From assembly GCA_963710755.1 (NCBI GenBank), contig CAVQBK010000001.1:160001-224000 (forward strand): a DNA stretch of 64,000 nucleotides, read 5' to 3'. This document shows positions 1-64,000 of this stretch, one piece after another (the first letter of the stretch is position 1; each line of letters starts with the position of its first letter). Origin of the DNA: an uncultured bacterium. GTDB taxonomy: Bacteria; Oederibacteriota; JAAXVQ01; JAUVAV01. The notes under the pieces are model-generated. The model was not told the origin of the DNA and ran no database searches. It saw only the letters and a program-made list of their open reading frames with translations. A program made the translations under genes and the position numbers.

Positions 1-1145
1 TTAAGACCGTACCTGATGGTAAAACCGCTATTGAAGCGGTACGCAGTGAGCCATTTGATGTGGTGCTGTCGGATGTACGTATGCCCGGTGCCAGCGGACT
101 GGAATTGTTGGACGAGATTCGTCATATGACCGCAGGGCCGGAACTCATCATCATGACGGCTTACGGTAGCATCGAAACCGCCATTCAAGCCTTGAAAAAT
201 GGGGCTCGTGATTTTCTCATCAAGCCCTTTTCCAATGACCTACTCAAGATGACCATCAAGCGTGTGCTCCAGATCCGGGAACTTTCGGAGGAGAATATGA
301 AATTGCGCGAACTGGAGCGCATGAAAAAAGAATTTATTACTATGATTGCCCATGAACTGCGCACCCCCTTGACCGCGATCAAAGGGTATCTGAAGCTGGT
401 GCTCTCCGGTATGGCCGGCGAATTAAGAACCAACCAGAAAGAGTACCTGGGCGTGGTTCATCAGAATTCAGAACGCCTGCAGAGCATCATTAACAAAATG
501 ATCGATATGGGACAGCTCGAATCGGCTGATTTTGTACTGCATACCATGACCGCTAACACCCTCAATGTGATTTGGGAATCCATTTCGGAAATTCAGGAAA
601 CCTACGAAAAGAAAAGATTGCAGTTGGAAGTTAACCTGTCCTCCACCTTAAAACCTATTGTGGTGGACCCACAACGCATGAAACAGGTTATCAATGTCTT
701 GCTTGATAATGCCGTCAGTTTCAGTCCACCCAATAAACGCATATGGTTGTCCGTACAACGGTGGGATGGGGCGGAAAATATGCGTGATGATCAACGGCCT
801 ACTTCCTATGTGGAGTTCGATGATCTCAAGGAAATGGAGTATTTGGAAATTACGATAAGGGATGAAGGCCCGGGTATTCCTGAGGACAAGCTGTCCCAAG
901 TATTTGAAAAATTTTATCAAGTGGACGATCTTTATGTCCGGCATGTGGGCGGCATGGGTGTAGGATTATCATTATGTAAAAAAATCGTGGAGTTAATGGG
1001 CGGGAAAATATGGGTGAAAAGCAGTCTTGGCCAAGGTTGCGAATTTACATTTATTCTGCCCTGGTATACCCCGCCGGAGGGTTTTAGTGAAGTCGTCGAA
1101 CGCTCGGATAGTCGCAATGAAGCCAAAACGACCATAGCGGCTTAA
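1..1145 (+). CDS. Hybrid receiver-histidine kinase (REC-HisKA-HATPase_c), 5'-partial
   Basis: Frame is open from base 3 (KTVPDGKTAIEAVRSEPFDVVLSDVRMPG); receiver motifs, H-box AHELRTPL, N-box LLDNA, DEGPG, GMGVGL. Confidence 0.9.
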   Translation, partial: KTVPDGKTAIEAVRSEPFDVVLSDVRMPGASGLELLDEIRHMTAGPELIIMTAYGSIETAIQALKNGARDFLIKPFSNDLLKMTIKRVLQIRELSEENMKLRELERMKKEFITMIAHELRTPLTAIKGYLKLVLSGMAGELRTNQKEYLGVVHQNSERLQSIINKMIDMGQLESADFVLHTMTANTLNVIWESISEIQETYEKKRLQLEVNLSSTLKPIVVDPQRMKQVINVLLDNAVSFSPPNKRIWLSVQRWDGAENMRDDQRPTSYVEFDDLKEMEYLEITIRDEGPGIPEDKLSQVFEKFYQVDDLYVRHVGGMGVGLSLCKKIVELMGGKIWVKSSLGQGCEFTFILPWYTPPEGFSEVVERSDSRNEAKTTIAA

Positions 1146-1230
1146 AGCACGCCTGGCATTGGCCGAGTTAGAAAATCGGGAAAAATGTCATTTCTCCGCG
1201 GGGCATGCGCGCAAAGGTAATAAAGGAAAC

Positions 1231-1416
1231 ATGGTTTGTCATTCTTTGCGATCTTGCTTAAATGCAGAAGTACAGCAAGTCGCACCTTCAACAACACAAC
1301 CTGTACAAACAAATCCGGCATGCCGGCCCAAGGAGCCCCTTAATGCTACAAGAGGGGCTGGTAAAGAATATTGTTTTATGGACGTGGATCTTGCTGGTAC
1401 GAAATTATTTTCTTAG
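1231..1416 (+). CDS. Possible 61-aa hypothetical protein with 4 Cys
   Basis: AAAGGA before ATG 1231; fills the gap and its stop overlaps the rpe stop; no recognisable motif. Confidence 0.25.
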   Translation: MVCHSLRSCLNAEVQQVAPSTTQPVQTNPACRPKEPLNATRGAGKEYCFMDVDLAGTKLFS

Positions 1417-2078
1417 CCGGCGGATTGGTCGGAGGCACGTAAACGGGCTATTAGTTCGCTGCGGTTTCGAGCTTTGAAGATGGCCGACCCAGCCACCAAC
1501 ACTGTCGCCCCGGAGGCCGCTGCCAAGGGAGCTGTGCTGGGGTCAATACCGCCATCCACTTCCAGGGCGATGGTTAATTGGCGCTCAGCAATGAGGCGGC
1601 GGGCTTCCTCTATCTTAGGCAAGACCTCAGGCATGAACGCCTGCCCTCCAAAACCAGGTTCCACGGTCATGAATAAAATCAAATCAATTGCATCCAAATA
1701 AGGCAATAACGTGTTGAAGGGCGTCTTAGGTTTTATGGAGACGCCGGCTTGAGCGCCCAATTGTTTGATTTTACTGAGAAGTTCAGGAACATTGTCCGCG
1801 GCCTCGGCATGGATAATGATGCGGTCTGCTCCTGCTTGACGGAACGGTTCGATAAACGTTTCGGGATTGCTGATCATCAAATGCGTTTCCAGGGGAAGGG
1901 AAGTGAACTGACGTATGGAATGTACCAACGGGGGGCCGAAGGTGATGTTGGGCACCATATGGCCATCCATTACATCCAAATGCAGCCAATCGGCTCCACC
2001 CTCTTCCAGAGTTTTTATTTCTTCGCCCAATTTGATGAAATCAGCAGACAAAATTGAAGGTGCTATTTGAAGGGTCAT
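1413..2078 (-). CDS. rpe: Ribulose-phosphate 3-epimerase
   Basis: IAPSILSADF, HLDVMDGH.VPN.TFG, MTVEPGFGGQ, EVDGGI, VAGSAIF; start placed at ATG 2078 after AAAGG. Confidence 0.96.
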   Translation of the reverse strand: MTLQIAPSILSADFIKLGEEIKTLEEGGADWLHLDVMDGHMVPNITFGPPLVHSIRQFTSLPLETHLMISNPETFIEPFRQAGADRIIIHAEAADNVPELLSKIKQLGAQAGVSIKPKTPFNTLLPYLDAIDLILFMTVEPGFGGQAFMPEVLPKIEEARRLIAERQLTIALEVDGGIDPSTAPLAAASGATVLVAGSAIFKARNRSELIARLRASDQSAG

Positions 2079-2091
2079 GGCAATGCCTTTC

Positions 2092-2146
2092 TTAATACGT
2101 CCTCCCGAATTCACCGCATTTCAACGCGGGAATAAAACGACAATGA
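2092..2146 (-). repeat. Copy (3' half) of the intergenic GAGGACGTATTAA element, upstream of rpe
   Basis: Minus strand reads ATTGTCGTTTTATTCCCGCGTTGAAATGCGGTGAATTCGGGAGGACGTATTAA and aligns with 22934-22986. Confidence 0.8.
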
Positions 2147-2228
2147 TTCGTTGCGGGATGTTTTGTTAAATTTGTAAATAACGTGCCCAGCTTGACCGTA
2201 GATTATGACGGCCTTGACTCATTAGCAA

Positions 2229-3200
2229 TTAGATGATTCGTTCTTCGGTAAATTTACCGTTGATATAGACCTTGAGGACAGCGGTAGTCCCATTGAGGAT
2301 CTTGCGTACCACCAAATCGGTTCCCGGTGTTTCCATGGCATTATAAAGTTCACGCAAACCATTGTCATCGCGCACCACCAGCTTGACACGCACGTCACGA
2401 CCACCGGAGGGCACGTGATAATGAATGCTGACAAAGCGTGTGGTTAGGTTTTGATTGTCGCTTCGGGTAGTGGCCACCAATCCGGCCGGCATGCCGGCCT
2501 GCACCCGGGATCCGGGCAAAGGAGTTTGCGCCATAATAGTGCCCGAGGGTTTGGTATTATCCACTTTACGTTTGATCTCGCTAAGGTCCATGTTGAGGTT
2601 TTCCAGCGTGCTGGTGGCCTGGTCAATAGGGTAGCCGATCAGGTCGGGCATGATATACCACAGAGGACGAGGACCACTTGACACCAAGAGATTGACATTG
2701 CTACCACTGGTGATGTTATGGCCATGCTTTGGCCACTGGTCCAGGACTTGATCCTTGGCAATGCGTTCATTGGCAATATGTGTAACCCGTCCAACGTGCA
2801 GCCCGGCATTGTCAATGGCCAAGGTGCCTTCGCGCAGGGAATGGCCCATTACCTCAGGCACAGTAATAGTGCGGCTGCCGCGTGATACCACTACTTGAAT
2901 AAGTCGTCCGCTTTTTACTTTTTCTTCCGCTTTGGGATCCTGGTCAAGAATGAAATTAGCTGCTATTTTGGGGTCGAAACGGTACTCTTTAACCGAGATA
3001 TTAAGCCGGTTGACGCGGCACAAACTCCGGGCTGATTCCAAGGTGCGGTGCGTGAGATCAGGCACCACCTCGATTTTTGCGACCGTTAAAAACTTGATGG
3101 TGGTTAGGGTGCTGAGGGCGAATACGGTCAGTGAAGCGATCAATACCGTAAAAAAAAACGTGCTGGATTTGGTGCTTTTTAAAGGTAAAGCTTCGGTCAT
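2229..3200 (-). CDS. Membrane-anchored PASTA-domain protein (3 PASTA repeats, no kinase domain)
   Basis: One N-terminal TM, then three VPD/E(L/V)...Q.P..G..V repeats. Confidence 0.88.
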   Translation of the reverse strand: MTEALPLKSTKSSTFFFTVLIASLTVFALSTLTTIKFLTVAKIEVVPDLTHRTLESARSLCRVNRLNISVKEYRFDPKIAANFILDQDPKAEEKVKSGRLIQVVVSRGSRTITVPEVMGHSLREGTLAIDNAGLHVGRVTHIANERIAKDQVLDQWPKHGHNITSGSNVNLLVSSGPRPLWYIMPDLIGYPIDQATSTLENLNMDLSEIKRKVDNTKPSGTIMAQTPLPGSRVQAGMPAGLVATTRSDNQNLTTRFVSIHYHVPSGGRDVRVKLVVRDDNGLRELYNAMETPGTDLVVRKILNGTTAVLKVYINGKFTEERII

Positions 3201-4240
3201 GCCATCCTCCGTGACTGCGTGACCGCCAATTGGCCACAGGCAGCGTTGATGCTTTGCCCTTGAGATCGGCGACAGGTGGCGGTAATCCCTGCGCGCTTTA
3301 AAGTGGCCAAAAAAAGATCAACGGCCCTTTCCTCCGGGGGCATAAAGGATTGATTATGAACAGGATTATAAGGGATTATGTTGACCTTGGCATTAATATT
3401 TTTCAACAAACGGCATAAAATTCGGGCATCTGTTTCGTGGTCATTGAGGTCCCTGATGAGGATATATTCGAAAGTGACCTGCTTGCCGGAGAGATGGGCA
3501 TACCGCCTCACGGCTGCCATCACTTTTTCCAAGGGATAGCGACGATTGATCGGCATCAGGCGGTCGCGGACCGCGTTGGTGGCAGCGTTCAAGGACACCG
3601 CCAAATGTGCTGGAATTGGTTTGTGGATTAATTCCTCCAGTCCCGGCAGCCATCCACAGGTAGAAACTGTAATGCGATGGCTCGACCAATTCCATCCATG
3701 TTTATTGGTTAAGATGTCCAACGTGGAGCGCAGTGCTTCCAGATTTTGTAGCGGTTCGCCCATGCCCATGAACACCAAATTGGTGGGGGGGCGGTGATAA
3801 AGAGCGTTTAAACCGCGAAGCTGACCGATCATTTCACTGGTGGTCAACTGCCGCACCAGCCCCATGGTGGCGGTGGCGCAAAAATGGCAGTTCATGGCGC
3901 AACCGACCTGGGTGGAGAGACAAAAACTTAACGCGCCACCGGGTTTGGGGAGTCCCACGCTTTCCACCATGGCCTTGTCAGCCAAAGCAAAAAGCACTTT
4001 TTGGGTGTTGTCCGTTGCGGTTAGGATTTTGACCGGTGCCCAGGGTGCGGGCAAGACAAAATGTTCCGTCAGCAAGGATCTCAGGGGTTTGGGGAAAACG
4101 GTCAGCTCATCGAACGATGAAAGCTGTTGTCGCCATAGGCCCTGCATAAGTTGATGTGCTCTGAATGCCGGGTACCCGTGCTCCTGCAACCAAAGCTGTA
4201 AGGCTTCCGGGTTTAAATTAAAAATATCCTGTTGGGTCAT
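3197..4240 (-). CDS. rlmN: 23S rRNA m2A2503/tRNA methyltransferase RlmN (radical SAM)
   Basis: CLSTQVGCAMNCHFCATA, MGMGEPL, RITVST, FEYILI, AACGQL; start uncertain (4240 or 4306). Confidence 0.95.
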   Translation of the reverse strand: MTQQDIFNLNPEALQLWLQEHGYPAFRAHQLMQGLWRQQLSSFDELTVFPKPLRSLLTEHFVLPAPWAPVKILTATDNTQKVLFALADKAMVESVGLPKPGGALSFCLSTQVGCAMNCHFCATATMGLVRQLTTSEMIGQLRGLNALYHRPPTNLVFMGMGEPLQNLEALRSTLDILTNKHGWNWSSHRITVSTCGWLPGLEELIHKPIPAHLAVSLNAATNAVRDRLMPINRRYPLEKVMAAVRRYAHLSGKQVTFEYILIRDLNDHETDARILCRLLKNINAKVNIIPYNPVHNQSFMPPEERAVDLFLATLKRAGITATCRRSQGQSINAACGQLAVTQSRRMA

Positions 4241-4289
4241 TGCATAGCCACCGCTGGTTAGGTTGTTGGCAGACTTATTGGTCGCGTGT

Positions 4290-4396
4290 TTAATACGACC
4301 TTGCATTATTTCTGCATTTCAAGGTGGGGATGAAGTGATAATAAAAACAATGATCATCTCCCATTCGTATCAAAATAGTCATTGGCAAGGTAATTG
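4290..4396 (-). repeat. Diverged copy of the intergenic element, upstream of rlmN
   Basis: Minus strand ATTACCTTGCCAAT...TATTTTGATA...GATCATTGTTTTTATTATCACTTCATC...TTGAAATGC...GCAAGGTCGTATTAA aligns with 22870-22986. Confidence 0.7.
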
Positions 4397-4400
4397 TCAA
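4372..4400 (-). promoter_or_regulatory. Putative sigma70 promoter for rlmN-PASTA-rpe
   Basis: TTGACA-17 nt-TATTTT on the minus strand. Confidence 0.5.
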
Positions 4401-4470
4401 ACAAAAACCTTGCGATAAGCGAATGAGGATGTTATAAAAATAGCCTAAAAATTCAGATGAGGTGATCTTC

Positions 4471-5340
4471 GTGTTGTTAAAATTAGCTCTTCCTGCAGGA
4501 AGTTTGAAAGAATCGACCTTCATGATGCTTAAAAAAGCCGGGTTTCGCGTGTCCACCACCGCCCGGTCTTATTATCCCACCATTGACGACCCGGAAATTG
4601 AGTTGATGTTGGTACGGGCCCAAGAAATTCCGCGCTATGTGGAGGGGGGGGTGTTCGATGCCGGACTCACCGGTGCCGATTGGACCGCTGAGAATAAAGC
4701 CAAAGTGCATAAAGTAGCTGAATTGATTTATGCCAAACAAGGGTTGCGTCCGGTGCGTTGGGTAATAGCCGTGCCTGAAAATTCCAAAATCAAAACCGTC
4801 AAAGATTTAAATGGCAAGCGCATTGCCACGGAATTGGTTAACTATGTCAAAAGTTATCTGAAAAAGAACAAGGTGAAAGCGGACGTGGAATTTTCCTGGG
4901 GAGCGACGGAGGCCAAACCGCCTGTTTTGGCCGATGCCATTGTGGAATTGACCGAAACCGGCAGTTCTTTAAGAGCCAATAAACTGCGTATTGTTGAGAC
5001 TATTTTAACTTCCAATACACTTTTAATTGCCAATAAACAATCATGGCTGGATGAAAAAAAACGAAAAAAAATCGAAACCTTGAATATGCTTCTCCAAGGG
5101 GCCTTGATGGCGGAATCCAAAGTTGGCATTAAAATGAATGTGCATAAAGATAATGTTGGAAAAGTGCTGACGTTGCTTCCAGCCATGAAAAAACCCACTA
5201 TTAGCGCTTTGACCGACGGTGAGTGGATGGACGTGGAAACCATTATCGAAGAGAAAAAAGTTCGGGAAATGATAGTAAAATTAAAGGATTCCGGGGCTCA
5301 GGATATTATCGAATATCCTTTGAATAAAGTGGTACTTTAA
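4471..5340 (+). CDS. hisG: ATP phosphoribosyltransferase, long form
   Basis: [40 protein letters not shown]; C-terminal regulatory domain; GTG start at 4471 or 4462. Confidence 0.95.
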
Positions 5341-5453
5341 CCCTATTAAGACCATGTCCGTTAAAGCACGTTTTATGTTATGGATAAAGTTGAAGCAAGC
5401 TGCGGTGGCAGATGGGCTGGGATCAGTAAGAGACAACGTGTCGAGGACACCCC

Positions 5454-5972
5454 ATGATGAGTAAGTGGTTTGGCACATGTATGATCTTATTAGCCGCAGT
5501 GGCGCTGAACGCCCTGGTTCATGGCGTGGATGTGGTTGTCCCTGATATAGCGGGTAATACTGGCGCCGGCCAGACTGGTATTAGTCAGCCTGCAGACAAA
5601 GCCCAGGAACAGGGCCCTAAAAGCATTGAGCAACCTGTTTATACTAAAAATAACCCTCTGGCCGATTTTCAAATCCATTTTTTTATATCATTGCCCTTTA
5701 CGGCTTTATACAGCTATCTGGCTGTGAGTTCTATGGACGCCATTGTGCAAGGGCAATATCCCACGGCTTTTCGAACCACCAATTCGTGGATGATTATAGG
5801 CTTGGCTGTGGGCTCTTCTCTGGCCATTGCTTTGGGCAATATTGGCAGAGTGCCCGACCAATCAGTGCCTGTCTTGGCCTCGGGATTGAATTGGCAGGAG
5901 GCCCGTGAAGCTGAGCCGAGTGATAACGTGGTCGTGGCAGAAAAAATGGAATTGTTGAGAATTTTGTATTAG
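5454..5972 (+). CDS. Hypothetical exported/membrane protein
   Basis: Signal-like N-terminus and two hydrophobic segments; GAGG upstream. Confidence 0.6.
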   Translation: MMSKWFGTCMILLAAVALNALVHGVDVVVPDIAGNTGAGQTGISQPADKAQEQGPKSIEQPVYTKNNPLADFQIHFFISLPFTALYSYLAVSSMDAIVQGQYPTAFRTTNSWMIIGLAVGSSLAIALGNIGRVPDQSVPVLASGLNWQEAREAEPSDNVVVAEKMELLRILY

Positions 5973-6198
5973 AATTATCCGTTTTGGGGTACACTATTTG
6001 TTCAAGAAATAAAATATTAGTCCCCAGAAACAGTCTTGTTTTTAAAGATGGTCTGGAAATGATGCAAAAAAACTTAGGCCCGAAGCATATTCCTGGGAGG
6101 CCAGGCTGGCGGGCGTCAGGGCAGGTAGCATAGCATCTGCATTCAAATGATGGTTTCGTTTTTGTTGTTGTCATGGTTTATTAGAATGGAGGCAGGTT

Positions 6199-6690
6199 AT
6201 GGAAGTCAGTTTATTACGCACCATTAATATTTTTGAAGGTCTCAGTGATGAAGATCTTGAAAAAATATTTAAATTGGCCCGTATCAAACTCTACCCGGCC
6301 AAAGCCATTATTCTGGAAGAAGGCAAATTAGGCGGCGCGCTGCATATTGTTATTAAAGGCAAGGTAAAAATCACCAAAAAAGTGGAAGGCAAGAAGGATA
6401 AATTCATTACCAAGTTGGGTCCCCAATCCATATTTGGTGAAATGTCCCTATTTGACAATTTGCCTTATTCCGCCAATGTTGTTGCCGATGAAGAAACCCG
6501 TTGCATGGTCATACCCAAGGATCGCTTTGATGAACTGTTGAAAAGGGATTTGACCTTGGCAGTAAAATTAATGACTCAGATCATCACTATTTTATCGCAA
6601 CGCCTACGAAATACCAACGAAGAGCTGGTGGCCATGACTACATGGAAAGACCGCATTCAGGAAGCGAGTAAAAAAAACACTAATGGCTAA
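6199..6690 (+). CDS. Cyclic nucleotide-binding domain protein (no HTH)
   Basis: IIL.EG...LHIV.KG.V.I, FGEMSL....YSA.V.A; GGAGG RBS. Confidence 0.9.
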   Translation: MEVSLLRTINIFEGLSDEDLEKIFKLARIKLYPAKAIILEEGKLGGALHIVIKGKVKITKKVEGKKDKFITKLGPQSIFGEMSLFDNLPYSANVVADEETRCMVIPKDRFDELLKRDLTLAVKLMTQIITILSQRLRNTNEELVAMTTWKDRIQEASKKNTNG

Positions 6691-7996
6691 AGTCATCCCT
6701 TTCAAAGGACTAAGTTATTCCGATAAATATTCCAAAAAAATGGGCGAATTGATCACACCGCCCTACGATATTATTACCCCCTCAGCTCAGCAGAAATTTT
6801 ACAAACAGCATGACTATAATATTATCCGGCTGGAATTGGGGAAATCCAAGCTCAGAGACAATGAAACCAATAATCGCTATACCCGGGCCCGTCAAATTCT
6901 GAAGGACTGGTTGAACCGGCAAGTGCTCACGGTGGATAACAAACCCGCCTATTATTTTTTACAATCAGAATACAAAGCGCCTAATGGTGAGATGAAGAGT
7001 GTTCGTGCGTTATATGCACTGGTGGAATTGGAAGAATTGAACGGTGGTAAAATTCTGCCCCATGAAAATACTTACGCCGGCCCCAAAGCAGATCGTTTTA
7101 ATTTGCTTAAGGAAACGGGTGTCAGCTTTTCTCCGGTTTATGCGCTTTACCGGGATCCCTCGGCCAAAATCACCATGGTCTTGAACAAAGTGATGCGCCG
7201 TAAACCCAAACTGGAGTTCAAAGACTGGGATCAAGCCACCCATCGCGTTTGGATCATTAACAAGCCCGATGAATGCGAGGCCATTCAACTGGGATTTCGG
7301 GGAAAAAAACTGTTGATCGCCGACGGGCATCATCGCTATTCCACGGCTTTGAGCTACAAAAACACTTATGGTGCTACGGCGGGTGAACAAGCCGATTATG
7401 TCATGATGTGCCTGACTGAAACCAATGATCCCGGACTCACCGTGTTGCCGGTTTACCGTCTGGTCAATGGAGTATCCAGAAAGCAATGGAACTATTTTAA
7501 AACCAATTTGGAAGATGCCTTTGATATCGAAAAAGTCAGCACCATTTTAGACCTTCCCAGGGCCCAGGCCGCGGCTTTTAAGGCCAGCAAACAGCCGGTT
7601 ATTGGTTATATTCCTGAAGGCGGGAAGGAAGCTTATTTACTCAAAATAAAAAAAGAAACTTTGGAATCTTTCAGCAGTAATCCGGCTTCAGGCCATTCAC
7701 GCATATTTTATAGATTGGATGTAGTGGTCCTCAATCAGATCATCCTGGAAGCTCTGTTGGGCATTATCCCCGGCGAAGAAAAAGACCGTTTGAGCTACAC
7801 CAAAAACCTTGGCGAGGCCGTTGCTTTGGTTAAAAAAAGCAGCGTGCAAGCCGCCTTTTTGCCGGGATTGCCCAATCTCAATGCGATTTGGGACCTGGCG
7901 AAAAAAGGCGAGACCATGCCACAAAAATCCACTTATTTTCTTCCCAAATTGGTTACCGGCATTGTCATGAATCCGGTTAATATTGACCGTAGCTAA
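6683..7996 (+). CDS. DUF1015 family protein
   Basis: PFKG, PPYDII, ILPHENT, IADGHHRY, MPQKSTYF.PKL.TG. Confidence 0.9.
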   Translation: MAKVIPFKGLSYSDKYSKKMGELITPPYDIITPSAQQKFYKQHDYNIIRLELGKSKLRDNETNNRYTRARQILKDWLNRQVLTVDNKPAYYFLQSEYKAPNGEMKSVRALYALVELEELNGGKILPHENTYAGPKADRFNLLKETGVSFSPVYALYRDPSAKITMVLNKVMRRKPKLEFKDWDQATHRVWIINKPDECEAIQLGFRGKKLLIADGHHRYSTALSYKNTYGATAGEQADYVMMCLTETNDPGLTVLPVYRLVNGVSRKQWNYFKTNLEDAFDIEKVSTILDLPRAQAAAFKASKQPVIGYIPEGGKEAYLLKIKKETLESFSSNPASGHSRIFYRLDVVVLNQIILEALLGIIPGEEKDRLSYTKNLGEAVALVKKSSVQAAFLPGLPNLNAIWDLAKKGETMPQKSTYFLPKLVTGIVMNPVNIDRS

Positions 7997-8043
7997 GTAG
8001 TGCTCGTTGTGGAAAATCCTCTTTTTTATAAAGGACAGTATTT

Positions 8044-8069
8044 GTAGGCGCACGGCCCTCCGTGCCCTT
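8044..8069 (+). repeat. Degenerate GTAG-type REP palindrome
   Basis: GTAGGCGCACGG-CCCT-CCGTGCCCTT; relatives at 44624, 47553 and 60934. Confidence 0.5.
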
Positions 8070-8257
8070 GTAAAATTACTTTTTATTTAAAGAGGGGATA
8101 AGGGCATAGTGTTCCTTCGAGACGGGCATCAATAACCATACGCTCCTACATAGAGTCCTATAGGAACAATGAGGCTTTCCACAGTAGAATCTAAGTGGGT
8201 TTTTACCTGCTTGATATAATCAGGCTGCGCTTACTACTGCTATGAGGGAGATTTTTA

Positions 8258-9625
8258 ATGGACTTATTTGAACAAGCCCTGTCTCACGATAATCCCCAAG
8301 CTCCCTTGGCTGATCGCATGCGCCCGCAGGAATTAGATCAAGTACTGGGGCAAGCGCATCTTCTTGACCGCGGTAAGTTTTTAAGATCTGCTATTGAAGA
8401 AGACCGGCTGCCTTCTCTGATCTTTTGGGGCCCGCCGGGCACCGGCAAAACCACCCTGGCCATGGTTATTGCCAAGCATTCGGGAGCTCGCTTTCAATCC
8501 TATTCCGCAGTCACCTCAGGGATTAAGGAATTAAAGGCCGTCATGGAACAGGCTAGAACCCATTTGGCCTACCAGCATCAAAAAACCATTTTATTCATCG
8601 ATGAGATCCACCGTTTTAACAAAGCCCAACAGGACGCTTTTTTGCCCTTTGTAGAACAAGGGATCGTCACCCTAATTGGGGCCACAACGGAAAATCCGAG
8701 TTTTGAAGTCAACGCCGCTCTCCTTTCGCGCTGTCAGGTGCTGGTACTGAAGGCCCTGGATCGGGAATCTCTCGTAGCATTGATGCAGCGCGCGTTGGAG
8801 GATAAACAACGGGGGTTGGGTGCATTAGAACTTGCCTTTGACGAGAAAGCCCTCAGCCTAATAGCACAGAAAGCTTACGGTGATGCGCGGGCTGCTTTGA
8901 ATCAGTTGGAACAGGTAGCCAATTTCTGTGCCCAAACTCCACGGTCCAGGTCGATTCAAGTGGAGGATGTGGAAGAAGCGCTGCAGGAAAAAGCCCTGCT
9001 CTATGACAAAGGCGGGGAAGAACACTATAATCTTATTTCGGCCCTGCATAAATCAGTACGAGGGTCTGATCCGGATGCCGCTTTATACTGGCTGGGACGA
9101 ATGCTCGAAGCTGGTGAAGATCCACATTATCTCTTGAGACGAATGGCACGGATGGCCAGTGAAGATATCGGCCTGGCTGATCCCAACGCACTCCATATGG
9201 CGGTCTCAGCACGGCAAGCCTTTGACTTCGTCGGTCTGCCGGAAGGCAAACTAGCCTTGGCAGAATTAGTGGTCTATCTTTGTCTGGCGCCCAAAAGCAA
9301 TACTCTCGAGGTGGGCTACAACGCCGTCCAAAAGGCCATCAAACAGCAGGGCCCCCTGCCCGTGCCCATGCACATCCGTAATGCCCCCACCGGTTTGATG
9401 CGCAACTTGGGCTATGGCAAGGATTATCATTATGCCCATGACTTTGAAGGCCATTGGGTGCCTGACGACTATCTGCCGGAAGAGCTTAGGGATGAGCGCT
9501 TTTTTCAGCCTGGGTCTATGGGGTGGGAGGGTAAAATGAAACCCCTTCTTGAACAACGGCTGGAAAAAAGGGCTAAAACCAGAAAATCATTCTCTCCCGC
9601 TGATCCTCATAACCATCAGAAATAA
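8258..9625 (+). CDS. rarA: Replication-associated recombination protein A (AAA+)
   Basis: [57 protein letters not shown]. Confidence 0.96.
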
Positions 9626-9783
9626 AAACAAAGTTGCCTTTAATCCATGGCTATTCCTCTGGGAATTTCAGTTAAATACCAAGGCTCTATAATTTCACCT
9701 CCCGTGGGACAAGTTGGTTAAGACAGGGACGCCGGCCGACGATAATACCTGTAATGATCTCCATATTAATGGCCTGACGCAGG

Positions 9784-10551
9784 TTGATGACGGCCGAACG
9801 GGAGTCTATGCCCATGGGCTTGCAGGGTCAACGCCGGAAAACACCTTGGTATGTGATAACGGAAATTATCTTTTTTATATTACCGCTGGCCGGATTGTGG
9901 ACTACCTTGAAAAAGATGAATCGCCGTGCCTTTGGTCTGACCCTGGTTATCATCATGGTCCTGGGTTACAGTTGGAGTATGCTGGTGTCCAGTCATGGTT
10001 GGTGGCAATTTAACCCCCAGACCATGCTGGGCTGGCAGGTTTTACCACATTTACCGCTGGAAGAAGCCTTGTTCTATCCCTTGGGAGGTGCGCTCAGCAT
10101 TTTGGTGTATGGATTTCTGGCTGATAAAATGGCTAATCCTCGTTGGAAATCCTTGGGATTTTACTTTCTTTTCCTGGCCTTAACGCTGGTGGTTCTGGGA
10201 GCGGCTACCACGGCGGTGGCGAATAATTTTCATCCTGCCTATATCCTCAGTCAGGTGGTGCTTTACAACGGCCTGGCGTTGCTTCTCTGGCCGGTGGCAG
10301 GCCCCAAATTCCACCTGCCCGGGCTGTTGGTCACTATCGTTATCTTAACTGCTGTTGGAGTTTTCTGGAATTATGTGGGATTTACCCAACGCCTTTGGTG
10401 GTACACGGCTGTTTTGGGGTGGAACTGGCCCAAAGCAGTGCCTGTGGATGACTGGAATTTTTATATTTTTGCACCCCTGGCTGCAATCTCGCTGTATATA
10501 TTGTTGGATTCCAAGCATAGCCGCCGGTCAACCCATCCAGGGGATTTATGA
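9784..10551 (+). CDS. Integral membrane protein with two lycopene-cyclase-type (CrtYc/CrtYd-like) repeats
   Basis: GWWQF...LG...LPLEEALFY and LWWY..VLG....VPVDDWNFY resemble the W.F..lG..PxEE motif; start uncertain. Confidence 0.7.
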   Translation: MMTAERESMPMGLQGQRRKTPWYVITEIIFFILPLAGLWTTLKKMNRRAFGLTLVIIMVLGYSWSMLVSSHGWWQFNPQTMLGWQVLPHLPLEEALFYPLGGALSILVYGFLADKMANPRWKSLGFYFLFLALTLVVLGAATTAVANNFHPAYILSQVVLYNGLALLLWPVAGPKFHLPGLLVTIVILTAVGVFWNYVGFTQRLWWYTAVLGWNWPKAVPVDDWNFYIFAPLAAISLYILLDSKHSRRSTHPGDL

Positions 10552-10889
10552 TGCGTCCCTGGCCATGGTATTTTATGATGGACCTTATATTGTGGGGGAT
10601 AAGTCTGGCTTTGGTGAAATGGAGTTGGTCCAAGTTGAGCCGTTCTTGGAAAACAACAGCAATGGTCACTGCTACCTTGGTGATGGGATTGCAAACCTGG
10701 AATGAGTGGCTCAGCTTCAATGTCTATAAAGCTTGGGGGTTTTCCCAGGCCCATAATACTCTGCTGGGTATCCATTTCTTAGGAGCACCGGTGGAAGAAC
10801 ATTTGTTTTGGTACGCCTTTGCCTGGATGGTGCCTTTTTTGTATGCCCGCCTGGCTGGCGGAAAGGAAGCTCATGATGGCCGCGCCTAG
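10548..10889 (+). CDS. Lycopene-cyclase-domain small membrane protein
   Basis: AWGF....LLGIHFLGAPVEEHLFW; ATGA overlap with the upstream gene. Confidence 0.72.
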   Translation: MMRPWPWYFMMDLILWGISLALVKWSWSKLSRSWKTTAMVTATLVMGLQTWNEWLSFNVYKAWGFSQAHNTLLGIHFLGAPVEEHLFWYAFAWMVPFLYARLAGGKEAHDGRA

Positions 10890-11265
10890 TAGCCCACCAT
10901 CAAAACAGGCGCACCTGGCTTTGGATAAGGGATCAAGGAAACAACTCTACCTGATCTGGTGGGTGCTGGGCGTGGCGGCTCAAATCCTGCTCAGCCTGCC
11001 AATGGTGATGAAAACTATTTCCTGGAAGGCGGTTGGCTTGACCTCACTGGTGTTTGTCCCGCTCATGTTTGCGGTTGAAAGCGTCAGTGTTTATTGGGGA
11101 TGGTGGGTATGGAATGAAGATAAACTTTGTGGTCTTAAGGCGGGCTTTATTCCGCTGGAAGAGGTAGCTTTGTATTTTCTGGTAGTGCCGTCGGTGGCGG
11201 TGATGTTTCATCTTGTCTGCCGTCTGTTGAAAGCCGTTTTTCCCAGCTTGAAGGCAGACAATTAA
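10873..11265 (+). CDS. Lycopene-cyclase-domain small membrane protein
   Basis: E..SV.WGWWVW...LCG..AGFIPLEEVALY; AAAGGA RBS. Confidence 0.72.
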   Translation: MMAAPSSPPSKQAHLALDKGSRKQLYLIWWVLGVAAQILLSLPMVMKTISWKAVGLTSLVFVPLMFAVESVSVYWGWWVWNEDKLCGLKAGFIPLEEVALYFLVVPSVAVMFHLVCRLLKAVFPSLKADN

Positions 11266-11303
11266 AATCCGGCAAGTAGCATCGAAAGGAAGGACTTGGA
11301 AAA

Positions 11304-11825
11304 ATGAATTTTCTTTATGCATGGCGTGGGGAACTATACACCCTGGCAAGCATTGTTTCGACTTGGTTTGCCATTAAATGGATTTTTAAAAAGAATCCGA
11401 CCATTTATATGCTGGCCGGGGCTCTGGTAGGTCTGGCCAATGAGTTTATGACCGAGCCGCTTTGGACTTACCATATGCAGTTTTACTTATGGCGGGACAT
11501 CTCGCCGTTCACTATTCTGGGATGGGGCCCGCTTTTTGCCATTATAGTGCTTGGCTCGGAAGCACTTTATAAAAAGTTGTTCCCTTCCAGTCCAGTGCGA
11601 AATTGGAAAATTATTCTTACTGATTTAATGGTGGGAGCGCCTTTGATGGTGGCAGGCGAGACTTTGGGACTAAGGGTGCTGCACATCTGGGAATATAATA
11701 GTGTCCTGCAATGGCATGCTATGGTGCCCTTGATTAATTACCCCTTGGCCGGACTGGTCAGCATGGCCTTTTTCATTATGGCCATGCCGGCTGTTGTGCG
11801 CTACTGGGCGGAGAAAGGAGCCTGA
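11304..11825 (+). CDS. Membrane protein with two E..W.Y..P repeats (CruF/DUF2878-like)
   Basis: NEFMTEPLWTY...DISPFTILGWG and GETLGL...WEY...NYPL; paralogue of the next gene. Confidence 0.65.
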   Translation: MNFLYAWRGELYTLASIVSTWFAIKWIFKKNPTIYMLAGALVGLANEFMTEPLWTYHMQFYLWRDISPFTILGWGPLFAIIVLGSEALYKKLFPSSPVRNWKIILTDLMVGAPLMVAGETLGLRVLHIWEYNSVLQWHAMVPLINYPLAGLVSMAFFIMAMPAVVRYWAEKGA

Positions 11826-11826
11826 C

Positions 11827-12366
11827 ATGTGGACATTGGTGACGGCCTGGAGGTCTGAATTGCTCACGGTTTTGGCGTTTGCTTTTTCCTGGTGGTTTTT
11901 CAGTCGCATGCTGCACCTGTCTTTTTTAAAGACCTGGGTTCCCGGATTTTTACTAGGAGCAGCGGTGGAGATCATGACCGAGCCGGAATGGACTTACACC
12001 ATGCAATGTTACATCTGGCGTGATGTCTCGCCTTTTGTCATGATGGGATGGGGGATTATGTTTTCTTGGATGATATTATTTTCCGACAAACTTTACCGTA
12101 CTTTTTTCCATGTGACCATGTCAGAACGGGCGCCCCAGGATCCCCGATTATGGCTGACCGATGTGCTGGTGGGCCTGCCGTTTTTTTTAGGAAATGAACT
12201 TTTTGGACTTCATATTTTAAAGAGTTGGAAATATAATGCAGTTTTACAATGGACTACGATGCTGCCGGGTATTAATTATCCACTGGAAGGCTTGGTCGCC
12301 ATTTTATTTTTTAGTCTGGGACTACCGGCCGCAGTACGCTTTTGGAAAGGATACCCTGTGCCTTGA
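11827..12366 (+). CDS. Membrane protein, tandem paralogue of 11304-11825
   Basis: VEIMTEPEWTY...WRDVSPFVMMGWG and NELFGL...WKYNAVLQW...INYPL; AAGGAG RBS. Confidence 0.68.
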   Translation: MWTLVTAWRSELLTVLAFAFSWWFFSRMLHLSFLKTWVPGFLLGAAVEIMTEPEWTYTMQCYIWRDVSPFVMMGWGIMFSWMILFSDKLYRTFFHVTMSERAPQDPRLWLTDVLVGLPFFLGNELFGLHILKSWKYNAVLQWTTMLPGINYPLEGLVAILFFSLGLPAAVRFWKGYPVP

Positions 12367-14063
12367 AAGCCCTTGTCAACCTGGATGTTAAACTTCTGCG
12401 TCTTAGTATTTGGATCACCCTTGGGGCGGCCTTGTTGTTTCTGCCGGTACAGCACTTTTTTGTTCCACCTGCCACACGGCCCATGGTCTACGCAGCCTTG
12501 GGATTTACGCTGGTTTACACGGGCGTGTTGTTTCTGGGGTTTCATTTAAAAAAATACCGTTTAACCGCAATTGCTTTTGTTTTTTTTCACCTCATTACCG
12601 ATTCTTTTGCCATTAGCGCTCATCCGGACAATTTGTTGATTTATGCCTTCTTGCTGGTATTCCTGTTCATTTTTATCTTCAATATACTTCTGGTGCGTTG
12701 GCCGGAAGTGATCGGAAGTGATGTGGTACTGCTGGCGGGCGTGCTGGTTTATATGCTATGGCCGGTCACCGGATTCTTGGGAGCTTTGCGGGAATGGAAT
12801 GTGGATCCGGGATTTGGGGTCGGCGCTATATTTGTTTTTTTTAGTCTGCTTGCCCTATTGGGTACCGCTGCTATTGAGACTATCCGCAGGAAAGAAGAAA
12901 AACTAATCATCATTAATGCCAATCTTCACCGCTTGGTAGCCGAACAGGTAAATAAAATCATTCAGTCTGACAAGGAAAAGCGGGCTTATCAGGAACAGGT
13001 GGAGAGCATTTTGCGCCACATTCCCGTAGGCGTGGTCATTGTAGATCGGGAACTAAATGTGCTCTACAGCAATGGCGTGCACATCAAGGAAGCCCGAGCG
13101 CAGGGCCCTGATAATGACGACCAGGAATCAATATTGCCACAGGACGTGCTTAAAAGTGATTTGTTAAAAGCCAAATTTGATCTGGCCCTAAGTTCTCAAA
13201 AAAAATTGGTAGGGCAGCATTTTACTCATGTTGGAAAAAATGACCAGACGCGAATTATTCGTTATTCTTATGTGCCGGTTAATTTGGATCCCGACGATCA
13301 ACACCTAAAGCTAGTCTTGATCACCGAAGATATTACCCAGGAAGAAAATATGCGCGAAAAGTTGATGCGTACGGAGCATATGGCGGAAATGGGCAAGATG
13401 GCCGCCAATTTGGCCCATGAAGTTAATAATCCACTGGCGGGTATCAAGCTTTATTTGGAATTACTGGAACAGGGGATTGAAGATGACGGTAAACGCAAAC
13501 GTATTTTCACCATCCTTGATACCAGCATTGCCCGCATCGACAAGATTATCAAAGGTTTCTTAACCTTTTCCCGGCAGGAAAAAGCCCGGAAAGACCAGAT
13601 TAACCTGGCCGCGGTTATGAAAGAAACACTGGATATTGCTGTTGGATTTAAACCGTTGCATCATATTGATATTGACATTAACTTATCCAAAGACTTGCCT
13701 TTTGTTGCGGCTGACCGCTACAAAATGGGCCAGGTGTTTCTTAATTTAATCAATAATGCTAAAGATGCCATGCCCCAGGGCGGCCGCCTGCAGATATCCG
13801 CGCGTAGGGAGGAGGATCACATTGTCTTGGTGTTTGCAGATAATGGAATGGGTATTAAAAAAGAAGATGTTCCCCATGTTTTTACTCCTTTTTACACCAC
13901 CAAGGAAAGAGGTCATGGTACGGGTTTGGGCTTGTCTACCTGCTATGGGATTATTCAGGATCATGGTGGTACCATTGATGTCAGCAGTCGGGAAGGGGTA
14001 GGGACTACTTTCACGATAAAAATACCTATTGTCTTGACCAAGAAAGGATTATTCCATGGCTAG
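12363..14063 (+). CDS. Multi-TM sensor histidine kinase with PAS-like domain (NtrB-type)
   Basis: About 6 TMs, IPVGVVIVD, AHEVNNPL, QVFLNLINNA, DNGMG, FTPFYTTK, GTGLGL; TTG overlapping the upstream TGA (alternative start 12342). Confidence 0.92.
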   Translation: MKALVNLDVKLLRLSIWITLGAALLFLPVQHFFVPPATRPMVYAALGFTLVYTGVLFLGFHLKKYRLTAIAFVFFHLITDSFAISAHPDNLLIYAFLLVFLFIFIFNILLVRWPEVIGSDVVLLAGVLVYMLWPVTGFLGALREWNVDPGFGVGAIFVFFSLLALLGTAAIETIRRKEEKLIIINANLHRLVAEQVNKIIQSDKEKRAYQEQVESILRHIPVGVVIVDRELNVLYSNGVHIKEARAQGPDNDDQESILPQDVLKSDLLKAKFDLALSSQKKLVGQHFTHVGKNDQTRIIRYSYVPVNLDPDDQHLKLVLITEDITQEENMREKLMRTEHMAEMGKMAANLAHEVNNPLAGIKLYLELLEQGIEDDGKRKRIFTILDTSIARIDKIIKGFLTFSRQEKARKDQINLAAVMKETLDIAVGFKPLHHIDIDINLSKDLPFVAADRYKMGQVFLNLINNAKDAMPQGGRLQISARREEDHIVLVFADNGMGIKKEDVPHVFTPFYTTKERGHGTGLGLSTCYGIIQDHGGTIDVSSREGVGTTFTIKIPIVLTKKGLFHG

Positions 14064-14406
14064 ACGCCTTTTAGTGGTTGATGATGAAATGGTTATTCGC
14101 GATCCCATAACCATTTATTTGGAACAACTGGGGTATACAGTTGACCATGCGGAAAATGGTGTGGAAGCTCTGCATTTAATTTGTTCCAAAACCTATGATT
14201 TGGTGATTCTTGACATCAGTATGCCCTATATGAATGGCCATGAGTTGAGCCAAGCTTTGAAGGACGAAGGACAAACCGTGCCCATTTTGATTATTTCCGC
14301 CAAAGTGCCCAGCACGCCGCTCCATCAAGAGGCAGGCCGGCTCATCAAACCTTTTTCGTTGAAAGCTCTGGCCCAGGAAATCGAAAATATTTTAAACACT
14401 CCTTAA
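14056..14406 (+). CDS. Single-domain response regulator
   Basis: LVVDDE, DLVILDISMP.MNG, ISA, KPF. Confidence 0.92.
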   Translation: MARRLLVVDDEMVIRDPITIYLEQLGYTVDHAENGVEALHLICSKTYDLVILDISMPYMNGHELSQALKDEGQTVPILIISAKVPSTPLHQEAGRLIKPFSLKALAQEIENILNTP

Positions 14407-14567
14407 GTGTGCTATGATTAAACGCGCTTGGGTTGGGACGTCTTGTTGCGGCCGGCTGGTAGGTTGAATGAAGCTGAACAGGACGTTGGTTTTTAGACAA
14501 AGCGGACTTGACCATTCCGAAGAGATCTCAAAGCAATAATAGTATATCAGACGGGGGATTAGTGTTC

Positions 14568-14846
14568 ATGGCAAAAAAAGTCAATACCAAGCTTGAAAAA
14601 AAGCAGTTTTTTATGGGATTCTTTACGTTTTTAGGTGTTTTTTTGCTTTCTTACGTATGGGTGTTGTTTATTACCCCTATTCCTTATACCTCGGCCGGCT
14701 TATATGCCTTGATCAGCTTTTTAACGGGTGTGCTGGCCTCGGTAGTCTTGATATTTACACGTCATTCTCTAATGGGGTTAGGTGGTAGTTTGGCAGCAAT
14801 CCTCTATGTGGTTTTCTTCGCCGTGACCTGGAGTCTGGTGCGCTAA
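14568..14846 (+). CDS. Small 3-TM hypothetical protein
   Basis: Basic N-terminus followed by three hydrophobic helices. Confidence 0.6.
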   Translation: MAKKVNTKLEKKQFFMGFFTFLGVFLLSYVWVLFITPIPYTSAGLYALISFLTGVLASVVLIFTRHSLMGLGGSLAAILYVVFFAVTWSLVR

Positions 14847-16109
14847 GATCTTGAGGTCAAAACGATCGAGGCTGAACAGGAAACTGTTGCCGCCACGCTG
14901 ATTGACGGTGGTCCATAAATGACCCTGATGTTTGGCAATGATTTTTTGGCAAATGGCCAGCCCCAATCCGCTTCCTGTTTTTTTAGATGTTGACTTGATG
15001 CGGTAAAACTTTTCGAAGACCCGATTCCGCTGATCCTCGGTCAGGGGCGTTCCCAAATCATCGATCGAAAAAATGACCTTCTCACCTTTGCTGTAACAAT
15101 TAATATAGACTGGTGTTTGATCAGGAGCATATTTCAAGGCGTTGGAGATCAAGTTGGACAAGACTTGCAACAAACGAAGTTTATCCGCTTTGACCATAAG
15201 CGCCTTTTGGATCTGTTCCAATTGCACTCGATCCAACTGTCCCGGCTCACTGCCTTTGATGGAAGCCAAAGCTTCAGTGATCAAGTTAGCGCAGGAAACA
15301 GGTTCGAATTTCAGATCCAATTTATCCAATTCCAATTTGGTCAATACTAAAAGATCATTAATCATACGTTCGATATAACTGCTGTTCTTTTTAATGATGG
15401 TACTGAATTCCAATTGATCGTCGGTAAGGGGTCCCAGTTTGCCTTTCATGAAAAGTGTGGCGAATCCGCCGATGGAAGTGATAGGGGTGCGCAATTCATG
15501 GGCCACCATAGAAATGCTTTCCGAACGGGCCAATTCAGCTTCGCGCAACTCATCATTAGCTTTGCGTAATTGATCAGTTGTACTTCTTATTTCTTTTTCG
15601 AGTTCCTGATTAAAGGTTTCCTGGCGTTCAAAAGCCTTGGCATTGGCCAGGGCCGAGGCCAGCATAGTACTGATTTTTTCAAGCAGGGTTAAATCTTCTC
15701 CGGTAAAGACCGGGGTTTCGGCGTCGAGAGAAAGCTGGATAGCACCAATGGGACGGCCCTCCACCAGCAAGGGCAGGGTCATAAAATGTCCTTTCTCCTG
15801 TTCTTCGACTTGGTGGGAGGGAGCTGCCTGGGTTTGAGCATTCAAGATGGTGCGCTCACCCGTCGTGATTACCCATTGGGCCAAACCGCTGGCCGTATCA
15901 GGGCTCGATTTTTGAAGTAAATGGTCTTGAGCGTCCAAAGTAAAGGACTTTAGATCAGCGGCGGGTGCGGTTAGATAGAGAAAGACCTGAGCCTGGCGAT
16001 AGAGATCCTTTAAAGCCAGCAACCCATGGTAAATGACTTTTTTGACCCGCAGGGATTGGTGCAGCGATTGCGCCAGATCCAATAATTTCAACATTTGGGG
16101 AAGATACAT
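14778..16109 (-). CDS. Soluble GAF-domain histidine kinase
   Basis: GAF-like LPLLVEGRPIGAI..FT.EDL.LL; AHELRTP, NLISNALKY, FEKFYR, GSGLGL. Confidence 0.9.
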   Translation of the reverse strand: MYLPQMLKLLDLAQSLHQSLRVKKVIYHGLLALKDLYRQAQVFLYLTAPAADLKSFTLDAQDHLLQKSSPDTASGLAQWVITTGERTILNAQTQAAPSHQVEEQEKGHFMTLPLLVEGRPIGAIQLSLDAETPVFTGEDLTLLEKISTMLASALANAKAFERQETFNQELEKEIRSTTDQLRKANDELREAELARSESISMVAHELRTPITSIGGFATLFMKGKLGPLTDDQLEFSTIIKKNSSYIERMINDLLVLTKLELDKLDLKFEPVSCANLITEALASIKGSEPGQLDRVQLEQIQKALMVKADKLRLLQVLSNLISNALKYAPDQTPVYINCYSKGEKVIFSIDDLGTPLTEDQRNRVFEKFYRIKSTSKKTGSGLGLAICQKIIAKHQGHLWTTVNQRGGNSFLFSLDRFDLKILAHQTPGHGEENHIEDCCQTTT

Positions 16110-16310
16110 GCCAAAGACTCCGGGACAATCAGGTTAGGCCACGAATTAAATGCTACTGTGAACTGATGCGTTGTATTATACGGTAGCCGGTTTAGGAGAA
16201 CAACCTTTATTCCCGCTAATTAGGCCTGGACTGGTTTCTGGGCTATTGACATTTGGGGAGCAAGCGTCAATAATGATTCTCGCTTATCCTATCAGGGGGT
16301 CAACCGTTCG

Positions 16311-16697
16311 ATGGATCAACATATGTCGGATTTTATGAAATTGGACGATGATTTCGAGCTGTTTATAAAAGATTTTGTCAATACCTTCGTGAAATGGGAG
16401 TTGGTCCAATTTTTTCATGATCATCAGGAGGCGTCTTTTTCGCTTGATGACTTGTCCCAGAAATTGAACCGTTCTCCCAAAACACTTAAAAGCGAGATGG
16501 ATGAGCTGGTGGATAAAGGCTTTTTACAGACTCGCAAGGGCAAGGACGTCACTTATCGTTTGCTGGATTCCAAATCAATCCGCTATACGGAATTAACAGG
16601 ATTGTTGGAACGCTTTGTGGAATTTTGCAAAAGCCGTGAAGGCCGGCTGCGTGTTATTTATAAAATTCTCAAGGATGGCAAACCGCTCCAAAGTTGA
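16311..16697 (+). CDS. Small winged-helix-like protein
   Basis: SLDDLSQKLNRS...LDELVDKGFL....VTYRL pattern. Confidence 0.65.
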   Translation: MDQHMSDFMKLDDDFELFIKDFVNTFVKWELVQFFHDHQEASFSLDDLSQKLNRSPKTLKSEMDELVDKGFLQTRKGKDVTYRLLDSKSIRYTELTGLLERFVEFCKSREGRLRVIYKILKDGKPLQS

Positions 16698-16794
16698 ACC
16701 ATACTGGAATGGATTTCCTTGGAATGCTGGAGCTCACGGCGAAAAGTTGAAATAACAGGTTTGGACCAAACCGACAGGACCCGCAAAGCGTGAA

Positions 16795-16906
16795 TAATAC
16801 GCTGCCATGAATTACGGTGTATTTGGATATGAAAGGAAGAAAAATATTGTTTCTTTATTGTCGCTTGTTCCGCATTTAAGTAGGGAATGAAGCGAGGACG
16901 TATTAA
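16795..16906 (+). repeat. Full copy of the intergenic element, with terminal inverted repeats TAATACG...CGTATTA
   Basis: Aligns end to end with 22870-22986; two internal hairpins. Confidence 0.8.
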
Positions 16907-16923
16907 AATGGAGGCAAGCAAGT

Positions 16924-18483
16924 ATGGTTAGGGTTAAAGCTCAGTTTTGGGTTTATACAATAACGATTCTAGGAATCATAAATCTCCTGACCGGATGTAC
17001 CAATATTCAAGATCTTCAAAAGCAAATTCACTCTACCGCTGCGGCGGGCCACTATTTTCCTCAAAAAGCCAAAGATTTGAACGCCTTGCTAAAAAAAGCC
17101 TTTCAGGCAGCGCCCAGCCCCAAACTAGATGGCAACCCCATCGGGTTGATGGTACCCCATGGCGCTATGAAATATACGGGGGTTATCACGGCCATGGCCA
17201 TGCGGACCTTAACCCGTACGGACGTGGATACCATTTATATTCTGGGGACATCCCATTTTGCCAATGTTCGAGGGGCCATTACCTGGCAAGGCCAGGCTTG
17301 GCGCACACCTTTGGGTCTGTACGCCATTGATCAACAGGCCGTGCGCGAACTCCTGCGAGACTGCCCCTATATCCATCTATGGCCTTCAGCTTGGAAACAG
17401 GAGTACTCGGTGGATGTGCCCATACCCTTTCTCCAAACAGTGGCACCCAAGGCAAAGATGGTCCCCCTTATATTTGGCACCACCAATTGGGAAGAGACCT
17501 GGGCTATTGCCAGGGCCATCGCGGCCAATGCCAAAGGCAAGAAGGCCCTGGTGCTCATTTCGGTTGACCTGGCCCATTATCCCTCTGCCGAGGATAGCAT
17601 GGTCATCGACCGGCAAGTTTTAAGTACCATTCAGCGTTTTGATCCTTATGCTTTGGAAAAGCTGGATGCTCGGTTACTGGCCAAAGATATTCCTAATTTA
17701 ATATGCACCGTCTGTGGCTTAGCGGCCCTGAAAACCGGCATGGTGGCCACCAATTTGATGGGGGCCAATAAAATTCAAAAGATCCAATATGCCAATACAG
17801 CCATGATTGCAGGCAAGAAGACCAAGGTCGTGGGGTACGGCAGTCTGGCTTTCGTTAACGATCCCCAACAATCGCCGGTCACCCTGGTAGAGAAACATCC
17901 AAGTCAGGAATCTGTCCGGTGGCATGAAGCAGATATTCAGGAACTTCTGGACATTGCCCGTGCGGCGATTGTCGAAGGTATTGCCACGGGCAAACAATTG
18001 CGCCCTACCACCGCCAACCCCAGGCTCCTGGAGAAACATGCTGTATTCATTGAATTGACCAATCGGGACGGTGATGTCAGAGGCAGTATGGGGGTTATGG
18101 AACCGCGATTACCTTTATACCAGAGTGTGGCACAAATGGCCGTGGCCGCAGCATTTAAAGATCCCCGTTATGATCACATAAAAGCATCGGAACTTCCTGA
18201 CCTCAATATTGAGTTGTCCTTAATTTCACCTTTAAAACCCATAAGCGATGTGGGGGAAATTAAGCTGGGGCAGGAGGGTGTCTTAATTAGAAGAGGCAGA
18301 CGGGAAGGGTTTTATTTTCCGCAAGTGCCTATCCAAAAAAAATGGTCCAAAGAGGAGTTGTTAACCAACCTTTGCCTCCAAAAAGCCCGATTGCCTGAAA
18401 AGGCTTGGCAGGAGAAAGGGTCCCAGCTTTATGTTTTTACAGTGAGGTCTTTTAAACAGCCTGCACCAGGGCGAAATCCATAG
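16924..18483 (+). CDS. MEMO1 (AmrB)-AMMECR1 (AmrA) fusion with a putative lipoprotein signal
   Basis: AAAG.YFP, VPHG..YTG, W.TPLG, PFLQ, DLAHY, CG; C-terminal AVFI.L...RGSMG, AAFKDPRY, FPQV, LC.KA; LTGC lipobox. Confidence 0.85.
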   Translation: MVRVKAQFWVYTITILGIINLLTGCTNIQDLQKQIHSTAAAGHYFPQKAKDLNALLKKAFQAAPSPKLDGNPIGLMVPHGAMKYTGVITAMAMRTLTRTDVDTIYILGTSHFANVRGAITWQGQAWRTPLGLYAIDQQAVRELLRDCPYIHLWPSAWKQEYSVDVPIPFLQTVAPKAKMVPLIFGTTNWEETWAIARAIAANAKGKKALVLISVDLAHYPSAEDSMVIDRQVLSTIQRFDPYALEKLDARLLAKDIPNLICTVCGLAALKTGMVATNLMGANKIQKIQYANTAMIAGKKTKVVGYGSLAFVNDPQQSPVTLVEKHPSQESVRWHEADIQELLDIARAAIVEGIATGKQLRPTTANPRLLEKHAVFIELTNRDGDVRGSMGVMEPRLPLYQSVAQMAVAAAFKDPRYDHIKASELPDLNIELSLISPLKPISDVGEIKLGQEGVLIRRGRREGFYFPQVPIQKKWSKEELLTNLCLQKARLPEKAWQEKGSQLYVFTVRSFKQPAPGRNP

Positions 18484-18537
18484 GCAGATATTGCGTGCCG
18501 GAATTGTTCATTAAGTTTAGCAGGGAGTAGTATTTTA

Positions 18538-19149
18538 ATGATAGTTTTATTCGGCCTGCTTTTGGGGGCGTCCTTGGCAACCTATCCTGTTTTATCCTCA
18601 TCATCGCTTGGCTACGCTTTTCCCAACATTAATGGCCAAGTTTCAGCTCGCCCTACTTTTGGGCGGGTTTTTCGTTTTTTTATTGGACGTTATTTGGGAA
18701 CGCTTTTGTTGGCCATGATTTGCAGCACTGTTGGCGTTTTATTTAAAATGGAATGGACCCAACGTCTGCTGTTGGTGGGATTGATTTTCCTTGGGATTTT
18801 TATCATCCTTTATGCCCTTACCAATGATTCGCCGGAGCTCATTTTAGCGAAAAAAAGTGATGTTACGGGCACGTCCTTACCCCTCATACTCCTGGGATTT
18901 TTGTCTGCTTTTATACTGGCAGCACCCAACATCATTGCGATTTTATGGGTTTTTTTCAATTTTAATTTACAAACAAATTATATTTTTTTTACAAATTTAT
19001 TTCTCGGCCATATGCTCTTTTTTTTACCCTTCCTTTTAAACCGAACCTGGTCAAATAGCCGATTTTACTATTATTTTGCAAGGACAATCCTTATTTTTAA
19101 CGGATGTGTGGTGTTGTTTTATAGTGTGAAGAACCTGTTGTTAAAATGA
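18538..19149 (+). CDS. Polytopic membrane protein (DsbD_2/TauE-like, divergent)
   Basis: About 6 TMs; FFIGRYLG.LLLA resembles the lGR motif; AT-rich. Confidence 0.55.
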   Translation: MIVLFGLLLGASLATYPVLSSSSLGYAFPNINGQVSARPTFGRVFRFFIGRYLGTLLLAMICSTVGVLFKMEWTQRLLLVGLIFLGIFIILYALTNDSPELILAKKSDVTGTSLPLILLGFLSAFILAAPNIIAILWVFFNFNLQTNYIFFTNLFLGHMLFFLPFLLNRTWSNSRFYYYFARTILIFNGCVVLFYSVKNLLLK

Positions 19150-19189
19150 AACATTGGGCTTGCAAATAAAATAATTAGTGAAATCAAAT

Positions 19190-19218
19190 TTGACTTGTCA
19201 TTTTCCAGGTGCTATATT
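19190..19218 (+). promoter_or_regulatory. Putative sigma70 promoter
   Basis: TTGACT-17 nt-TATATT with an extended TG. Confidence 0.5.
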
Positions 19219-19279
19219 TAGAAAAATTGAGAAAATAGGTTCGGTATCAGCAGGTAATGGCTTTAGAAAAAAGTGAGGA

Positions 19280-19564
19280 TTGATGGACCAGGACTTTTCG
19301 ATTTTAAAAAAATCAGTCGGTATTTTGAAGATATTTTCGTATGTTTTGGCAGGAATTGGTATTGCTGGCGCACTAATTATTTTATTAAGTAAAACACCCG
19401 GATCTGGTAAGTTGGCCAGTTTGGGTGTTTTGTTTATGGGGACTTTATATTTTGCAATTGTGTATTTAGTTGCAGAAGTAATTAAGTTGCTGTTGGAAAT
19501 TAATGAACGTTTAAAAAACCTATCGCAGACCGTCCAGCAGCCTTCTAAGCGTGAAATTCGATAA
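19280..19564 (+). CDS. Small 2-TM protein
   Basis: Two TMs then a helical tail; GAGG RBS. Confidence 0.65.
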   Translation: MMDQDFSILKKSVGILKIFSYVLAGIGIAGALIILLSKTPGSGKLASLGVLFMGTLYFAIVYLVAEVIKLLLEINERLKNLSQTVQQPSKREIR

Positions 19565-19588
19565 TGATAACTGGAGGGTCGTCATTTC

Positions 19589-22500
19589 ATGAAACACCAA
19601 TTCTGCATTGCCAGCATCTTTAAAAAAAGCTTTCTTTTTCTTTCTTCTCTGGCCATCCTGGCCACACTCTGTTTTGTGGTTACAACACCTAGCTTTGGTA
19701 AGGAATTCACCGATGATTTGACCACCGACTTCTATGGCGGATCGGAAGATAATATCATCATCCGCCAAAACCTGAAAGGCAGCCTGCAATTGGCGCCGTA
19801 CGCAGTTCTGGGCAATTGGAATGCAGTTAATGCACCGTCGAGTGCCTCGCTGTATATGGCGTCCACCACTGTTTATAATGGGAAATTATATTTAAGCGGC
19901 GGCTTTGGCAACGCTGACTCGGGAGGCCTTAATAATACAGGCACTGATAATGCTATTAATAAAATCTGGTACGCCACTGTTCTGGCGGACGGAAAAATTG
20001 AAGAATGGAAACCAATCGATGAGACATCACGATTGCCACAACCCACCTATGGTCATTCTTCCACGGTAGTGAATGGCCGTTTATATATTATCGGCGGCAG
20101 CAATTCGGTTGATAAAAAACCGGTCAGCTCTGTTTACTGGGCCAAAATCATCGGCCATGACGGGAGCATCAAGGCTTATTACAAGTCCAATACTTGGACA
20201 GCCGTAGCTTCCTTGCCAACGCCCTTATTTAAAGCAGCTGCCGCTCAATATGAAGGCCGGATTTATGTGGCCGGTGGCATTGATTCGTCCAATGTGGCCC
20301 AAAATGTTGTGTATTATACGGATGTTCACCCTGATGGTGATATCACGGCCTGGCAAACCGCCAGTGCCCAGCTTCCTGGCAATTTGGCAGGTCATTCCAT
20401 GGTGCAGAGCAATGGCCGGCTCTATGTAGTAGGGGGCTCCACCACCGGGGAACAAATCAATGCTACTAATAGTGTTTATATCGGCAATATCGATCCCACG
20501 ACAGGAGATGTGGTCAGCTGGACTACCGCTACCAGCCTGCCGGAAGCCTTATTTGGGGCGGCTGCGGCTGTTTCTGCCGGTAAAATCTGGGTCAGCGGCG
20601 GCATTGTCTCCGGAACCGCCAGAGCTAATGTTTATTATGCACTTATCGACCGCCTAGCCGGTCTGATTCCGGGTCCCGGACAACCCGATACATGGACCAG
20701 AACCACTGATTTACCGATACCCCTTTACAATCATAATATGGTGGCCTTTAATGGCCGTTTATTTATTACAGGCGGTTATAATGCCGGAGCCAGCGATAAA
20801 TGTTATACCAGCACCCTTTTAAGCAATAAAACCAATATCAAAAAATGGGAGCCAACCACATCTTTATTTATTTCTGAGTATGGGGAAGGCAGCTTAAAAA
20901 CCTGGACCGGTCATACGGCTATTCTAAGGGTGCCTTTGCAGCAATCGTCATCTTCGTCTGTCGGATCACCCCAGGTTTATGTGCTGGGCGGCGGATCGAA
21001 TAGCTATAGTGCCTACGCTGACGGACAGGCTTTTACCGGGGCTGCTCGACCTGAGGCCTACTCGACCATATACAATGCGGCTATAGATTCCAATGGCGAG
21101 TTGAAGACTTGGAAAGCCGAGGACTCTGCTGGAACCATTCCTGTGGCCAGCATCATGCATATGTCCACGCTCTGTAATGGGGCGATGTACGTCATTGGGG
21201 GTGCCAATTCACTTAATGCCACCATCTGGGCCGATGCCCCGGCGGGTTCAATAACTGCTGTAGGCAACACCGCCACGCCAACGTCGCAAGCTATTGCCTA
21301 CGGTGAAACCATGGTTTTTTATGAGCAGGTAAAACAAGGGGGAACCAGCAGTGGCGGTTCTGCCGGCACTATTGAAAAAACAGCGCCCATTCCCATTTTT
21401 GATCCCAAATATGAATTTGATACTTATAATACAATCCGTGGATTACCTGCAGCCGATCCTTTCCCCGCAGTAAATGCTAAAACAAGTGAGCCCATATATC
21501 AACCCTTGATACGTGCTGCCGTGACCTCCTACAACGGCTATATTTATGTTATTGGCGGTATTTCCAGGGAGAATGATGATTGGGATACGGTCAATACACC
21601 AAATTTACCCATATCCAGCAGACGCTATTTTGAAGACAGGGTATGGTATTGCCGACCCAATCCTTCTGGGAGTATCAATGAGTTTGGTGGTCCCGGCGGA
21701 TGGAAAAACACGACAGCCTTATCCCCTACGATCCATGCCTCTGATTTAGTACCACTTTATGATGCCCAAGCTTGTGTGGCTTATGGCCGGATTTATCTCT
21801 TTGGCGGCCGTGATGCCAGTGGTGTTGTGCGATCAGAAGTGTATTATGCCCGTATTCTGGATGACGGCACCTTGGGGGCTTGGATAGAGGATACCCCTAT
21901 GCCCACCACTTTGGCGGAGCATCAAGTGGTCTTCACTTCCGGCCGCTTTTATGTAATAGGTGGGGTTATTGATGCTGCCGGTAATTTGACGGACGATGTT
22001 TTTTATTGTACCCCTGCTGCTCAAGTGGCCCTGGATACGCCTTCCATTCCTACGGTATCTAATCCAGGCGCCTGGGAATTATCTTTAACGGCCTTGGAAT
22101 ACCCTGTGGCCGGCCATCAATGTGTGAGTAACAATGGCTATATTTATCTGTTGGGCGGACGATACAATCCCACGGATCCGCACACCTCCAGCGCTTACCT
22201 TACCAATATTGCAGATATGTATCATACTCAAACTTTGGTTTTTGCCTGGGCAGGCAATTATGAACGTTATGTAGATCTTGACAAAGATCAGTTGGTGCAA
22301 TTTATCAACTGGGATGCCTTACCCAACAATGAAACCATACGATTCCGGTATCGCTATGCTTTGGAAAAGGGGCAGTGGTCTCCCTGGACCTTATCCCAAT
22401 CCCTGGGACCTGTTAATGTAAACCATTTCTGCCGCTATATCCATTACAAGGTCCATTTTGAAACCCTGACCAATGATCCTGCTAACTTTGCCAATACACC

Positions 22501-22852
22501 GGAAATCTCCAGGGTCTTCATTGATTATGCAGCCTCAAAACGAGTAGATGAAGATAACTTCCAGATCAATCACAACAAATTTGATCCTCAGGTGCAATCT
22601 CTGACTGTTTCTTATAAAACCCGTGATCATAGCGTTGATGGCGTGGTTATCCGTGTATACAATCTTGAAGGTGAAATGATTAAAAAACAGGAGTTTGCCA
22701 TTGCGCCGGGAACAATCTTGCCGGTCACTGGTTCCTGGATTTGGGATGGCACCAATGACAATGACGAATTGGTGGCCAATGGTGTTTATATTATTCAGTA
22801 TAATTCTGGTAATACCCACAAAATCAGAAAAGTGGTTGTTTATAAACAATAA
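19589..22852 (+). CDS. Secreted Kelch-like beta-propeller protein with C-terminal FlgD-Ig/T9SS-like sorting domain
   Basis: Signal peptide; about a dozen GRLY..GG...VY...W...LP repeats; ends IRVYNLEG..WDG.N..ELVANGVY.....KVVVYKQ. Confidence 0.85.
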   Translation: MKHQFCIASIFKKSFLFLSSLAILATLCFVVTTPSFGKEFTDDLTTDFYGGSEDNIIIRQNLKGSLQLAPYAVLGNWNAVNAPSSASLYMASTTVYNGKLYLSGGFGNADSGGLNNTGTDNAINKIWYATVLADGKIEEWKPIDETSRLPQPTYGHSSTVVNGRLYIIGGSNSVDKKPVSSVYWAKIIGHDGSIKAYYKSNTWTAVASLPTPLFKAAAAQYEGRIYVAGGIDSSNVAQNVVYYTDVHPDGDITAWQTASAQLPGNLAGHSMVQSNGRLYVVGGSTTGEQINATNSVYIGNIDPTTGDVVSWTTATSLPEALFGAAAAVSAGKIWVSGGIVSGTARANVYYALIDRLAGLIPGPGQPDTWTRTTDLPIPLYNHNMVAFNGRLFITGGYNAGASDKCYTSTLLSNKTNIKKWEPTTSLFISEYGEGSLKTWTGHTAILRVPLQQSSSSSVGSPQVYVLGGGSNSYSAYADGQAFTGAARPEAYSTIYNAAIDSNGELKTWKAEDSAGTIPVASIMHMSTLCNGAMYVIGGANSLNATIWADAPAGSITAVGNTATPTSQAIAYGETMVFYEQVKQGGTSSGGSAGTIEKTAPIPIFDPKYEFDTYNTIRGLPAADPFPAVNAKTSEPIYQPLIRAAVTSYNGYIYVIGGISRENDDWDTVNTPNLPISSRRYFEDRVWYCRPNPSGSINEFGGPGGWKNTTALSPTIHASDLVPLYDAQACVAYGRIYLFGGRDASGVVRSEVYYARILDDGTLGAWIEDTPMPTTLAEHQVVFTSGRFYVIGGVIDAAGNLTDDVFYCTPAAQVALDTPSIPTVSNPGAWELSLTALEYPVAGHQCVSNNGYIYLLGGRYNPTDPHTSSAYLTNIADMYHTQTLVFAWAGNYERYVDLDKDQLVQFINWDALPNNETIRFRYRYALEKGQWSPWTLSQSLGPVNVNHFCRYIHYKVHFETLTNDPANFANTPEISRVFIDYAASKRVDEDNFQINHNKFDPQVQSLTVSYKTRDHSVDGVVIRVYNLEGEMIKKQEFAIAPGTILPVTGSWIWDGTNDNDELVANGVYIIQYNSGNTHKIRKVVVYKQ

Positions 22853-22869
22853 TCAAGGTTCTCAAGAAA

Positions 22870-22986
22870 TAAAATACCTCGCCATTCATTGGGGAGTATT
22901 TGGATAGCAGCGGAAAAGAAGATCATTATTTTTATGGTCGCTTCATCTCTGTATTGAAATACGGGGAATTCGCGAGGACGTATTAA
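22870..22986 (+). repeat. Full copy of the intergenic element, upstream of the PorV-like gene
   Basis: AATACCTCGCCAT..GTATTTGGATA..GGAA..GTCGCTT..TTGAAATAC..GCGAGGACGTATTAA; the end overlaps the AAGGAG RBS. Confidence 0.8.
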
Positions 22987-22996
22987 GGAGATCAAT

Positions 22997-23944
22997 ATGC
23001 GCAGAACGGCATTTATTTTCATGATGTTAATGGCACTCCTGGCCGGGCAAGTTTGGGGAAGAGGTGTGGGCACCTCGGTCATGAACTTCCTTAAAGTAAC
23101 TCATGGTCCGCGGTTTGACGGCATGGGAGGCGTAGGTGTGGCGCTAGTGGACGATATCAACAGTATCACCTGGAACCCGGCAGGTCTATCTCATCTGGCT
23201 CCTGATTATTTTGATGCGTCTTTTGAACACGATTTCTGGATTGGTGATATTGAATATGAAGCCCTTAATTTTGCTACTTACTTGGGGGACACCTACGGTG
23301 GAGGGCTGCAGTTGCTCTATCGGCATATGCCTGATATTGACAATGATTTAGCCGATGAGCAACCGCAAAAAGTTTGGGATTTTGCAGGCACCCTTGGTTT
23401 GGGAATCACTATTACCAATTTTTCGGTGGGGGTAAATTTAAAAGCGATTGCTTCTCAGCTGGGAGACGCCCAACTGATGGGCATTGCCGGAGATTTGGGT
23501 ATGCAGATCAGGTTCATGGAAGATAAATTCAGCGTCGGCCTGGCCGTACAGAATTTGGGACCTGATATTAAGACAGATTCCCTGCCCCTGTTTATCCGTG
23601 GTGGTATTGGTTACAAAGATTCCTTTGGCTCTAAAAAACAACATGAGCTTCTGGGGGCTTTCGAGATTAATCAGCCCTTGGATAACAAATTGGTGATCAG
23701 ATTGGGCGCTGAATATTGGTATGCCAAAACAGTAGCCGCACGGGTAGGTTACGTGCAACAGATTGGTGCTGATGACTTGCAGTCAGATAAATTTTTGGAC
23801 CGTCTAACCTGGGGCGCCAGTGTGCGCTGGGCTGATTTGCAGATTGATTACGCTTTTATTCCTTTTGCAGATTTGGGTTCAGTGCATAAACTGGCGTTGA
23901 AATTGCATTATGGCCCGCTGACCGATACAGTGGAAAATTTCTGA
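22997..23944 (+). CDS. PorV/PorQ-family outer-membrane beta-barrel
   Basis: FLK...[38 protein letters not shown]. Confidence 0.85.
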
Positions 23945-23957
23945 CAGGGAGTATCCG

Positions 23958-26138
23958 GTGAAATTGATCAGTGAACGGATGAAAATTGTTTTTTTTATCA
24001 CGGCTGTCTTCTTGGGGGTCAACACCATAACGTTGGCGGCCACCGCGATTTATCGTTCCGTTGGGCCCGGCAATAGTTCCGCTTTGGCTGATGATAATGG
24101 TGGAACCAATGATTTAAATATTACCAATGGGATCATCACTTTTTCGGCTTCCGTGGCAAACAATATCGGCGTTGGTGATGTGGTGCAATACAATGACGGC
24201 AGTTTTCACATTGTGTTTATTCATGACCGCATTAATTCCACTCGATTTCAAGTTCGCAGCGCCGATGGGACGCTGCCTTCTGATGTGGCGTCCAATAGCA
24301 GTTGGTCCATTTTCCGGGCCTACACATCTTTGAATAATGCTGTGAATGGAACGGAAAACAGCGTCATCGACGGATCAGTAAACGATTTTGATAGTGGCGC
24401 GCGTGATCTCACGGTCTATAACGAGGTTTGGAATATCGCTTGTTATAATGATGGTATTGACAGCACGGTAGTTAAGATTTCTTCCTGGACCACGTCGTCC
24501 ACTCAATATTTACATATTTTTACACCTTATGATGCAACCCAAGTGGGCAGCTCCCAGCGTCATAATGGGGTTTGGACCAATGGAGCCTATCGATTGATTT
24601 TAAACAACAAAAACGCTCTACAATTGGATACCAATCATATCCTGATCGAAGGACTGCAAATTCAAGTTTCCGGCGTCAATAATACTGACCAAAGCGCCAT
24701 TTATTTGAAAGGTCAAACCGGTCCGACTGAAATTAAAATAACCGGATGTATTTTGCAAGGTGCCAATGACAGTGGGAATAATAAAAATGGTCATTGGGGA
24801 GTTCAGACCGATTCAACCAACGTCAACGGCAATATTATTATATGGAACAACATTATTTACGGTTTTTTAGGTGATAATGCCCATTCGGATAATGGCGGGT
24901 TGGGTCTTAAATATGGCAACCAAAATTATTTTATCTACAATAATACGGTCGATAATTGCAAGCAAGGCATTTTATTATCATCCGGTACGGCCGAAGCGAT
25001 AAATAATATTACTCAAAATTGCAGTGACGGGTTTGTCGGACTTTTTTCGGCAACTTCCGATTATAATCTCTCCGATATTAATAATGATGCGCCCGGAACC
25101 CATTCCAAGAACAATGCTGCCGTTAATTTTGTGGGGGCTTCAGACTATCATTTGGCCCCATCCGATACCAGTGCCAGAGCTTCGGGACTGGAGCTTTCCG
25201 GCTATGGAAGCTATGCCTTTAATGATGATATTGACCGGCAAAGCCGCAGCTGGCGTTGGGATATGGGTGCTGATGAGCAAACCTTGGCCGCCAATCCAAC
25301 CTATACGCCAACCTATACGGATACACCAACTTTTACACCAACCTTTACACCGACCATTACGCCTACAAGTACCGTAACCCTTACATTTACACGCACGATC
25401 ACAAAAACCCATACGCCCACTGTTACTCATACGCCGACGTTCACGCCGACGTTCACACCCAGTGCGACCTTGACCGCTTCACCTACGTTTACACATACAC
25501 CCACGGCTTCACCCACCTTTACCCATACGCCTACGGTGACGCCGACTTTTACCCGTACGCATACGCCAACGGCTACGCCTACCTTTACCCATACGCAGAC
25601 AGCCACACCAACTAAAACAGTGACCGCCACCAATACCCATACTCCTACGGTAACACCCACCAGGACAGCCACGCCGACCTGTACACATTCTCCCACCATT
25701 ACTGCAACCTCTACGCACACACCTACCTTTACTTCTACTAGTACCATGACGCCGACGGTAACTGTCACGCCCACGTTTACTCATTCGGCGACATCTACCA
25801 ATACACCTACCGTGACCCCGACCAGCTCACCGACCACTACCGCTCAACCCAGCGAATCCTTGGCCAAAGTAGTGGTTTTTCCTAACCCTTATATAGAACA
25901 TAAGGAAAATTACCGAACCATCAATTTTATCTATCTAACCTTTAATGCGAAAATTCGCGTGTATAATCTGGCCGGGAAACTGGTATGGGAAGCGGAAAAA
26001 AATGATGGTTCCGACCGTATCGGCTGGATTGGCGTAAAAAATAATGAAGGCCAAAAATTGGCTTCCGGCGTTTATATTTATATGATTACCAATAGGCAAG
26101 GCGAGAAGAAAACAGGCAAAATTGCAATTTTGAGATAA
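23958..26138 (+). CDS. Secreted beta-helix protein with Thr/Pro linker and T9SS type-A-like C-terminal domain
   Basis: Signal peptide; NNII/NNT beta-helix turns, DYHL..S.A...[12 protein letters not shown]; CTD VFPNP..IRVYNL.G.LV..LASGVY..KIAILR. Confidence 0.85.
25297..25845 (+). repeat. Coding low-complexity tandem repeat (T-P-T-F/V, T-H-T-P linker)
   Basis: About 180 codons of TPT[F/V/A]T[H/P] units. Confidence 0.9.
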
Positions 26139-26184
26139 GCGGCAATGACCCATGCACAGCACCCTCACGAAGGAGGATAGGATA

Positions 26185-28095
26185 ATGAATGAAGAAAAAA
26201 ATAGAGTGATCAGTGCAGCTCATCGCCTAGGGTTGGCCTTGCTGATGATGGTCATGATTCTGCCCAATCTCTGGGCGGCCGGCGAAGGGACGACAGGAGC
26301 TTCCTTTTTAAATATCGGAACCTCAGCCCGGGCCGCGGGTATGGGTGGGGCCTACACAGCAGCAGTGGATGATGTGGATTCCACCTTTTGGAATCCTGCA
26401 GGCCTGATGCAGCTGCAGCGCAGCACCGTGGGGTTAACCCATCTGGAATGGTTTCAGGATATACGCTATGAGTATGTGTCCTACGCGAGTAAATTTGATT
26501 ATGTCGGTGCCATTGGCGTCAATCTGGGCTTTCTTTATCTGGGCGATATTCCCAAGACCGTGACCACCCTCAATGGGACGGATTATGACCCTGAGGCTAG
26601 TCAAAAACTGGGCACTTTCGGAGCTTCCGATTTATTACTTGATTTTGCTTGGGCCGGCCGCTTGGGGTTTGACGAAAATATGTTCGGAGTAGCTGTGAAA
26701 ATCATTCAGGAAAGTATTGATGATAATGCCTCCTTTAGTGTAGCCCTCGATTTGGGTGAACAATATTTAATCGATAAATCCGCCTGGTATCAAAGCTTGG
26801 CGGAAACGTCATGGACTTCGGGCTTGATCCCCAACGTGGTAAGCCTGGTGGTGAAAAATCTTGGCACGCCAGTAAAATATTTTAATCAAAACGATCCCCT
26901 GCCACTCTCCGCCAGCCTGGGGGCTGCTTATAAATTTTTCGATGATCATTTGACCGCCGCTGTGGATTTTAATTATTTGACCATGGAATCGCTGGCCGGA
27001 ATTAATGTTGGTGCTGAATATTGGTACGACAATCTGATTCAAGGTGATGGCGAACATCATCTCGATGTGGCTTTGCGTGCCGGTTATCGCACCGGCTATG
27101 ATGCCACTTCGGCGCCGGGGTTTGCCTTTGGAGGCGGGTTGCGCTATGGTGGTCTGATCATGGACTATGTTTACATGCCTTTTGGAGATTTGGGCAGCAC
27201 TCATCGGGTCTCTTTGAAAGTTTCTTGGGGCGATATTCTGAAGGATAAGATGGCCGCTAAACCCAAGAAGACTGTGAAAAAGAACTTATCCGCCTCGGAA
27301 AGAGAATTGTTGAAAACGGCCAACAGGTTGGTGCGGCAAAAGAGAGAAATGGAAGGTAAAACCAGTATTCAGAAGAGTGAAGCCGCGAAACGCTCCATGA
27401 CCGCTGTTGAAGCTAAAAAACCGGAAGATCATGAAGTGGTCAAGGAAACCAAATCCCTTGGTGCTGAAATCGAGGCCTCCAAGGATGTGCCGCGTGAAGT
27501 CGTTATTGGCAAAGGCGCAATTATCAAGGCGCGCAGTTCCAAAGTTGACAGTGAATTAATAGCCAAAATCACAAGTGCCAGCAAAATGGAACCGAATAAC
27601 AACAGGACCAGAAGTAAATATATGCGCCGCACGCAGGAAGATGTAGTGCGTGCGGCCAGACGGGAAGCAGAGCGGCAAAGTCAAGCCATGAATGCTGTAG
27701 AAGAGGCAGCCAAGCAGGAGGCTGGCAACCAAGCCACTCAGGTAAAAGGTAAATTGGTGACCCGGACCACGGTTTATTTTGCCAGAAACAGCTTTAAGCT
27801 TAATGACCGGTATCTTTTCGCATTGGATAAAATTGCCGTAAGTTTTGATCGCTATCCGGAAAGAACCATATTGGTGCACGGACATGCTTCGGGTGACGAA
27901 GGTAATAAAAAAGAGTTGTCGCTCAAACGTGCAGCCGCGGTAAAAGAATATTTGATCCAGATTAAGAGCATTCCCAATAACAAGGTGGCGATTAAAGCCT
28001 TGGCGGATACTCAACCCTTGGCTGAAGAAAAGGACGCCAAAGGAAAGGCACGTAACCGTTGTGTCCGCGTGCAATTAATTAAATCAGGGAACTAG
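26185..28095 (+). CDS. PorV/PorQ-family barrel fused through a charged linker to an OmpA-like C-terminal domain
   Basis: FLNIG.SARA.GMGG, WNPAGL, DY..MPFGDLG.TH; C-terminal VYF..NS..L, GHA, LS.KRA.AV..YL, NR.V; AGGAGG RBS. Confidence 0.85.
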   Translation: MNEEKNRVISAAHRLGLALLMMVMILPNLWAAGEGTTGASFLNIGTSARAAGMGGAYTAAVDDVDSTFWNPAGLMQLQRSTVGLTHLEWFQDIRYEYVSYASKFDYVGAIGVNLGFLYLGDIPKTVTTLNGTDYDPEASQKLGTFGASDLLLDFAWAGRLGFDENMFGVAVKIIQESIDDNASFSVALDLGEQYLIDKSAWYQSLAETSWTSGLIPNVVSLVVKNLGTPVKYFNQNDPLPLSASLGAAYKFFDDHLTAAVDFNYLTMESLAGINVGAEYWYDNLIQGDGEHHLDVALRAGYRTGYDATSAPGFAFGGGLRYGGLIMDYVYMPFGDLGSTHRVSLKVSWGDILKDKMAAKPKKTVKKNLSASERELLKTANRLVRQKREMEGKTSIQKSEAAKRSMTAVEAKKPEDHEVVKETKSLGAEIEASKDVPREVVIGKGAIIKARSSKVDSELIAKITSASKMEPNNNRTRSKYMRRTQEDVVRAARREAERQSQAMNAVEEAAKQEAGNQATQVKGKLVTRTTVYFARNSFKLNDRYLFALDKIAVSFDRYPERTILVHGHASGDEGNKKELSLKRAAAVKEYLIQIKSIPNNKVAIKALADTQPLAEEKDAKGKARNRCVRVQLIKSGN

Positions 28096-28153
28096 GGTGC
28101 TGTGCAATTGCTCAGTTTAAAAAGGTGTTTTATCTATAATTTAGGAGGGTGCA

Positions 28154-29536
28154 ATGAGCCCGATATTTGGCGACGATAAAAATAGTGAAGAGAAGGACAA
28201 AGACCAATCTTCACAAGAGGAACAGAAAAAATCCAAGATTGTCTCTTCATATAATTTGACCTATGATCAAATTAAGAAAAAAGAGATGGGCGAAGACAAG
28301 GACAGCACCACTGGGACATCGGAAAAACCAGCGGAAACTCAAAACGCGGACCAAGCAGGGAAGAAAAAACCGGCCGGCCGGTTTTCCAGATTGGCTACTC
28401 AATTTAAAAAAATTGATGTACAGGAATCAATTGGGAAAATTAAGGGCCAACATCAGGGTAGCTTGGCTGGTATCGGCCAATGGGTCAAGGAACACAAAGC
28501 TATCGTCATCGTTGCGGTGGTGCTGGTGGGTTTGGCAGCCTCTTGGGGACTGTCGCGGTTGTTTTTTGGGGAAAAGAAAAAGGCGGTCGATGAAAAAGCC
28601 GGCATTCAGTTTGCGGAGATTGGCAGCCGGGTCAATGTCTTGAAGGTGGCTAAAACCGATTTTTCCGACTCGATTTTAGCCATGGGTACGGTTAAGGGAT
28701 TTGCCCAGGTCAATTTGGGTTTTCAACTTTCCGGTGTCGTTTCAGCTTTTTATTTTCGAGAGGGCGACGAAATCAAAGCTGGCGAAATTATTGCGCAGCT
28801 TGATCCACAAGAACAATTACTTAAGTATGAACAATCCAAGGTGCAATATGAAAATTCGCAGTCTTTGTATGACCTAGGGGCAATTATCCCTGCCAAATTG
28901 CAGGAGGCCAAGATCAATATGGATCTGGCGCAGACCGAATTGAGCAAAACGGCCATCGTGGCTCCTTCAGACGGCATTTTGGGGAGCCGTGATGCGGAGG
29001 TGGGAAGTGCTGTTAATCCCAACATGAAAATCGCCACGTTTTTGGATATTGACGATGTCTTTGCGGAAGTGGGTATTATGGAGCGGGAAATCAACAAGGT
29101 GGTGCTGGGCCAGTCCGTCAAGGTCAATGTGGATGCTTACCCGGATTTGGATTTTGGCGGCACCGTAACCAACGTGGCACCAATGGTTAAAGGCAAGAGT
29201 AAAACCCTGGATGTAAAAGTTCAAATTGCCAACCCCTACCGGCTGCTGTTACCGGGAATGTTTGTGCGGGTAAGGATCAAAATCTTTGAAACTAAAAATG
29301 CGATTATTATTCCACGCCCGGCTTTGAAAAAGGTAAAGGGCGCCTACCATGTCTTTACAGTCAATCAAAACAACAAAGCTGAATTCAAGCCGGTGAAACT
29401 GGGTTATGTGACTACTGATAATGTGCAAATTACCGAAGGGCTGAACGAAGGCGATTTGGTAGTGGTGGATGGTATGGAAGAATTAAAAGACGGTGCCAAA
29501 GTTCAAATTATGGAATATCAAAGTACAGCTTTTTAA
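28154..29536 (+). CDS. RND membrane fusion protein (periplasmic adaptor) with a long cytoplasmic N-terminus
   Basis: EGD.IKAG..IAQLD, I.APSDG, L.PGMF, GL..GD.VV. Confidence 0.92.
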   Translation: MSPIFGDDKNSEEKDKDQSSQEEQKKSKIVSSYNLTYDQIKKKEMGEDKDSTTGTSEKPAETQNADQAGKKKPAGRFSRLATQFKKIDVQESIGKIKGQHQGSLAGIGQWVKEHKAIVIVAVVLVGLAASWGLSRLFFGEKKKAVDEKAGIQFAEIGSRVNVLKVAKTDFSDSILAMGTVKGFAQVNLGFQLSGVVSAFYFREGDEIKAGEIIAQLDPQEQLLKYEQSKVQYENSQSLYDLGAIIPAKLQEAKINMDLAQTELSKTAIVAPSDGILGSRDAEVGSAVNPNMKIATFLDIDDVFAEVGIMEREINKVVLGQSVKVNVDAYPDLDFGGTVTNVAPMVKGKSKTLDVKVQIANPYRLLLPGMFVRVRIKIFETKNAIIIPRPALKKVKGAYHVFTVNQNNKAEFKPVKLGYVTTDNVQITEGLNEGDLVVVDGMEELKDGAKVQIMEYQSTAF

Positions 29537-29610
29537 TCACGGTAGTGAGCGGCAGTACTTAATCAATCTGGTTGAAAACGATAAGATTATAAGACGGGAG
29601 AAGATGTCCC

Positions 29611-32600
29611 TTGGGAAGTTTGCCTGAATTTGCAGTTCGACGTCCAGTAACCGTAGCCATGTTATTTCTGGCCGTGGTGCTTTTGGGGGCCATTTCTTAT
29701 TTGCGCCTGCCTCGGGAATTGTTTCCGCCCATTACTTACCCGCAGTTGACTGTGGTTACCAATTATGAAAATGCAGCGCCGGAAGAAATTGAAACCTTGA
29801 TAACCAAACCCATCGAGGATGCCTGCAGTTCGGTCAATAATGTCAAACGGATTACATCCACCTCGCGTGAAGGTGTCTCTTTGGTGATGTTGGAGTTTGG
29901 TTGGGGCACCAGCATGGATTTTGCAGCCCTTAATGTGCGGGAAAAAATTGACCTGGTGAAGGAAAAACTGCCCAAGGATGCTGATGATCCTATTGTTATG
30001 AAATTCAACCCTTTTGAACTACCGGTCCTGACTTTGTCTGTCACTGCTGATTTGCCCATCTATGAAGTACGGGAAATTTCAAAGAAAATCATTAAAAATC
30101 AGCTGGAAAAAGCCGAAGGGGTGGCGGCTGTTCAAATCACGGGAGGATTGGAAAGGGAAATCCTGGTTACGCTGGACTTGGGCCGATTGAATGCTTCCCG
30201 CCTTTCAACGCTGGCCGTAGTGGATTCCCTGAAGAATTCCAATGTCAATTATCCGGCTGGCACAATTCACGGTCATTTTTACGACTACTTGATCAGAACC
30301 ATGGGTGAATTTACCTCGATCTCGGAAATATCGGAATCTCCGGTAGGCCTGGATAAAAGCGAGGAATATGAAGCCACCGATGAACAGGAAGGCAGCATTA
30401 ATCAAGCCCCCATTACCAAAGCCTCGGACAGTGAGAAACGACCTTACGATAACCGGGTGGTCCAGCTCTCAGATGTGGGCAAAGTGGAGGACACCTTTAA
30501 AGAACAAACATCCATTTCCCGATACAACGGCAGAGAAAATATCTCCATCACTATTCAAAAGCAAGCCGGCACCAATACTATGGAAGTGGTAAAAAATGTC
30601 AAAACAGCTCTGAAAAAATTAGAAGCAGACCTTCCCAAGGGACGTAATATTAAAATTGTCACGGTTTACGATCAGTCTATCTTTGTCAAAAAATCCATTG
30701 ATGATGTTTTTCGGGATGCTATTATCGGTGGGATTCTGGCATTTTTGGTGATCCTGATTTTCCTGCGTAATTTGAGGGCTTCCATCATTGTCATTACTTC
30801 TATTCCCATTTCGATCCTGGCAACTTTTTCATTGATGTATTTTCAAGGCATCACCCTGAATATGATGTCCTTGGGCGGTTTAGCCCTGGGGATAGGGCGA
30901 TTAGTGGATGATGCCATTGTTTGTATTGAAAATATTTATCGCCATTGTCAATTAGGTCTGAAACCCAAGGAAGCAGCGGTGGTGGGTACCCGGGAAGTCA
31001 CCATGGCCGCCATCGCCTCCACGCTGACTACCATAACCGTATTTTTGCCCATGGTTTTTGTGCAGGGTGTAGCCGGTCAGCTGTTTTCCGAATTGGCCTT
31101 GACCGTGACGTTTTCCCTGTTGGCTTCCACAGCCGGCGCGCTGATGCTTATTCCCATGCTGGTATCGCGAGGTGGGGATAATCAACTCAATGAAGTTAAA
31201 CTGTTGCGCCGCACGGAACCCTTTATCCACGGGATTGAGGTTTTTTTCTCACGGCTTTTAATGCTCTTTTTAAAACACCGTTCCACAGGACTAACCTTGA
31301 TTTTTATATTATTTGTGGCCAGTGTCCTCTTGGCCATTCCTTTGAAAAAGGAATTTATGCCCAAAGTGGACCAGGGGCAATTTGTGGTTAAAGTCAACAT
31401 GCCGACAGGCACTATGTTGAAGGTTACTGATGAAGTTTGTAAAAAAGTGGAGAAGATCCTGCTGGCCATTCCGGAGATTTACGATGTTACCGTCAATGTG
31501 GGTTCTTCCAAGGATGGGGAAGCAGGAGAAGCCGTCGACGCGATGGGGCCCCATCAAGCGGCCTTCATGGTGAATCTGAAGCGGGAACGGGAACGAAGCA
31601 CCAACGATGTGGTCCAGGAGTTAAAACAAAAAGTGGATGCTCTCGATACGGGGCCTGCCCAGTTTGAATATCTGGTGCAGGACAGTGCCCTGCAAGTGTC
31701 AGCCTTCACCGGCGGCGCTCCGGTTGCGGTGATCATTAAAGGTAAAGATCTTCACTTAATGAAAAAAATGACATCAGATGTGGAAGATTTGCTCATGGGC
31801 GTGAAGGGCATTTATGGCATCAAAAATACGATTGTGGAAGAAGCCCCTGAAACCAAAGTATATATTCAGCGTGATAAAGCTGCCTTATATAACCTGTCCG
31901 TGGATGATATTTCCAAAACCGCCAAGATCGCCATTAAAGGTGCCACGGAAACCAAGTTCAAAGAACCGGGTAAGGATGAAGTGGATATACGGGTGCGCTT
32001 GCGTAATGAAGATCGGAAAAATATCAATGATATCCGTAATCTTTATATCCAGTCGCCCTTGGATGTGCAAGTGCCGCTTAACGAGGTGGCCTATATAGGT
32101 GTAGGGGTGGGTCCTTCGGAGATCAAACGACAAGACCGGCAGCGGTATATCATGGTTACCGCCAATCTCTACAAACGCAGTTTGAATGATGTCATTGCGG
32201 AAATTCAAAATAAACTTAAATCTTATCCCGTGCCGGAAGGATATTTCACTTATCTTGGCGGTGAGAGTGAACAAATGGCTGAGTCCTTCAAAAGCTTGGC
32301 TTTTGCCTTAGTTCTGGCAATATTACTGGTTTATATGATCATGGCCTCGCAGTTTGAGTCCCTCGTTCAACCTTTTATTATCATGTTCACCGTACCGCTA
32401 TCCCTGATTGGTGTCTTTATTCTGCTCTTTTTATCATCTACCCCGCTTTCAATTGTCGTTATTATTGGAATGATTATGTTGATTGGGATTGTGGTTTCTA
32501 ATGGAATCATTCTTATTGATTATACCAATGTACTTCGTGAACAGGGGTTGAATGCGGAAGACGCTATCATTCGTGCCAGTAAAATTCGGATGCGACCCAT

Positions 32601-32823
32601 ATTAATGACCGCCCTGTCTACCATTATTGCCTTACTTCCGTTGGCCCTGTCCATTGGGGCTGGCGGGGAATTAATGGCACCTTTAGCCGTGACCGTAATC
32701 GGTGGTCTGGCCTCCTCAACTTTCCTGACCATCATCGTTATTCCGGTCATTTATCTAATTGTCGAGGAGCAACGGGGTAAGCTTTCCTTGTTATTCAAAC
32801 GTCCTGCGGAGGAGGCTAGTTAA
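29611..32823 (+). CDS. RND permease (AcrB/MdtB-like), subunit 1
   Basis: AVRRPV, LVDDAIV..ENIYRH, QFES..QP, RMRPILMT. Confidence 0.94.
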   Translation: MGSLPEFAVRRPVTVAMLFLAVVLLGAISYLRLPRELFPPITYPQLTVVTNYENAAPEEIETLITKPIEDACSSVNNVKRITSTSREGVSLVMLEFGWGTSMDFAALNVREKIDLVKEKLPKDADDPIVMKFNPFELPVLTLSVTADLPIYEVREISKKIIKNQLEKAEGVAAVQITGGLEREILVTLDLGRLNASRLSTLAVVDSLKNSNVNYPAGTIHGHFYDYLIRTMGEFTSISEISESPVGLDKSEEYEATDEQEGSINQAPITKASDSEKRPYDNRVVQLSDVGKVEDTFKEQTSISRYNGRENISITIQKQAGTNTMEVVKNVKTALKKLEADLPKGRNIKIVTVYDQSIFVKKSIDDVFRDAIIGGILAFLVILIFLRNLRASIIVITSIPISILATFSLMYFQGITLNMMSLGGLALGIGRLVDDAIVCIENIYRHCQLGLKPKEAAVVGTREVTMAAIASTLTTITVFLPMVFVQGVAGQLFSELALTVTFSLLASTAGALMLIPMLVSRGGDNQLNEVKLLRRTEPFIHGIEVFFSRLLMLFLKHRSTGLTLIFILFVASVLLAIPLKKEFMPKVDQGQFVVKVNMPTGTMLKVTDEVCKKVEKILLAIPEIYDVTVNVGSSKDGEAGEAVDAMGPHQAAFMVNLKRERERSTNDVVQELKQKVDALDTGPAQFEYLVQDSALQVSAFTGGAPVAVIIKGKDLHLMKKMTSDVEDLLMGVKGIYGIKNTIVEEAPETKVYIQRDKAALYNLSVDDISKTAKIAIKGATETKFKEPGKDEVDIRVRLRNEDRKNINDIRNLYIQSPLDVQVPLNEVAYIGVGVGPSEIKRQDRQRYIMVTANLYKRSLNDVIAEIQNKLKSYPVPEGYFTYLGGESEQMAESFKSLAFALVLAILLVYMIMASQFESLVQPFIIMFTVPLSLIGVFILLFLSSTPLSIVVIIGMIMLIGIVVSNGIILIDYTNVLREQGLNAEDAIIRASKIRMRPILMTALSTIIALLPLALSIGAGGELMAPLAVTVIGGLASSTFLTIIVIPVIYLIVEEQRGKLSLLFKRPAEEAS

Positions 32824-32825
32824 CC

Positions 32826-35800
32826 GTGGGATTGCCTGCCTTTTTCATACGCCGACCGGTGACTATTTTTATGATCTTTTTAGGGATATCCCTAATGGGT
32901 GTCATTTCTTTGAGCAAGCTGCCTCTGGAATTGAAGCCCAATACCAGCAATCCCGTGGTGACCATTACTATTCAATATCCGGGCGTTCCGCCCACTGAAG
33001 TCGAGAGTATGGTCACCACCAAAGTGGAAGAAGCAGTGGCCACGGCGTCACATCTTAAAAATATCGAATCCTCTTCGGAGGATGGCAAATCGGAAACCGT
33101 GCTAGAATTTGAACCGGGTACGGATATGAATTTTGCTGCCTTGGAAGTCAGAGAAAAATTTGCCAAGGTCAGAAACCAGCTGCCCAAAGGTATTCGCAAA
33201 CCAATACTGGGAAAATATGATGTGGCCGATACACCGGTGATGATTATCGCCATGCTCTCGGACAACATCACCACGGAAAAAATGCGCCAGCTTGCAGACA
33301 GGGAACTGAAAGAACCCCTTAACCGGGTCACCGGTGTTTCCAATGTTGAGGTTTCAGGCGGGCGGGAGCGTAAAATCCTGGTGGAAATCGATCAAAGCCG
33401 TTTGCAATCTTATGGCCTTTCTATTGAACAGATTGTGAAAGTGCTAAGTGACAACAATATCAACTTACTAGCCGGCCGGATGCAACGAGGAAAATATAAC
33501 TACATGATCCGTACTATCGGGCAATTTCAAACCCTCAAGGGTATTGAAAACATTGGTCTGGCTTCCAACAATGACGGCATGATTATTCGCCTGGGTGATG
33601 TGGGCCGTATTCACGATTCCTATTTGGAAGCTGCCGGTTTTGCCCGATATGATGCAGCGCCCACCGTGTCCATCTATATTCATAAAGAACGTCAGGCCAA
33701 TACGATTGAGGTTTGCGACGGCATAAGAAAAGCGCTGAAAGACTTGGAACCGAAAATAAAAAAAGGTATCCGCATGGTCACGGTCATGGATCAGTCCATC
33801 AGCATAAAAAAGGCTATTGATACTGTGGATGAAGCTTTGATTACCGGCGCTATTTTGGCGGCGTTGATCTTGCTGATATCACTGCGCAGCCTGCGCAGTT
33901 CTTTAATTATTGCGCTTTCCATTCCATTGGCCATTCTCACCACCTTCATTTTCATGTATTTTCAGAAAATTACTTTAAATACGATGACCCTTTCAGGGTT
34001 GGCCCTTGCCTGCGGTAGTTTGGTGGATGCCAGTATTGTGGTCCTTGACAATATTTTCAAAAAAAACGAAGAGGGGTTGCCCATCAAGGAAGCTTCCGTG
34101 GTGGGCAGTGAAGAGGTGGGATTTGCCATAATCGCTTCCACCATCACCACGGTAGTCGTTTTTATCCCCATGATATTTGTCGACAAGGAAATCCGCATGC
34201 TTTTTTCGGGATTGGCCATGACCGTCATATACTCTCTAATGGCTTCCTTGTTCGTAGCCCAGAGTTTACTCCCCGTATTGGCCAGCCAATTACTAAAAAA
34301 TACAAAAAATGAAAAAAAGACGCAATGGACACCCCGGGCCAAGCCGCCGCTCAAACAAGTGCTGATGAACGGTTATCGCCAAATTCTGGCCTTGGCCGTC
34401 CGGAATCGCTATATCTTTTTAGGGGTTCTTCTGGTCCTGCTGGGATTGGCGGTCTTTCTTAACAATAAGTTGGGATCGGAATTCATGGGCAGCGTTGAAG
34501 AGAACAAAGTCACTGTCAATCTGACCCTTCCGGCGGGTACTAAATTGGAAATTTCCAATGAAATTGTGAAGCGTCTGGAACGTTTTTTGGCGCGAGTTCC
34601 GGAAATAAAAAACATTTCTTCCCTGGTAGAACAGAATCGGTCGGAAGTGCATGTGGAATTCAAGTCAGCGGCGCAACGCAAGCGCTCTATAAAAGAGATT
34701 TTAGAAGAACTAAGGCCGCAACTGACTCAGTTCCGGCCCGCTTATGTGTATTTTGAAGAAAAACAGGACGTGGGCACCAAAACCCTGGTCCTTGATCTCT
34801 TTGGTTATGACTATGTGATTTTGAAGCAATTGGCCATTTCAATGGCCAACCGTCTGGAAAGTCTACCGGGCCTTACGGATGTGCGTATCCGCATGAAAGA
34901 AGGCCGGCCGGAAATGCGCTTTATTGTGGATAAAGCCAAAGCTGCTCAATTTGATCTTAATGTCAAGAATCTGGCGGAAGAAGTGAATACCATGATGCGC
35001 GGGGTTATTGCCACCCAATACCATGCGGTTGGCGAAGAAATCGAAACCATTGTCAGACTTGATGAAAAATACCGTAAAACCTTGGACGACATCAATAAAT
35101 TAACCGTGGCCAATCCTAAAGGGGATCAAATATATTTGTCTCAAATCGGCACTTTTTCTCCCGGTTTGGGTCCTTCGGAAATATGGAGAAAAAACAAATC
35201 CCGTATGATTCAAATTTCAGCCACGGTTTCCACTGATCTTGGCTCTACTGTGGCCAAGGTTCGAGATGCCTTATCGGTTATAGAATTTCCCAAAGGGTAT
35301 TATTATCGCTTTGGCGGCAATTATGACAAGATGGTGGAAAGCACCAAACAATTAACTTTCGCCGTAGTGCTAACCATCCTTCTGGTCTACATGGTTCTGG
35401 CGGCCTTTTTTGAATCCTACACCCAACCGTTTATTATTATGATCTCAGTGGCCATGGCCGTCATTGGTGTGGTGGGCGCGTTGTATATAACGGGCAAGCC
35501 TAAAAGCATCGGGGTTTTTATTGGTATGTTAATGCTGGCCGGCATGGTGGTTAATCCTGCCATCATTTTGGTCGATTATATTAATCTTTTAAAAGAAAAA
35601 GGCCATAGCATGTTCAAGGCCATACTATCAGCCTCTCAGAGCCGTCTTAGACCCATTTTCATGACCGTGTCCACAGCCATCCTGGGGCTGCTGCCCATGG
35701 CACTGGATAAAAGTGAAAGCTCTAATTTGTGGTCACCTCTGGCGATTACGGTGGTGGGGGGGTTAATCACCAGTACTATTTTGACGTTGCTGTTTGTACC

Positions 35801-35927
35801 CTGTGTCTATGTTATTTTTAATGATATTAAACTACTCTTTTTGAAAATAGGTGGATTTTTAAAAAAACATCTGCTGGGGTCAGCTAAGCACAATCCGCAG
35901 CCAGATTCAATGATCAATAATCCTTAA
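32826..35927 (+). CDS. RND permease (AcrB/MdtC-like), subunit 2
   Basis: FIRRPV, LVDASIVV.DNI, FES..QP, RLRPIFMT. Confidence 0.94.
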   Translation: MGLPAFFIRRPVTIFMIFLGISLMGVISLSKLPLELKPNTSNPVVTITIQYPGVPPTEVESMVTTKVEEAVATASHLKNIESSSEDGKSETVLEFEPGTDMNFAALEVREKFAKVRNQLPKGIRKPILGKYDVADTPVMIIAMLSDNITTEKMRQLADRELKEPLNRVTGVSNVEVSGGRERKILVEIDQSRLQSYGLSIEQIVKVLSDNNINLLAGRMQRGKYNYMIRTIGQFQTLKGIENIGLASNNDGMIIRLGDVGRIHDSYLEAAGFARYDAAPTVSIYIHKERQANTIEVCDGIRKALKDLEPKIKKGIRMVTVMDQSISIKKAIDTVDEALITGAILAALILLISLRSLRSSLIIALSIPLAILTTFIFMYFQKITLNTMTLSGLALACGSLVDASIVVLDNIFKKNEEGLPIKEASVVGSEEVGFAIIASTITTVVVFIPMIFVDKEIRMLFSGLAMTVIYSLMASLFVAQSLLPVLASQLLKNTKNEKKTQWTPRAKPPLKQVLMNGYRQILALAVRNRYIFLGVLLVLLGLAVFLNNKLGSEFMGSVEENKVTVNLTLPAGTKLEISNEIVKRLERFLARVPEIKNISSLVEQNRSEVHVEFKSAAQRKRSIKEILEELRPQLTQFRPAYVYFEEKQDVGTKTLVLDLFGYDYVILKQLAISMANRLESLPGLTDVRIRMKEGRPEMRFIVDKAKAAQFDLNVKNLAEEVNTMMRGVIATQYHAVGEEIETIVRLDEKYRKTLDDINKLTVANPKGDQIYLSQIGTFSPGLGPSEIWRKNKSRMIQISATVSTDLGSTVAKVRDALSVIEFPKGYYYRFGGNYDKMVESTKQLTFAVVLTILLVYMVLAAFFESYTQPFIIMISVAMAVIGVVGALYITGKPKSIGVFIGMLMLAGMVVNPAIILVDYINLLKEKGHSMFKAILSASQSRLRPIFMTVSTAILGLLPMALDKSESSNLWSPLAITVVGGLITSTILTLLFVPCVYVIFNDIKLLFLKIGGFLKKHLLGSAKHNPQPDSMINNP

Positions 35928-35940
35928 CAGGAGTGTAATT

Positions 35941-37896
35941 ATGCAGCATTTTATCAAGATGATGTTCAAGGGCGCGCCGATGTTATTGCTGTTATGGTCT
36001 TTCAATCATGGTTGGCCAAAGCAGGTGCAAGCCGCTGAGAATCGTAATTCGAGTGCAGCCGAAGTCCAACCATTGCAAACCCAAAGCATGGATGAACTGA
36101 CCCAGGATGAATGGGAAGAACTGGCACCGGAAGAATCTACTTCAGATGTGGCACCTGTTCAGGATACGACTACAGCCGATGCAACAAATCCAGATGCCGG
36201 TGCAGCAGAAAACAGTGATGAAGATGATCTTTCTGACGAAGATTTATGGCTGGAACCGGATATAGGCTTGGAAGAAACCCCAGAGGCCGAGGCCACACCT
36301 GTACCGGAAAAAATCCCTTCCGGTACCTTGCCCGAGCCAAAAAAAGAAGACTCCAAGACTACGCCTTCCGTCAAAAAGGAACCAGCTCCTGCTGAAGAGG
36401 AAAATCAAGCAGTGAATCAGGATGTGTCCAATATTGAGGATGAACTTGATGCTGCCGGGTTGGATGAAGAATGGGAGGAAGGCTGGACTTCGGCGGACGA
36501 GGCTGACCTGGATAAAGCTACGGAATTAAAAGAACAACCTGCTGAGACCGAAAGCATCCCCAGCGTATTAACCAATCTGGAGGAGTGTAAACGGGTGGCC
36601 TTGATCAATGATCGCCGTATCCAGGTGGCCTTAAAAGAAATTAAATACAATCGCTATAAACTATTGGAAGCCGAAAGGCAATTTTTGCCCCAGGTTAAAG
36701 CCAGTTGGGAAAAACAAAAGGGGTCTTCTGCCTCCGGCAACGCAGGATCAGGAGATACGGGGTTTGATGGACTGAAATATGGCCTTGAGGCGCAGCAGAT
36801 ACTGTTTAATGGCGGCAAACTCACTTATCAGTTAAAGCAGGCCAAAACCAATCTGGATGTCGCCAAAAAAAAATATTTACAAGCACGTCAGGAAATTATA
36901 TACAAAGTTGAAAAAGCGTACTATGAATTAGTGAAAACACAAATGGCTTTTGAAATTCAAGCGGATTTATCCAAATCCGCGGAATCGGCTTTGTCCTATT
37001 CCCGTGAGGCCTATAGACAAGGTGTGAATTCCTATCACGAATTTCTCAACGTACAATCTCAAACCGACCAGACTTACTATCAGCTTTTATCTTCCCAACA
37101 AGAAGTGGCCCTGGGGGAACTGGGGCTAAGACAGGTTTGCAACATTGACACCACCATTGGCATTCAGATCAATGCCGTCTTGACCTTTACGGATTTTGAA
37201 TTTAATTACTCCCTGGAAGAATGTTTGGAATTGGCCTTTAAAAACAGGCCGGATTTGGCGGTCAATGAACTGACCACACTGGCGGATATTTATGGTATCA
37301 AAATGTCCATGGCTGAAGGTATGCCCAAAATCGAGTTTATGGGCACAGTCGGTAAGAATGGCCAGAGTAAAGCCTCGGAAGCGCTCAATCTCAATGACGA
37401 GTGGTCGGCCAAGCTGCAGGCTACTTGGATTTTAGGGGCCAATAGTTTGCAATATTCTTTGGAAAAGAAGAAAACCGTGCCCACCGAATTTGGCACCACC
37501 GACAATGTCAAGGATTCACAAACCCATGATGTTACCTTATCCATTTTCGACAAATTGGAAAATTTCTCGAATTTAGCCAAAGAAGTGGTCACCAAAACCA
37601 CCTCGGAGGCTGATTTGGTGGAATTAAGAGGTAAAGTGGCTCATGAAGTGGAAGAAAATTATTTTAATTACCAGAAAGCCATGACCATGGTAACGGCCTC
37701 GCTATCCAAGATAAAATTCCGTGAAAAAGATCTGGAAGTGAACCGGGCCAAACAAATGATGAACGAAGTGCCCTTGTCGCAAGTGCTTACCATTGAGCTG
37801 CAACTGGGGGAAGAGAGGGTTAATTATGTACAAGCCTTGTCTGATTACTATACTTCGATTTCAGGGTTGTTTAAGGCCATGGGCTTATCTAAATAG
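35941..37896 (+). CDS. TolC-family outer-membrane factor with an acidic N-terminal extension
   Basis: L.EC...AL, FLPQV, LFNGG, VEKAYYEL, A..NRPDL duplicated OEP halves. Confidence 0.88.
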   Translation: MQHFIKMMFKGAPMLLLLWSFNHGWPKQVQAAENRNSSAAEVQPLQTQSMDELTQDEWEELAPEESTSDVAPVQDTTTADATNPDAGAAENSDEDDLSDEDLWLEPDIGLEETPEAEATPVPEKIPSGTLPEPKKEDSKTTPSVKKEPAPAEEENQAVNQDVSNIEDELDAAGLDEEWEEGWTSADEADLDKATELKEQPAETESIPSVLTNLEECKRVALINDRRIQVALKEIKYNRYKLLEAERQFLPQVKASWEKQKGSSASGNAGSGDTGFDGLKYGLEAQQILFNGGKLTYQLKQAKTNLDVAKKKYLQARQEIIYKVEKAYYELVKTQMAFEIQADLSKSAESALSYSREAYRQGVNSYHEFLNVQSQTDQTYYQLLSSQQEVALGELGLRQVCNIDTTIGIQINAVLTFTDFEFNYSLEECLELAFKNRPDLAVNELTTLADIYGIKMSMAEGMPKIEFMGTVGKNGQSKASEALNLNDEWSAKLQATWILGANSLQYSLEKKKTVPTEFGTTDNVKDSQTHDVTLSIFDKLENFSNLAKEVVTKTTSEADLVELRGKVAHEVEENYFNYQKAMTMVTASLSKIKFREKDLEVNRAKQMMNEVPLSQVLTIELQLGEERVNYVQALSDYYTSISGLFKAMGLSK

Positions 37897-37923
37897 CACC
37901 ACCAATCCGGGATTGGTATGGTG
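37897..37923 (+). terminator. Hairpin after tolC (no U tract)
   Basis: CACC-ACCAATCC-G-GGATTGGT-AT-GGTG. Confidence 0.35.
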
Positions 37924-38014
37924 ACTTCCATTCTTATCTGAACGCAACCTGAATTCATGAAACCACTGCTGTTATAAGTCATTTTAAGCTAAAAAATCGC
38001 GTTCGAATAAGCGC

Positions 38015-38042
38015 TTGACAGTGACTGTTTTGCAGGTATAAT
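38015..38042 (+). promoter_or_regulatory. Sigma70 promoter of the hom operon
   Basis: TTGACA-16 nt-TATAAT, both boxes consensus. Confidence 0.75.
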
Positions 38043-38083
38043 GCCGTGATTGTGCCTTGAAAAAGAAAGGAGCTTTGCTTCTG

Positions 38084-39397
38084 ATGAAGAAATCCGTGAA
38101 TGTGGGGTTGATAGGTTGGGGAACGGTTGGAACCGGTGTCTCCAAAATCATTCTACAAAAAGCAGACCTACTGACCTTGAGGTCGGGAATTGAAATTAAT
38201 CTTAAGAAAATTGCTGATTTGGATGTTGGCCGGGACCGCGGTGTGCAGGTTCGTAAAGAGCTGCTTACGACGGATGCCCAAACCATTTTGGATGATCCGG
38301 AGATTGATATTGTCATTGAATTGATTGGCGGGATCGAACCTGCGAAAAGCTTTATTTTGAAAGCCTTAAAAGCAGGAAAACATGTGGTCACCGCCAATAA
38401 AGCCTTGATGGCCAAGCATTGGGATGAATTGCAAAGCGTAGCCCGCCATTCCGGTGCGGACATCTATTTTGAGGCTGCCGTGGGTGGGGGAATTCCGGTA
38501 GTTCAAAGTTTAAATGACGGCTTGGCGGCCAACCACGTCAAGGCTATCTATGGCATTATTAATGGAACGGCCAATTATATCCTTACGGAGATGGCCGGAG
38601 GTTCAAATTATAGCGAAACCCTGGCAAAGGCTCAAGCCAAGGGTTATGCGGAAGCTGACCCAACCCTGGATGTGGGCGGCGGTGATACATTGCATAAGCT
38701 GGTCATCCTATCCTCCTTGGCTTTCGGCAAGGCTATTGATCCCAAAGATGTTTATTTGGAAGGCATTACGGAAATCACGGCTCAGGACATAGAATATGCC
38801 ATGGAAGAGTTTGGGAAATCTATTAAGCTGCTGGGTATTGCCAAACAAACTGAAAATGGCAAAATTCAAATACGTGTACATCCCACGATGGTGTCTGCGG
38901 AGCATTTGCTGGCTAAAATTAACGGTGTTTACAATGGTATTTATGTGGTGGGCGATTCTGTGGGACCGACCCTATTTTATGGCAAAGGTGCAGGGGAAAT
39001 GCCTACGGCTTCCGCTGTTATGTCCGATGTCATCTTTATTGCCCGAAATATTCACATGGGCGTAGCCGGCAAAGTGCCTTCGGTCTATTATCAGCCTGAA
39101 AAAATCGAGCCCGCCCAATTGGAAGTGATCGAAGAATTGAAGGCGCAATATTATTTGCGCTTTAACGTCAAAGACGAAGTGGGCGTCATTGCCAAAATTG
39201 CCGGTGTGTTAGGGGAAAAAGATATATCTATTGAGGCAGTTATACAAAAAGCCAGGTATGAAAATAATATGGTGCCCGTGGTTATCACGACTTATGAAGC
39301 GAAAGAAAAAGCCATCAAAGAGGCCTTGGCCGCCATTGACCAAATGCCTTTTGTCATGAAACCAACGCTGCGCATAAGGATGGAAGACATTGAATAA
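38084..39397 (+). CDS. hom: Homoserine dehydrogenase
   Basis: G.GTVG, HVVTANKA, FEAAVGGGIP, INGTANYIL, GYAEADP, GAG..PTASAV; ACT domain. Confidence 0.96.
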   Translation: MKKSVNVGLIGWGTVGTGVSKIILQKADLLTLRSGIEINLKKIADLDVGRDRGVQVRKELLTTDAQTILDDPEIDIVIELIGGIEPAKSFILKALKAGKHVVTANKALMAKHWDELQSVARHSGADIYFEAAVGGGIPVVQSLNDGLAANHVKAIYGIINGTANYILTEMAGGSNYSETLAKAQAKGYAEADPTLDVGGGDTLHKLVILSSLAFGKAIDPKDVYLEGITEITAQDIEYAMEEFGKSIKLLGIAKQTENGKIQIRVHPTMVSAEHLLAKINGVYNGIYVVGDSVGPTLFYGKGAGEMPTASAVMSDVIFIARNIHMGVAGKVPSVYYQPEKIEPAQLEVIEELKAQYYLRFNVKDEVGVIAKIAGVLGEKDISIEAVIQKARYENNMVPVVITTYEAKEKAIKEALAAIDQMPFVMKPTLRIRMEDIE

Positions 39398-40484
39398 TTA
39401 TACCGGATTAATCAATCGCTATCGCGCCCATCTGCCAGTAAATGCCAAAACCCCGGTTGTCACGTTGCATGAAGGGAACACACCGTTGATCCCGGTACCA
39501 TCGTTGGCCCAATTGGCAGGGGCCAAACTGGACGTCTATGTTAAATATGAAGGCCTGAACCCCACGGGGTCCTTCAAAGATCGCGGCATGACCATGGCCA
39601 TTACCAAAGCCAAAGAAGAAGGGGCCAAGGCCGTTATCTGTGCCTCCACGGGAAATACATCGGCCTCTGCGGCTGCATATGCAGCCCGGGCAGGAATGAA
39701 ATGTTACGTGGTTATCCCCCAAGGTGCCATTGCTTTGGGTAAGTTAGCCCAGGCTATGATGCATGGTGCTGTAGTAATCGCAATTGACGGCAATTTTGAC
39801 GATGCTCTGGAGATAGTTAAAGAAATATCTGAAAAACACAAAGTAACTCTTGTTAATTCAATAAATCCATACAGAATAGAAGGTCAGAAAACCGGTTCTT
39901 TTGAAATCGTGGATCAATTAGGAAAGGCCCCTGATTTTCATTTCATTCCCGTAGGCAATGCTGGTAATATCACAGCTTATTGGAAGGGCTACAAAGAATA
40001 TAAAGCCCTGGGCAAGATCAAAAAGCTTCCCAAGATGATGGGTTGGCAAGCCGCCTTGTCTGCCCCCATTGTGAAAGGCCACCCTATAAAAGATCCCAAA
40101 ACCATAGCCACGGCCATTAAAATAGGCAATCCTGCGTCCTGGGCTCAAGCTGTAGATGCCCGCGATCAGTCCAAGGGGTTGATCGATATGGTAACGGATA
40201 AGGAAATTCTTGCCGCTTATGCTCATTTGAGCGGGCTAGAGGGTGTTTTTTGTGAACCCGCATCAGCTGCCTCAGTGGCAGGATTCATTAAATTAGCCCG
40301 CCAGGATTACTTCAAAATCCATTTAAAAAATAAAGCTACCGTTGTGTGCGTGCTCACAGGTCATGGATTAAAAGACCCCGATCGTGCGATTGCCCAATCT
40401 CCCAAACCCAAAAATTGCCCTGCGAAAACGCAGGCGGTCTTGAAATTAATGGGGCTCACTTCCGGTGCAGGCAGGAAAGAATAA
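39390..40484 (+). CDS. thrC: Threonine synthase
   Basis: EGNTPL, KYEGLNPTGSFKDRGM, CASTGNTSAS, PVGNAGN, EPASA, TGHGLKD. Confidence 0.96.
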   Translation: MNNYTGLINRYRAHLPVNAKTPVVTLHEGNTPLIPVPSLAQLAGAKLDVYVKYEGLNPTGSFKDRGMTMAITKAKEEGAKAVICASTGNTSASAAAYAARAGMKCYVVIPQGAIALGKLAQAMMHGAVVIAIDGNFDDALEIVKEISEKHKVTLVNSINPYRIEGQKTGSFEIVDQLGKAPDFHFIPVGNAGNITAYWKGYKEYKALGKIKKLPKMMGWQAALSAPIVKGHPIKDPKTIATAIKIGNPASWAQAVDARDQSKGLIDMVTDKEILAAYAHLSGLEGVFCEPASAASVAGFIKLARQDYFKIHLKNKATVVCVLTGHGLKDPDRAIAQSPKPKNCPAKTQAVLKLMGLTSGAGRKE

Positions 40485-40485
40485 A

Positions 40486-41688
40486 ATGAAATATATACTT
40501 GTTGTAGGCGATGGTATGGCGGATCACCCTCATCCTGATCTGAATCAGCAAACCCCCTTGCAGGCGGCCCGCATTCCCCATATGAATTATCTGGCACAAA
40601 AGGGCTTAACCGGTATGACGCAAACGCTCTTAGAAGGGTTTCCTCTGGGCTCGGATGTGGCCAATCTTTCGGTATTGGGCTATGATCCTCAGACCTATTT
40701 TACCGGCCGGGCACCGCTGGAAGCCGCCAATATTGGTGTGGATCTGGGGCCTAAAGACATCGCTTTTCGCTGCAATTTAGTTACCGTCAAAAATCAAAAG
40801 ATGGTCGATTATTCGGCAGGCCATATCAGTACAGAAGAGGCCAAACCTCTGATCAAGATGCTCAATCAAAAGTTGGGGTCAGACAAACTGAAATTTTATT
40901 TGGGCACCAGCTATCGACATCTCCTGGTATGGAAAAACGGTCCACTCAAAGCCAAATGCACGCCACCCCATGATATCTCCGGACAGTCGATAGAATCTTT
41001 CTGGCCTAAAGGCGGCGGTCATGCGGAAATCCGGCAATTGATGGAAGATTCGCAGCTGTTATTGATGGGCCATGAAGTGAATCGCGATCGCCGGGCCGAA
41101 GGCAAGCCGGCTGCCTCCATGATTTGGCTTTGGGGACAAGGGACCAAGCCGACCATGCCCACCTTAACGGAAAAATATCAAATCACGGGCAGTGTCATAT
41201 CGGCCGTGGATTTGGTAAAAGGCTTGGGTCGTTATGCCGGACTATCAGTCATAAAAGTTCCCGGTGCCACCGGTTATTTGGATACCAATTACAAGGGCAA
41301 GGCCGAAGCGGCTTTGAAAGCTTTGAAAGATCAGGATTTCGTATTTGTTCATGTCGAAGCGCCTGATGAATGCGGTCATAATGGTGATGTCAAGGGCAAG
41401 ATTCAAGCCATTGAAGATTTGGATGCCAAAGTCATCGGACCCATCTTGGAAGGCCTGCAAGGACAAGAGTTCCGGTTATTACTCCTGCCTGATCATCCCA
41501 CGCCGCTGGATGTATGCACCCATACCAATGAACCCGTACCTTTTATTCTATACCATTCCGCCAACGAACGTGAATCCGGTGTCGATCATTATAATGAAGT
41601 TTCGGCCAAGAAAACCAGTTTGGTCATCGAGCACGCCTGGCAATTAATGGATTTGTTAATTAAGGGGAAAGACCCGGACCGGAATTAG
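40486..41688 (+). CDS. apgM: ApgM-family cofactor-independent phosphoglycerate mutase (proposed homoserine kinase subfamily)
   Basis: GDGMAD, GSDVAN, GRAPLEAA, PPHDI, HVEAPDECGH, PDHPTP...H. Confidence 0.9.
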   Translation: MKYILVVGDGMADHPHPDLNQQTPLQAARIPHMNYLAQKGLTGMTQTLLEGFPLGSDVANLSVLGYDPQTYFTGRAPLEAANIGVDLGPKDIAFRCNLVTVKNQKMVDYSAGHISTEEAKPLIKMLNQKLGSDKLKFYLGTSYRHLLVWKNGPLKAKCTPPHDISGQSIESFWPKGGGHAEIRQLMEDSQLLLMGHEVNRDRRAEGKPAASMIWLWGQGTKPTMPTLTEKYQITGSVISAVDLVKGLGRYAGLSVIKVPGATGYLDTNYKGKAEAALKALKDQDFVFVHVEAPDECGHNGDVKGKIQAIEDLDAKVIGPILEGLQGQEFRLLLLPDHPTPLDVCTHTNEPVPFILYHSANERESGVDHYNEVSAKKTSLVIEHAWQLMDLLIKGKDPDRN

Positions 41689-41711
41689 GCTGAAAAGACG
41701 GAGGAACACTG

Positions 41712-42938
41712 TTGGGAAAGCTTGTGGTTATGAAATTTGGCGGCGCTACCTTGGCCACTGCTGATCTAATGAAAGGCGTAGCCAAGCGTATTGGGGCCAC
41801 CAAAAATGAAGGACATCAGATTGTGGTGGTATTGTCAGCCCCCGGAGATATGACCGATGATCTGATCGATAAAGCCAAAGCTATTACGGCGTCGCCGGAT
41901 GAACGCGAAATGGACATGCTCCTGGCCACGGGAGAGCAGCAATCCATTGCGCTCATGGCCATTGCGCTAAAAGCCTTGGGATATGACGCCATCTCTTTTA
42001 CCGGCCCCCAGGTGGGTATTGTGACGGACGAAGCCTACGGCAAGGCGCGCATTGTAAAAATGGGCGGCGATAAAATAAAAAAAGCGCTCAATCTGGATAA
42101 AGTAGTTATTGTGGCCGGTTTCCAAGGCGAAACCGAAGATGAAGAAATTACAACCCTGGGAAGGGGTGGATCGGATCTAACTGCCGTGGCTTTGGCCGCT
42201 GCCCTTAATTCCGAGGTGTGCGAATTTTATAAAGATGTAGACGGTGTCTTTACGGCTGACCCCCGGATCGTCAAAGATGCGGTTAAACTGGGCCACATTT
42301 CTTATGATGAAATGCTGGAGATGGCCAGCTCGGGGGCGCAAGTTTTGTATAACCGCTCCGTGGAGTTTGCCAAAAAAAATAAAATCACCCTGCATGTGCG
42401 TTCCAGTGTCAAAATGGATCCTGGGACACTGATTACCGAGGAGGTTAAAACTATGGAAGGCTATGTCGTGTCCGGGGTAACTCATACCAAGAAGGAAGCC
42501 AAAATTACCATTCTGGGTGTTCCTGACAAACCGGGCGTGGCCGCTCAAATTTTCAGCCGTATTGCGGAAGAAGCCATTAATATTGACGATATCGTGCAAA
42601 ATATTTCGGAAGAAGGCACCACCAACATTTCCTTCACCATTGGTTTCGGAGAACTGAATAAAGCCAAAACAGTCGTGAGCGCTTTGATAGAGGAGATCGG
42701 TGCCAAATTATCCATTGACGAGCATGTTGGGAAAGTCAGCGTGGTCGGGGTGGGGATGAAAAGCCACACCGGTGTGGCCCGCGATATGTTCCGGGCCTTA
42801 GCTGACAAGAAAATCAACATCCAGATGATCTCCACGTCAGAAATAAAAATTTCCTGCATTTTGGCCGAGCAGGATGTGGAAGAGGCCGTTCGGGCCATCC
42901 ATGATAAATTTAAACTGAGTATAAGGAATGAACCATGA
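41712..42938 (+). CDS. lysC: Aspartate kinase (alpha/beta type)
   Basis: KFGG, TLGRGGSD, DVDGVFTADP, MISTSEIKIS; two ACT domains. Confidence 0.96.
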   Translation: MGKLVVMKFGGATLATADLMKGVAKRIGATKNEGHQIVVVLSAPGDMTDDLIDKAKAITASPDEREMDMLLATGEQQSIALMAIALKALGYDAISFTGPQVGIVTDEAYGKARIVKMGGDKIKKALNLDKVVIVAGFQGETEDEEITTLGRGGSDLTAVALAAALNSEVCEFYKDVDGVFTADPRIVKDAVKLGHISYDEMLEMASSGAQVLYNRSVEFAKKNKITLHVRSSVKMDPGTLITEEVKTMEGYVVSGVTHTKKEAKITILGVPDKPGVAAQIFSRIAEEAINIDDIVQNISEEGTTNISFTIGFGELNKAKTVVSALIEEIGAKLSIDEHVGKVSVVGVGMKSHTGVARDMFRALADKKINIQMISTSEIKISCILAEQDVEEAVRAIHDKFKLSIRNEP

Positions 42939-43087
42939 GTAAAAAAGAGATGACCCTGTCATCATCAACACCACTGAAATTTTCGGAAGACCGGCTTTTT
43001 GATCGGAAATGGCATTTGAAATTATTGGCCGTCATCTATGGCTTTTTATTTTTAGTGTATTTGGGATTGACCTTGTTTTTGAAATAA
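42935..43087 (+). CDS. 50-aa protein with a single C-terminal TM (not in the ORF track)
   Basis: ATGA overlap with the lysC stop, AAGGA upstream; MSKKEMTLSSSTPLKFSEDRLFDRKWHLKLLAVIYGFLFLVYLGLTLFLK. Confidence 0.55.
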   Translation: MSKKEMTLSSSTPLKFSEDRLFDRKWHLKLLAVIYGFLFLVYLGLTLFLK

Positions 43088-43214
43088 AAAACGGACGACA
43101 AAAATTTGGTGCAGGCTTATTTCGGGAAACCCGATAAGGGTGTTTTTGAAAAAGGGACCTGGTTTATCACATCTCAGAAGACGAAGCCGGACCTTCCGGC
43201 AAGGAGCAGGGAAG

Positions 43215-43532
43215 ATGATTGACATCAATGATCATAATTTTGAGAGTCGGGTTCTTAGAGCGACCCTCCCCGTGGTGGTCGATTTTTGGGCTGATTGGTG
43301 TGGACCCTGCCGTATGCTCGCACCCGTGGTGGAAGCTGCTGAAAAGGAATTTGCCGGCAAGGTGAAATTTGTAAAATTGGATGTGGATTCCAATCCCAAT
43401 ACAGCCGGCCGCTTTGCCATTCGCAGTATACCATCACTATTGATATTTAATCAGGGCAAGGTGGCGGATCAGATCGTGGGCGTCACGACACTGGATAAAC
43501 TTAAAAAAATCATCGAATCCACATTGAGGTAA
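43215..43532 (+). CDS. trxA: Thioredoxin
   Basis: VDFWADWCGPC, IRSIP; AAGGAG RBS. Confidence 0.96.
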   Translation: MIDINDHNFESRVLRATLPVVVDFWADWCGPCRMLAPVVEAAEKEFAGKVKFVKLDVDSNPNTAGRFAIRSIPSLLIFNQGKVADQIVGVTTLDKLKKIIESTLR

Positions 43533-43538
43533 ACAGGT

Positions 43539-44471
43539 ATGGACGAAGAATTGGACATCGCTATTATAGGGGGCGGCCCGGCAGGCCTGACCGCCGGATT
43601 ATATGCTATCCGAACAGGCCGGAAAGTTAAATTATATGAACAACTTTCACCGGGTGGACAAGCGGCCACTACATGGCAGGTGGATAATTATCCTGGATTG
43701 CCTCATATTAACGGCGCCGAGTTGATGATGAAAATGGAAGCGCAGGCGAAGGAATTGGGACTGGCGGTGGAGTTAAAACAAATCAACAGCATTGAAGCCG
43801 GCCCTCCCCACCGTCTACACATGCAAGACGGTGTTGTCAGGTCAAAAACGGTTATTGTGGCCACTGGCGCCAAACCAAAATTGTTGGATATCCCCGGAGA
43901 AAAGGAATACCGAGGCCGGGGTGTGTCTTATTGTGCTACCTGCGATGGGGCTTTTTTTAGAAATGTGCCAGTGTTGGTTGTGGGAGGTGGCAACACAGCT
44001 TTGGAAGAAGCGGATTTTTTAACACGATTTGCATCCAAGGTGTACTTGGTCCATCGTCGTGACCAGTTCCGAGCCGATCAAATTATCCAGGACCATGTCC
44101 TTAAAAATCCGAAATTGGAGATCATGACGCCGTATGTTCTTGAGGAAATCAATGGCAATGCGCAAGGGGTGAAGTTGGTCAATTTAAGTTACCGTGGCAC
44201 CAGGGAGTGTAAGCAATTGGAAGTTCAGGGCGTTTTTATTTTTGTGGGCTTAACTCCGCAGACCGATCCCTTTAAGACTGCGCTTGAGTGCAACGACGAC
44301 GGGTACATTAAAACCAGCCATGATCTGGCCACTTCTGTTCCCGGTGTATTTGCGGCCGGCGATTGCCGTGACAACACCTTAAAACAAATTGTAGTGGCCG
44401 CCGGCGAGGGCGCCACGGCCGCCATGATGGCAGATCGTTATATTCAAATCGATCAAGCCCTGAAAGGGTGA
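43539..44471 (+). CDS. trxB: Thioredoxin reductase
   Basis: GGGPAG, GVSYCATCDG, GGGNTA, HRRDQFRA, FAAGD. Confidence 0.96.
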   Translation: MDEELDIAIIGGGPAGLTAGLYAIRTGRKVKLYEQLSPGGQAATTWQVDNYPGLPHINGAELMMKMEAQAKELGLAVELKQINSIEAGPPHRLHMQDGVVRSKTVIVATGAKPKLLDIPGEKEYRGRGVSYCATCDGAFFRNVPVLVVGGGNTALEEADFLTRFASKVYLVHRRDQFRADQIIQDHVLKNPKLEIMTPYVLEEINGNAQGVKLVNLSYRGTRECKQLEVQGVFIFVGLTPQTDPFKTALECNDDGYIKTSHDLATSVPGVFAAGDCRDNTLKQIVVAAGEGATAAMMADRYIQIDQALKG

Positions 44472-44623
44472 GACTGGAGATTGACGGCCAGGGTGTCTTC
44501 CGGCTTGGTCGATTAGACGACGGTTACATTTTTGATAAATCCTGTTAGTCCGATGAACTTGGTGAACAGTTTTATCTAATTGGTTTCTGTTGGCGAAAGT
44601 TGTTTTTTTATATAGGCCTGTGC

Positions 44624-44649
44624 GTAGGGGGAGCATGCCGTGACCCTGC
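44624..44649 (+). repeat. Degenerate GTAG-type REP
   Basis: GTAGGGGGAGCATGCCGTGACCCTGC. Confidence 0.4.
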
Positions 44650-44791
44650 AAAAAATCCTGCCTGGATAATACCGGAGCCATCTCTTTCTTTACTTACCAC
44701 CCTGCGATATGCTATCATCCTTCCTTGGTAAAATAGGCAAAAACCTATTTTATAAAACAGATGGCCGTCATTGCAGTTTTAGGAGTAGACC

Positions 44792-47431
<2,640 letters not shown>

Positions 47432-47552
47432 ACCGGCAGAGCCGGAAATAAATACTGTTTCTCAAGCATACTCTACGGGCACCAACAGCCGTAAAGGGTG
47501 CAAAGTTTAATATATAAATAATGTTTGTCCTTCTTTTTGATCTTCTTCAATT

Positions 47553-47581
47553 GTAGGGTCCTCAAAATTTCGAGACCATAC
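47553..47581 (+). repeat. Degenerate GTAG-type REP
   Basis: GTAGGGTCCTC-AAAATTTC-GAGACCATAC. Confidence 0.45.
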
Positions 47582-47663
47582 CCACACATGGGGCAGAGGT
47601 TAAGACTATTGTAAGACAGGAATGGAGCCGATAGCGTCAGGCTGCATTTCATTACATAAAAAC

Positions 47664-47692
47664 TTGACATTATAAAAAGCTTTTGATACTAT
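47664..47692 (+). promoter_or_regulatory. Sigma70 promoter for the tRNA/rpsP cluster
   Basis: TTGACA-17 nt-TACTAT with an extended TG. Confidence 0.65.
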
Positions 47693-47737
47693 GCTGCTCT
47701 CTTGTGCCGTTATTACAGTGTTATGCAGGAAAACTGC

Positions 47738-47813
<76 letters not shown>

Positions 47814-47862
47814 TGTATGTCCATATCGTTATCAGGCGTCACGGCCCTGGTAATGATTACAG

Positions 47863-47938
47863 GCCGGTGTAGCTCAGTTGGTAGAGCAACGGTTTCGTAA
47901 ACCGTGGGTCACCAGTTCGAGTCTGGTCATCGGCTCCA
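47863..47938 (+). tRNA. tRNA-Thr (CGT)
   Basis: 76-nt cloverleaf; acceptor GCCGGTG/CATCGGC, ACGGT-TTCGTAA-ACCGT, encoded CCA. Confidence 0.96.
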
Positions 47939-47983
47939 CAATTTAAAGATTATAATGTCAAGAGATAAAGGGGAGTTAAGACT

Positions 47984-48253
47984 ATGAGTACGGTAATTAG
48001 ACTGCAACGTAAAGGGACAATTCACCGACCATTCTGGCGGGTGGTAGTGAACGATTCTCGCAATCCTTATAGCTGTGCAGAGCAATTGGGCACCTATGAC
48101 AATACAAAAAAACCGGTAAAGCTCAACTTGGATATTGAACGCGCGGCCCAATGGATTAACCAAGGCGCCTTGCCTTCCGATACAGTCCGGCAGCTGTTCA
48201 AAAAGAACGGTGTTTTTCAGAAAGCTCAAGAAATAAAGAATGTTGGCAAGTAA
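47984..48253 (+). CDS. rpsP: 30S ribosomal protein S16
   Basis: IRLQR.G...RPF.RVVV.DSR, LG.YD, W...GA.PSDTV; operon context. Confidence 0.93.
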   Translation: MSTVIRLQRKGTIHRPFWRVVVNDSRNPYSCAEQLGTYDNTKKPVKLNLDIERAAQWINQGALPSDTVRQLFKKNGVFQKAQEIKNVGK

Positions 48254-48255
48254 AC

Positions 48256-48486
48256 GTGAAACAGCTGGTTGAATTTATCGTAAAATCGCTGGTGGTTAAA
48301 ACGGAGGCCGTTGCTGTCCACGAAAAAAACACGGAAAACGGCTTAGTATTGGAGTTGTCGGTAGACAAGGAAGACCTGGGACGGGTTATTGGACGACAGG
48401 GCAAGACCATCAAAGCCATCCGCCAACTGGTGACCGCTTCGGCCACCAAATCCAAACAAAAAGTAGCTTTAGTTGTGCAGGAATGA
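48256..48486 (+). CDS. khpA: KH-domain RNA-binding protein
   Basis: DLGRVIGRQGKTIKAIR. Confidence 0.92.
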   Translation: MKQLVEFIVKSLVVKTEAVAVHEKNTENGLVLELSVDKEDLGRVIGRQGKTIKAIRQLVTASATKSKQKVALVVQE

Positions 48487-49025
48487 CCAAAAATCATCAC
48501 CATCCGGAACCATCGGATGAGCTTATAAGAATCGGCAAGTTGGGCAAAACCCATGGCCTTGACGGCGCACTCCGGCTTTATTCCCTAAGTGATGTGCCCA
48601 ACCGTTTCGAACGCTTGCAGGAAGTTTTATGGGTATCCCCCAAAGGTGATCGGAAACGCTTGAGGGTTGTGGATATACGGCCTGCAGAGCGTTTTTTTTT
48701 GGTGCGTTTTCAAGACTTTGATACCCCGGAAAAAGCCCGGAACTTAATCAATGGGCATTTGGCGGTTCCTAAAAGCGAGCGGGGGACCTTGCCTCCGGGA
48801 AGGTATTTTATCGACGATATCATTGGGATACAGGTAGTGGATGATCAAGGTCAGTTGCTGGGCAAGGTCACCGAGGTCTGGCAACCAGGACCACATGATA
48901 TATTCGAAATCCACGGTCCCTTGGGCGAACTGATGGTGCCGGTCATTGATGAGGCCATTCGCTCTATCGATGTGGCTCAGAAGCGCATGATCATCAAGAA
49001 GCACGGTCCTTATGACCATGCCTAA
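48483..49025 (+). CDS. rimM: Ribosome maturation factor RimM
   Basis: IGK....HGL.G, YF..D.IG, G.HD; context. Confidence 0.92.
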   Translation: MTKNHHHPEPSDELIRIGKLGKTHGLDGALRLYSLSDVPNRFERLQEVLWVSPKGDRKRLRVVDIRPAERFFLVRFQDFDTPEKARNLINGHLAVPKSERGTLPPGRYFIDDIIGIQVVDDQGQLLGKVTEVWQPGPHDIFEIHGPLGELMVPVIDEAIRSIDVAQKRMIIKKHGPYDHA

Positions 49026-49803
49026 ACCAAAACCGCTCCAAGTATCAGTGTTGACGCTGTTTCCCGAGCTGATTGAACCAAATTTAAAAGCTTCCATTCT
49101 TAAAAGGGCCCAACAAAAAGGCCTGGTGGAAGTGACGGTCGTTAACATAAGAGATTTTGCCCGAAACAAACACCTGACTGTAGATGACAAACCTTACGGT
49201 GGTGGTGCGGGTATGGTTATGCAAGTTGGTCCCGTGGCCAGAGCCCTCAAGGCCGCACGACGGCAACTGCCGGATGCCAAAGTATACTTACTGTCGCCGA
49301 CAGGCCGGCGTTTTGACCAACCGCAGGCAGGGACCATGGCACGAGCACGGTCCTTTATTTTAGTCTGTGGCCATTATGAGGGTCTGGATCAACGCATTCA
49401 TGACCACTTAGTGGACGGGGAACTTTCCATAGGCGACTATGTGCTTACCGGAGGGGAGCCGGCGGCCATTGTTATTATTGATGCCGTGGCCCGGCTAATA
49501 CCAACGGTGCTGGGAGATGAAACTTCCTCGCAACATGATTCTTTTATGGATGGTCTTCTGGATTACCCTCATTATACTCGTCCGGCCAGCTATGGACACT
49601 GGAGGGTACCGGAGGTGCTTTTAACCGGCCATCACCGTAAGGTTGCCTTGTGGCGCAGGACGGAACAATTAAAAAGAACATTGACCCAACGGCCCGATCT
49701 GTTGGAGAATGTGAAACTCAGCGAATCGGACAGGGATATCCTGGAAGGACTTCGAACCGAGATATCGCAAAGGAAGGGCAAAGGTAGGAGGACGCATGAA
49801 TAA
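49012..49803 (+). CDS. trmD: tRNA (guanine37-N1)-methyltransferase
   Basis: LTLFPE, VDDKPYGGGAGMV, CGHYEG.D, SIGDYVLTGGE, PHYTRP. Confidence 0.97.
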   Translation: MTMPKPKPLQVSVLTLFPELIEPNLKASILKRAQQKGLVEVTVVNIRDFARNKHLTVDDKPYGGGAGMVMQVGPVARALKAARRQLPDAKVYLLSPTGRRFDQPQAGTMARARSFILVCGHYEGLDQRIHDHLVDGELSIGDYVLTGGEPAAIVIIDAVARLIPTVLGDETSSQHDSFMDGLLDYPHYTRPASYGHWRVPEVLLTGHHRKVALWRRTEQLKRTLTQRPDLLENVKLSESDRDILEGLRTEISQRKGKGRRTHE

Positions 49804-50284
49804 ATCGCAATTGTTGAAAACCGTCGAGCAAGATCATTTTAGAAAAGATCGAATCCCACGCTTTGACGTTGGGGACGTGATTAAAGTCAGTCTCAAAATC
49901 AAAGAAGGTGAAAAGGAACGTCTGCAGGCTTTTGAAGGTGTTGTTATTGCCCGTTCAGGCGCAGCCATCAATGAAATGGTCAAAGTGCGTCGAATCGCCT
50001 CGGGCGTTGGCGTGGAAAGAACCTTATTGATCAATTCGCCGTTGATTCAAGCTATCAAAGTTGTAAAACGGAGTGATGTCAGCCGGGCCAAATTGTATTA
50101 CCTGCGTGGCAAGACTGGTAAACAGGCCAAATTAAAACAAATGGGCCGGGATAAATTATTACAAATTCAAGCTGCTGAAGCAAAAGCCATGGAAGAAGAA
50201 CAGGCTGAATCAGCGCGGCTGGCAGCCACGGAAGCTGCAGCCAAGGCGGCGGAAGAAAAAGCAGGTTCTGAGGCCAAAGCGTGA
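49796..50284 (+). CDS. rplS: 50S ribosomal protein L19 with Ala/Glu-rich tail
   Basis: IKEG.KERLQAFEG, GVGVER, RAKLYYLR. Confidence 0.95.
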   Translation: MNKSQLLKTVEQDHFRKDRIPRFDVGDVIKVSLKIKEGEKERLQAFEGVVIARSGAAINEMVKVRRIASGVGVERTLLINSPLIQAIKVVKRSDVSRAKLYYLRGKTGKQAKLKQMGRDKLLQIQAAEAKAMEEEQAESARLAATEAAAKAAEEKAGSEAKA

Positions 50285-50925
50285 ACCAGACGCCTTTTTC
50301 AGCGTCAGCCCCTCCCGCATGTTTGAAATACGAGTATCAGGCCATCCAGGCCGGGCACAAATTTATTGCCGGCCTGGATGAAGCCGGACGCGGACCTTTA
50401 GCCGGTCCGGTAGTGGCCGCCGCGGTCATACTGCCTGATGATCCATCCCCCCTCCTGGGCGTAAGAGACTCCAAACAATTAACAGAATCTAAAAGAAAAA
50501 AACTGTTTATGTTACTCCATGAACATGCCTTGGCTATCGGCATTGGCGTGGTGGATGCCCCGACCATTGATAAAATTAATATTTTACAAGCTACTTTTTT
50601 GGCCATGCAAAAGGCTGTGGCTGCCGTGGCCAAGCCTGTTGATTTTATTCTTGTGGACGGCAATCAACGTCCGCCCTGGATGACCCAAGGCGCAGCCATT
50701 GTCCGTGGGGATGCCCAGTCGCTTTCCATTGGTGCTGCCTCTATAATCGCCAAAGTAACCAGGGACAAAATCATGGAAGATTATGAGCATCATTATCCCG
50801 AGTGGGGATTTGCCCAACATAAAGGGTATGGTACTGCCCAACATTTGGAAGCCATCAGGGATTTTGGTATCTGTGATATTCACCGCAAGAGCTTCGCGCC
50901 TATTGCGCAGAAACGACCCGCCTGA
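50281..50925 (+). CDS. rnhB: Ribonuclease HII
   Basis: GLDEAGRGPLAGPV, DSK.L, VDG, AASIIAKV.RD, HKGYGT..H. Confidence 0.96.
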   Translation: MNQTPFSASAPPACLKYEYQAIQAGHKFIAGLDEAGRGPLAGPVVAAAVILPDDPSPLLGVRDSKQLTESKRKKLFMLLHEHALAIGIGVVDAPTIDKINILQATFLAMQKAVAAVAKPVDFILVDGNQRPPWMTQGAAIVRGDAQSLSIGAASIIAKVTRDKIMEDYEHHYPEWGFAQHKGYGTAQHLEAIRDFGICDIHRKSFAPIAQKRPA

Positions 50926-50926
50926 G

Positions 50927-51291
50927 TTGGAAAACCACAGAGCCCTTGGTCAATCCCAAGAGCTGGCGGCTGTCACTTTTTTAAAAAAAAAGGGTATCAA
51001 ATTCTATTTACCAATTATTATTCTCCTTTTGGTGAAATTGATATCATTGCCAGAAATAGAAAACACCTAACCTTCATTGAAGTCAAATATAGAAAAGACG
51101 ACAGTATAAGTCTGCCACAGGAAGCTGTTGACAAACGCAAACAAAAAAGGATTATTAAAAGTGCCCAACATTTTCTGACCAAATTTTCCTATAGTAACCT
51201 GGATATCAGTTTTGATGTTATTGGCATTACTCCGAATAAAGGCATTTATCATATTCCCAATGCTTTCCGGGCAGACGGATCTACAGTTTAA
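50927..51291 (+). pseudogene. yraN: YraN-family nuclease split by a -1 frameshift at T6-A9-G3 (recoded gene, pseudogene or sequencing error)
   Basis: Frame 0 gives MENHRALGQSQELAAVTFLKKK; the -1 frame gives GYQILFTNYYSPFGEIDIIA...FIEVKYR...AV...KQ..I...FDVI...HIPNAF; usual position after rnhB. Confidence 0.88.
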
Positions 51292-51414
51292 CTTTGATTT
51301 TTAATGATTAAATGAAGGGTTACGTAACTCCTTTTATTCAATAAACCCCATGTGGCAAGCAGTAGCTTGAACCACAATATAATGGACACTATATGAAGTT
51401 TTTTTAAAAAAGAC

Positions 51415-51444
51415 TTGCACTATATATTGAGGCTGTTCTATAAT
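51415..51444 (+). promoter_or_regulatory. Putative promoter for HU
   Basis: TTGCAC-18 nt-TATAAT. Confidence 0.5.
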
Positions 51445-51497
51445 CCCAATAAAATAAGGTCCAAATGGGGATCAAAAAATGAAGGGGGTCAAAATCA

Positions 51498-51788
51498 GTG
51501 CTCACAAAAAGTGAAATGCTAAACAAATTAGCTGAAGTCACGGGATTAAAGAAAAAAGAAGTTCAGTCGGTTTTAGATGCGCAAAACGACTTGCTTTACA
51601 AAATTCTTAAAAAAGATAAAAAATACAAACTTCAAGGACTCGGGATCTTCACTGTTAAAAAACGCGCTGCCCGTACGGCACGCAATCCCTTAACCGGTGA
51701 AGCGGTTAAAGTTCCTGCCAAAACGGTTGTGAAATTCCGGGTTGGAAAAGACTTAAAGGATAAAGTTTTGGGTCCAGCCAAGAAATAA
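51498..51788 (+). CDS. hup: HU/IHF-family DNA-binding protein
   Basis: TKSE, GLGIF, RAARTARNP.TGE..KVPAK..VKF. Confidence 0.93.
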   Translation: MLTKSEMLNKLAEVTGLKKKEVQSVLDAQNDLLYKILKKDKKYKLQGLGIFTVKKRAARTARNPLTGEAVKVPAKTVVKFRVGKDLKDKVLGPAKK

Positions 51789-51810
51789 ATAATCAATATT
51801 ATAAGTTTAG

Positions 51811-51843
51811 GGGGATGGGTTTGATGACTCATCCCCTTTTTTT
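51811..51843 (+). terminator. Rho-independent terminator after HU
   Basis: GGGGATGGGT-TTGATG-ACTCATCCCC followed by T7. Confidence 0.85.
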
Positions 51844-51849
51844 ATGAGA

Positions 51850-51915
51850 TTAATACGATTCCATTCAATCCCGGGATTGATCGGCAATAATAAAATAAAA
51901 TTCCAGTCGTATTAA
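51850..51915. repeat. 66-bp MITE-like element with 9-bp TIRs and an internal 16-bp palindrome
   Basis: TTAATACGA...TCGTATTAA; TCAATCCCGGGATTGA at 51865-51880. Confidence 0.65.
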
Positions 51916-52070
51916 ATTACCGTGTAGCCTCAACCAGTCATAATATCCTAATTAACGGGATTACCTTCGGCAACAATCAATGGGGTAATTTAATGCTTGA
52001 CTTATAACCACTCGGATATTATTCTTTTAAGCATAATATATGCCAATCAGGATAATAATAGGAGATCAAC

Positions 52071-53180
52071 GTGACTAGAAACCCATTTAAATTTGGTGAG
52101 CCCGTCACAGGCGATTATTTTGCAGGCCGCTATCGCGAAAGAGAATTAATGATTTCAGAATTAACCCTCGGCCACAATGTCATTGTCTTCGGTCCCTGTC
52201 AGCACGGTAAAACCAGCATCGCCAAAAAAGTTCTTTCTGAAATTGAGAAACGGGGGTTTATGACGCTGTATCTGGATCTGAACCGCAGCTATTCGCCCAT
52301 GCGTTTTGTGGAAATTTATTTAAGCGAACTGCTTCGTTCCGGGTTTCGTCAAACCAAAGATTTACGAGCCTTTATAGAGGGTCTTGATCCAAACTTAAAA
52401 GAACATTTGAAATTGAAAATCGAGGGCAATGATGAATTGATTCTTGATCTTAACGAAGACAGTGATTATGAAACCATCGCCACTACGGTTTTAGAATTAG
52501 GTCAGCAGACAGCTCTCTATAAAATGAAACCATGCATTGTCTGTATTGATGAAATCTCGGAGGGCGGTAATCATTCCGATAAATTTCGGGACTATTTTTT
52601 GGAAGTTGCCAAACGTCATGATAATGTGGGTTATCTCTTTTTAAGTTTGAATCAACCTCAGGATGGTTTAAATAGCAAAAACGGGTTTGTGACCATTACC
52701 CTTGAAACTATTGAAGAACGTTATTTTAAAGGTTACATTAAAACTCGCTTTGAAAATACGGGTTTCAGAATCAACGAGGAAGTGATCGACGAGCTATTGA
52801 CCTTGACCGGAAGCCATCCTCATTTCACCCAAATGATTTGCAGCCGCTTGTGGGATCAGTGGTATGGAGGCAAAGTCATTTCCAGTAAAAGCATAGCGCG
52901 GGCTGTGGAGGAAATCCTGGAAATCAATAGTGAGTACTATACCTCTTTATGGCAGGACCTATCCCTTCATCAAAAAAGCCTGCTCTTGGCCGTGGCTCAA
53001 GGTGGCGGCCAGAAAATTTTCAGCCAGGATTTTGTGGGCCGCTTTGGCTTAGGAAGCTTTTCCACCGTACAAAAATCCCTGCGCCGGCTTTTGGCCAAAC
53101 ATTTACTGGAACGGCGGGGTGACGAGTATATGATTCGCGATATCTTTTTCAGTCAGTGGCTGGCAAAAAATATGTTCTGA
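52071..53180 (+). CDS. Archaeal-type AAA ATPase with C-terminal winged helix
   Basis: NPF.FG.PV...F.GR..E, GPCQHGKT, CIDE, T..HP.F.Q. Confidence 0.8.
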   Translation: MTRNPFKFGEPVTGDYFAGRYRERELMISELTLGHNVIVFGPCQHGKTSIAKKVLSEIEKRGFMTLYLDLNRSYSPMRFVEIYLSELLRSGFRQTKDLRAFIEGLDPNLKEHLKLKIEGNDELILDLNEDSDYETIATTVLELGQQTALYKMKPCIVCIDEISEGGNHSDKFRDYFLEVAKRHDNVGYLFLSLNQPQDGLNSKNGFVTITLETIEERYFKGYIKTRFENTGFRINEEVIDELLTLTGSHPHFTQMICSRLWDQWYGGKVISSKSIARAVEEILEINSEYYTSLWQDLSLHQKSLLLAVAQGGGQKIFSQDFVGRFGLGSFSTVQKSLRRLLAKHLLERRGDEYMIRDIFFSQWLAKNMF

Positions 53181-53184
53181 GCCG

Positions 53185-53673
53185 ATGGATCAGGACGTTT
53201 ATCTTGACATCGAAACCTCCTACAGCGGGCAAATCACTATTGTTGGACTCTTTAAGCCCGCGCACCAACAAACCATCCAACTGGTCGCCCCGGACATTAC
53301 TTCCTTGGGCTTATTGCAAGTCCTTGATGATGTGGGTGTCATCAAGACTTACAATGGGGCGCGCTTTGATTTACCTGTGATCAAGCGGCAACTCGGACTG
53401 GATTTAAGCGCCTTATTCACGCACCGTGATTTAATGTATCTCTGTTGGCAACATGGTTACAAAGGTGGACTAAAAGCCGTGGAACAGCAACTTCACATTG
53501 TGCGCCCAAGCCAAGGCATAGATGGCCATCAAGCCATGGCGTTATGGAGACGTTGGTGGGAATTCCGGGATCACCAAGCCCTGGCGTCCTTATTACAGTA
53601 CAATCAGGATGACGTAGAATTGCTTGCTCAAGTGGAAGAACGGCTTCTAAAGCTTCAGGAAAAACGCTTATAA
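53185..53673 (+). CDS. YprB/RNase_H_2-like exonuclease domain protein
   Basis: YLDIET, TYNG..FDLP, GGLK.VE, YN..DV. Confidence 0.85.
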   Translation: MDQDVYLDIETSYSGQITIVGLFKPAHQQTIQLVAPDITSLGLLQVLDDVGVIKTYNGARFDLPVIKRQLGLDLSALFTHRDLMYLCWQHGYKGGLKAVEQQLHIVRPSQGIDGHQAMALWRRWWEFRDHQALASLLQYNQDDVELLAQVEERLLKLQEKRL

Positions 53674-53744
53674 TTTAAATTCTTTTTTGATTTTTGCATT
53701 AATTATGTTATTTTATAGTAACTTGGCCAAGAAAGAGGAATGGA

Positions 53745-54572
53745 ATGAAGTCACTTCTCCAAAAGTCCACTCTGGAAACAATTGAACATCGGTTGGAAGC
53801 AGCTACACGCCTGCTGTTATTCGTCGATTTCGATGATATACTTATGCCCGCAGCCTCAAAAGGACTGTCCATGCCTCTCACTGATGATGACCGCGAATTT
53901 TTTCGTGAAATTTCCGAAAAAACCACCATCAGCTTAGCCTTCACCAGCAATCTTTCCATGACGGAGTTAAAACGCCTCATTGGATTCAGTGGTATTTACT
54001 TGATTGCCAATAATGGACTGGAAATCTCCGGTCCTGATCTAAATGTGGTGCATGGTGAAGCAAAAAAAGCAAGAAGGATCCTGGAACCGGTGGTGCGCAG
54101 CCTGGAAAACAATCTTAAAGAATTGCCCGGTATAGTCTTGGACAATCGCCATTATTCTTTGGCCTTAAACATGGCCAATGCCCGGGCTTCGGTACAGCGA
54201 AAAGCCAGAATTCTTACAGAACAGGTTTGGACCGCAGTAATGGACAACTTCACCTTACTGGAAACACGTCACGAGTTGGTGCTGCGTCCCAGAATTGGGT
54301 GGGGGAAAAACCGGGCTGTCATGTTCATATGGAATAAATTTGCCTCACCCCGGCGGCGACCCTTGGTCATGTATGTTGGCAGTGATGATTTGGATGAAGA
54401 TATTTTTACCATGATGGGCAAAGAAGGTATTGGCATCGTGGTCGGAGGTACAGCCCGGGTAGAGCGCTCCAAAGCGGGTTATATGCTAAAAAACCGGGCG
54501 GAAGTCTATCGGTACATCGACTGGTTGAAGAAAAATGCTTCCCGTATCAAAGCGCCGGGAATGTCCGTATAA
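53745..54572 (+). CDS. Trehalose-6-phosphate phosphatase-like HAD protein (divergent)
   Basis: LLFVDFD, NGLEI, LRP...WGK..AV, YVG...DEDIF, G.GI.VG. Confidence 0.75.
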   Translation: MKSLLQKSTLETIEHRLEAATRLLLFVDFDDILMPAASKGLSMPLTDDDREFFREISEKTTISLAFTSNLSMTELKRLIGFSGIYLIANNGLEISGPDLNVVHGEAKKARRILEPVVRSLENNLKELPGIVLDNRHYSLALNMANARASVQRKARILTEQVWTAVMDNFTLLETRHELVLRPRIGWGKNRAVMFIWNKFASPRRRPLVMYVGSDDLDEDIFTMMGKEGIGIVVGGTARVERSKAGYMLKNRAEVYRYIDWLKKNASRIKAPGMSV

Positions 54573-54714
54573 ATCTTCTTGATCACCAGCAACAACGCAT
54601 AAAAAATTATAACTAAGGGCCTTTCGGCTAAACAAGGTGCGTTATCGCCGGGACGGCCAATTTGTGTGCACAAGGTATCGCTAAAATAGTTAGGAACCAA
54701 ACTAAGGAGCCCAC

Positions 54715-55890
54715 ATGGACGAGCTTGTACATACCCTAATAACCTTGTTTATCATCATCCTATCTGCCCGTATTGTGGGCGAACTTTTCGAAAGAATTCA
54801 GCAGCCAGCCGTAGTCGGAGAGTTGTTAATTGGTATGCTTATTGGTCCCCATGCCCTGGGTTTGGTGCACGAAAGTGAGATTGTGGCCATTATTGCCGAA
54901 CTGGCGGTGATATTCCTGCTCTTTCAAGTCGGGCTGGAAACCAAACTTTCTGAAATGTTGAAAGTAGGTAAAAATTCTTTCTGGGTGGCGCTTTTAGGGG
55001 TGATTTTACCCTTCGTCGCAGGCTATGCTTATTTGACAGCCTTGCATCATGATTACAAAGTTGCCCTGTTTTTAGGCGCCGCTATGGTGGCCACGTCGGT
55101 AGGTATCACGGCACGGGTTTTGGCGGATTTGAAATTTCTGCAAAGTACGGAAAGCCGGATTATTTTGGGAGCTGCCGTAATTGACGATGTCATGGGCATG
55201 ATCGTCCTGGCTATGGTCTCCGGCCTGACCCAAGGAGAATTCTCCATGTTGGGGTTGATTAGGATCACCGCGCAGGCGGTTCTTTTCGTGGTGTTGGTGG
55301 TGGGTATAGGCACATTGCTGACTTCACGTTTTGGCTATCTAATGGAAAAATTCAAGAGTCGCAATATGCCTTTTATCATCGCCATAGCTAGTTGTCTGGG
55401 CCTGGCGGCGTTTGCTCAAAGTATCGGTTTGGCCGCTATTATCGGCGCTTTTCTGGCGGGGATGGTGTTTGCCGAAAACAGCGAAGCCTTTCAATTGCAT
55501 CACAAGATTCAGCCAATGAATGACTTTTTAGTTCCGATCTTTTTTGTGGTAATGGGGACTAATGTGGACGTTAAACTGTTTACTTCTTTGCCCATCCTCA
55601 TCATGGCGTTGATTGTCACGTTAATGGCGGTGGTCACCAAATTGGTGGGTTGCGGCTTGGCAGTAATCAAGCAGCGTCTGGCAACCAGTATGGTGGTTGG
55701 TGTGGGTATGGTCCCGAGAGGGGAAGTGGGCTTGATCATTGCAGCTATCGGTGCCAAGATGGGCATATTTCCCGATGATATCTATGCAGTTATTGTCTTC
55801 ATGTGCATGGCTACTACCTTGTTAATGCCGCCTTTTATGAAAATGGCGGTGCAGCACAAAGTTAAAAACGTGGTCACTGGTAAAGGTTAA
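54715..55890 (+). CDS. Cation:proton antiporter (CPA2)
   Basis: QP.VVGEL..G, LLF.VGLET, ATSVGIT, GAAVIDD, GM.PRGEV. Confidence 0.93.
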   Translation: MDELVHTLITLFIIILSARIVGELFERIQQPAVVGELLIGMLIGPHALGLVHESEIVAIIAELAVIFLLFQVGLETKLSEMLKVGKNSFWVALLGVILPFVAGYAYLTALHHDYKVALFLGAAMVATSVGITARVLADLKFLQSTESRIILGAAVIDDVMGMIVLAMVSGLTQGEFSMLGLIRITAQAVLFVVLVVGIGTLLTSRFGYLMEKFKSRNMPFIIAIASCLGLAAFAQSIGLAAIIGAFLAGMVFAENSEAFQLHHKIQPMNDFLVPIFFVVMGTNVDVKLFTSLPILIMALIVTLMAVVTKLVGCGLAVIKQRLATSMVVGVGMVPRGEVGLIIAAIGAKMGIFPDDIYAVIVFMCMATTLLMPPFMKMAVQHKVKNVVTGKG

Positions 55891-55935
55891 TCCTGAAACA
55901 CCATCCAATGCCTGAAGTTATGAGGTTGATTTATA

Positions 55936-58900
55936 ATGGAGAATAGAATCAAACCGAAAAAACACTTTCTCCTCTTTGTGTTGATGTCCTTGATGGTAGT
56001 AGCGGTCAGCGGGCCACGAATAATTCAGGCAGAAATGATGCCTGATCAGCTTTTTCAATTTGCATTCACCCTCTTTCAGAATCATACCTTCGGTCTTTCC
56101 CGTGACCAATTCCGCAAATATCTACAATCCTATCCCGACCAGGCTAAAGCCGGTGACGCCCAGTATTTAATTGCCTTGAGTTATTATGAAGAAGGCCAAT
56201 ATAAACAAGCCGCCCTGAACTATCAACGAGTGGTAGATTACTACAACTTGACCCGGTATTTGCCGGAAGCACGATATCAATTGGCCCGTTGTTTAATTCA
56301 TCTGCATCAGTACAACGAGGCTGCCCGGCAACTCAGCTTTTTTTTAGAGAATTTTCCCAACCACCCCCTGTTGGCGGAAGCTACGTATTGGCTGGCGGAA
56401 GCCACCTTCCAAACCAAGGATTACGCCAAGGCCCTGAGTATTTACCAATCCTTCAGCCAGCAATTTTCAAATCACTCCCTTTACCCTTATGCTGTATATT
56501 CCAGCGGCTGGATTTGCTATACCCTGGCCAAACAAATGATGAAACACGATAGTACCGATCAGGAGACCATGGCCAATAAAAGTACTGGTTACTTCGAGGC
56601 GCTGCTCAAGACCACACCTGACTTTGTTCTCGCGCCGGAAGCTCACTACTATTGCGGAGAAGATTATTTGATTCTAAACCAGCCGTCCCTGGCTGCCGGT
56701 CATTTTCGCAAAGTCCTGAAGCTTTACGCCCGGCATCCCTTGGCGGTATATAGCCAATACGGCTTGGGCCTATCCCAATTGATGGCGCAGACGCCGGCTG
56801 ATGCTGAAAAAACCTTCGAGCAACTGATTAAATCCCACCCCCAACATGCCTTGGTGCCTTTGACCACTTTTCGTCTGGGCATGGCCATGGCCAATCAGCA
56901 TCATTTTGATGAAGCAGTCTCCGTTCTCGTTAATGTCAGCAGGCGCTATCCCAAGGATGAGATTGTCCCCAGGGCCACTTATTTGGCGGCGTGGTGCAGG
57001 TTACAGCAACAAGACTATAATAAAGCCATACTTTTATTCCAGGCCATGATGGATCAGAATCCCAGCGACAGTCTGGCGGCCCAGGGACTTTATATGATGG
57101 GGAATGCCTTCTACAAATTGAATCGCTATGATTCCGCCTCCAAGGTTTATCAGGATGTCTATGCCAACTATTCTGGTTCACTGTGGGGACCGCGGTCCCT
57201 CTTTTGGACTGCCTGGTGTGAACTTAAATTAGGTCGCTTAAGCGAGGCCAAAGACGCCTTCCAACGTTTTGTAACCAACTACCCCAAACACGATTTGGCC
57301 CCGGAAGCTCAGTTGCGTCTGGGTGATACCTATTATCAAATGAATATGGATGAACAGGCTCAGGCTGCTTACGCCCTCGTTTTGAAAAAATATCCACTGG
57401 GCCGGGAAGCCGCACTGGCTCAATCCGGCCTAGGCTGGATTGCCTTTCGGGCCAACCGATACGACGAAGCGGAAAAGGCATTCAAGAAAATCATTCTTCT
57501 CTATCCCGCTGGGCCGGTGCAGGCCGATGCGTTGATGCGTTTAGGCGACATCGCCTTCAATGAAAAAGCCTATGCCGCGGCCGATGATTATTACAGCCGG
57601 GTGATCAATCGCTATCAGGGTCGGCCCGACTATGCCGAAGCCTTGTATCAAAGCGGTTGGTGTGCTTATAGAATGGAACAATTTGACCGCGCCAAAGAAC
57701 GGTGGAAAACCTTGCGCAGTCAACTGCCTGAGGATCCCCAAGCGGGCGAAGCCATTTATTGGACAGGATGGGCGGCTTTTCGTCAGGGTGATTACATGGA
57801 AGCCATCAAATATTATCAGGATATGATCAGTCACTATCGCCAAAGTCATTTACTGAGCGATGCCGAACTGCGTATTGCCAATTGTTACTACAATGAAAAA
57901 AAATACAAAACGGCGATTGCCAAATATCAGGGCTTCGTGAAAAAACACCCCAATGACCCTTTGTTACCCGATGCTTTGTACGGCATTCAATGGTCTTATT
58001 ACCAATTAGGTAATTACAACAAAGCTATCGAGACGTCCAAGCAGTTTGTTAAACAATACCCTTTGAGTCCGCTCTCTGCAGATGTTCAATATCGCATTGC
58101 CGAGCACTATTATAACCGTAAAGATTACAAGCGCGCTCTTAAGGAGTTTCAGGACGTAATTCAGAAGTATCCTCAGAATCCTCTGGTGGTCAATGCCTTA
58201 TACTGGTCGGCCTGGGCTTATTTCAAAGAGCGGGATTACCGGGAAGCCCTAACTCATTTTCGCAAGGTCCATGACGACTTCACTCAACAACCTCTAGCGC
58301 CCAAAGCCTATTTTTGGATGGGTACCTGTTTTTATCAAATGAAGGAATATGATCAAGCTATTCATATATTTGATGATTTTGTAGTCCAATACCCCGATCA
58401 TCAACTGGGGGCAGATGCACGCTTCAACAAGGCTATGGCCTTTAAACGTCTGGGTCTGGACCAGGAAGCCAAGCAGGCTTACCTGGAGGTAGTGGATCAC
58501 TATCCACAAACCTCCATGGCTTACAAGGCACAAATGCATATTGCCTATATTTTGCAAGACGCCAAGAAAAATGAGGAAGCTAAAGAGGCGTATCGTCAGT
58601 TGGTTAAAACAGCACCGGCCAAATATGCCGCGGAAGCCCAATTTTGGATCGGTGATATTAGCCAATCTCAAAATAATTTCAAAACCGCAGTAGACGATTA
58701 TTTAAAAGTGGCCAATTCTTATCCTCGGGAACAGCGTTGGTCCATGACCGCTTTGGCCAGAGTCGCCGAAATTCACGAAAAGACAGGGGAATTCGAAGCA
58801 GCTATTGGCATTTATGAGCGCATCAGCCGTTCCAGCAAAGACAAACGCTGGAAAAAATCGGCGCGGGCCCGCATAGCCTTAATTAAGGAAAAACTGGCTA

Positions 58901-58962
58901 CTCTGGACGCGATTCCCATGAGTGCGCCTACCAGCTCACCTGAACCAAAGGATGAACACTAA
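55936..58962 (+). CDS. Large periplasmic TPR protein (YbgF/BamD-like repeats)
   Basis: Signal peptide; more than 20 repeats of A.Y..G..Y....Y..A...F...YP. Confidence 0.9.
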   Translation: MENRIKPKKHFLLFVLMSLMVVAVSGPRIIQAEMMPDQLFQFAFTLFQNHTFGLSRDQFRKYLQSYPDQAKAGDAQYLIALSYYEEGQYKQAALNYQRVVDYYNLTRYLPEARYQLARCLIHLHQYNEAARQLSFFLENFPNHPLLAEATYWLAEATFQTKDYAKALSIYQSFSQQFSNHSLYPYAVYSSGWICYTLAKQMMKHDSTDQETMANKSTGYFEALLKTTPDFVLAPEAHYYCGEDYLILNQPSLAAGHFRKVLKLYARHPLAVYSQYGLGLSQLMAQTPADAEKTFEQLIKSHPQHALVPLTTFRLGMAMANQHHFDEAVSVLVNVSRRYPKDEIVPRATYLAAWCRLQQQDYNKAILLFQAMMDQNPSDSLAAQGLYMMGNAFYKLNRYDSASKVYQDVYANYSGSLWGPRSLFWTAWCELKLGRLSEAKDAFQRFVTNYPKHDLAPEAQLRLGDTYYQMNMDEQAQAAYALVLKKYPLGREAALAQSGLGWIAFRANRYDEAEKAFKKIILLYPAGPVQADALMRLGDIAFNEKAYAAADDYYSRVINRYQGRPDYAEALYQSGWCAYRMEQFDRAKERWKTLRSQLPEDPQAGEAIYWTGWAAFRQGDYMEAIKYYQDMISHYRQSHLLSDAELRIANCYYNEKKYKTAIAKYQGFVKKHPNDPLLPDALYGIQWSYYQLGNYNKAIETSKQFVKQYPLSPLSADVQYRIAEHYYNRKDYKRALKEFQDVIQKYPQNPLVVNALYWSAWAYFKERDYREALTHFRKVHDDFTQQPLAPKAYFWMGTCFYQMKEYDQAIHIFDDFVVQYPDHQLGADARFNKAMAFKRLGLDQEAKQAYLEVVDHYPQTSMAYKAQMHIAYILQDAKKNEEAKEAYRQLVKTAPAKYAAEAQFWIGDISQSQNNFKTAVDDYLKVANSYPREQRWSMTALARVAEIHEKTGEFEAAIGIYERISRSSKDKRWKKSARARIALIKEKLATLDAIPMSAPTSSPEPKDEH

Positions 58963-58965
58963 CCC

Positions 58966-60741
58966 ATGAAGCTTGGAATAACGCGATTTATCATCTGCAT
59001 AGTGCTCCTGGCGCCGTTCTGGCCTCAGGCAACACATGCCATTGACCGGGATGAAGATTTGTCCGGAGCCCAGGAGAACATGGAACCCAAATCCTATCAT
59101 GGTCTGGATCAGGAACCGCAGCGGCAAAAAGCAGGGAAAGATCAAAAACGCCCCACTTTAAAACTTCCCGAAGTCATTGTGAAAGGAGAGCGGCAATATC
59201 GCGTTTCAGCTGAAAAAAAAGAACTGCTCGATATTGATCCTATGAAAGCAACCAAGGATGTACCGGAAGATTTGAGTAAAGTTGCCATTCCCGGTCTGAA
59301 AGATGAAAAAAACACGCCGCAATCCACCACCATTACCTCGAAAAACTACGTGTTGCGCTTAGAAGGCGTTGGTGGCAACCACGACCAATTGCGAGGGGAA
59401 GTAATCGCCGGCTATGAGAACAACAGCTTTGATTCAGTTCTGCGTTCTCAATATAATGCAATCTCACTGCCGAAAGTTTTTGGGTTTGTTCCCTTGGATC
59501 AAAAGGCAGAGTTAACCCTTAGCAACCGGTTTAAACCAACGCCACAATGGCAGCTCAGTCTGGATCTCGAGGGCGACACCAGTGCGCACAGTTCCCCTCC
59601 TGTTCCGGAGAGTTTAGGAGACTGGGTTCGCGATCAGAACGGCTCGTTCGCGCTTAAAAATAAGATTGAATTAAATCCCCAGACCTTGATCACCCTTGAT
59701 CTGGCCGCTTCCCAGTACCGGCTTTATAGCGGGCCCTGGCATTTCCAAAATGATCAACTGCGCCAAGCCAATCTGGCGCAAGGTCATGTGAATGTGGACA
59801 TCACCGTGCCCTTCCTTAATCAACATGACTTGAACGTGTTGGCGGAGGGGACTTTGACTTCCCAAAGCCTGCAGGAAAACGGGCCTACCGGAACCTACGG
59901 ATCATTGGATGAACGTTTCAGCACCATTAAAGTACGCACCCGTTACCAGCCCTTGTCTTTAATCACCTTGGATCTGGGTGTCAAACTGGATCAGTTAAAC
60001 CGCTCGTTAGGTGTCATTGCCGATCAAAACATTATTGGTCAAGTGGATTTGGTATTTCCCTGGGGAACCACGCTCTACACACGTCTTGATGGCGGCTTGA
60101 ATTGGATCAATGCCCGCGATCTCATTCCCGAGCCCTTGCGGATAACCTGGCAATCATTGACCAGTAATGCTCCGGTACAACCGGAAAGACTTAAAGATCA
60201 GCTCGAAGTCGGCTGGCGTCAAAAGGTAACCGATGAGCTGACCCTTGATCTGAGCTGGAAGAAAAAGACTATTGATCATTACTTGGTCTGGACCAATGAA
60301 ACAGGGTTGCCCTTATTTTCATTTCGCCAGATTAACGATGTCAGCATAAACCAGGCTGCGTTTAGCCTCCAGGTGCATCCGCAGGGGTCCATAACCATGG
60401 ACTTGGGAATGGATTACAACGAAGGGCAATGGGGAGTTAACCATCAGGCTATACCTTATCTTCCGCTGTGGCAAGGGCATGCCGGTGTGACCTGGGAAAA
60501 TAATCCCTGGACAATATCGTTACTCTATCACTATAGTGATGCCAGGTGCGCCTCGTTGAGCAATCCAAGCGTCCAACTTAAAGCTGTTCATTTGCTGGGT
60601 TTAAAAGCCAATTACCAGTTGACCTCCAAGTTGGACCTCCTTTTGGAGATGGATAATTTACTCAGCTATAATTGGGAAAAATGGAGAGGTTACCCGGAGC
60701 CCGGACTCTCTCTGGCCCTGGGCTTGCGGATGACGTTTTAG
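58966..60741 (+). CDS. Outer-membrane beta-barrel, TonB-receptor-like with a reduced plug region
   Basis: Signal peptide, LPEVIVKG TonB-box-like motif, amphipathic strands, PYLP, DNLL...YPEPG....G...F terminus. Confidence 0.7.
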   Translation: MKLGITRFIICIVLLAPFWPQATHAIDRDEDLSGAQENMEPKSYHGLDQEPQRQKAGKDQKRPTLKLPEVIVKGERQYRVSAEKKELLDIDPMKATKDVPEDLSKVAIPGLKDEKNTPQSTTITSKNYVLRLEGVGGNHDQLRGEVIAGYENNSFDSVLRSQYNAISLPKVFGFVPLDQKAELTLSNRFKPTPQWQLSLDLEGDTSAHSSPPVPESLGDWVRDQNGSFALKNKIELNPQTLITLDLAASQYRLYSGPWHFQNDQLRQANLAQGHVNVDITVPFLNQHDLNVLAEGTLTSQSLQENGPTGTYGSLDERFSTIKVRTRYQPLSLITLDLGVKLDQLNRSLGVIADQNIIGQVDLVFPWGTTLYTRLDGGLNWINARDLIPEPLRITWQSLTSNAPVQPERLKDQLEVGWRQKVTDELTLDLSWKKKTIDHYLVWTNETGLPLFSFRQINDVSINQAAFSLQVHPQGSITMDLGMDYNEGQWGVNHQAIPYLPLWQGHAGVTWENNPWTISLLYHYSDARCASLSNPSVQLKAVHLLGLKANYQLTSKLDLLLEMDNLLSYNWEKWRGYPEPGLSLALGLRMTF

Positions 60742-60809
60742 CATCTAGTTCTTGTTGCGGAAGAGGTCTTTTCGATCTTAACATAAAAGTCCTCTTTACT
60801 TGGGAGATG

Positions 60810-60900
60810 CCCTTCCCGCGGGCACCCGGAGGGGATGGAGGTGAGGGATTATCTTTACCCTTTCACCCCAACCCTCTCCCCAAATTTCGGGGGAGAGGGA
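60810..60900. repeat. CCCTCTCCC/GGGAGAGGG-type palindromic repeat pair
   Basis: TCACCCCAACCCTCTCCCC-AAATTTC-GGGGGAGAGGG plus a degenerate inverse copy; relic at 62887-62922. Confidence 0.55.
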
Positions 60901-60933
60901 AAAGGGAAATGGCCCTTTCCGCAACAGGAAGAG

Positions 60934-60961
60934 ATAGGGGAACAGCGCGCCGTGCCCCTAC
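60934..60961 (+). repeat. GTAG-type REP palindrome
   Basis: ATAGGGGAACAGCGCGCCGTGCCCCTAC, 3 mismatches from a perfect palindrome. Confidence 0.6.
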
Positions 60962-61001
60962 TCCATCAATATAAAAAGGTTATCTATGGGAGGCTCTAAC
61001 C

Positions 61002-61673
61002 ATGTTTGAAAATCTTAATTTTTGGCAATTGCTATCCAAAGGTGGCTGGACGATGGTAGCGTTGTTGTTGATGTCCTTGACATCTTGGTTCATCATCATT
61101 GAACGCAGCATCCGTTATAAAATGGCGGCCGTGAATATTGAACATCTGATGATCAAGGTGAAAAAGCTGGTACAGGCTGGCCGGATTGTGGATGCCGGCG
61201 ACCTTTGTCAGGAAACGCCCGGTCCAATCGCCGCAACTTTGAAAGCCGGTTTGCGCTACTATAACCGTGGGGCGGTCTCAGTTAAAGAAGCCATGGATAG
61301 GGTCAGCGCTATGGAAGTGATTCGATTGGAACATTTATTATCTCCTTTGGCCACCATAGGGTCGATTAGTCCCTTTGTGGGATTATTCGGCACTGTGCTT
61401 GGCATCATCACCGCCTTCAGTGCCCTGGCCGGTTCCACGGCTGCCGGTGCGTCAGTGGTGGCCAGCGGCATTGCCGAGGCTCTGGTAGCCACAGCTGCAG
61501 GGTTGTTTACCGCTGTACCGGCGGTAATTGCCTATAATTATTTCGTCCGGCGGGTTACCCGCTTTGATACGGAAATGGCGACCACAGCTTCCGATCTGGT
61601 GGAAACCCTGTTTGGTACTTCCGAATCGGCCCCGGTGAAACCCAATGTTATGCCGCCGGTGGAAAGGGCCTAG
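61002..61673 (+). CDS. exbB: MotA/TolQ/ExbB proton channel
   Basis: LATIGSISPFVGLFGTVLGI, GIAEALVATAAGL..A.PA...YN. Confidence 0.9.
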   Translation: MFENLNFWQLLSKGGWTMVALLLMSLTSWFIIIERSIRYKMAAVNIEHLMIKVKKLVQAGRIVDAGDLCQETPGPIAATLKAGLRYYNRGAVSVKEAMDRVSAMEVIRLEHLLSPLATIGSISPFVGLFGTVLGIITAFSALAGSTAAGASVVASGIAEALVATAAGLFTAVPAVIAYNYFVRRVTRFDTEMATTASDLVETLFGTSESAPVKPNVMPPVERA

Positions 61674-61675
61674 CC

Positions 61676-62113
61676 ATGCGTCGACCCCAACAACGCAACC
61701 GGATCATGGGGGAGATTAACATCACGCCTCTGACGGATGTGATGATGGTGTTATTGGTGATCTTTATGGTCACGACACCTCTGATCATGAAGGCCAACAT
61801 CGATATTAATCTGCCCAAGGCCCACGTACAGCAGAAAACCGAGACTCAGCATATACAACTGATGCTTGATCAAAAAGGAACAGTCTATTTGGACGGGCAG
61901 TCGGTTAAGCTCGAGCAATTGCCGGCCTTGCTCTCCCAGAAACTGGCCAATCAGGCCGAAGCCAGCGTGACCGTATCCGCTGATGCTCAAGTGCCCTACG
62001 GAGAAGCTGTGAAATTACTGGACATTGCCCGACAGGCAGGCGCCAATAAATTGGTGCTGGCTGCGGAACCAATGCCTGTGAAACCCCTATCCCAGGAGAT
62101 GCTCGGAAAATGA
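61676..62113 (+). CDS. exbD: ExbD/TolR
   Basis: EINITPLTDVM.VLL.IFMV, .AD....YG. Confidence 0.92.
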   Translation: MRRPQQRNRIMGEINITPLTDVMMVLLVIFMVTTPLIMKANIDINLPKAHVQQKTETQHIQLMLDQKGTVYLDGQSVKLEQLPALLSQKLANQAEASVTVSADAQVPYGEAVKLLDIARQAGANKLVLAAEPMPVKPLSQEMLGK

Positions 62114-62805
62114 CTTTAGACCGTACCAGCATGACTTCTTTCAGTATTGCGGTCGTGTTGCACGCACTTTTAGCTTTTGGCCTGGGCCGATGGAGTTTGA
62201 GTCAGCAACAGCCCAGCGAAATGCCGCTGCTTATTGAAGTCACCTTGTCCGGAAGCAGCGCCCCCCGGTCCGTCAGCGAAGGTGTGAAAAACCCTGGTGC
62301 AGTTGTGGGTGCGCCCGATGAAACGGAATCGGATGAAGCCGGCATGACAGAAGCAGAGCTTCAGGCCTGGAAAACCAAGCGTCGCCGGGAAATCATGCAG
62401 GAATTGGCCAGCACCAAAAATCCTTTGATAATCGGGGAAAATCCCAAGGAAATGCGAAAAAAACAGGAACAGCTGGCCAGTGGACGCGGGGCCGGCGATT
62501 GGGGCACGCCCGGATCACCTACGGGAACGCTTAGCCTCTCCGGCGCCATTGCCTCACGAGGATATAAGGAACCTGATTTTTCAGTTTTAAAAAAAATGAT
62601 CACCGAAGAGACTCAGTTAAAAGTCACTGTAGTGGTGTTACCCAGCGGGGAGGTTAAAAAAGCCCTGCTTTATCAAACCTCGGGTTATCCTTTTGTCGAT
62701 CAAAAAGCTTTGGAACTGAGCAGTAAAATAGTTTTTGACCCCTTGCCCTCCGACTGGAAGCAGGAGGAACAACAAGGGGTTTTGACCATCAAATTAAAGT
62801 TGTAA
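62110..62805 (+). CDS. TonB/TolA-like energy transducer
   Basis: N-terminal TM with S...LH motif; C-terminal V.PSG.V.....TSGY..VD..A..F.PLP. Confidence 0.75.
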   Translation: MTLDRTSMTSFSIAVVLHALLAFGLGRWSLSQQQPSEMPLLIEVTLSGSSAPRSVSEGVKNPGAVVGAPDETESDEAGMTEAELQAWKTKRRREIMQELASTKNPLIIGENPKEMRKKQEQLASGRGAGDWGTPGSPTGTLSLSGAIASRGYKEPDFSVLKKMITEETQLKVTVVVLPSGEVKKALLYQTSGYPFVDQKALELSSKIVFDPLPSDWKQEEQQGVLTIKLKL

Positions 62806-62996
62806 TTAATGAACCACCATACTTCTACCAGGGACCTTCATTAAAATCATGGCTACTCCGGAATTCGTTTCTGGGATGCCGATTATCCTCTTCTTTTTAG
62901 GGAGAGGGATAAAGCGTGAGGGTTACCTTGACTCTCCGCCATTTAGTGCGTGGTAATTTGTTTTGACAACCATTAACCTCAGTTGGTGATAAGTCT

Positions 62997-64000
62997 TTGA
63001 GCAATGCAGCCGTTCCCTCCAATTTAAAGCCCATCCTGGACGAGTTGAATGAAGAACAACTGGCTGCGGTGACGCATAAACAAGGGCCCCAGCTGGTGGT
63101 AGCCGGCGCCGGTACAGGCAAAACCGCGGTGATCACACGCCGCATCGCCTACCTGGTCAGTGCCAAACTGTGTGCTCCCAAAAACATTCTTGCCCTGACC
63201 TTTACCGATAAAGCCGCCGAAGAGATGGAGAGCAGGGTTGACCTTTTGGTACCCTATGGGTTTACGGACAGCACCATTTGCACCTTTCACGCCTTTGGCG
63301 ATAAAGTGCTCCGTGAAGCCGGATTTCTTTTGGGCTTAACCCCGGCTTACCGGGTGCTTTCCACCTCAGAGCAACTCATTTTTCTAAGGGAACATTTATT
63401 TAAATTGCCCCTGCAACGGCTGCGTCCTCTGTCCAATCCCACCAAACATTTGCAGATCATCTTGTCCATTATTTCCCGGGCCAAGGATGAAGATGTCACC
63501 CCTGAGGTCTATCTGGATTATTGCCGGCAATGGGAAGACCGGCTCGCCCCGGAGGCTGAGGCAGCCGAACAATTGGCTCTGGAGAAACAACTGGAGCTTG
63601 CCAATATCTATGCGGCCTACCAACGATTAATGCTGGAACAGGGGTTTGTGGATTTTGGTGATCTTATCACTTTGACACTCCAGCTGTTGCGCCAACATCC
63701 TGATGTGCTCGCCGACTTGCGTCAACAATACCGCTATATTCTGGTGGATGAATTTCAGGATACCAATGCCGCCCAATTTGAACTTATTAGATTACTGGCA
63801 GGTGATGAGGCGAATATCACCGTCGTGGGAGATGACGATCAGAGTATTTATAAATTTCGGGGAGCCGCCATCTCCAATATTTTACAGTTCCGGCAATTCT
63901 ATCCAAACTGCACCCTCAGGGTGCTGGTTCATAATTACCGCTCCACCCAACCTGTCCTGGACACGGCTTACACCTTGATCCGCCACAATGACCCGCACCG
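62997..64000 (+). CDS. UvrD/PcrA-family SF1 helicase, 3'-partial
   Basis: LNEEQ..AV, VAGAGTGKT, LTFT.KAA.EM, TFH, VDEFQDTN, VGDDDQSIY.FRGA, NYRS; frame open to the window end. Confidence 0.93.
   Translation, partial: MSNAAVPSNLKPILDELNEEQLAAVTHKQGPQLVVAGAGTGKTAVITRRIAYLVSAKLCAPKNILALTFTDKAAEEMESRVDLLVPYGFTDSTICTFHAFGDKVLREAGFLLGLTPAYRVLSTSEQLIFLREHLFKLPLQRLRPLSNPTKHLQIILSIISRAKDEDVTPEVYLDYCRQWEDRLAPEAEAAEQLALEKQLELANIYAAYQRLMLEQGFVDFGDLITLTLQLLRQHPDVLADLRQQYRYILVDEFQDTNAAQFELIRLLAGDEANITVVGDDDQSIYKFRGAAISNILQFRQFYPNCTLRVLVHNYRSTQPVLDTAYTLIRHNDPH

Follow-up and report, generated by a model that had tools for sequence, protein, structure and literature searches.

Four copies of an intergenic repeat, each just upstream of a start codon, raise the question of whether this locus records the spread of a mobile element or the dispersal of a regulatory sequence. 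They lie in a 64,000-nt stretch of a contig from an uncultured bacterium of the phylum Oederibacteriota (the window). The host probably belongs to candidate division FCPU426 or a near relative of it. An earlier reading of the letters, made without database searches (the sequence-only reading), had proposed either a MITE mobilised by an IS630/Tc1-type element or an undescribed cis-regulatory RNA. On balance the repeat is probably, with much room left for doubt, an old, non-autonomous, lineage-restricted, TA-ended MITE.

Homology of the four copies (Table 1) was borne out at the places where they had been reported, with leave-one-out E-values of 1e-8 to 4e-17, slightly optimistic as the rows were drawn from a single 4-way alignment, and pairwise identities of 59-75%. 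The local alignment score of every pair was reached by 0/60 shuffles. The repeat is 105-117 bp long, with a GC content of 35-42% vs 47% for the window. That c1-c4 all fall within 21 kb does not reach significance as clustering (p 0.10). Names of the downstream genes and 3' ends of the copies were likewise confirmed, the latter lying 13 (rpe), 49 (rlmN), 17 (MEMO1-AMMECR1), and 10 nt (porV) before the ATG. The genes next to the copies have no function in common, and c1 and c2 fall within one predicted operon. Open frames that begin within c1 and c2 give rpe and rlmN false extensions, which calls for caution in annotation.

Table 1. Copies of the repeat and neighbouring features, in window positions.
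Feature	Position	Strand	Description
c1	2092..2148	-	3' half of repeat, in the PASTA-rpe spacer; leave-one-out nhmmer E 1.2e-8, 3' part of model only
c2	4290..4396	-	near full-length, between divergent hisG and rlmN; E 6.8e-12
c3	16795..16906	+	full-length; perfect 7-bp inverted ends, both termini TA; E 9e-15
c4	22870..22986	+	full-length; fills the spacer between a kelch/beta-propeller gene and porV; E 4.3e-17
candidate c5 (unproven)	51850..51994	-	two inverted-repeat units that abut at TTAA
sigma-70-like site TTGACA-17-TATTTT	4372..4400	-	straddles c2 left junction; 10/12 matches
rpe	1413..2078	-	gene downstream of c1
rlmN	3197..4240	-	gene downstream of c2
AmmeMemoRadiSam B+A (MEMO1-AMMECR1) fusion gene	16924..18483	+	downstream of c3
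PorV/PorQ-family gene	22997..23944	+	downstream of c4

The repeat is comprised of two modules split by an internal inverted junction. Its right (3') end is invariant and closes in TTAA, with terminal TA in 4/4 copies. On the left, the ends of c2 and c4 are decayed; the TA there is clean in c3, displaced by 2 nt in c4, altered in c2, and absent in c1. Inverted ends of 5 bp pair in 3/3 full copies, and the 7-bp terminal inverted repeats described for c3, which include the TA, are present. Between c2 and c4 both sides of the end-to-end pairing have changed (CCTCGC/GCGAGG vs CCTTGC/GCAAGG), as read from the letters. In c2 the 5' module is shortened, the 3' hairpin is broken, and the inner inverted end pairs with the 3' end over ~10 bp. 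No longer flanking direct repeat was seen on reading c3 and candidate c5. The terminal octamer occurs 7 times in the window vs 1.6 expected, 6/7 being intergenic, and 2 of the 7 lie 66 bp from each other as an inverted pair. The conserved columns form 46 runs vs 61 expected (p 0.0025), and this blocky conservation, together with the invariant right end, hints at selection, though it was by their 3' end that the copies had been chosen.

Whether a fifth copy exists is doubtful. Candidate c5, with 9-bp ends at 51850/51915 and 11-bp ends at 51911/51994 delimiting its units, carries the terminal octamer of c1-c4 and a similar inner junction. It has the hup terminator on one side and an ATPase gene on the other, is antisense to both flanking genes, and faces no start codon. 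It is the best non-training covariance-model site in the window, but at E 0.3-0.7; its block score was reached in 28/600 shuffles, two coding sites scored higher, and a chance locus scored the same.

The anatomy fits the MITE proposed in the sequence-only reading, c1-c4 being short (<200 bp), non-coding, AT-rich, multicopy, and intergenic, with inverted ends, TA/TTAA termini, and unrelated neighbours. Against it, scans of 27 and 32 window proteins, which left several long ORFs aside, gave no transposase, plasmids and phages gave no insertion sequence with the same ends, and no empty site was seen in DNA. An IS630/Tc1-type transposase acting in trans would once have inserted the repeat at the TA within TTAA-like sites, presumably duplicating the target TA. 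Such targets would be available in AT-rich spacers immediately 5' of a Shine-Dalgarno sequence, and insertion there would leave the Shine-Dalgarno intact, most clearly in c4, whose terminal TAA is the start of that of porV. Closeness to start codons would then arise without regulation. The copies would since have drifted to ~70% identity and lost a common fold, and are thus probably immobile. Being presumably co-transcribed, single copies may alter local expression, as known MITEs do, through a hybrid promoter at c2 or lower accessibility at c4.

Several observations count for such a MITE. With c4 removed, 28 nt would remain ahead of porV, an ordinary length for a spacer (median 23.5 for 50 co-directional gaps). 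The octamer excess is mostly intergenic and includes an inverted pair. A single strict 3'-end pattern, run against GTDB (185,579 species), gave 4 loci, 4/4 attributable to chance and none with the rest of the element; the pattern misses diverged relatives, and the source genome itself was unmatched, hence absent or masked in the collection. Two of these chance loci read as staphylococcal-family coding sequence, possibly MraZ. This lack of 3'-end relatives also counts for a MITE, given that MITEs are ~97% genus-confined in the available part of a recent census (bioRxiv 10.1101/2024.01.18.576219). By protein back-translation, neither the 60 nt upstream of one rlmN orthologue (75% identity) nor the 138 nt upstream of another (49%) can hold the 3' 12-mer within one mismatch, an indirect and weakly favourable test, as the bare octamer is still placeable with one mismatch. 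Blastn against plasmids and phages (E. coli chromosomes being outside the search) gave a best E of 0.3 with nothing covering 80% of the query, and no sequence match between the repeat and known TA-ended MITEs. Among the papers listed, none gave a description of the repeat, those matching four right-end 11-mers had unrelated titles, and no title for candidate division FCPU426 concerned repeats.

Other observations count against it. The decayed left end contrasts with the invariant right one, and conserved columns are clustered. The 3/3 informative copies are sense, unlike pneumococcal repeats, which are enriched between convergent genes in the available text of PMC3049150. The inverted ends fall short of the 10-15 bp that define MITEs in the census cited above, as far as its available part goes. 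On this point ERIC and RUP speak for a MITE, since, as described in the accessible part of PMC2229807, they have contiguous inverted ends of only 7 and 9 bp with terminal TA. Typical MITEs fold into long stable stems according to the same portion of PMC2229807. No such stem-loop is present in the repeat, either singly, where folding is weak (z -0.6 to -2.6, c3 being the -2.6), or in consensus; weak folding fits decay and lowers the claim of an intact, typical MITE member.

Among known repeats, ERIC/IRU, RUP, Correia/NEMIS, and RU-3 are most alike in what PMC2229807, as available, reports of them: 100-130 bp, AT-rich, intergenic, with short inverted ends and terminal TA, and co-transcribed. RU-3 is described there as partly conserved, older, and probably immobile, and the present repeat too appears partly conserved, old, and probably immobile. 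It differs from ERIC, RUP, Correia, and RU-3 in its weaker folding, its decayed left end, its internal inverted junction that yields two modules, and in having no known cognate insertion sequence or empty site. The Caulobacter CIR is similar as well (~110 bp, intergenic, TA ends, two arms and a linker), but is conserved across species with a methylase site according to the portion of PMC2229807 available, whereas no relatives of the present repeat were found and its arms are not conserved.

The main rival, which we consider unlikely, is a regulatory cassette dispersed ahead of genes, in the manner of Neisseria REP2/CREN or Borrelia IR-A/B and possibly a domesticated MITE, whose conserved blocks, as DNA or 5' leader, would be read by a protein or sigma factor co-regulating the downstream genes. 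All 4/4 copies point at a start codon 10-49 nt off, conservation is blocky with an invariant 3' octamer, and c2 overlaps a sigma-70-like site. REP2 likewise lies directly upstream of co-regulated genes, and is described in the available part of PMC3184786 as 120-150 bp long with two internal stem-loops, carrying promoter, RBS, and ATG, and as lacking terminal inverted repeats. Promoter, RBS, and ATG lie inside REP2/CREN and Borrelia IR-A/IR-B, and terminal inverted repeats are lacking there; the present repeat instead has such ends, and its 3' end lies at or before the RBS. A predicted operon shared by c1 and c2, and a candidate c5 with no start codon ahead of it, also speak against a cassette.

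The orientation and RBS proximity from which an effect on translation had been suggested proved a weak argument. Copy c2 lies between divergent genes and would be sense to one of them whichever way it pointed; only three copies are therefore informative, and by hand calculation their agreement in sense orientation has p = 1/8. Gaps are short, so that closeness to the start is forced in c4 and probably in c1. The RBS lies mostly outside the repeat: its GAGG stands 18-26 nt from the ATG in c1, c3, and c4, too far to be a ribosome-binding site, and better-placed anti-SD matches in c3 and c4 are at or past the repeat end, where c1 has a weak AAGG only. Start-region accessibility is unusual (lower) only in c4.

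Sigma-70-like sites number 4 vs 3.3 in shuffles, so the c2 site is not significant by itself; judged from its letters, it is a possible hybrid promoter for rlmN-PASTA-rpe. No site of this kind was seen in c3 or c4: the c3 left junction has a 9-of-12 site only, and c4 has none inside. With a -10 box at the invariant 3' end, transcripts at c1 and c4 would begin within the Shine-Dalgarno or beyond it. ECF-, sigma-32-, and sigma-28-type promoters at the 3' end were considered by consensus and rejected, as the spacing is wrong and the start would fall in the Shine-Dalgarno. The AT-rich middle of the repeat may be read as a putative Fur-box-like sequence.

An undescribed structured cis-regulatory RNA, a riboswitch-like leader whose 3' strand would switch between the inner helix and the 5' end and so gate translation, is very unlikely. 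In its favour, the 5' hairpin reported for c3 and c4 was found in both, c3 has the strongest single fold, and the 3' GCGAGG segment of c4 is able to pair with either of two partners. The 3' hairpin with a TGAA loop is intact in c1 and c4, with one two-sided and several one-sided changes between them; the stem is mostly unpaired in c2, and c3 has another loop and a 3-nt gap. The compensatory change noted within this hairpin was confirmed, but amounts to 1 of 17 pairs vs 1.3 expected, a level matched in 400/500 shuffles. As a sense-strand property of the family, structure did not hold up: no fold is shared by three or four copies (SCI 0.01-0.19), and the consensus fold has -0.12 kcal/mol and 0 compensatory pairs. 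Sense SCI values of 0.19 and 0.01 were equalled in 59/300 and 153/300 shuffles. Antisense SCI (0.33-0.34) is weak too, yet beats sense, with 1 and 3 of 300 shuffles as good. Four sequences give all these covariation and structure tests low power. At gathering score Rfam matched only two tRNAs in the window, and no hit close to the copies had an E below 1, so that c1-c4 match no family there; GTDB gave no exact 3'-pattern relatives. It is also unlike a riboswitch to recur four times within 21 kb ahead of genes that are unrelated. The RNA that had been suspected thus shows neither a conserved sense fold, nor excess covariation, nor an Rfam match.

The better antisense score bears on a further reading, highly improbable as well, in which the repeat would derive from a single-strand element of IS200/IS605 or RAYT type, itself non-autonomous, with directional insertion beside TTAA and recognition via a subterminal hairpin of the opposite strand. 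An antisense consensus hairpin does lie 11 nt from TTAA and beats shuffles, one end is invariant and the other variable, and the abutting units of candidate c5 recall mosaic REP arrays. IS200/IS605 and RAYT-type families are not known to have inverted ends, which the repeat has. Its other end lacks a conserved tetranucleotide and there is no GTAG/GGAG foot, the GTAG-type hairpins of the window are a separate family, and no such transposase is among the window proteins scanned.

That the repeat is what remains of a small protein gene (e.g. a type I toxin or the tail of a transposase), with the terminal TAA as its stop, is largely refuted and extremely improbable: one frame is open to that TAA through c1, c2, and c4, but in c3 it is interrupted by two stops, the 5' half of c2 does not keep the register of c4, a three-peptide profile run against 1.84 billion proteins gives 0 matches at E 0.001, and the c2 frame has no Pfam match. 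Integron attC sites, which are imperfect palindromes, resemble the repeat in length and in lying directly ahead of genes in the orientation of these; the neighbours of the repeat differ in being housekeeping genes, and attC was rejected since the ends of c2, c3, and c4 have no RYYYAAC/GTTRRRY core, a single unpaired match lying next to c1 at 2165-2171.

According to the available part of the census (bioRxiv 10.1101/2024.01.18.576219), 56.5% of 183,232 genomes contain MITEs. If the repeat is a decayed MITE, it would be a routine new family of a familiar kind and would mark a lineage in a phylum that has barely been studied. Unlikely, and of greater consequence, is a domesticated MITE-derived 5'-leader cassette, spread by transposition at TTAA ahead of Shine-Dalgarno sequences and kept in sense orientation only, with its invariant 3' block read by a host protein and unrelated operons wired into one regulon. 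Such a regulon would take in rRNA methylation, the pentose phosphate pathway, and a PorV-type secretion cluster, and the cassette, if true, would be a MITE-derived counterpart of REP2 outside the pathogens in which such cassettes were described. Should the sense, start-proximal placement hold genome-wide, the repeat would offer a countable case of a mobile repeat turned regulatory leader.

The intergenic repeat forms a genuine family. The sequence-only reading had placed four homologous copies (c1 to c4) ahead of unrelated genes, and leave-one-out profiles, identity and shuffle tests bear out all four; the distances to the ATGs and the downstream genes hold as well (table). Against a profile of the other three copies, with rows all drawn from a single four-way alignment, E was 1.2e-8 (c1, which matches only the 3' half of the repeat), 6.8e-12 (c2), 9e-15 (c3) and 4.3e-17 (c4). 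The copies share 59-75% identity, and none of 60 shuffles reached the alignment score of any pair.

Features of the window (positions are window positions)
Feature	Position	Strand	Remarks
c1	2092	-	13 nt before ATG of rpe
c2	4290	-	49 nt before ATG of rlmN
c3	16795	+	17 nt before ATG of AmmeMemoRadiSam B+A fusion
c4	22870	+	10 nt before ATG of PorV/PorQ-family gene
c5, doubtful fifth copy	51850-51994	-	
Weak resemblance to c2 3' part	1236-1282	+	convergent gap
Weak antisense match to c3	16110-16310		promoter-like site ahead of HTH gene
GC-rich hairpins	8044-8067	+	distinct from c1-c4 repeat
	60935-60961	-	as above
	60855-60909		as above
Inverted repeat	60749-60930		25 nt, 80% complementary, arms 132 nt apart, further hairpins enclosed; between TonB-receptor-like gene and tolQ
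Short shared palindrome	37903-37915		intergenic
	51866-51879		intergenic, within c5
Five small membrane-protein genes	9784-12366	+	directly before histidine kinase and response regulator; lycopene-cyclase-like Pfam matches for three (close to the cut-off or under it), the other two paralogous and assigned to no family
Type IX-like secretion cluster	19589-28095	+	outside Bacteroidota
Kelch/beta-propeller protein	within 19589-28095	+	type IX-like cluster
Two PorV/PorQ-family genes	within 19589-28095	+	one fused to OmpA-like domain
Thr/Pro-rich protein	within 19589-28095	+	T9SS type A sorting domain
Two tRNA genes	47738-47935	+	sole Rfam matches at gathering score in window

Full copies measure 105-117 bp, have 35-40% GC (47% in the window) and fall into two modules. 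A 5' unit of 22-30 nt is followed by an inner junction and then by about 78 nt whose terminal octamer is invariant and finishes in TTAA. In c3 and c4 the 5' unit forms the hairpin described previously. Five left-end bases pair with the right end in all three full copies, and the terminal inverted repeats claimed for c3 are present, with seven end bases pairing, TA included. The window has seven occurrences of the octamer where 1.6 would be expected, and six of them are intergenic.

Most likely, though with modest confidence and provisional class membership, the repeat is an old, lineage-restricted, TA-ended miniature inverted-repeat element (MITE). It is dispersed, AT-rich and inverted-ended, lies in spacers of unrelated genes, and has the size, composition and intergenic location of a MITE; the stable fold was not found. 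It would work like ERIC, RUP, Correia and RU-3, which carry inverted ends of 4-24 bp and a terminal TA (passages of PMC2229807). In the repeat itself, TA stands cleanly at both termini in c3 alone; on the left it is shifted by 2 nt in c4, changed in c2 and missing from c1. Copy c4 fills a 144-nt gap, of which 28 nt would remain without it, a length near the median co-directional gap of 23.5. Counting against a MITE, conserved columns are clustered along the repeat (p 0.0025), the right end is far better preserved than the left, and the repeats of pneumococci concentrate between convergent genes, not before start codons (passages of PMC3049150). No description of the c1-c4 repeat was found among the open-access papers listed by the searches; an unlisted family is to be expected, since more than half of the prokaryotic genomes sequenced carry MITEs, most of them confined to a single genus (parts of bioRxiv 10.1101/2024.01.18.576219). 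Integron attC was rejected, as attC cores are absent from the repeat.

An upstream cassette resembling REP2/CREN of Neisseria is an unlikely but credible alternative. REP2 shares the placement ahead of genes and differs in holding promoter, RBS and ATG without inverted ends (passages of PMC3184786). All four copies do stand before ATGs in sense orientation, as first proposed, but 50 of the 54 intergenic gaps counted are co-directional, c2 sits in a divergent gap, where orientation is uninformative, and the three informative copies thus give p = 1/8; the placement is suggestive and statistically thin. Ribosome-binding sites are mostly outside the repeat: in c3 the best anti-SD match begins where the repeat stops, in c4 it overlaps the repeat's final TAA, and in c2 it is weak and external, while the strongest in c1 lies within the repeat, about 30 nt from the ATG and too distant to serve. 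A sigma-70-like site spans c2's left junction, another (9 of 12) lies at that of c3, and none was found for c4. Start codons within c1 (2092-2114, -) and c2 (4290-4306, -) share the reading frames of rpe and rlmN respectively, so that ORF calling yields false N-terminal extensions; homologues support starts at 2078 and 4240. Likewise c4 is in frame with porV, and a short frame beginning just beyond c3 overlaps the MEMO1-AMMECR1 start.

Start-region accessibility is 0.38, 0.50, 0.58 and 0.22 for c1 to c4, against a median of 0.45 (IQR 0.36-0.54) over 53 genes with window lengths not identical, so c4 alone is unusual. Somewhat less probable than the upstream cassette is a domesticated repeat acting as a portable 5'-leader or regulatory cassette.

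A single-strand-mobilised element is improbable, as is a structured cis-regulatory RNA, proposed earlier and unsupported here. Single copies fold in sense with z of -0.6, -1.9, -2.6 and -1.8 (c1 to c4), and the four-way consensus reaches -0.12 kcal/mol with zero compensatory pairs. In sense, the three full copies reach a structure conservation index (SCI) of 0.19, which 59 of 300 shuffles match; all four copies, compared over the 3' half, give 0.01 (153 of 300). Pairwise values are higher, 0.36 for c3 and c4 (8/300) and 0.55 for c1 and c4 (24/300); antisense values of 0.33-0.34 are weak, though above shuffles (1 and 3 of 300 as good). The helices drawn previously pair in 80% of cells (33-60% in slid controls) but show no excess of covariation, two-sided changes numbering 1 against 1.3 expected, though power is low with four sequences. 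Rfam gave no match for the repeat. Least of all is a coding remnant to be believed: a single frame is open through c1, c2 and c4 but interrupted in c3, and its peptide has no match among 1.84 billion proteins.

A strict 3'-end pattern matching c1-c4 hit 4 loci across 185,579 GTDB species, 0 with the remainder of the element; the source genome went unmatched and is therefore absent from the collection or masked in it. No plasmid or phage hit was better than E 0.3. A transposase was looked for and not found in 27 window proteins compared with NCBIfam and 32 with Pfam (overlapping sets; several long ORFs lay outside the scan). HisG and Rpe have their closest taxon-named relatives in candidate division FCPU426 (73% and 59% identity), which makes this the putative taxon of the host. 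Homologues of HisG, Rpe and RlmN (P0002/P0122/P0148 and P0003/P0123/P0150) lie on contigs of matching length (4,962 and 32,142), which suggests close relatives with the same gene order. Two of nine RlmN matches have an N-terminal extension exposing upstream codons; these codons (60 nt in a 75% relative, 138 nt in a 49% relative) cannot accommodate the 3' 12-mer within one mismatch, though the octamer by itself can be placed if one mismatch is allowed. This lends weak support to absence of the repeat from the orthologous rlmN site in relatives.

Candidate c5 is suggestive only as a fifth copy. At 51850-51915 two terminal octamers stand in inverted orientation, and directly next to them is a second unit whose 11-bp ends match perfectly; on the minus strand the two-module layout is repeated, pointing away from each of the genes beside it. 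No other site outside the training set did better with the covariance model, yet E was just 0.3-0.7 and a pattern-selected chance locus equalled the score. By block score, two coding sites exceed it and 28 of 600 intergenic shuffles match it. The palindrome was found twice against 0.05 expected, its pattern having been picked after both occurrences were noticed. The resemblance at 1236-1282 (z 5.9, 0/60 shuffles), the top non-family score among about 270 comparisons, was missed by both profile and covariance model; if real, it would be a further copy without a start codon ahead. The promoter-like site in 16110-16310 overlaps a stretch that we take to resemble a Fur box. The GC-rich hairpins presumably belong with GTAG-/GGAG-type REP sequences, and the inverted repeat beside tolQ is possibly another MITE.

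As a MITE, the repeat would have been moved by an IS630/Tc1-type transposase acting in trans and inserting it at the TA of TTAA-like sites; insertion just 5' of Shine-Dalgarno sequences would be favoured and tolerated, and copies would then decay. Local expression effects of the copies are possible by analogy with ERIC and Correia, MITEs for which such effects are described (in passages of PMC2229807 and PMC3184786).

Follow-up and report, generated by a model that had tools for sequence, protein, structure and literature searches.

Lycopene beta-cyclases of the CrtYc/CrtYd type (PF18916, TIGR03462) occur in known producers in both heterodimeric (split) and fused forms. They work by acid catalysis, for which a cofactor is not needed, and a conserved acidic PxE(E/D) motif is the hallmark of the lycopene cyclase (LC) domain. 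CruF (PF04240, Caroten_synth) is a carotenoid 1,2-hydratase. On the sensory side, the sensor of intramembrane-sensing histidine kinases consists of membrane helices and lacks any sizeable outside domain; BceS-BceAB, LiaS-LiaF and DesK are such systems, with accessory membrane partners or sensing of the membrane state. In agrBDCA and comQXPA quorum sensing, a modifying enzyme is followed by a polytopic kinase and a regulator, and ComQ handles an isoprenoid. No operon pairing of carotenoid-cyclase-like genes with a membrane-embedded sensor kinase was found in the literature searched.

Here, we describe a locus from an uncultured bacterium in which genes of these two kinds lie side by side. The reading that we tentatively favor is that an LC-type enzyme set modifying isoprenoid end groups is functionally linked to a two-component system of the intramembrane-sensing kind. 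As judged from the sequence, the pairing of genes A-E with the kinase may enable the cell to produce or to sense an isoprenoid lipid.

Organization of the Locus

The window, which is the whole 64-kb stretch of DNA that was analyzed, contains seven tightly packed ORFs between positions 9814 and 14406, in the order A-B-C-D-E-kinase-receiver (Table 1). The first-pass annotation had described five Trp-rich membrane ORFs followed by a kinase and a receiver, joined by ATGA/TTGA overlaps and gaps under 40 nt. All seven ORFs were recovered, with a Trp content of 5.4-9.7% in the A-E proteins, and the junctions read from the sequence agreed with that description. The ATG of B lies on the stop codon of A (ATGA), B and C overlap by 17 nt, C and D are separated by 38 nt and D and E by 1 nt, and kinase and receiver overlap by 8 nt. 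The E/kinase junction is a TTGA overlap provided that the kinase starts at 12363. All window junctions are thus overlaps or gaps of at most 38 nt, and locus coordinates indicate that those of related loci are comparably tight. The array is probably a lineage-specific operon that is co-translated.

Table 1. Genes of the array, with positions counted from the first letter of the window.
Feature	Position	Strand	Length (aa)	Alternative starts	Description
Gene A	9814-10551	+	245	9784, 9787, 9808	Putative fused two-domain LC membrane protein; LPLEE and VPVDD
Gene B	10548-10889	+	113		Putative single LC domain; APVEE
Gene C	10873-11265	+	130 (from ATG 10873)	TTG 10819 (148 aa)	Putative single LC domain; IPLEE
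Gene D	11304-11825	+	173		Membrane protein of the D/E family; no Pfam/NCBIfam family
Gene E	11827-12366	+	179	TTG 11794 (190 aa)	Membrane protein
Sensor histidine kinase	12363-14063	+	566 (from TTG 12363)	TTG 12342 (573 aa)	
Response regulator	14056-14406	+	116		Receiver-only

Genes A, B, and C and the Lycopene Cyclase Family

Profile searches and motif conservation support the assignment of A, B and C as lycopene-cyclase-domain proteins. A scored above the cut-offs of both Pfam Lycopene_cyc (PF18916; 28.2 bits, cut-off 27) and TIGR03462 (56.3 bits over two stretches, cut-off 39.4). B fell slightly below the former (25.4 bits, E 2.2e-5) and below the latter (26.6 bits), and C was below both (23.5 bits, E 8.8e-5, and 29.7 bits, respectively). 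When the window and eight related loci were taken together, 26 of the 27 A/B/C proteins matched Lycopene_cyc at E <= 0.01, with alignments covering roughly positions 3-90 of the 92 in the profile, although only seven of them reached the curated cut-off of 27 bits. Eight of nine B orthologues matched at E <= 0.01 and one reached the cut-off; for C, the figures were nine and three of nine. The lycopene-cyclase half of the original "lycopene-cyclase/CruF-like" label therefore stands for A-C, which match the CrtYc/CrtYd domain near full length.

The two halves of A aligned with each other in hhalign (probability 96.5%), and B and C aligned to the N-terminal domain of A with probabilities of 79% and 93%. 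The best explanation is that A combines two LC domains in one chain and that B and C together form a split pair, so that fused and split forms are both present here, as they are among CrtYc/CrtYd producers. Unlike in CrtYc/CrtYd systems, there are four domains per operon instead of two, with scores at or slightly below the curated cut-offs.

An acidic PxE(E/D) motif was found in every LC domain of A, B and C. The four PxEE/PxDD repeats previously noticed in these three ORFs are indeed there and are invariant in 9-15 orthologues with 45-53% identity. In A, P82-x-E84-E85 (LPLEE) and P211-x-D213-D214 (VPVDD) are invariant among 15 sequences, and W55-S56 and W186-N187 are also present and invariant among orthologues. 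Among nine sequences each, the invariant residues are N52-E53 and P81-x-E83-E84 (APVEE) in B, and E69, W80-N81-E82 and P94-L-E96-E97 (IPLEE) in C. The residues quoted at first pass for the W-D position (WS, WN, WNE, VE) are among those named here for A and C. A comparison of A with its L001 orthologue gave a dN/dS of 0.145, indicative of purifying selection and hence of real genes. Invariant family motifs and purifying selection on A would fit retained catalysis. The AF2 model of A (pLDDT 88.5) has seven long helices.

These data could also be accommodated by ordinary carotenoid tailoring, which we regard as rather unlikely. A and B+C would then be lycopene cyclases, and D/E perhaps a hydratase, serving a crt pathway encoded elsewhere, while kinase and receiver would do no more than share the transcript, or would control something unrelated. 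Consistent with this, the lycopene cyclase domain is the sole family matching A-C, and the coexistence of split and fused forms has precedent in carotenoid producers. However, the array retains four LC domains, although known cyclases manage with two. In addition, a word-index search with A (4150 candidates) returned 17 clusters besides A itself, all 45-85% identical to it, and no more distant LC protein. Since only close relatives appeared, the A subfamily seems to be set apart, which argues against an ordinary tailoring role.

The genomic company of the array is a further point against tailoring. In the window, 50 ORFs (14 + 36) were scanned and none matched phytoene synthase, phytoene desaturase, polyprenyl synthase or squalene cyclase families. 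Likewise, none of 67 flank ORFs in eight loci (~10-kb flanks, shorter at contig ends) matched carotenoid/isoprenoid backbone families. In contrast to CrtYc/CrtYd systems, the array has no crtB, crtI or crtE near it, either in the window or in the locus flanks, and is instead locked to a kinase and a receiver. The lack of carotenoid backbone genes claimed at first pass thus holds for the window and the flanks, and applies to these only. With no backbone gene in window or flanks, no substrate is in sight.

Conservation of the Array and Its Linkage to the Kinase

The related genomes are those of candidate division FCPU426 and of uncultured bacteria like it. All eight loci that extend past A have A-B-C, and the kinase follows the array in all seven informative loci, with the receiver adjoining it in six of the seven (it is missing in L008). 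The co-occurrence of array and kinase called for by the first-pass annotation was therefore borne out, and the A-B-C/kinase linkage holds across three different upstream neighborhoods. The upstream neighbor is MgsA in the window and in L002-L007. In L008 and L009, DUF488 and then a 2TM or PNPOx-like gene precede the array, and L001 has an 841-aa ORF without a Pfam family at this place.

In six of nine loci, the synteny with the window extends further (DUF1015, MgsA, a 112-aa ORF, Memo-AMMECR1). Because the loci were all found in a single narrow group of uncultured bacteria, and six of them share this context, part of the gene-order conservation may reflect simple descent. This favors the tailoring alternative, as the linkage to the kinase could be inherited rather than selected. 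On the other hand, L008 and L009 retain the kinase although the remaining neighborhood differs, and do so with tight junctions, at which genes overlap or lie no more than 6 nt apart.

Genes D and E

D and E are paralogues (43% identical, E 5e-48), each with E...W-x-Y twice and a YPL(A/E)G motif, in agreement with their earlier description as tandem paralogues with E..W.Y repeats. Both proteins are small and polytopic, and buried acids are conserved in them. Their family is very rare, with 32 clusters at E <= 1e-3 among 1.84 billion representatives, and the sole non-self relative of D in the word-index search was a 140-aa fragment with 62% identity. Across 18 family members, Y57, W75-G76, S86, D112, E124, W134-x-Y136, W142, P147 and P152 of E are invariant, and G44, E48, D66, G116 and R171 are nearly so (>=90%). 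Five long helices are seen in the AF2 model of E (pLDDT 92.9), together with two short W-x-Y strands.

As seen by tblastn, an E-like gene is present as a single copy in five of eight loci and absent from three. These single-copy genes are 42-50% identical to D versus 50-61% to E, which identifies E as their orthologue and D as an extra, more diverged copy. The E-like gene is accessory, not core, and was lost at least twice. This corrects the five-gene array of the first-pass annotation, of which the D/E part is dispensable.

A relationship of D and E to LC/CruF proteins is weakly supported. Neither protein matched any Pfam or NCBIfam family at E <= 1, and they differ in this from CruF and DUF6989 proteins (PF04240 and PF22497). 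The likeness comes from their distant relatives, as well as from small size, polytopic build and conserved buried acids. Among D/E-family hits with distant relatives included, sub-threshold matches to Caroten_synth were obtained in 5 of 25 (E between 3e-4 and 8e-3, none reaching the 25-bit cut-off) and to DUF6989 in 4 of 25; among the 18 closer members, the numbers were one (E 0.0047) and two. The curated cut-off of either profile was reached by no D/E-family hit. In hhalign, the C-terminal half of D/E aligned in the twilight range with C (E 2.4e-4) and B (E 7e-4), compared with E 0.39-0.77 for kinase membrane halves used as controls, and the secondary-structure elements are ordered as in the LC domain. 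A further weak line is that the models of A and E share their best PDB hit. The CruF-like half of the original label is thus weakly supported.

Sensor Kinase and Receiver

A hydropathy scan of the kinase N-terminus revealed six hydrophobic segments within residues 7-171, the longest connecting stretch being 16 residues. No Pfam family matched the membrane part (residues 1-190) at E <= 1e-3. With six segments, loops of 16 residues at most and no family in the membrane domain, the protein is predicted to have the build of an intramembrane sensor, in which no extracytoplasmic domain lies between the membrane helices. HisKA (54.4 bits) and HATPase_c (97 bits) domains follow, and a PAS_4 match of 22.2 bits, under the cut-off of 23.1, is best called PAS-like. 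The kinase had been annotated as a PAS protein with about six transmembrane segments, which is close to what we see. The H-box His352 is invariant in eight orthologues, as are R13, P28, H87, W113-P114, P134 and G137, among others, in the membrane part. Invariant positions are fewer in the membrane part than in the cytoplasmic part.

The receiver scored 79.4 bits against Response_reg. Seven orthologues retain the acidic pair, the YDL(I/V)ILD phospho-acceptor stretch and the Lys that comes later. With HisKA, HATPase_c, a receiver and its phospho-acceptor Asp all present, the two proteins constitute a two-component system. No output domain was found in the receiver by profile search, and therefore no regulated target can be named. 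As in BceS, LiaS and DesK, the sensor consists of membrane helices and short loops, and the operon also encodes membrane proteins. Unlike in BceS and LiaS, the putative partners are LC-fold proteins in place of ABC transporters or LiaF-type proteins; the six helices with a PAS-like domain and the receiver-only regulator set it apart from all three.

The order of putative membrane enzymes, polytopic kinase and regulator, with overlapping junctions, is that of agrBDCA and comQXPA. By analogy, the LC-type enzymes might make a cyclized or hydrated isoprenoid as a self-produced signal for the kinase, whose membrane part, being less strictly invariant than the cytoplasmic one, would suit such a role. 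We nevertheless consider this quite improbable. The module has no small (peptide) precursor gene or exporter, its enzyme family is another one, nothing speaks for a diffusible product, and with a receiver that carries no DNA-binding output domain no autoinduction loop can be drawn.

Proposed Function

For catalysis, substrate, kinase input and output, we propose the following scheme. A and B+C would be membrane-embedded enzymes akin to the CrtYc/CrtYd lycopene cyclases, with D/E as a dispensable, remotely related helper, co-expressed with and functionally tied to the six-helix, loop-less kinase and the receiver-only regulator. The invariant buried acids (PxEE/PxDD and the earlier NE/E of each domain) would protonate a terminal C=C bond of a long, membrane-dissolved isoprenoid, either a carotenoid or another polyprenyl chain supplied by genes elsewhere. 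The end group would then be cyclized or, for D/E, perhaps hydrated. Inside the bilayer, the kinase may read the substrate, the product or a membrane property altered by them. It would phosphorylate the receiver, which would act through protein contacts and not by DNA binding. As suggested at first pass, we infer that the signal sensed by the kinase may be made or bound by the array proteins.

Several observations run counter to the enzyme-set scheme, namely the absence of backbone genes from the window and the flanks, the borderline Pfam scores, the narrow origin and partly shared synteny of the loci, the repeated loss of the E-like gene, the receiver-less L008 locus, the receiver's lack of an output domain and, as weak evidence, the failure of a search to find an LC-kinase fusion.

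A bolder and rather doubtful possibility is that the loop-less six-helix kinase and its LC-fold companions are a single intramembrane device by which an isoprenoid lipid is read. The cyclase-like proteins would either make the ligand, in analogy to agr and comQXPA, or hold and present it, in analogy to Insig. If true, this would be a two-component system with a terpenoid lipid input handled by cyclase-fold partners.

The holding variant in its strict form, in which non-catalytic LC-fold proteins would bind a membrane lipid and inform the kinase by direct contact, recalls the accessory proteins of intramembrane-sensing kinases and Insig with its sterols, and we judge it improbable. Operon coupling with a loop-less kinase and the presence of four LC domains with no pathway genes nearby would agree with such a co-sensor. 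The strict invariance of PxEE/PxDD, however, is what is expected of a working acid catalyst, and a fused LC-kinase protein was searched for and not found, which is weak evidence.

Structural comparison bears on the same question. In Foldseek searches of the AF2 models of A and E against 350,542 PDB chains, MvINS (4xu4, 4xu6) was the best match for both, which speaks for a co-sensor, but at non-significant E values of 0.11 and 0.24, with none at E <= 1e-3. The alignments had TM 0.41-0.51, rmsd 6.9-12 Å and 11-13% identity, and there was no sequence match. The likeness of the models is thus a lead only. MvINS is a polytopic mycobacterial Insig homologue of 189 residues, a size similar to that of the E and A models (179 and 246 residues).

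Organization of the Array

Seven close-packed open reading frames (ORFs) occupy positions 9784–14406 of the + strand of the window. They encode three proteins with lycopene-cyclase (LC) domains (the fused two-domain A and the single-domain B and C), two paralogous small membrane proteins (D and E, 43% identical), a membrane sensor histidine kinase and a response regulator. A and B meet in an ATGA overlap, B and C share 17 nt, gaps of 38 nt and 1 nt separate C from D and D from E, E meets the kinase in TTGA, and the kinase and receiver genes share 8 nt. Protein A also matches TIGR03462 in two stretches (56.3 bits, cut-off 39.4), and the Pfam scores of B and C fall just below the cut-off of 27. 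Tryptophan content of A–E is 5.4–9.7%. The kinase begins with six hydrophobic segments in its first 171 residues, the longest connecting stretch being no more than 16 residues, and its PAS-like region scores 22.2 bits with PAS_4 (cut-off 23.1). The particulars of the array given in the first-pass annotation are therefore correct. Scans for transcription signals were uninformative: there were 8 terminator-like sites vs. 10.0 ± 3.1 in shuffles, and 20 promoter-like sites, scattered and some inside genes, vs. 11.7 ± 3.7 (about 2.2 sd). No Rfam family was found in window positions 8000–17000.

Features of the window and of related loci (L001–L009)
Feature	Position	Strand	Description
A	9814–10551	+	245 aa; Pfam LC domain 28.2 bits (cut-off 27)
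B	10548–10889	+	Same Pfam LC family, near-whole 92-position profile, E 2.2e-5, 25.4 bits
C	10873–11265	+	Same Pfam LC family, near-whole profile, E 8.8e-5, 23.5 bits
D	11304–11825	+	Without Pfam or NCBIfam match at E <= 1
E	11827–12366	+	Without Pfam or NCBIfam match at E <= 1
Histidine kinase	12363–14063	+	HisKA, HATPase_c, PAS-like region
Receiver	14056–14406	+	Receiver domain only
112-aa ORF	14508–14846	+	Three hydrophobic segments, no Pfam family
GAF histidine kinase	14778–16109	-	Convergent to the 112-aa ORF, 3' ends overlapping by 69 nt
Memo-AMMECR1	16924–18483	+	One 519-aa protein with Memo-like and AMMECR1 domains
Kelch/PorV-like set	19589–28095	+	1087-aa Kelch-repeat protein, then UPF0164/PorV-like, CHU_C (type IX secretion signal), PorV-like and OmpA genes
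Efflux operon	28154–37896	+	Membrane-fusion protein, AcrB-type pumps of 1070 and 1033 aa in tandem, long 651-aa outer-membrane factor
Four ORFs	5454–5972, 18538–19149, 52071–53180, 62110–62805	+	172–369 aa, no Pfam family at the applied thresholds
L001, upstream of A	3–2528	+	ORF of at least 841 aa, no Pfam family
L004, inserted genes	5428–8499		TonB-dependent receptor, ABC substrate-binding gene
L004, genes after receiver	13593–20710		Alpha-2-macroglobulin, class A penicillin-binding protein
L007, inserted genes	5123–8508		As in L004
L007, genes after receiver	13580–20667		As in L004
L008, PAP2 gene	13701–14840	-	PAP2 superfamily (lipid or polyprenyl phosphate phosphatase type)
L009, PAP2 gene	14095–15930	-	PAP2 superfamily (lipid or polyprenyl phosphate phosphatase type)

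Conservation of the Module in Related Loci

The array is a real and conserved module, confined to a few uncultured lineages. A word-index search with A gave 17 clusters among 4150 candidates, one being A itself and the other 16 sharing 45–85% identity with it, several of them labeled candidate division FCPU426; no more distant LC protein appeared among these candidates. FCPU426 is described as a rare, poorly represented candidate phylum in PMC10434106. A pattern scan with the A alignment, using one genome per species, found 16 matching stretches, of which nine were confirmed as related loci (L001–L009) from FCPU426, a genome labeled "Firestonebacteria" and other uncultured genomes. A tblastn search of plasmids with A ended in a single match (E 0.05) to a Granulicella hypothetical protein with uninformative neighbors and led no further.

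Gene order in the loci was read by tblastn with the window proteins. B and C lie directly past A in all eight loci that extend beyond A (L001 stops inside it), and the kinase comes next in all seven that reach that far (L002 stops inside its E-like gene, the single D/E-family copy). The neighborhood search for array plus kinase suggested by the first-pass annotation thus found A–C and the kinase together in every informative locus. The receiver directly follows the kinase in six of these seven; L008 lacks it, and a convergent PAP2 gene stands there instead. The D/E family is the variable part. A single E-like gene separates C from the kinase in 5/8 loci and is missing from L003, L004 and L007, where C and the kinase are 100–132 nt apart. 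As the loci without it occupy two separate places in a tree of concatenated A, B, C and kinase, the gene was lost at least twice. Two copies occur only in the window, E being the orthologue (50–61% identical to the single copies) and D a diverged extra (42–50%).

Part of this conservation could be due to descent, because six loci (L002–L007) share wider synteny with the window, with MgsA upstream in 6/6 and DUF1015 in 5/6, and three of them (L003, L005 and L006) share downstream genes as well (the 112-aa ORF or Memo-AMMECR1). However, the surroundings of L008 and L009 differ (DUF488 and a 2TM or PNPOx-like gene upstream; PAP2, TrpD-type and PilZ genes downstream), and L001, whose A is the closest relative of the window A (81% identity), carries a long ORF in place of MgsA. 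Module order and tight junctions are kept across all these neighborhoods, which counts against mere descent.

Some neighboring genes were noted in passing. In L004 and L007 the inserted genes listed in the table lie between DUF1015 and MgsA. The 112-aa ORF is the best-conserved small gene of the neighborhood (61–73% identity in L003, L005 and L006); it was considered as a module member and rejected, as it follows the receiver in only 3/7 loci.

A, B, and C as Candidate Enzymes

Including the window proteins, 26 of 27 orthologues of A, B and C match Lycopene_cyc at E <= 0.01, and 7/27 reach the cut-off. By hhalign, the N half of A is tied to its own C half (probability 96.5%), to B (79%) and to C (93%). 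The acids of the PxEE/PxDD motifs are invariant in every LC domain of the A–C orthologues, and the invariance extends to other polar positions (N52-E53 of B; E69 plus W80-N81-E82 of C). A has a dN/dS of 0.145 relative to its orthologue in L001, which is 81% identical. Cyclases of the CrtYc/Yd type use acid catalysis and require no cofactor. These sequence signs are compatible with A–C being working enzymes.

LC-domain proteins are known carotenoid enzymes, and A–C could simply be carotenoid cyclases served by crt genes located elsewhere in the genome, with the kinase merely sharing their transcript. Their family matches would fit such a role. Genes for phytoene synthase or desaturase, polyprenyl synthase and squalene cyclase were found neither among the 50 window ORFs (14 + 36) scanned against Pfam, a set of housekeeping, efflux, secretion and regulatory genes, nor among 67 flank ORFs (33 + 34) of eight related loci. 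The statement in the first-pass annotation that carotenoid backbone genes are absent therefore holds over this range, namely the window and the flanks of the module out to roughly 10 kb on either side, or to the contig end where that comes sooner. Considering also the constant presence of the kinase, we regard plain carotenoid cyclization as rather unlikely. The only lipid-related neighbor is the convergent PAP2-superfamily gene just past the module in L008 and L009, the two loci with a differing neighborhood; it has no counterpart beside the module of the window.

The D/E Family

D and E are members of an accessory family that is very rare. When 1.84 billion cluster representatives were searched exhaustively with its profile, 32 proteins matched at E <= 1e-3, 11 of them at E <= 1e-10; one of the 32 is a beta-helix protein of 2071 aa and probably a spurious match, and none is a fusion of kinase length. 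Invariant residues (E numbering) are Y57, W75-G76, S86, D112, E124, W134-x-Y136, W142, P147 and P152, with G44, E48, D66, G116 and R171 conserved at 90% or more, and the conserved set includes buried polar residues.

The first-pass annotation called these proteins CruF-like. In a Pfam scan of 25 of the 32 matches (all except seven of the shorter ones, 86–155 aa), Caroten_synth, the CruF family, appeared in five and DUF6989 in four, all below the cut-off; for the 18 closer members the counts were one and two, plus one Lycopene_cyc match at E 0.37. With hhalign, probably in global mode, aligning the C half of D/E to protein C yielded E 2.4e-4 and to protein B 7e-4, compared with 0.39–0.77 for controls in which either half of the membrane domain of the kinase was the target and only 0.039 for the true LC pair B–C. 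The alignment pairs NE...W-x-Y...YPLEG with E...WWVWNE...IPLEE. The N half of D/E had no hhalign match to LC domains (E 0.16–0.97), and the whole profile matched A with a probability of 3.8%. D/E fails all formal tests of family membership. Taken as a whole, the remote likeness seen in hhalign, the sub-threshold Caroten_synth and DUF6989 matches and the structure models make a distant kinship of D/E with the LC/CruF fold type plausible.

Structure Models

AF2 models of E (pLDDT 92.9) and A (88.5) are confident and have a common local order. In each, a long helix leads into a short W-x-aromatic strand; a short helix and then short strands come next, before a helix that begins at the P-x-acid motif. 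Among 350,542 PDB chains, Foldseek gave nothing at E <= 1e-3 for either model; the best match of both was MvINS, a mycobacterial Insig homologue (4xu6 and 4xu4), which is not significant (E 0.11 and 0.24, TM 0.41–0.51). That the two models agree on MvINS hints at a common lipid-pocket fold. Such a pocket would also suit a non-catalytic, lipid-binding co-sensor of the kinase; considering the invariant acids in every LC domain, we find this quite unlikely. Human Insig in the Scap complex ranked 47th among the matches of A.

Searching PDB sequences with profiles of D/E and of A gave nothing useful (0 matches, and one GFP fusion at E = 1). ESM Atlas searches gave clusters without a name or a 26%-share lead to AF_1327 (scores 0.82–0.90), which are leads only. 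Predicting a complex of A, B and C with the membrane part of the kinase (residues 1–185) scored 0.00, which is evidence neither way, and the lack of longer, fused forms of A among 8000 candidates is weak evidence.

Possible Function and Novelty

Full-text searches, whose range did not extend to subscription journals and supplements, found no paper in which LC-domain proteins are paired with a histidine kinase or an intramembrane two-component system. Nor did they find any on DUF6989 (PF22497), or any linking Firestonebacteria with carotenoids or MvINS with lycopene cyclase; broader matches were only carotenoid-pathway and fungal meroterpenoid papers, none relevant to the pairing. The module joins LC-domain proteins and a two-component system with the D/E family and, being built of known parts, is not a new category of system. 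Its LC–kinase coupling is unusual.

Starting from the observed families, conservation and linkage, we infer the chemistry, ligand and output of the module as follows. A and B + C would be acid-catalytic LC-type enzymes that alter the end group of a long membrane isoprenoid, with D/E as a dispensable helper or second activity. The probably co-translated kinase would sense, inside the bilayer, a substrate, product or membrane property altered by A–C or D/E and hand its phosphate to the receiver, which would work through protein contacts. We adopt this reading tentatively, at somewhat less than an even chance. In a related possibility, the module would make its own terpenoid signal and carry the receptor for it, in the manner of agr and comQXPA, which are systems of a signal maker with its receptor. 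The gene order, with a kinase and regulator next to putative isoprenoid enzymes, recalls that arrangement; we consider this reading very unlikely.

If the link between enzymes and kinase is functional, it would offer a handle on how bacteria sense or control membrane isoprenoid lipids, widen the range of known uses of the cyclase fold and give the D/E family its first context.

Other Features of the Window

Between window positions 50925 and 52071 no ORF reaches 110 aa and no Rfam family occurs, and four ORFs elsewhere match no Pfam family (see table). The Memo-AMMECR1 protein is about 50% identical in L005 and L006. Farther downstream, the Kelch/PorV-like genes look like a cargo-plus-secretion set, followed by the efflux operon with its tandem AcrB-type pumps.
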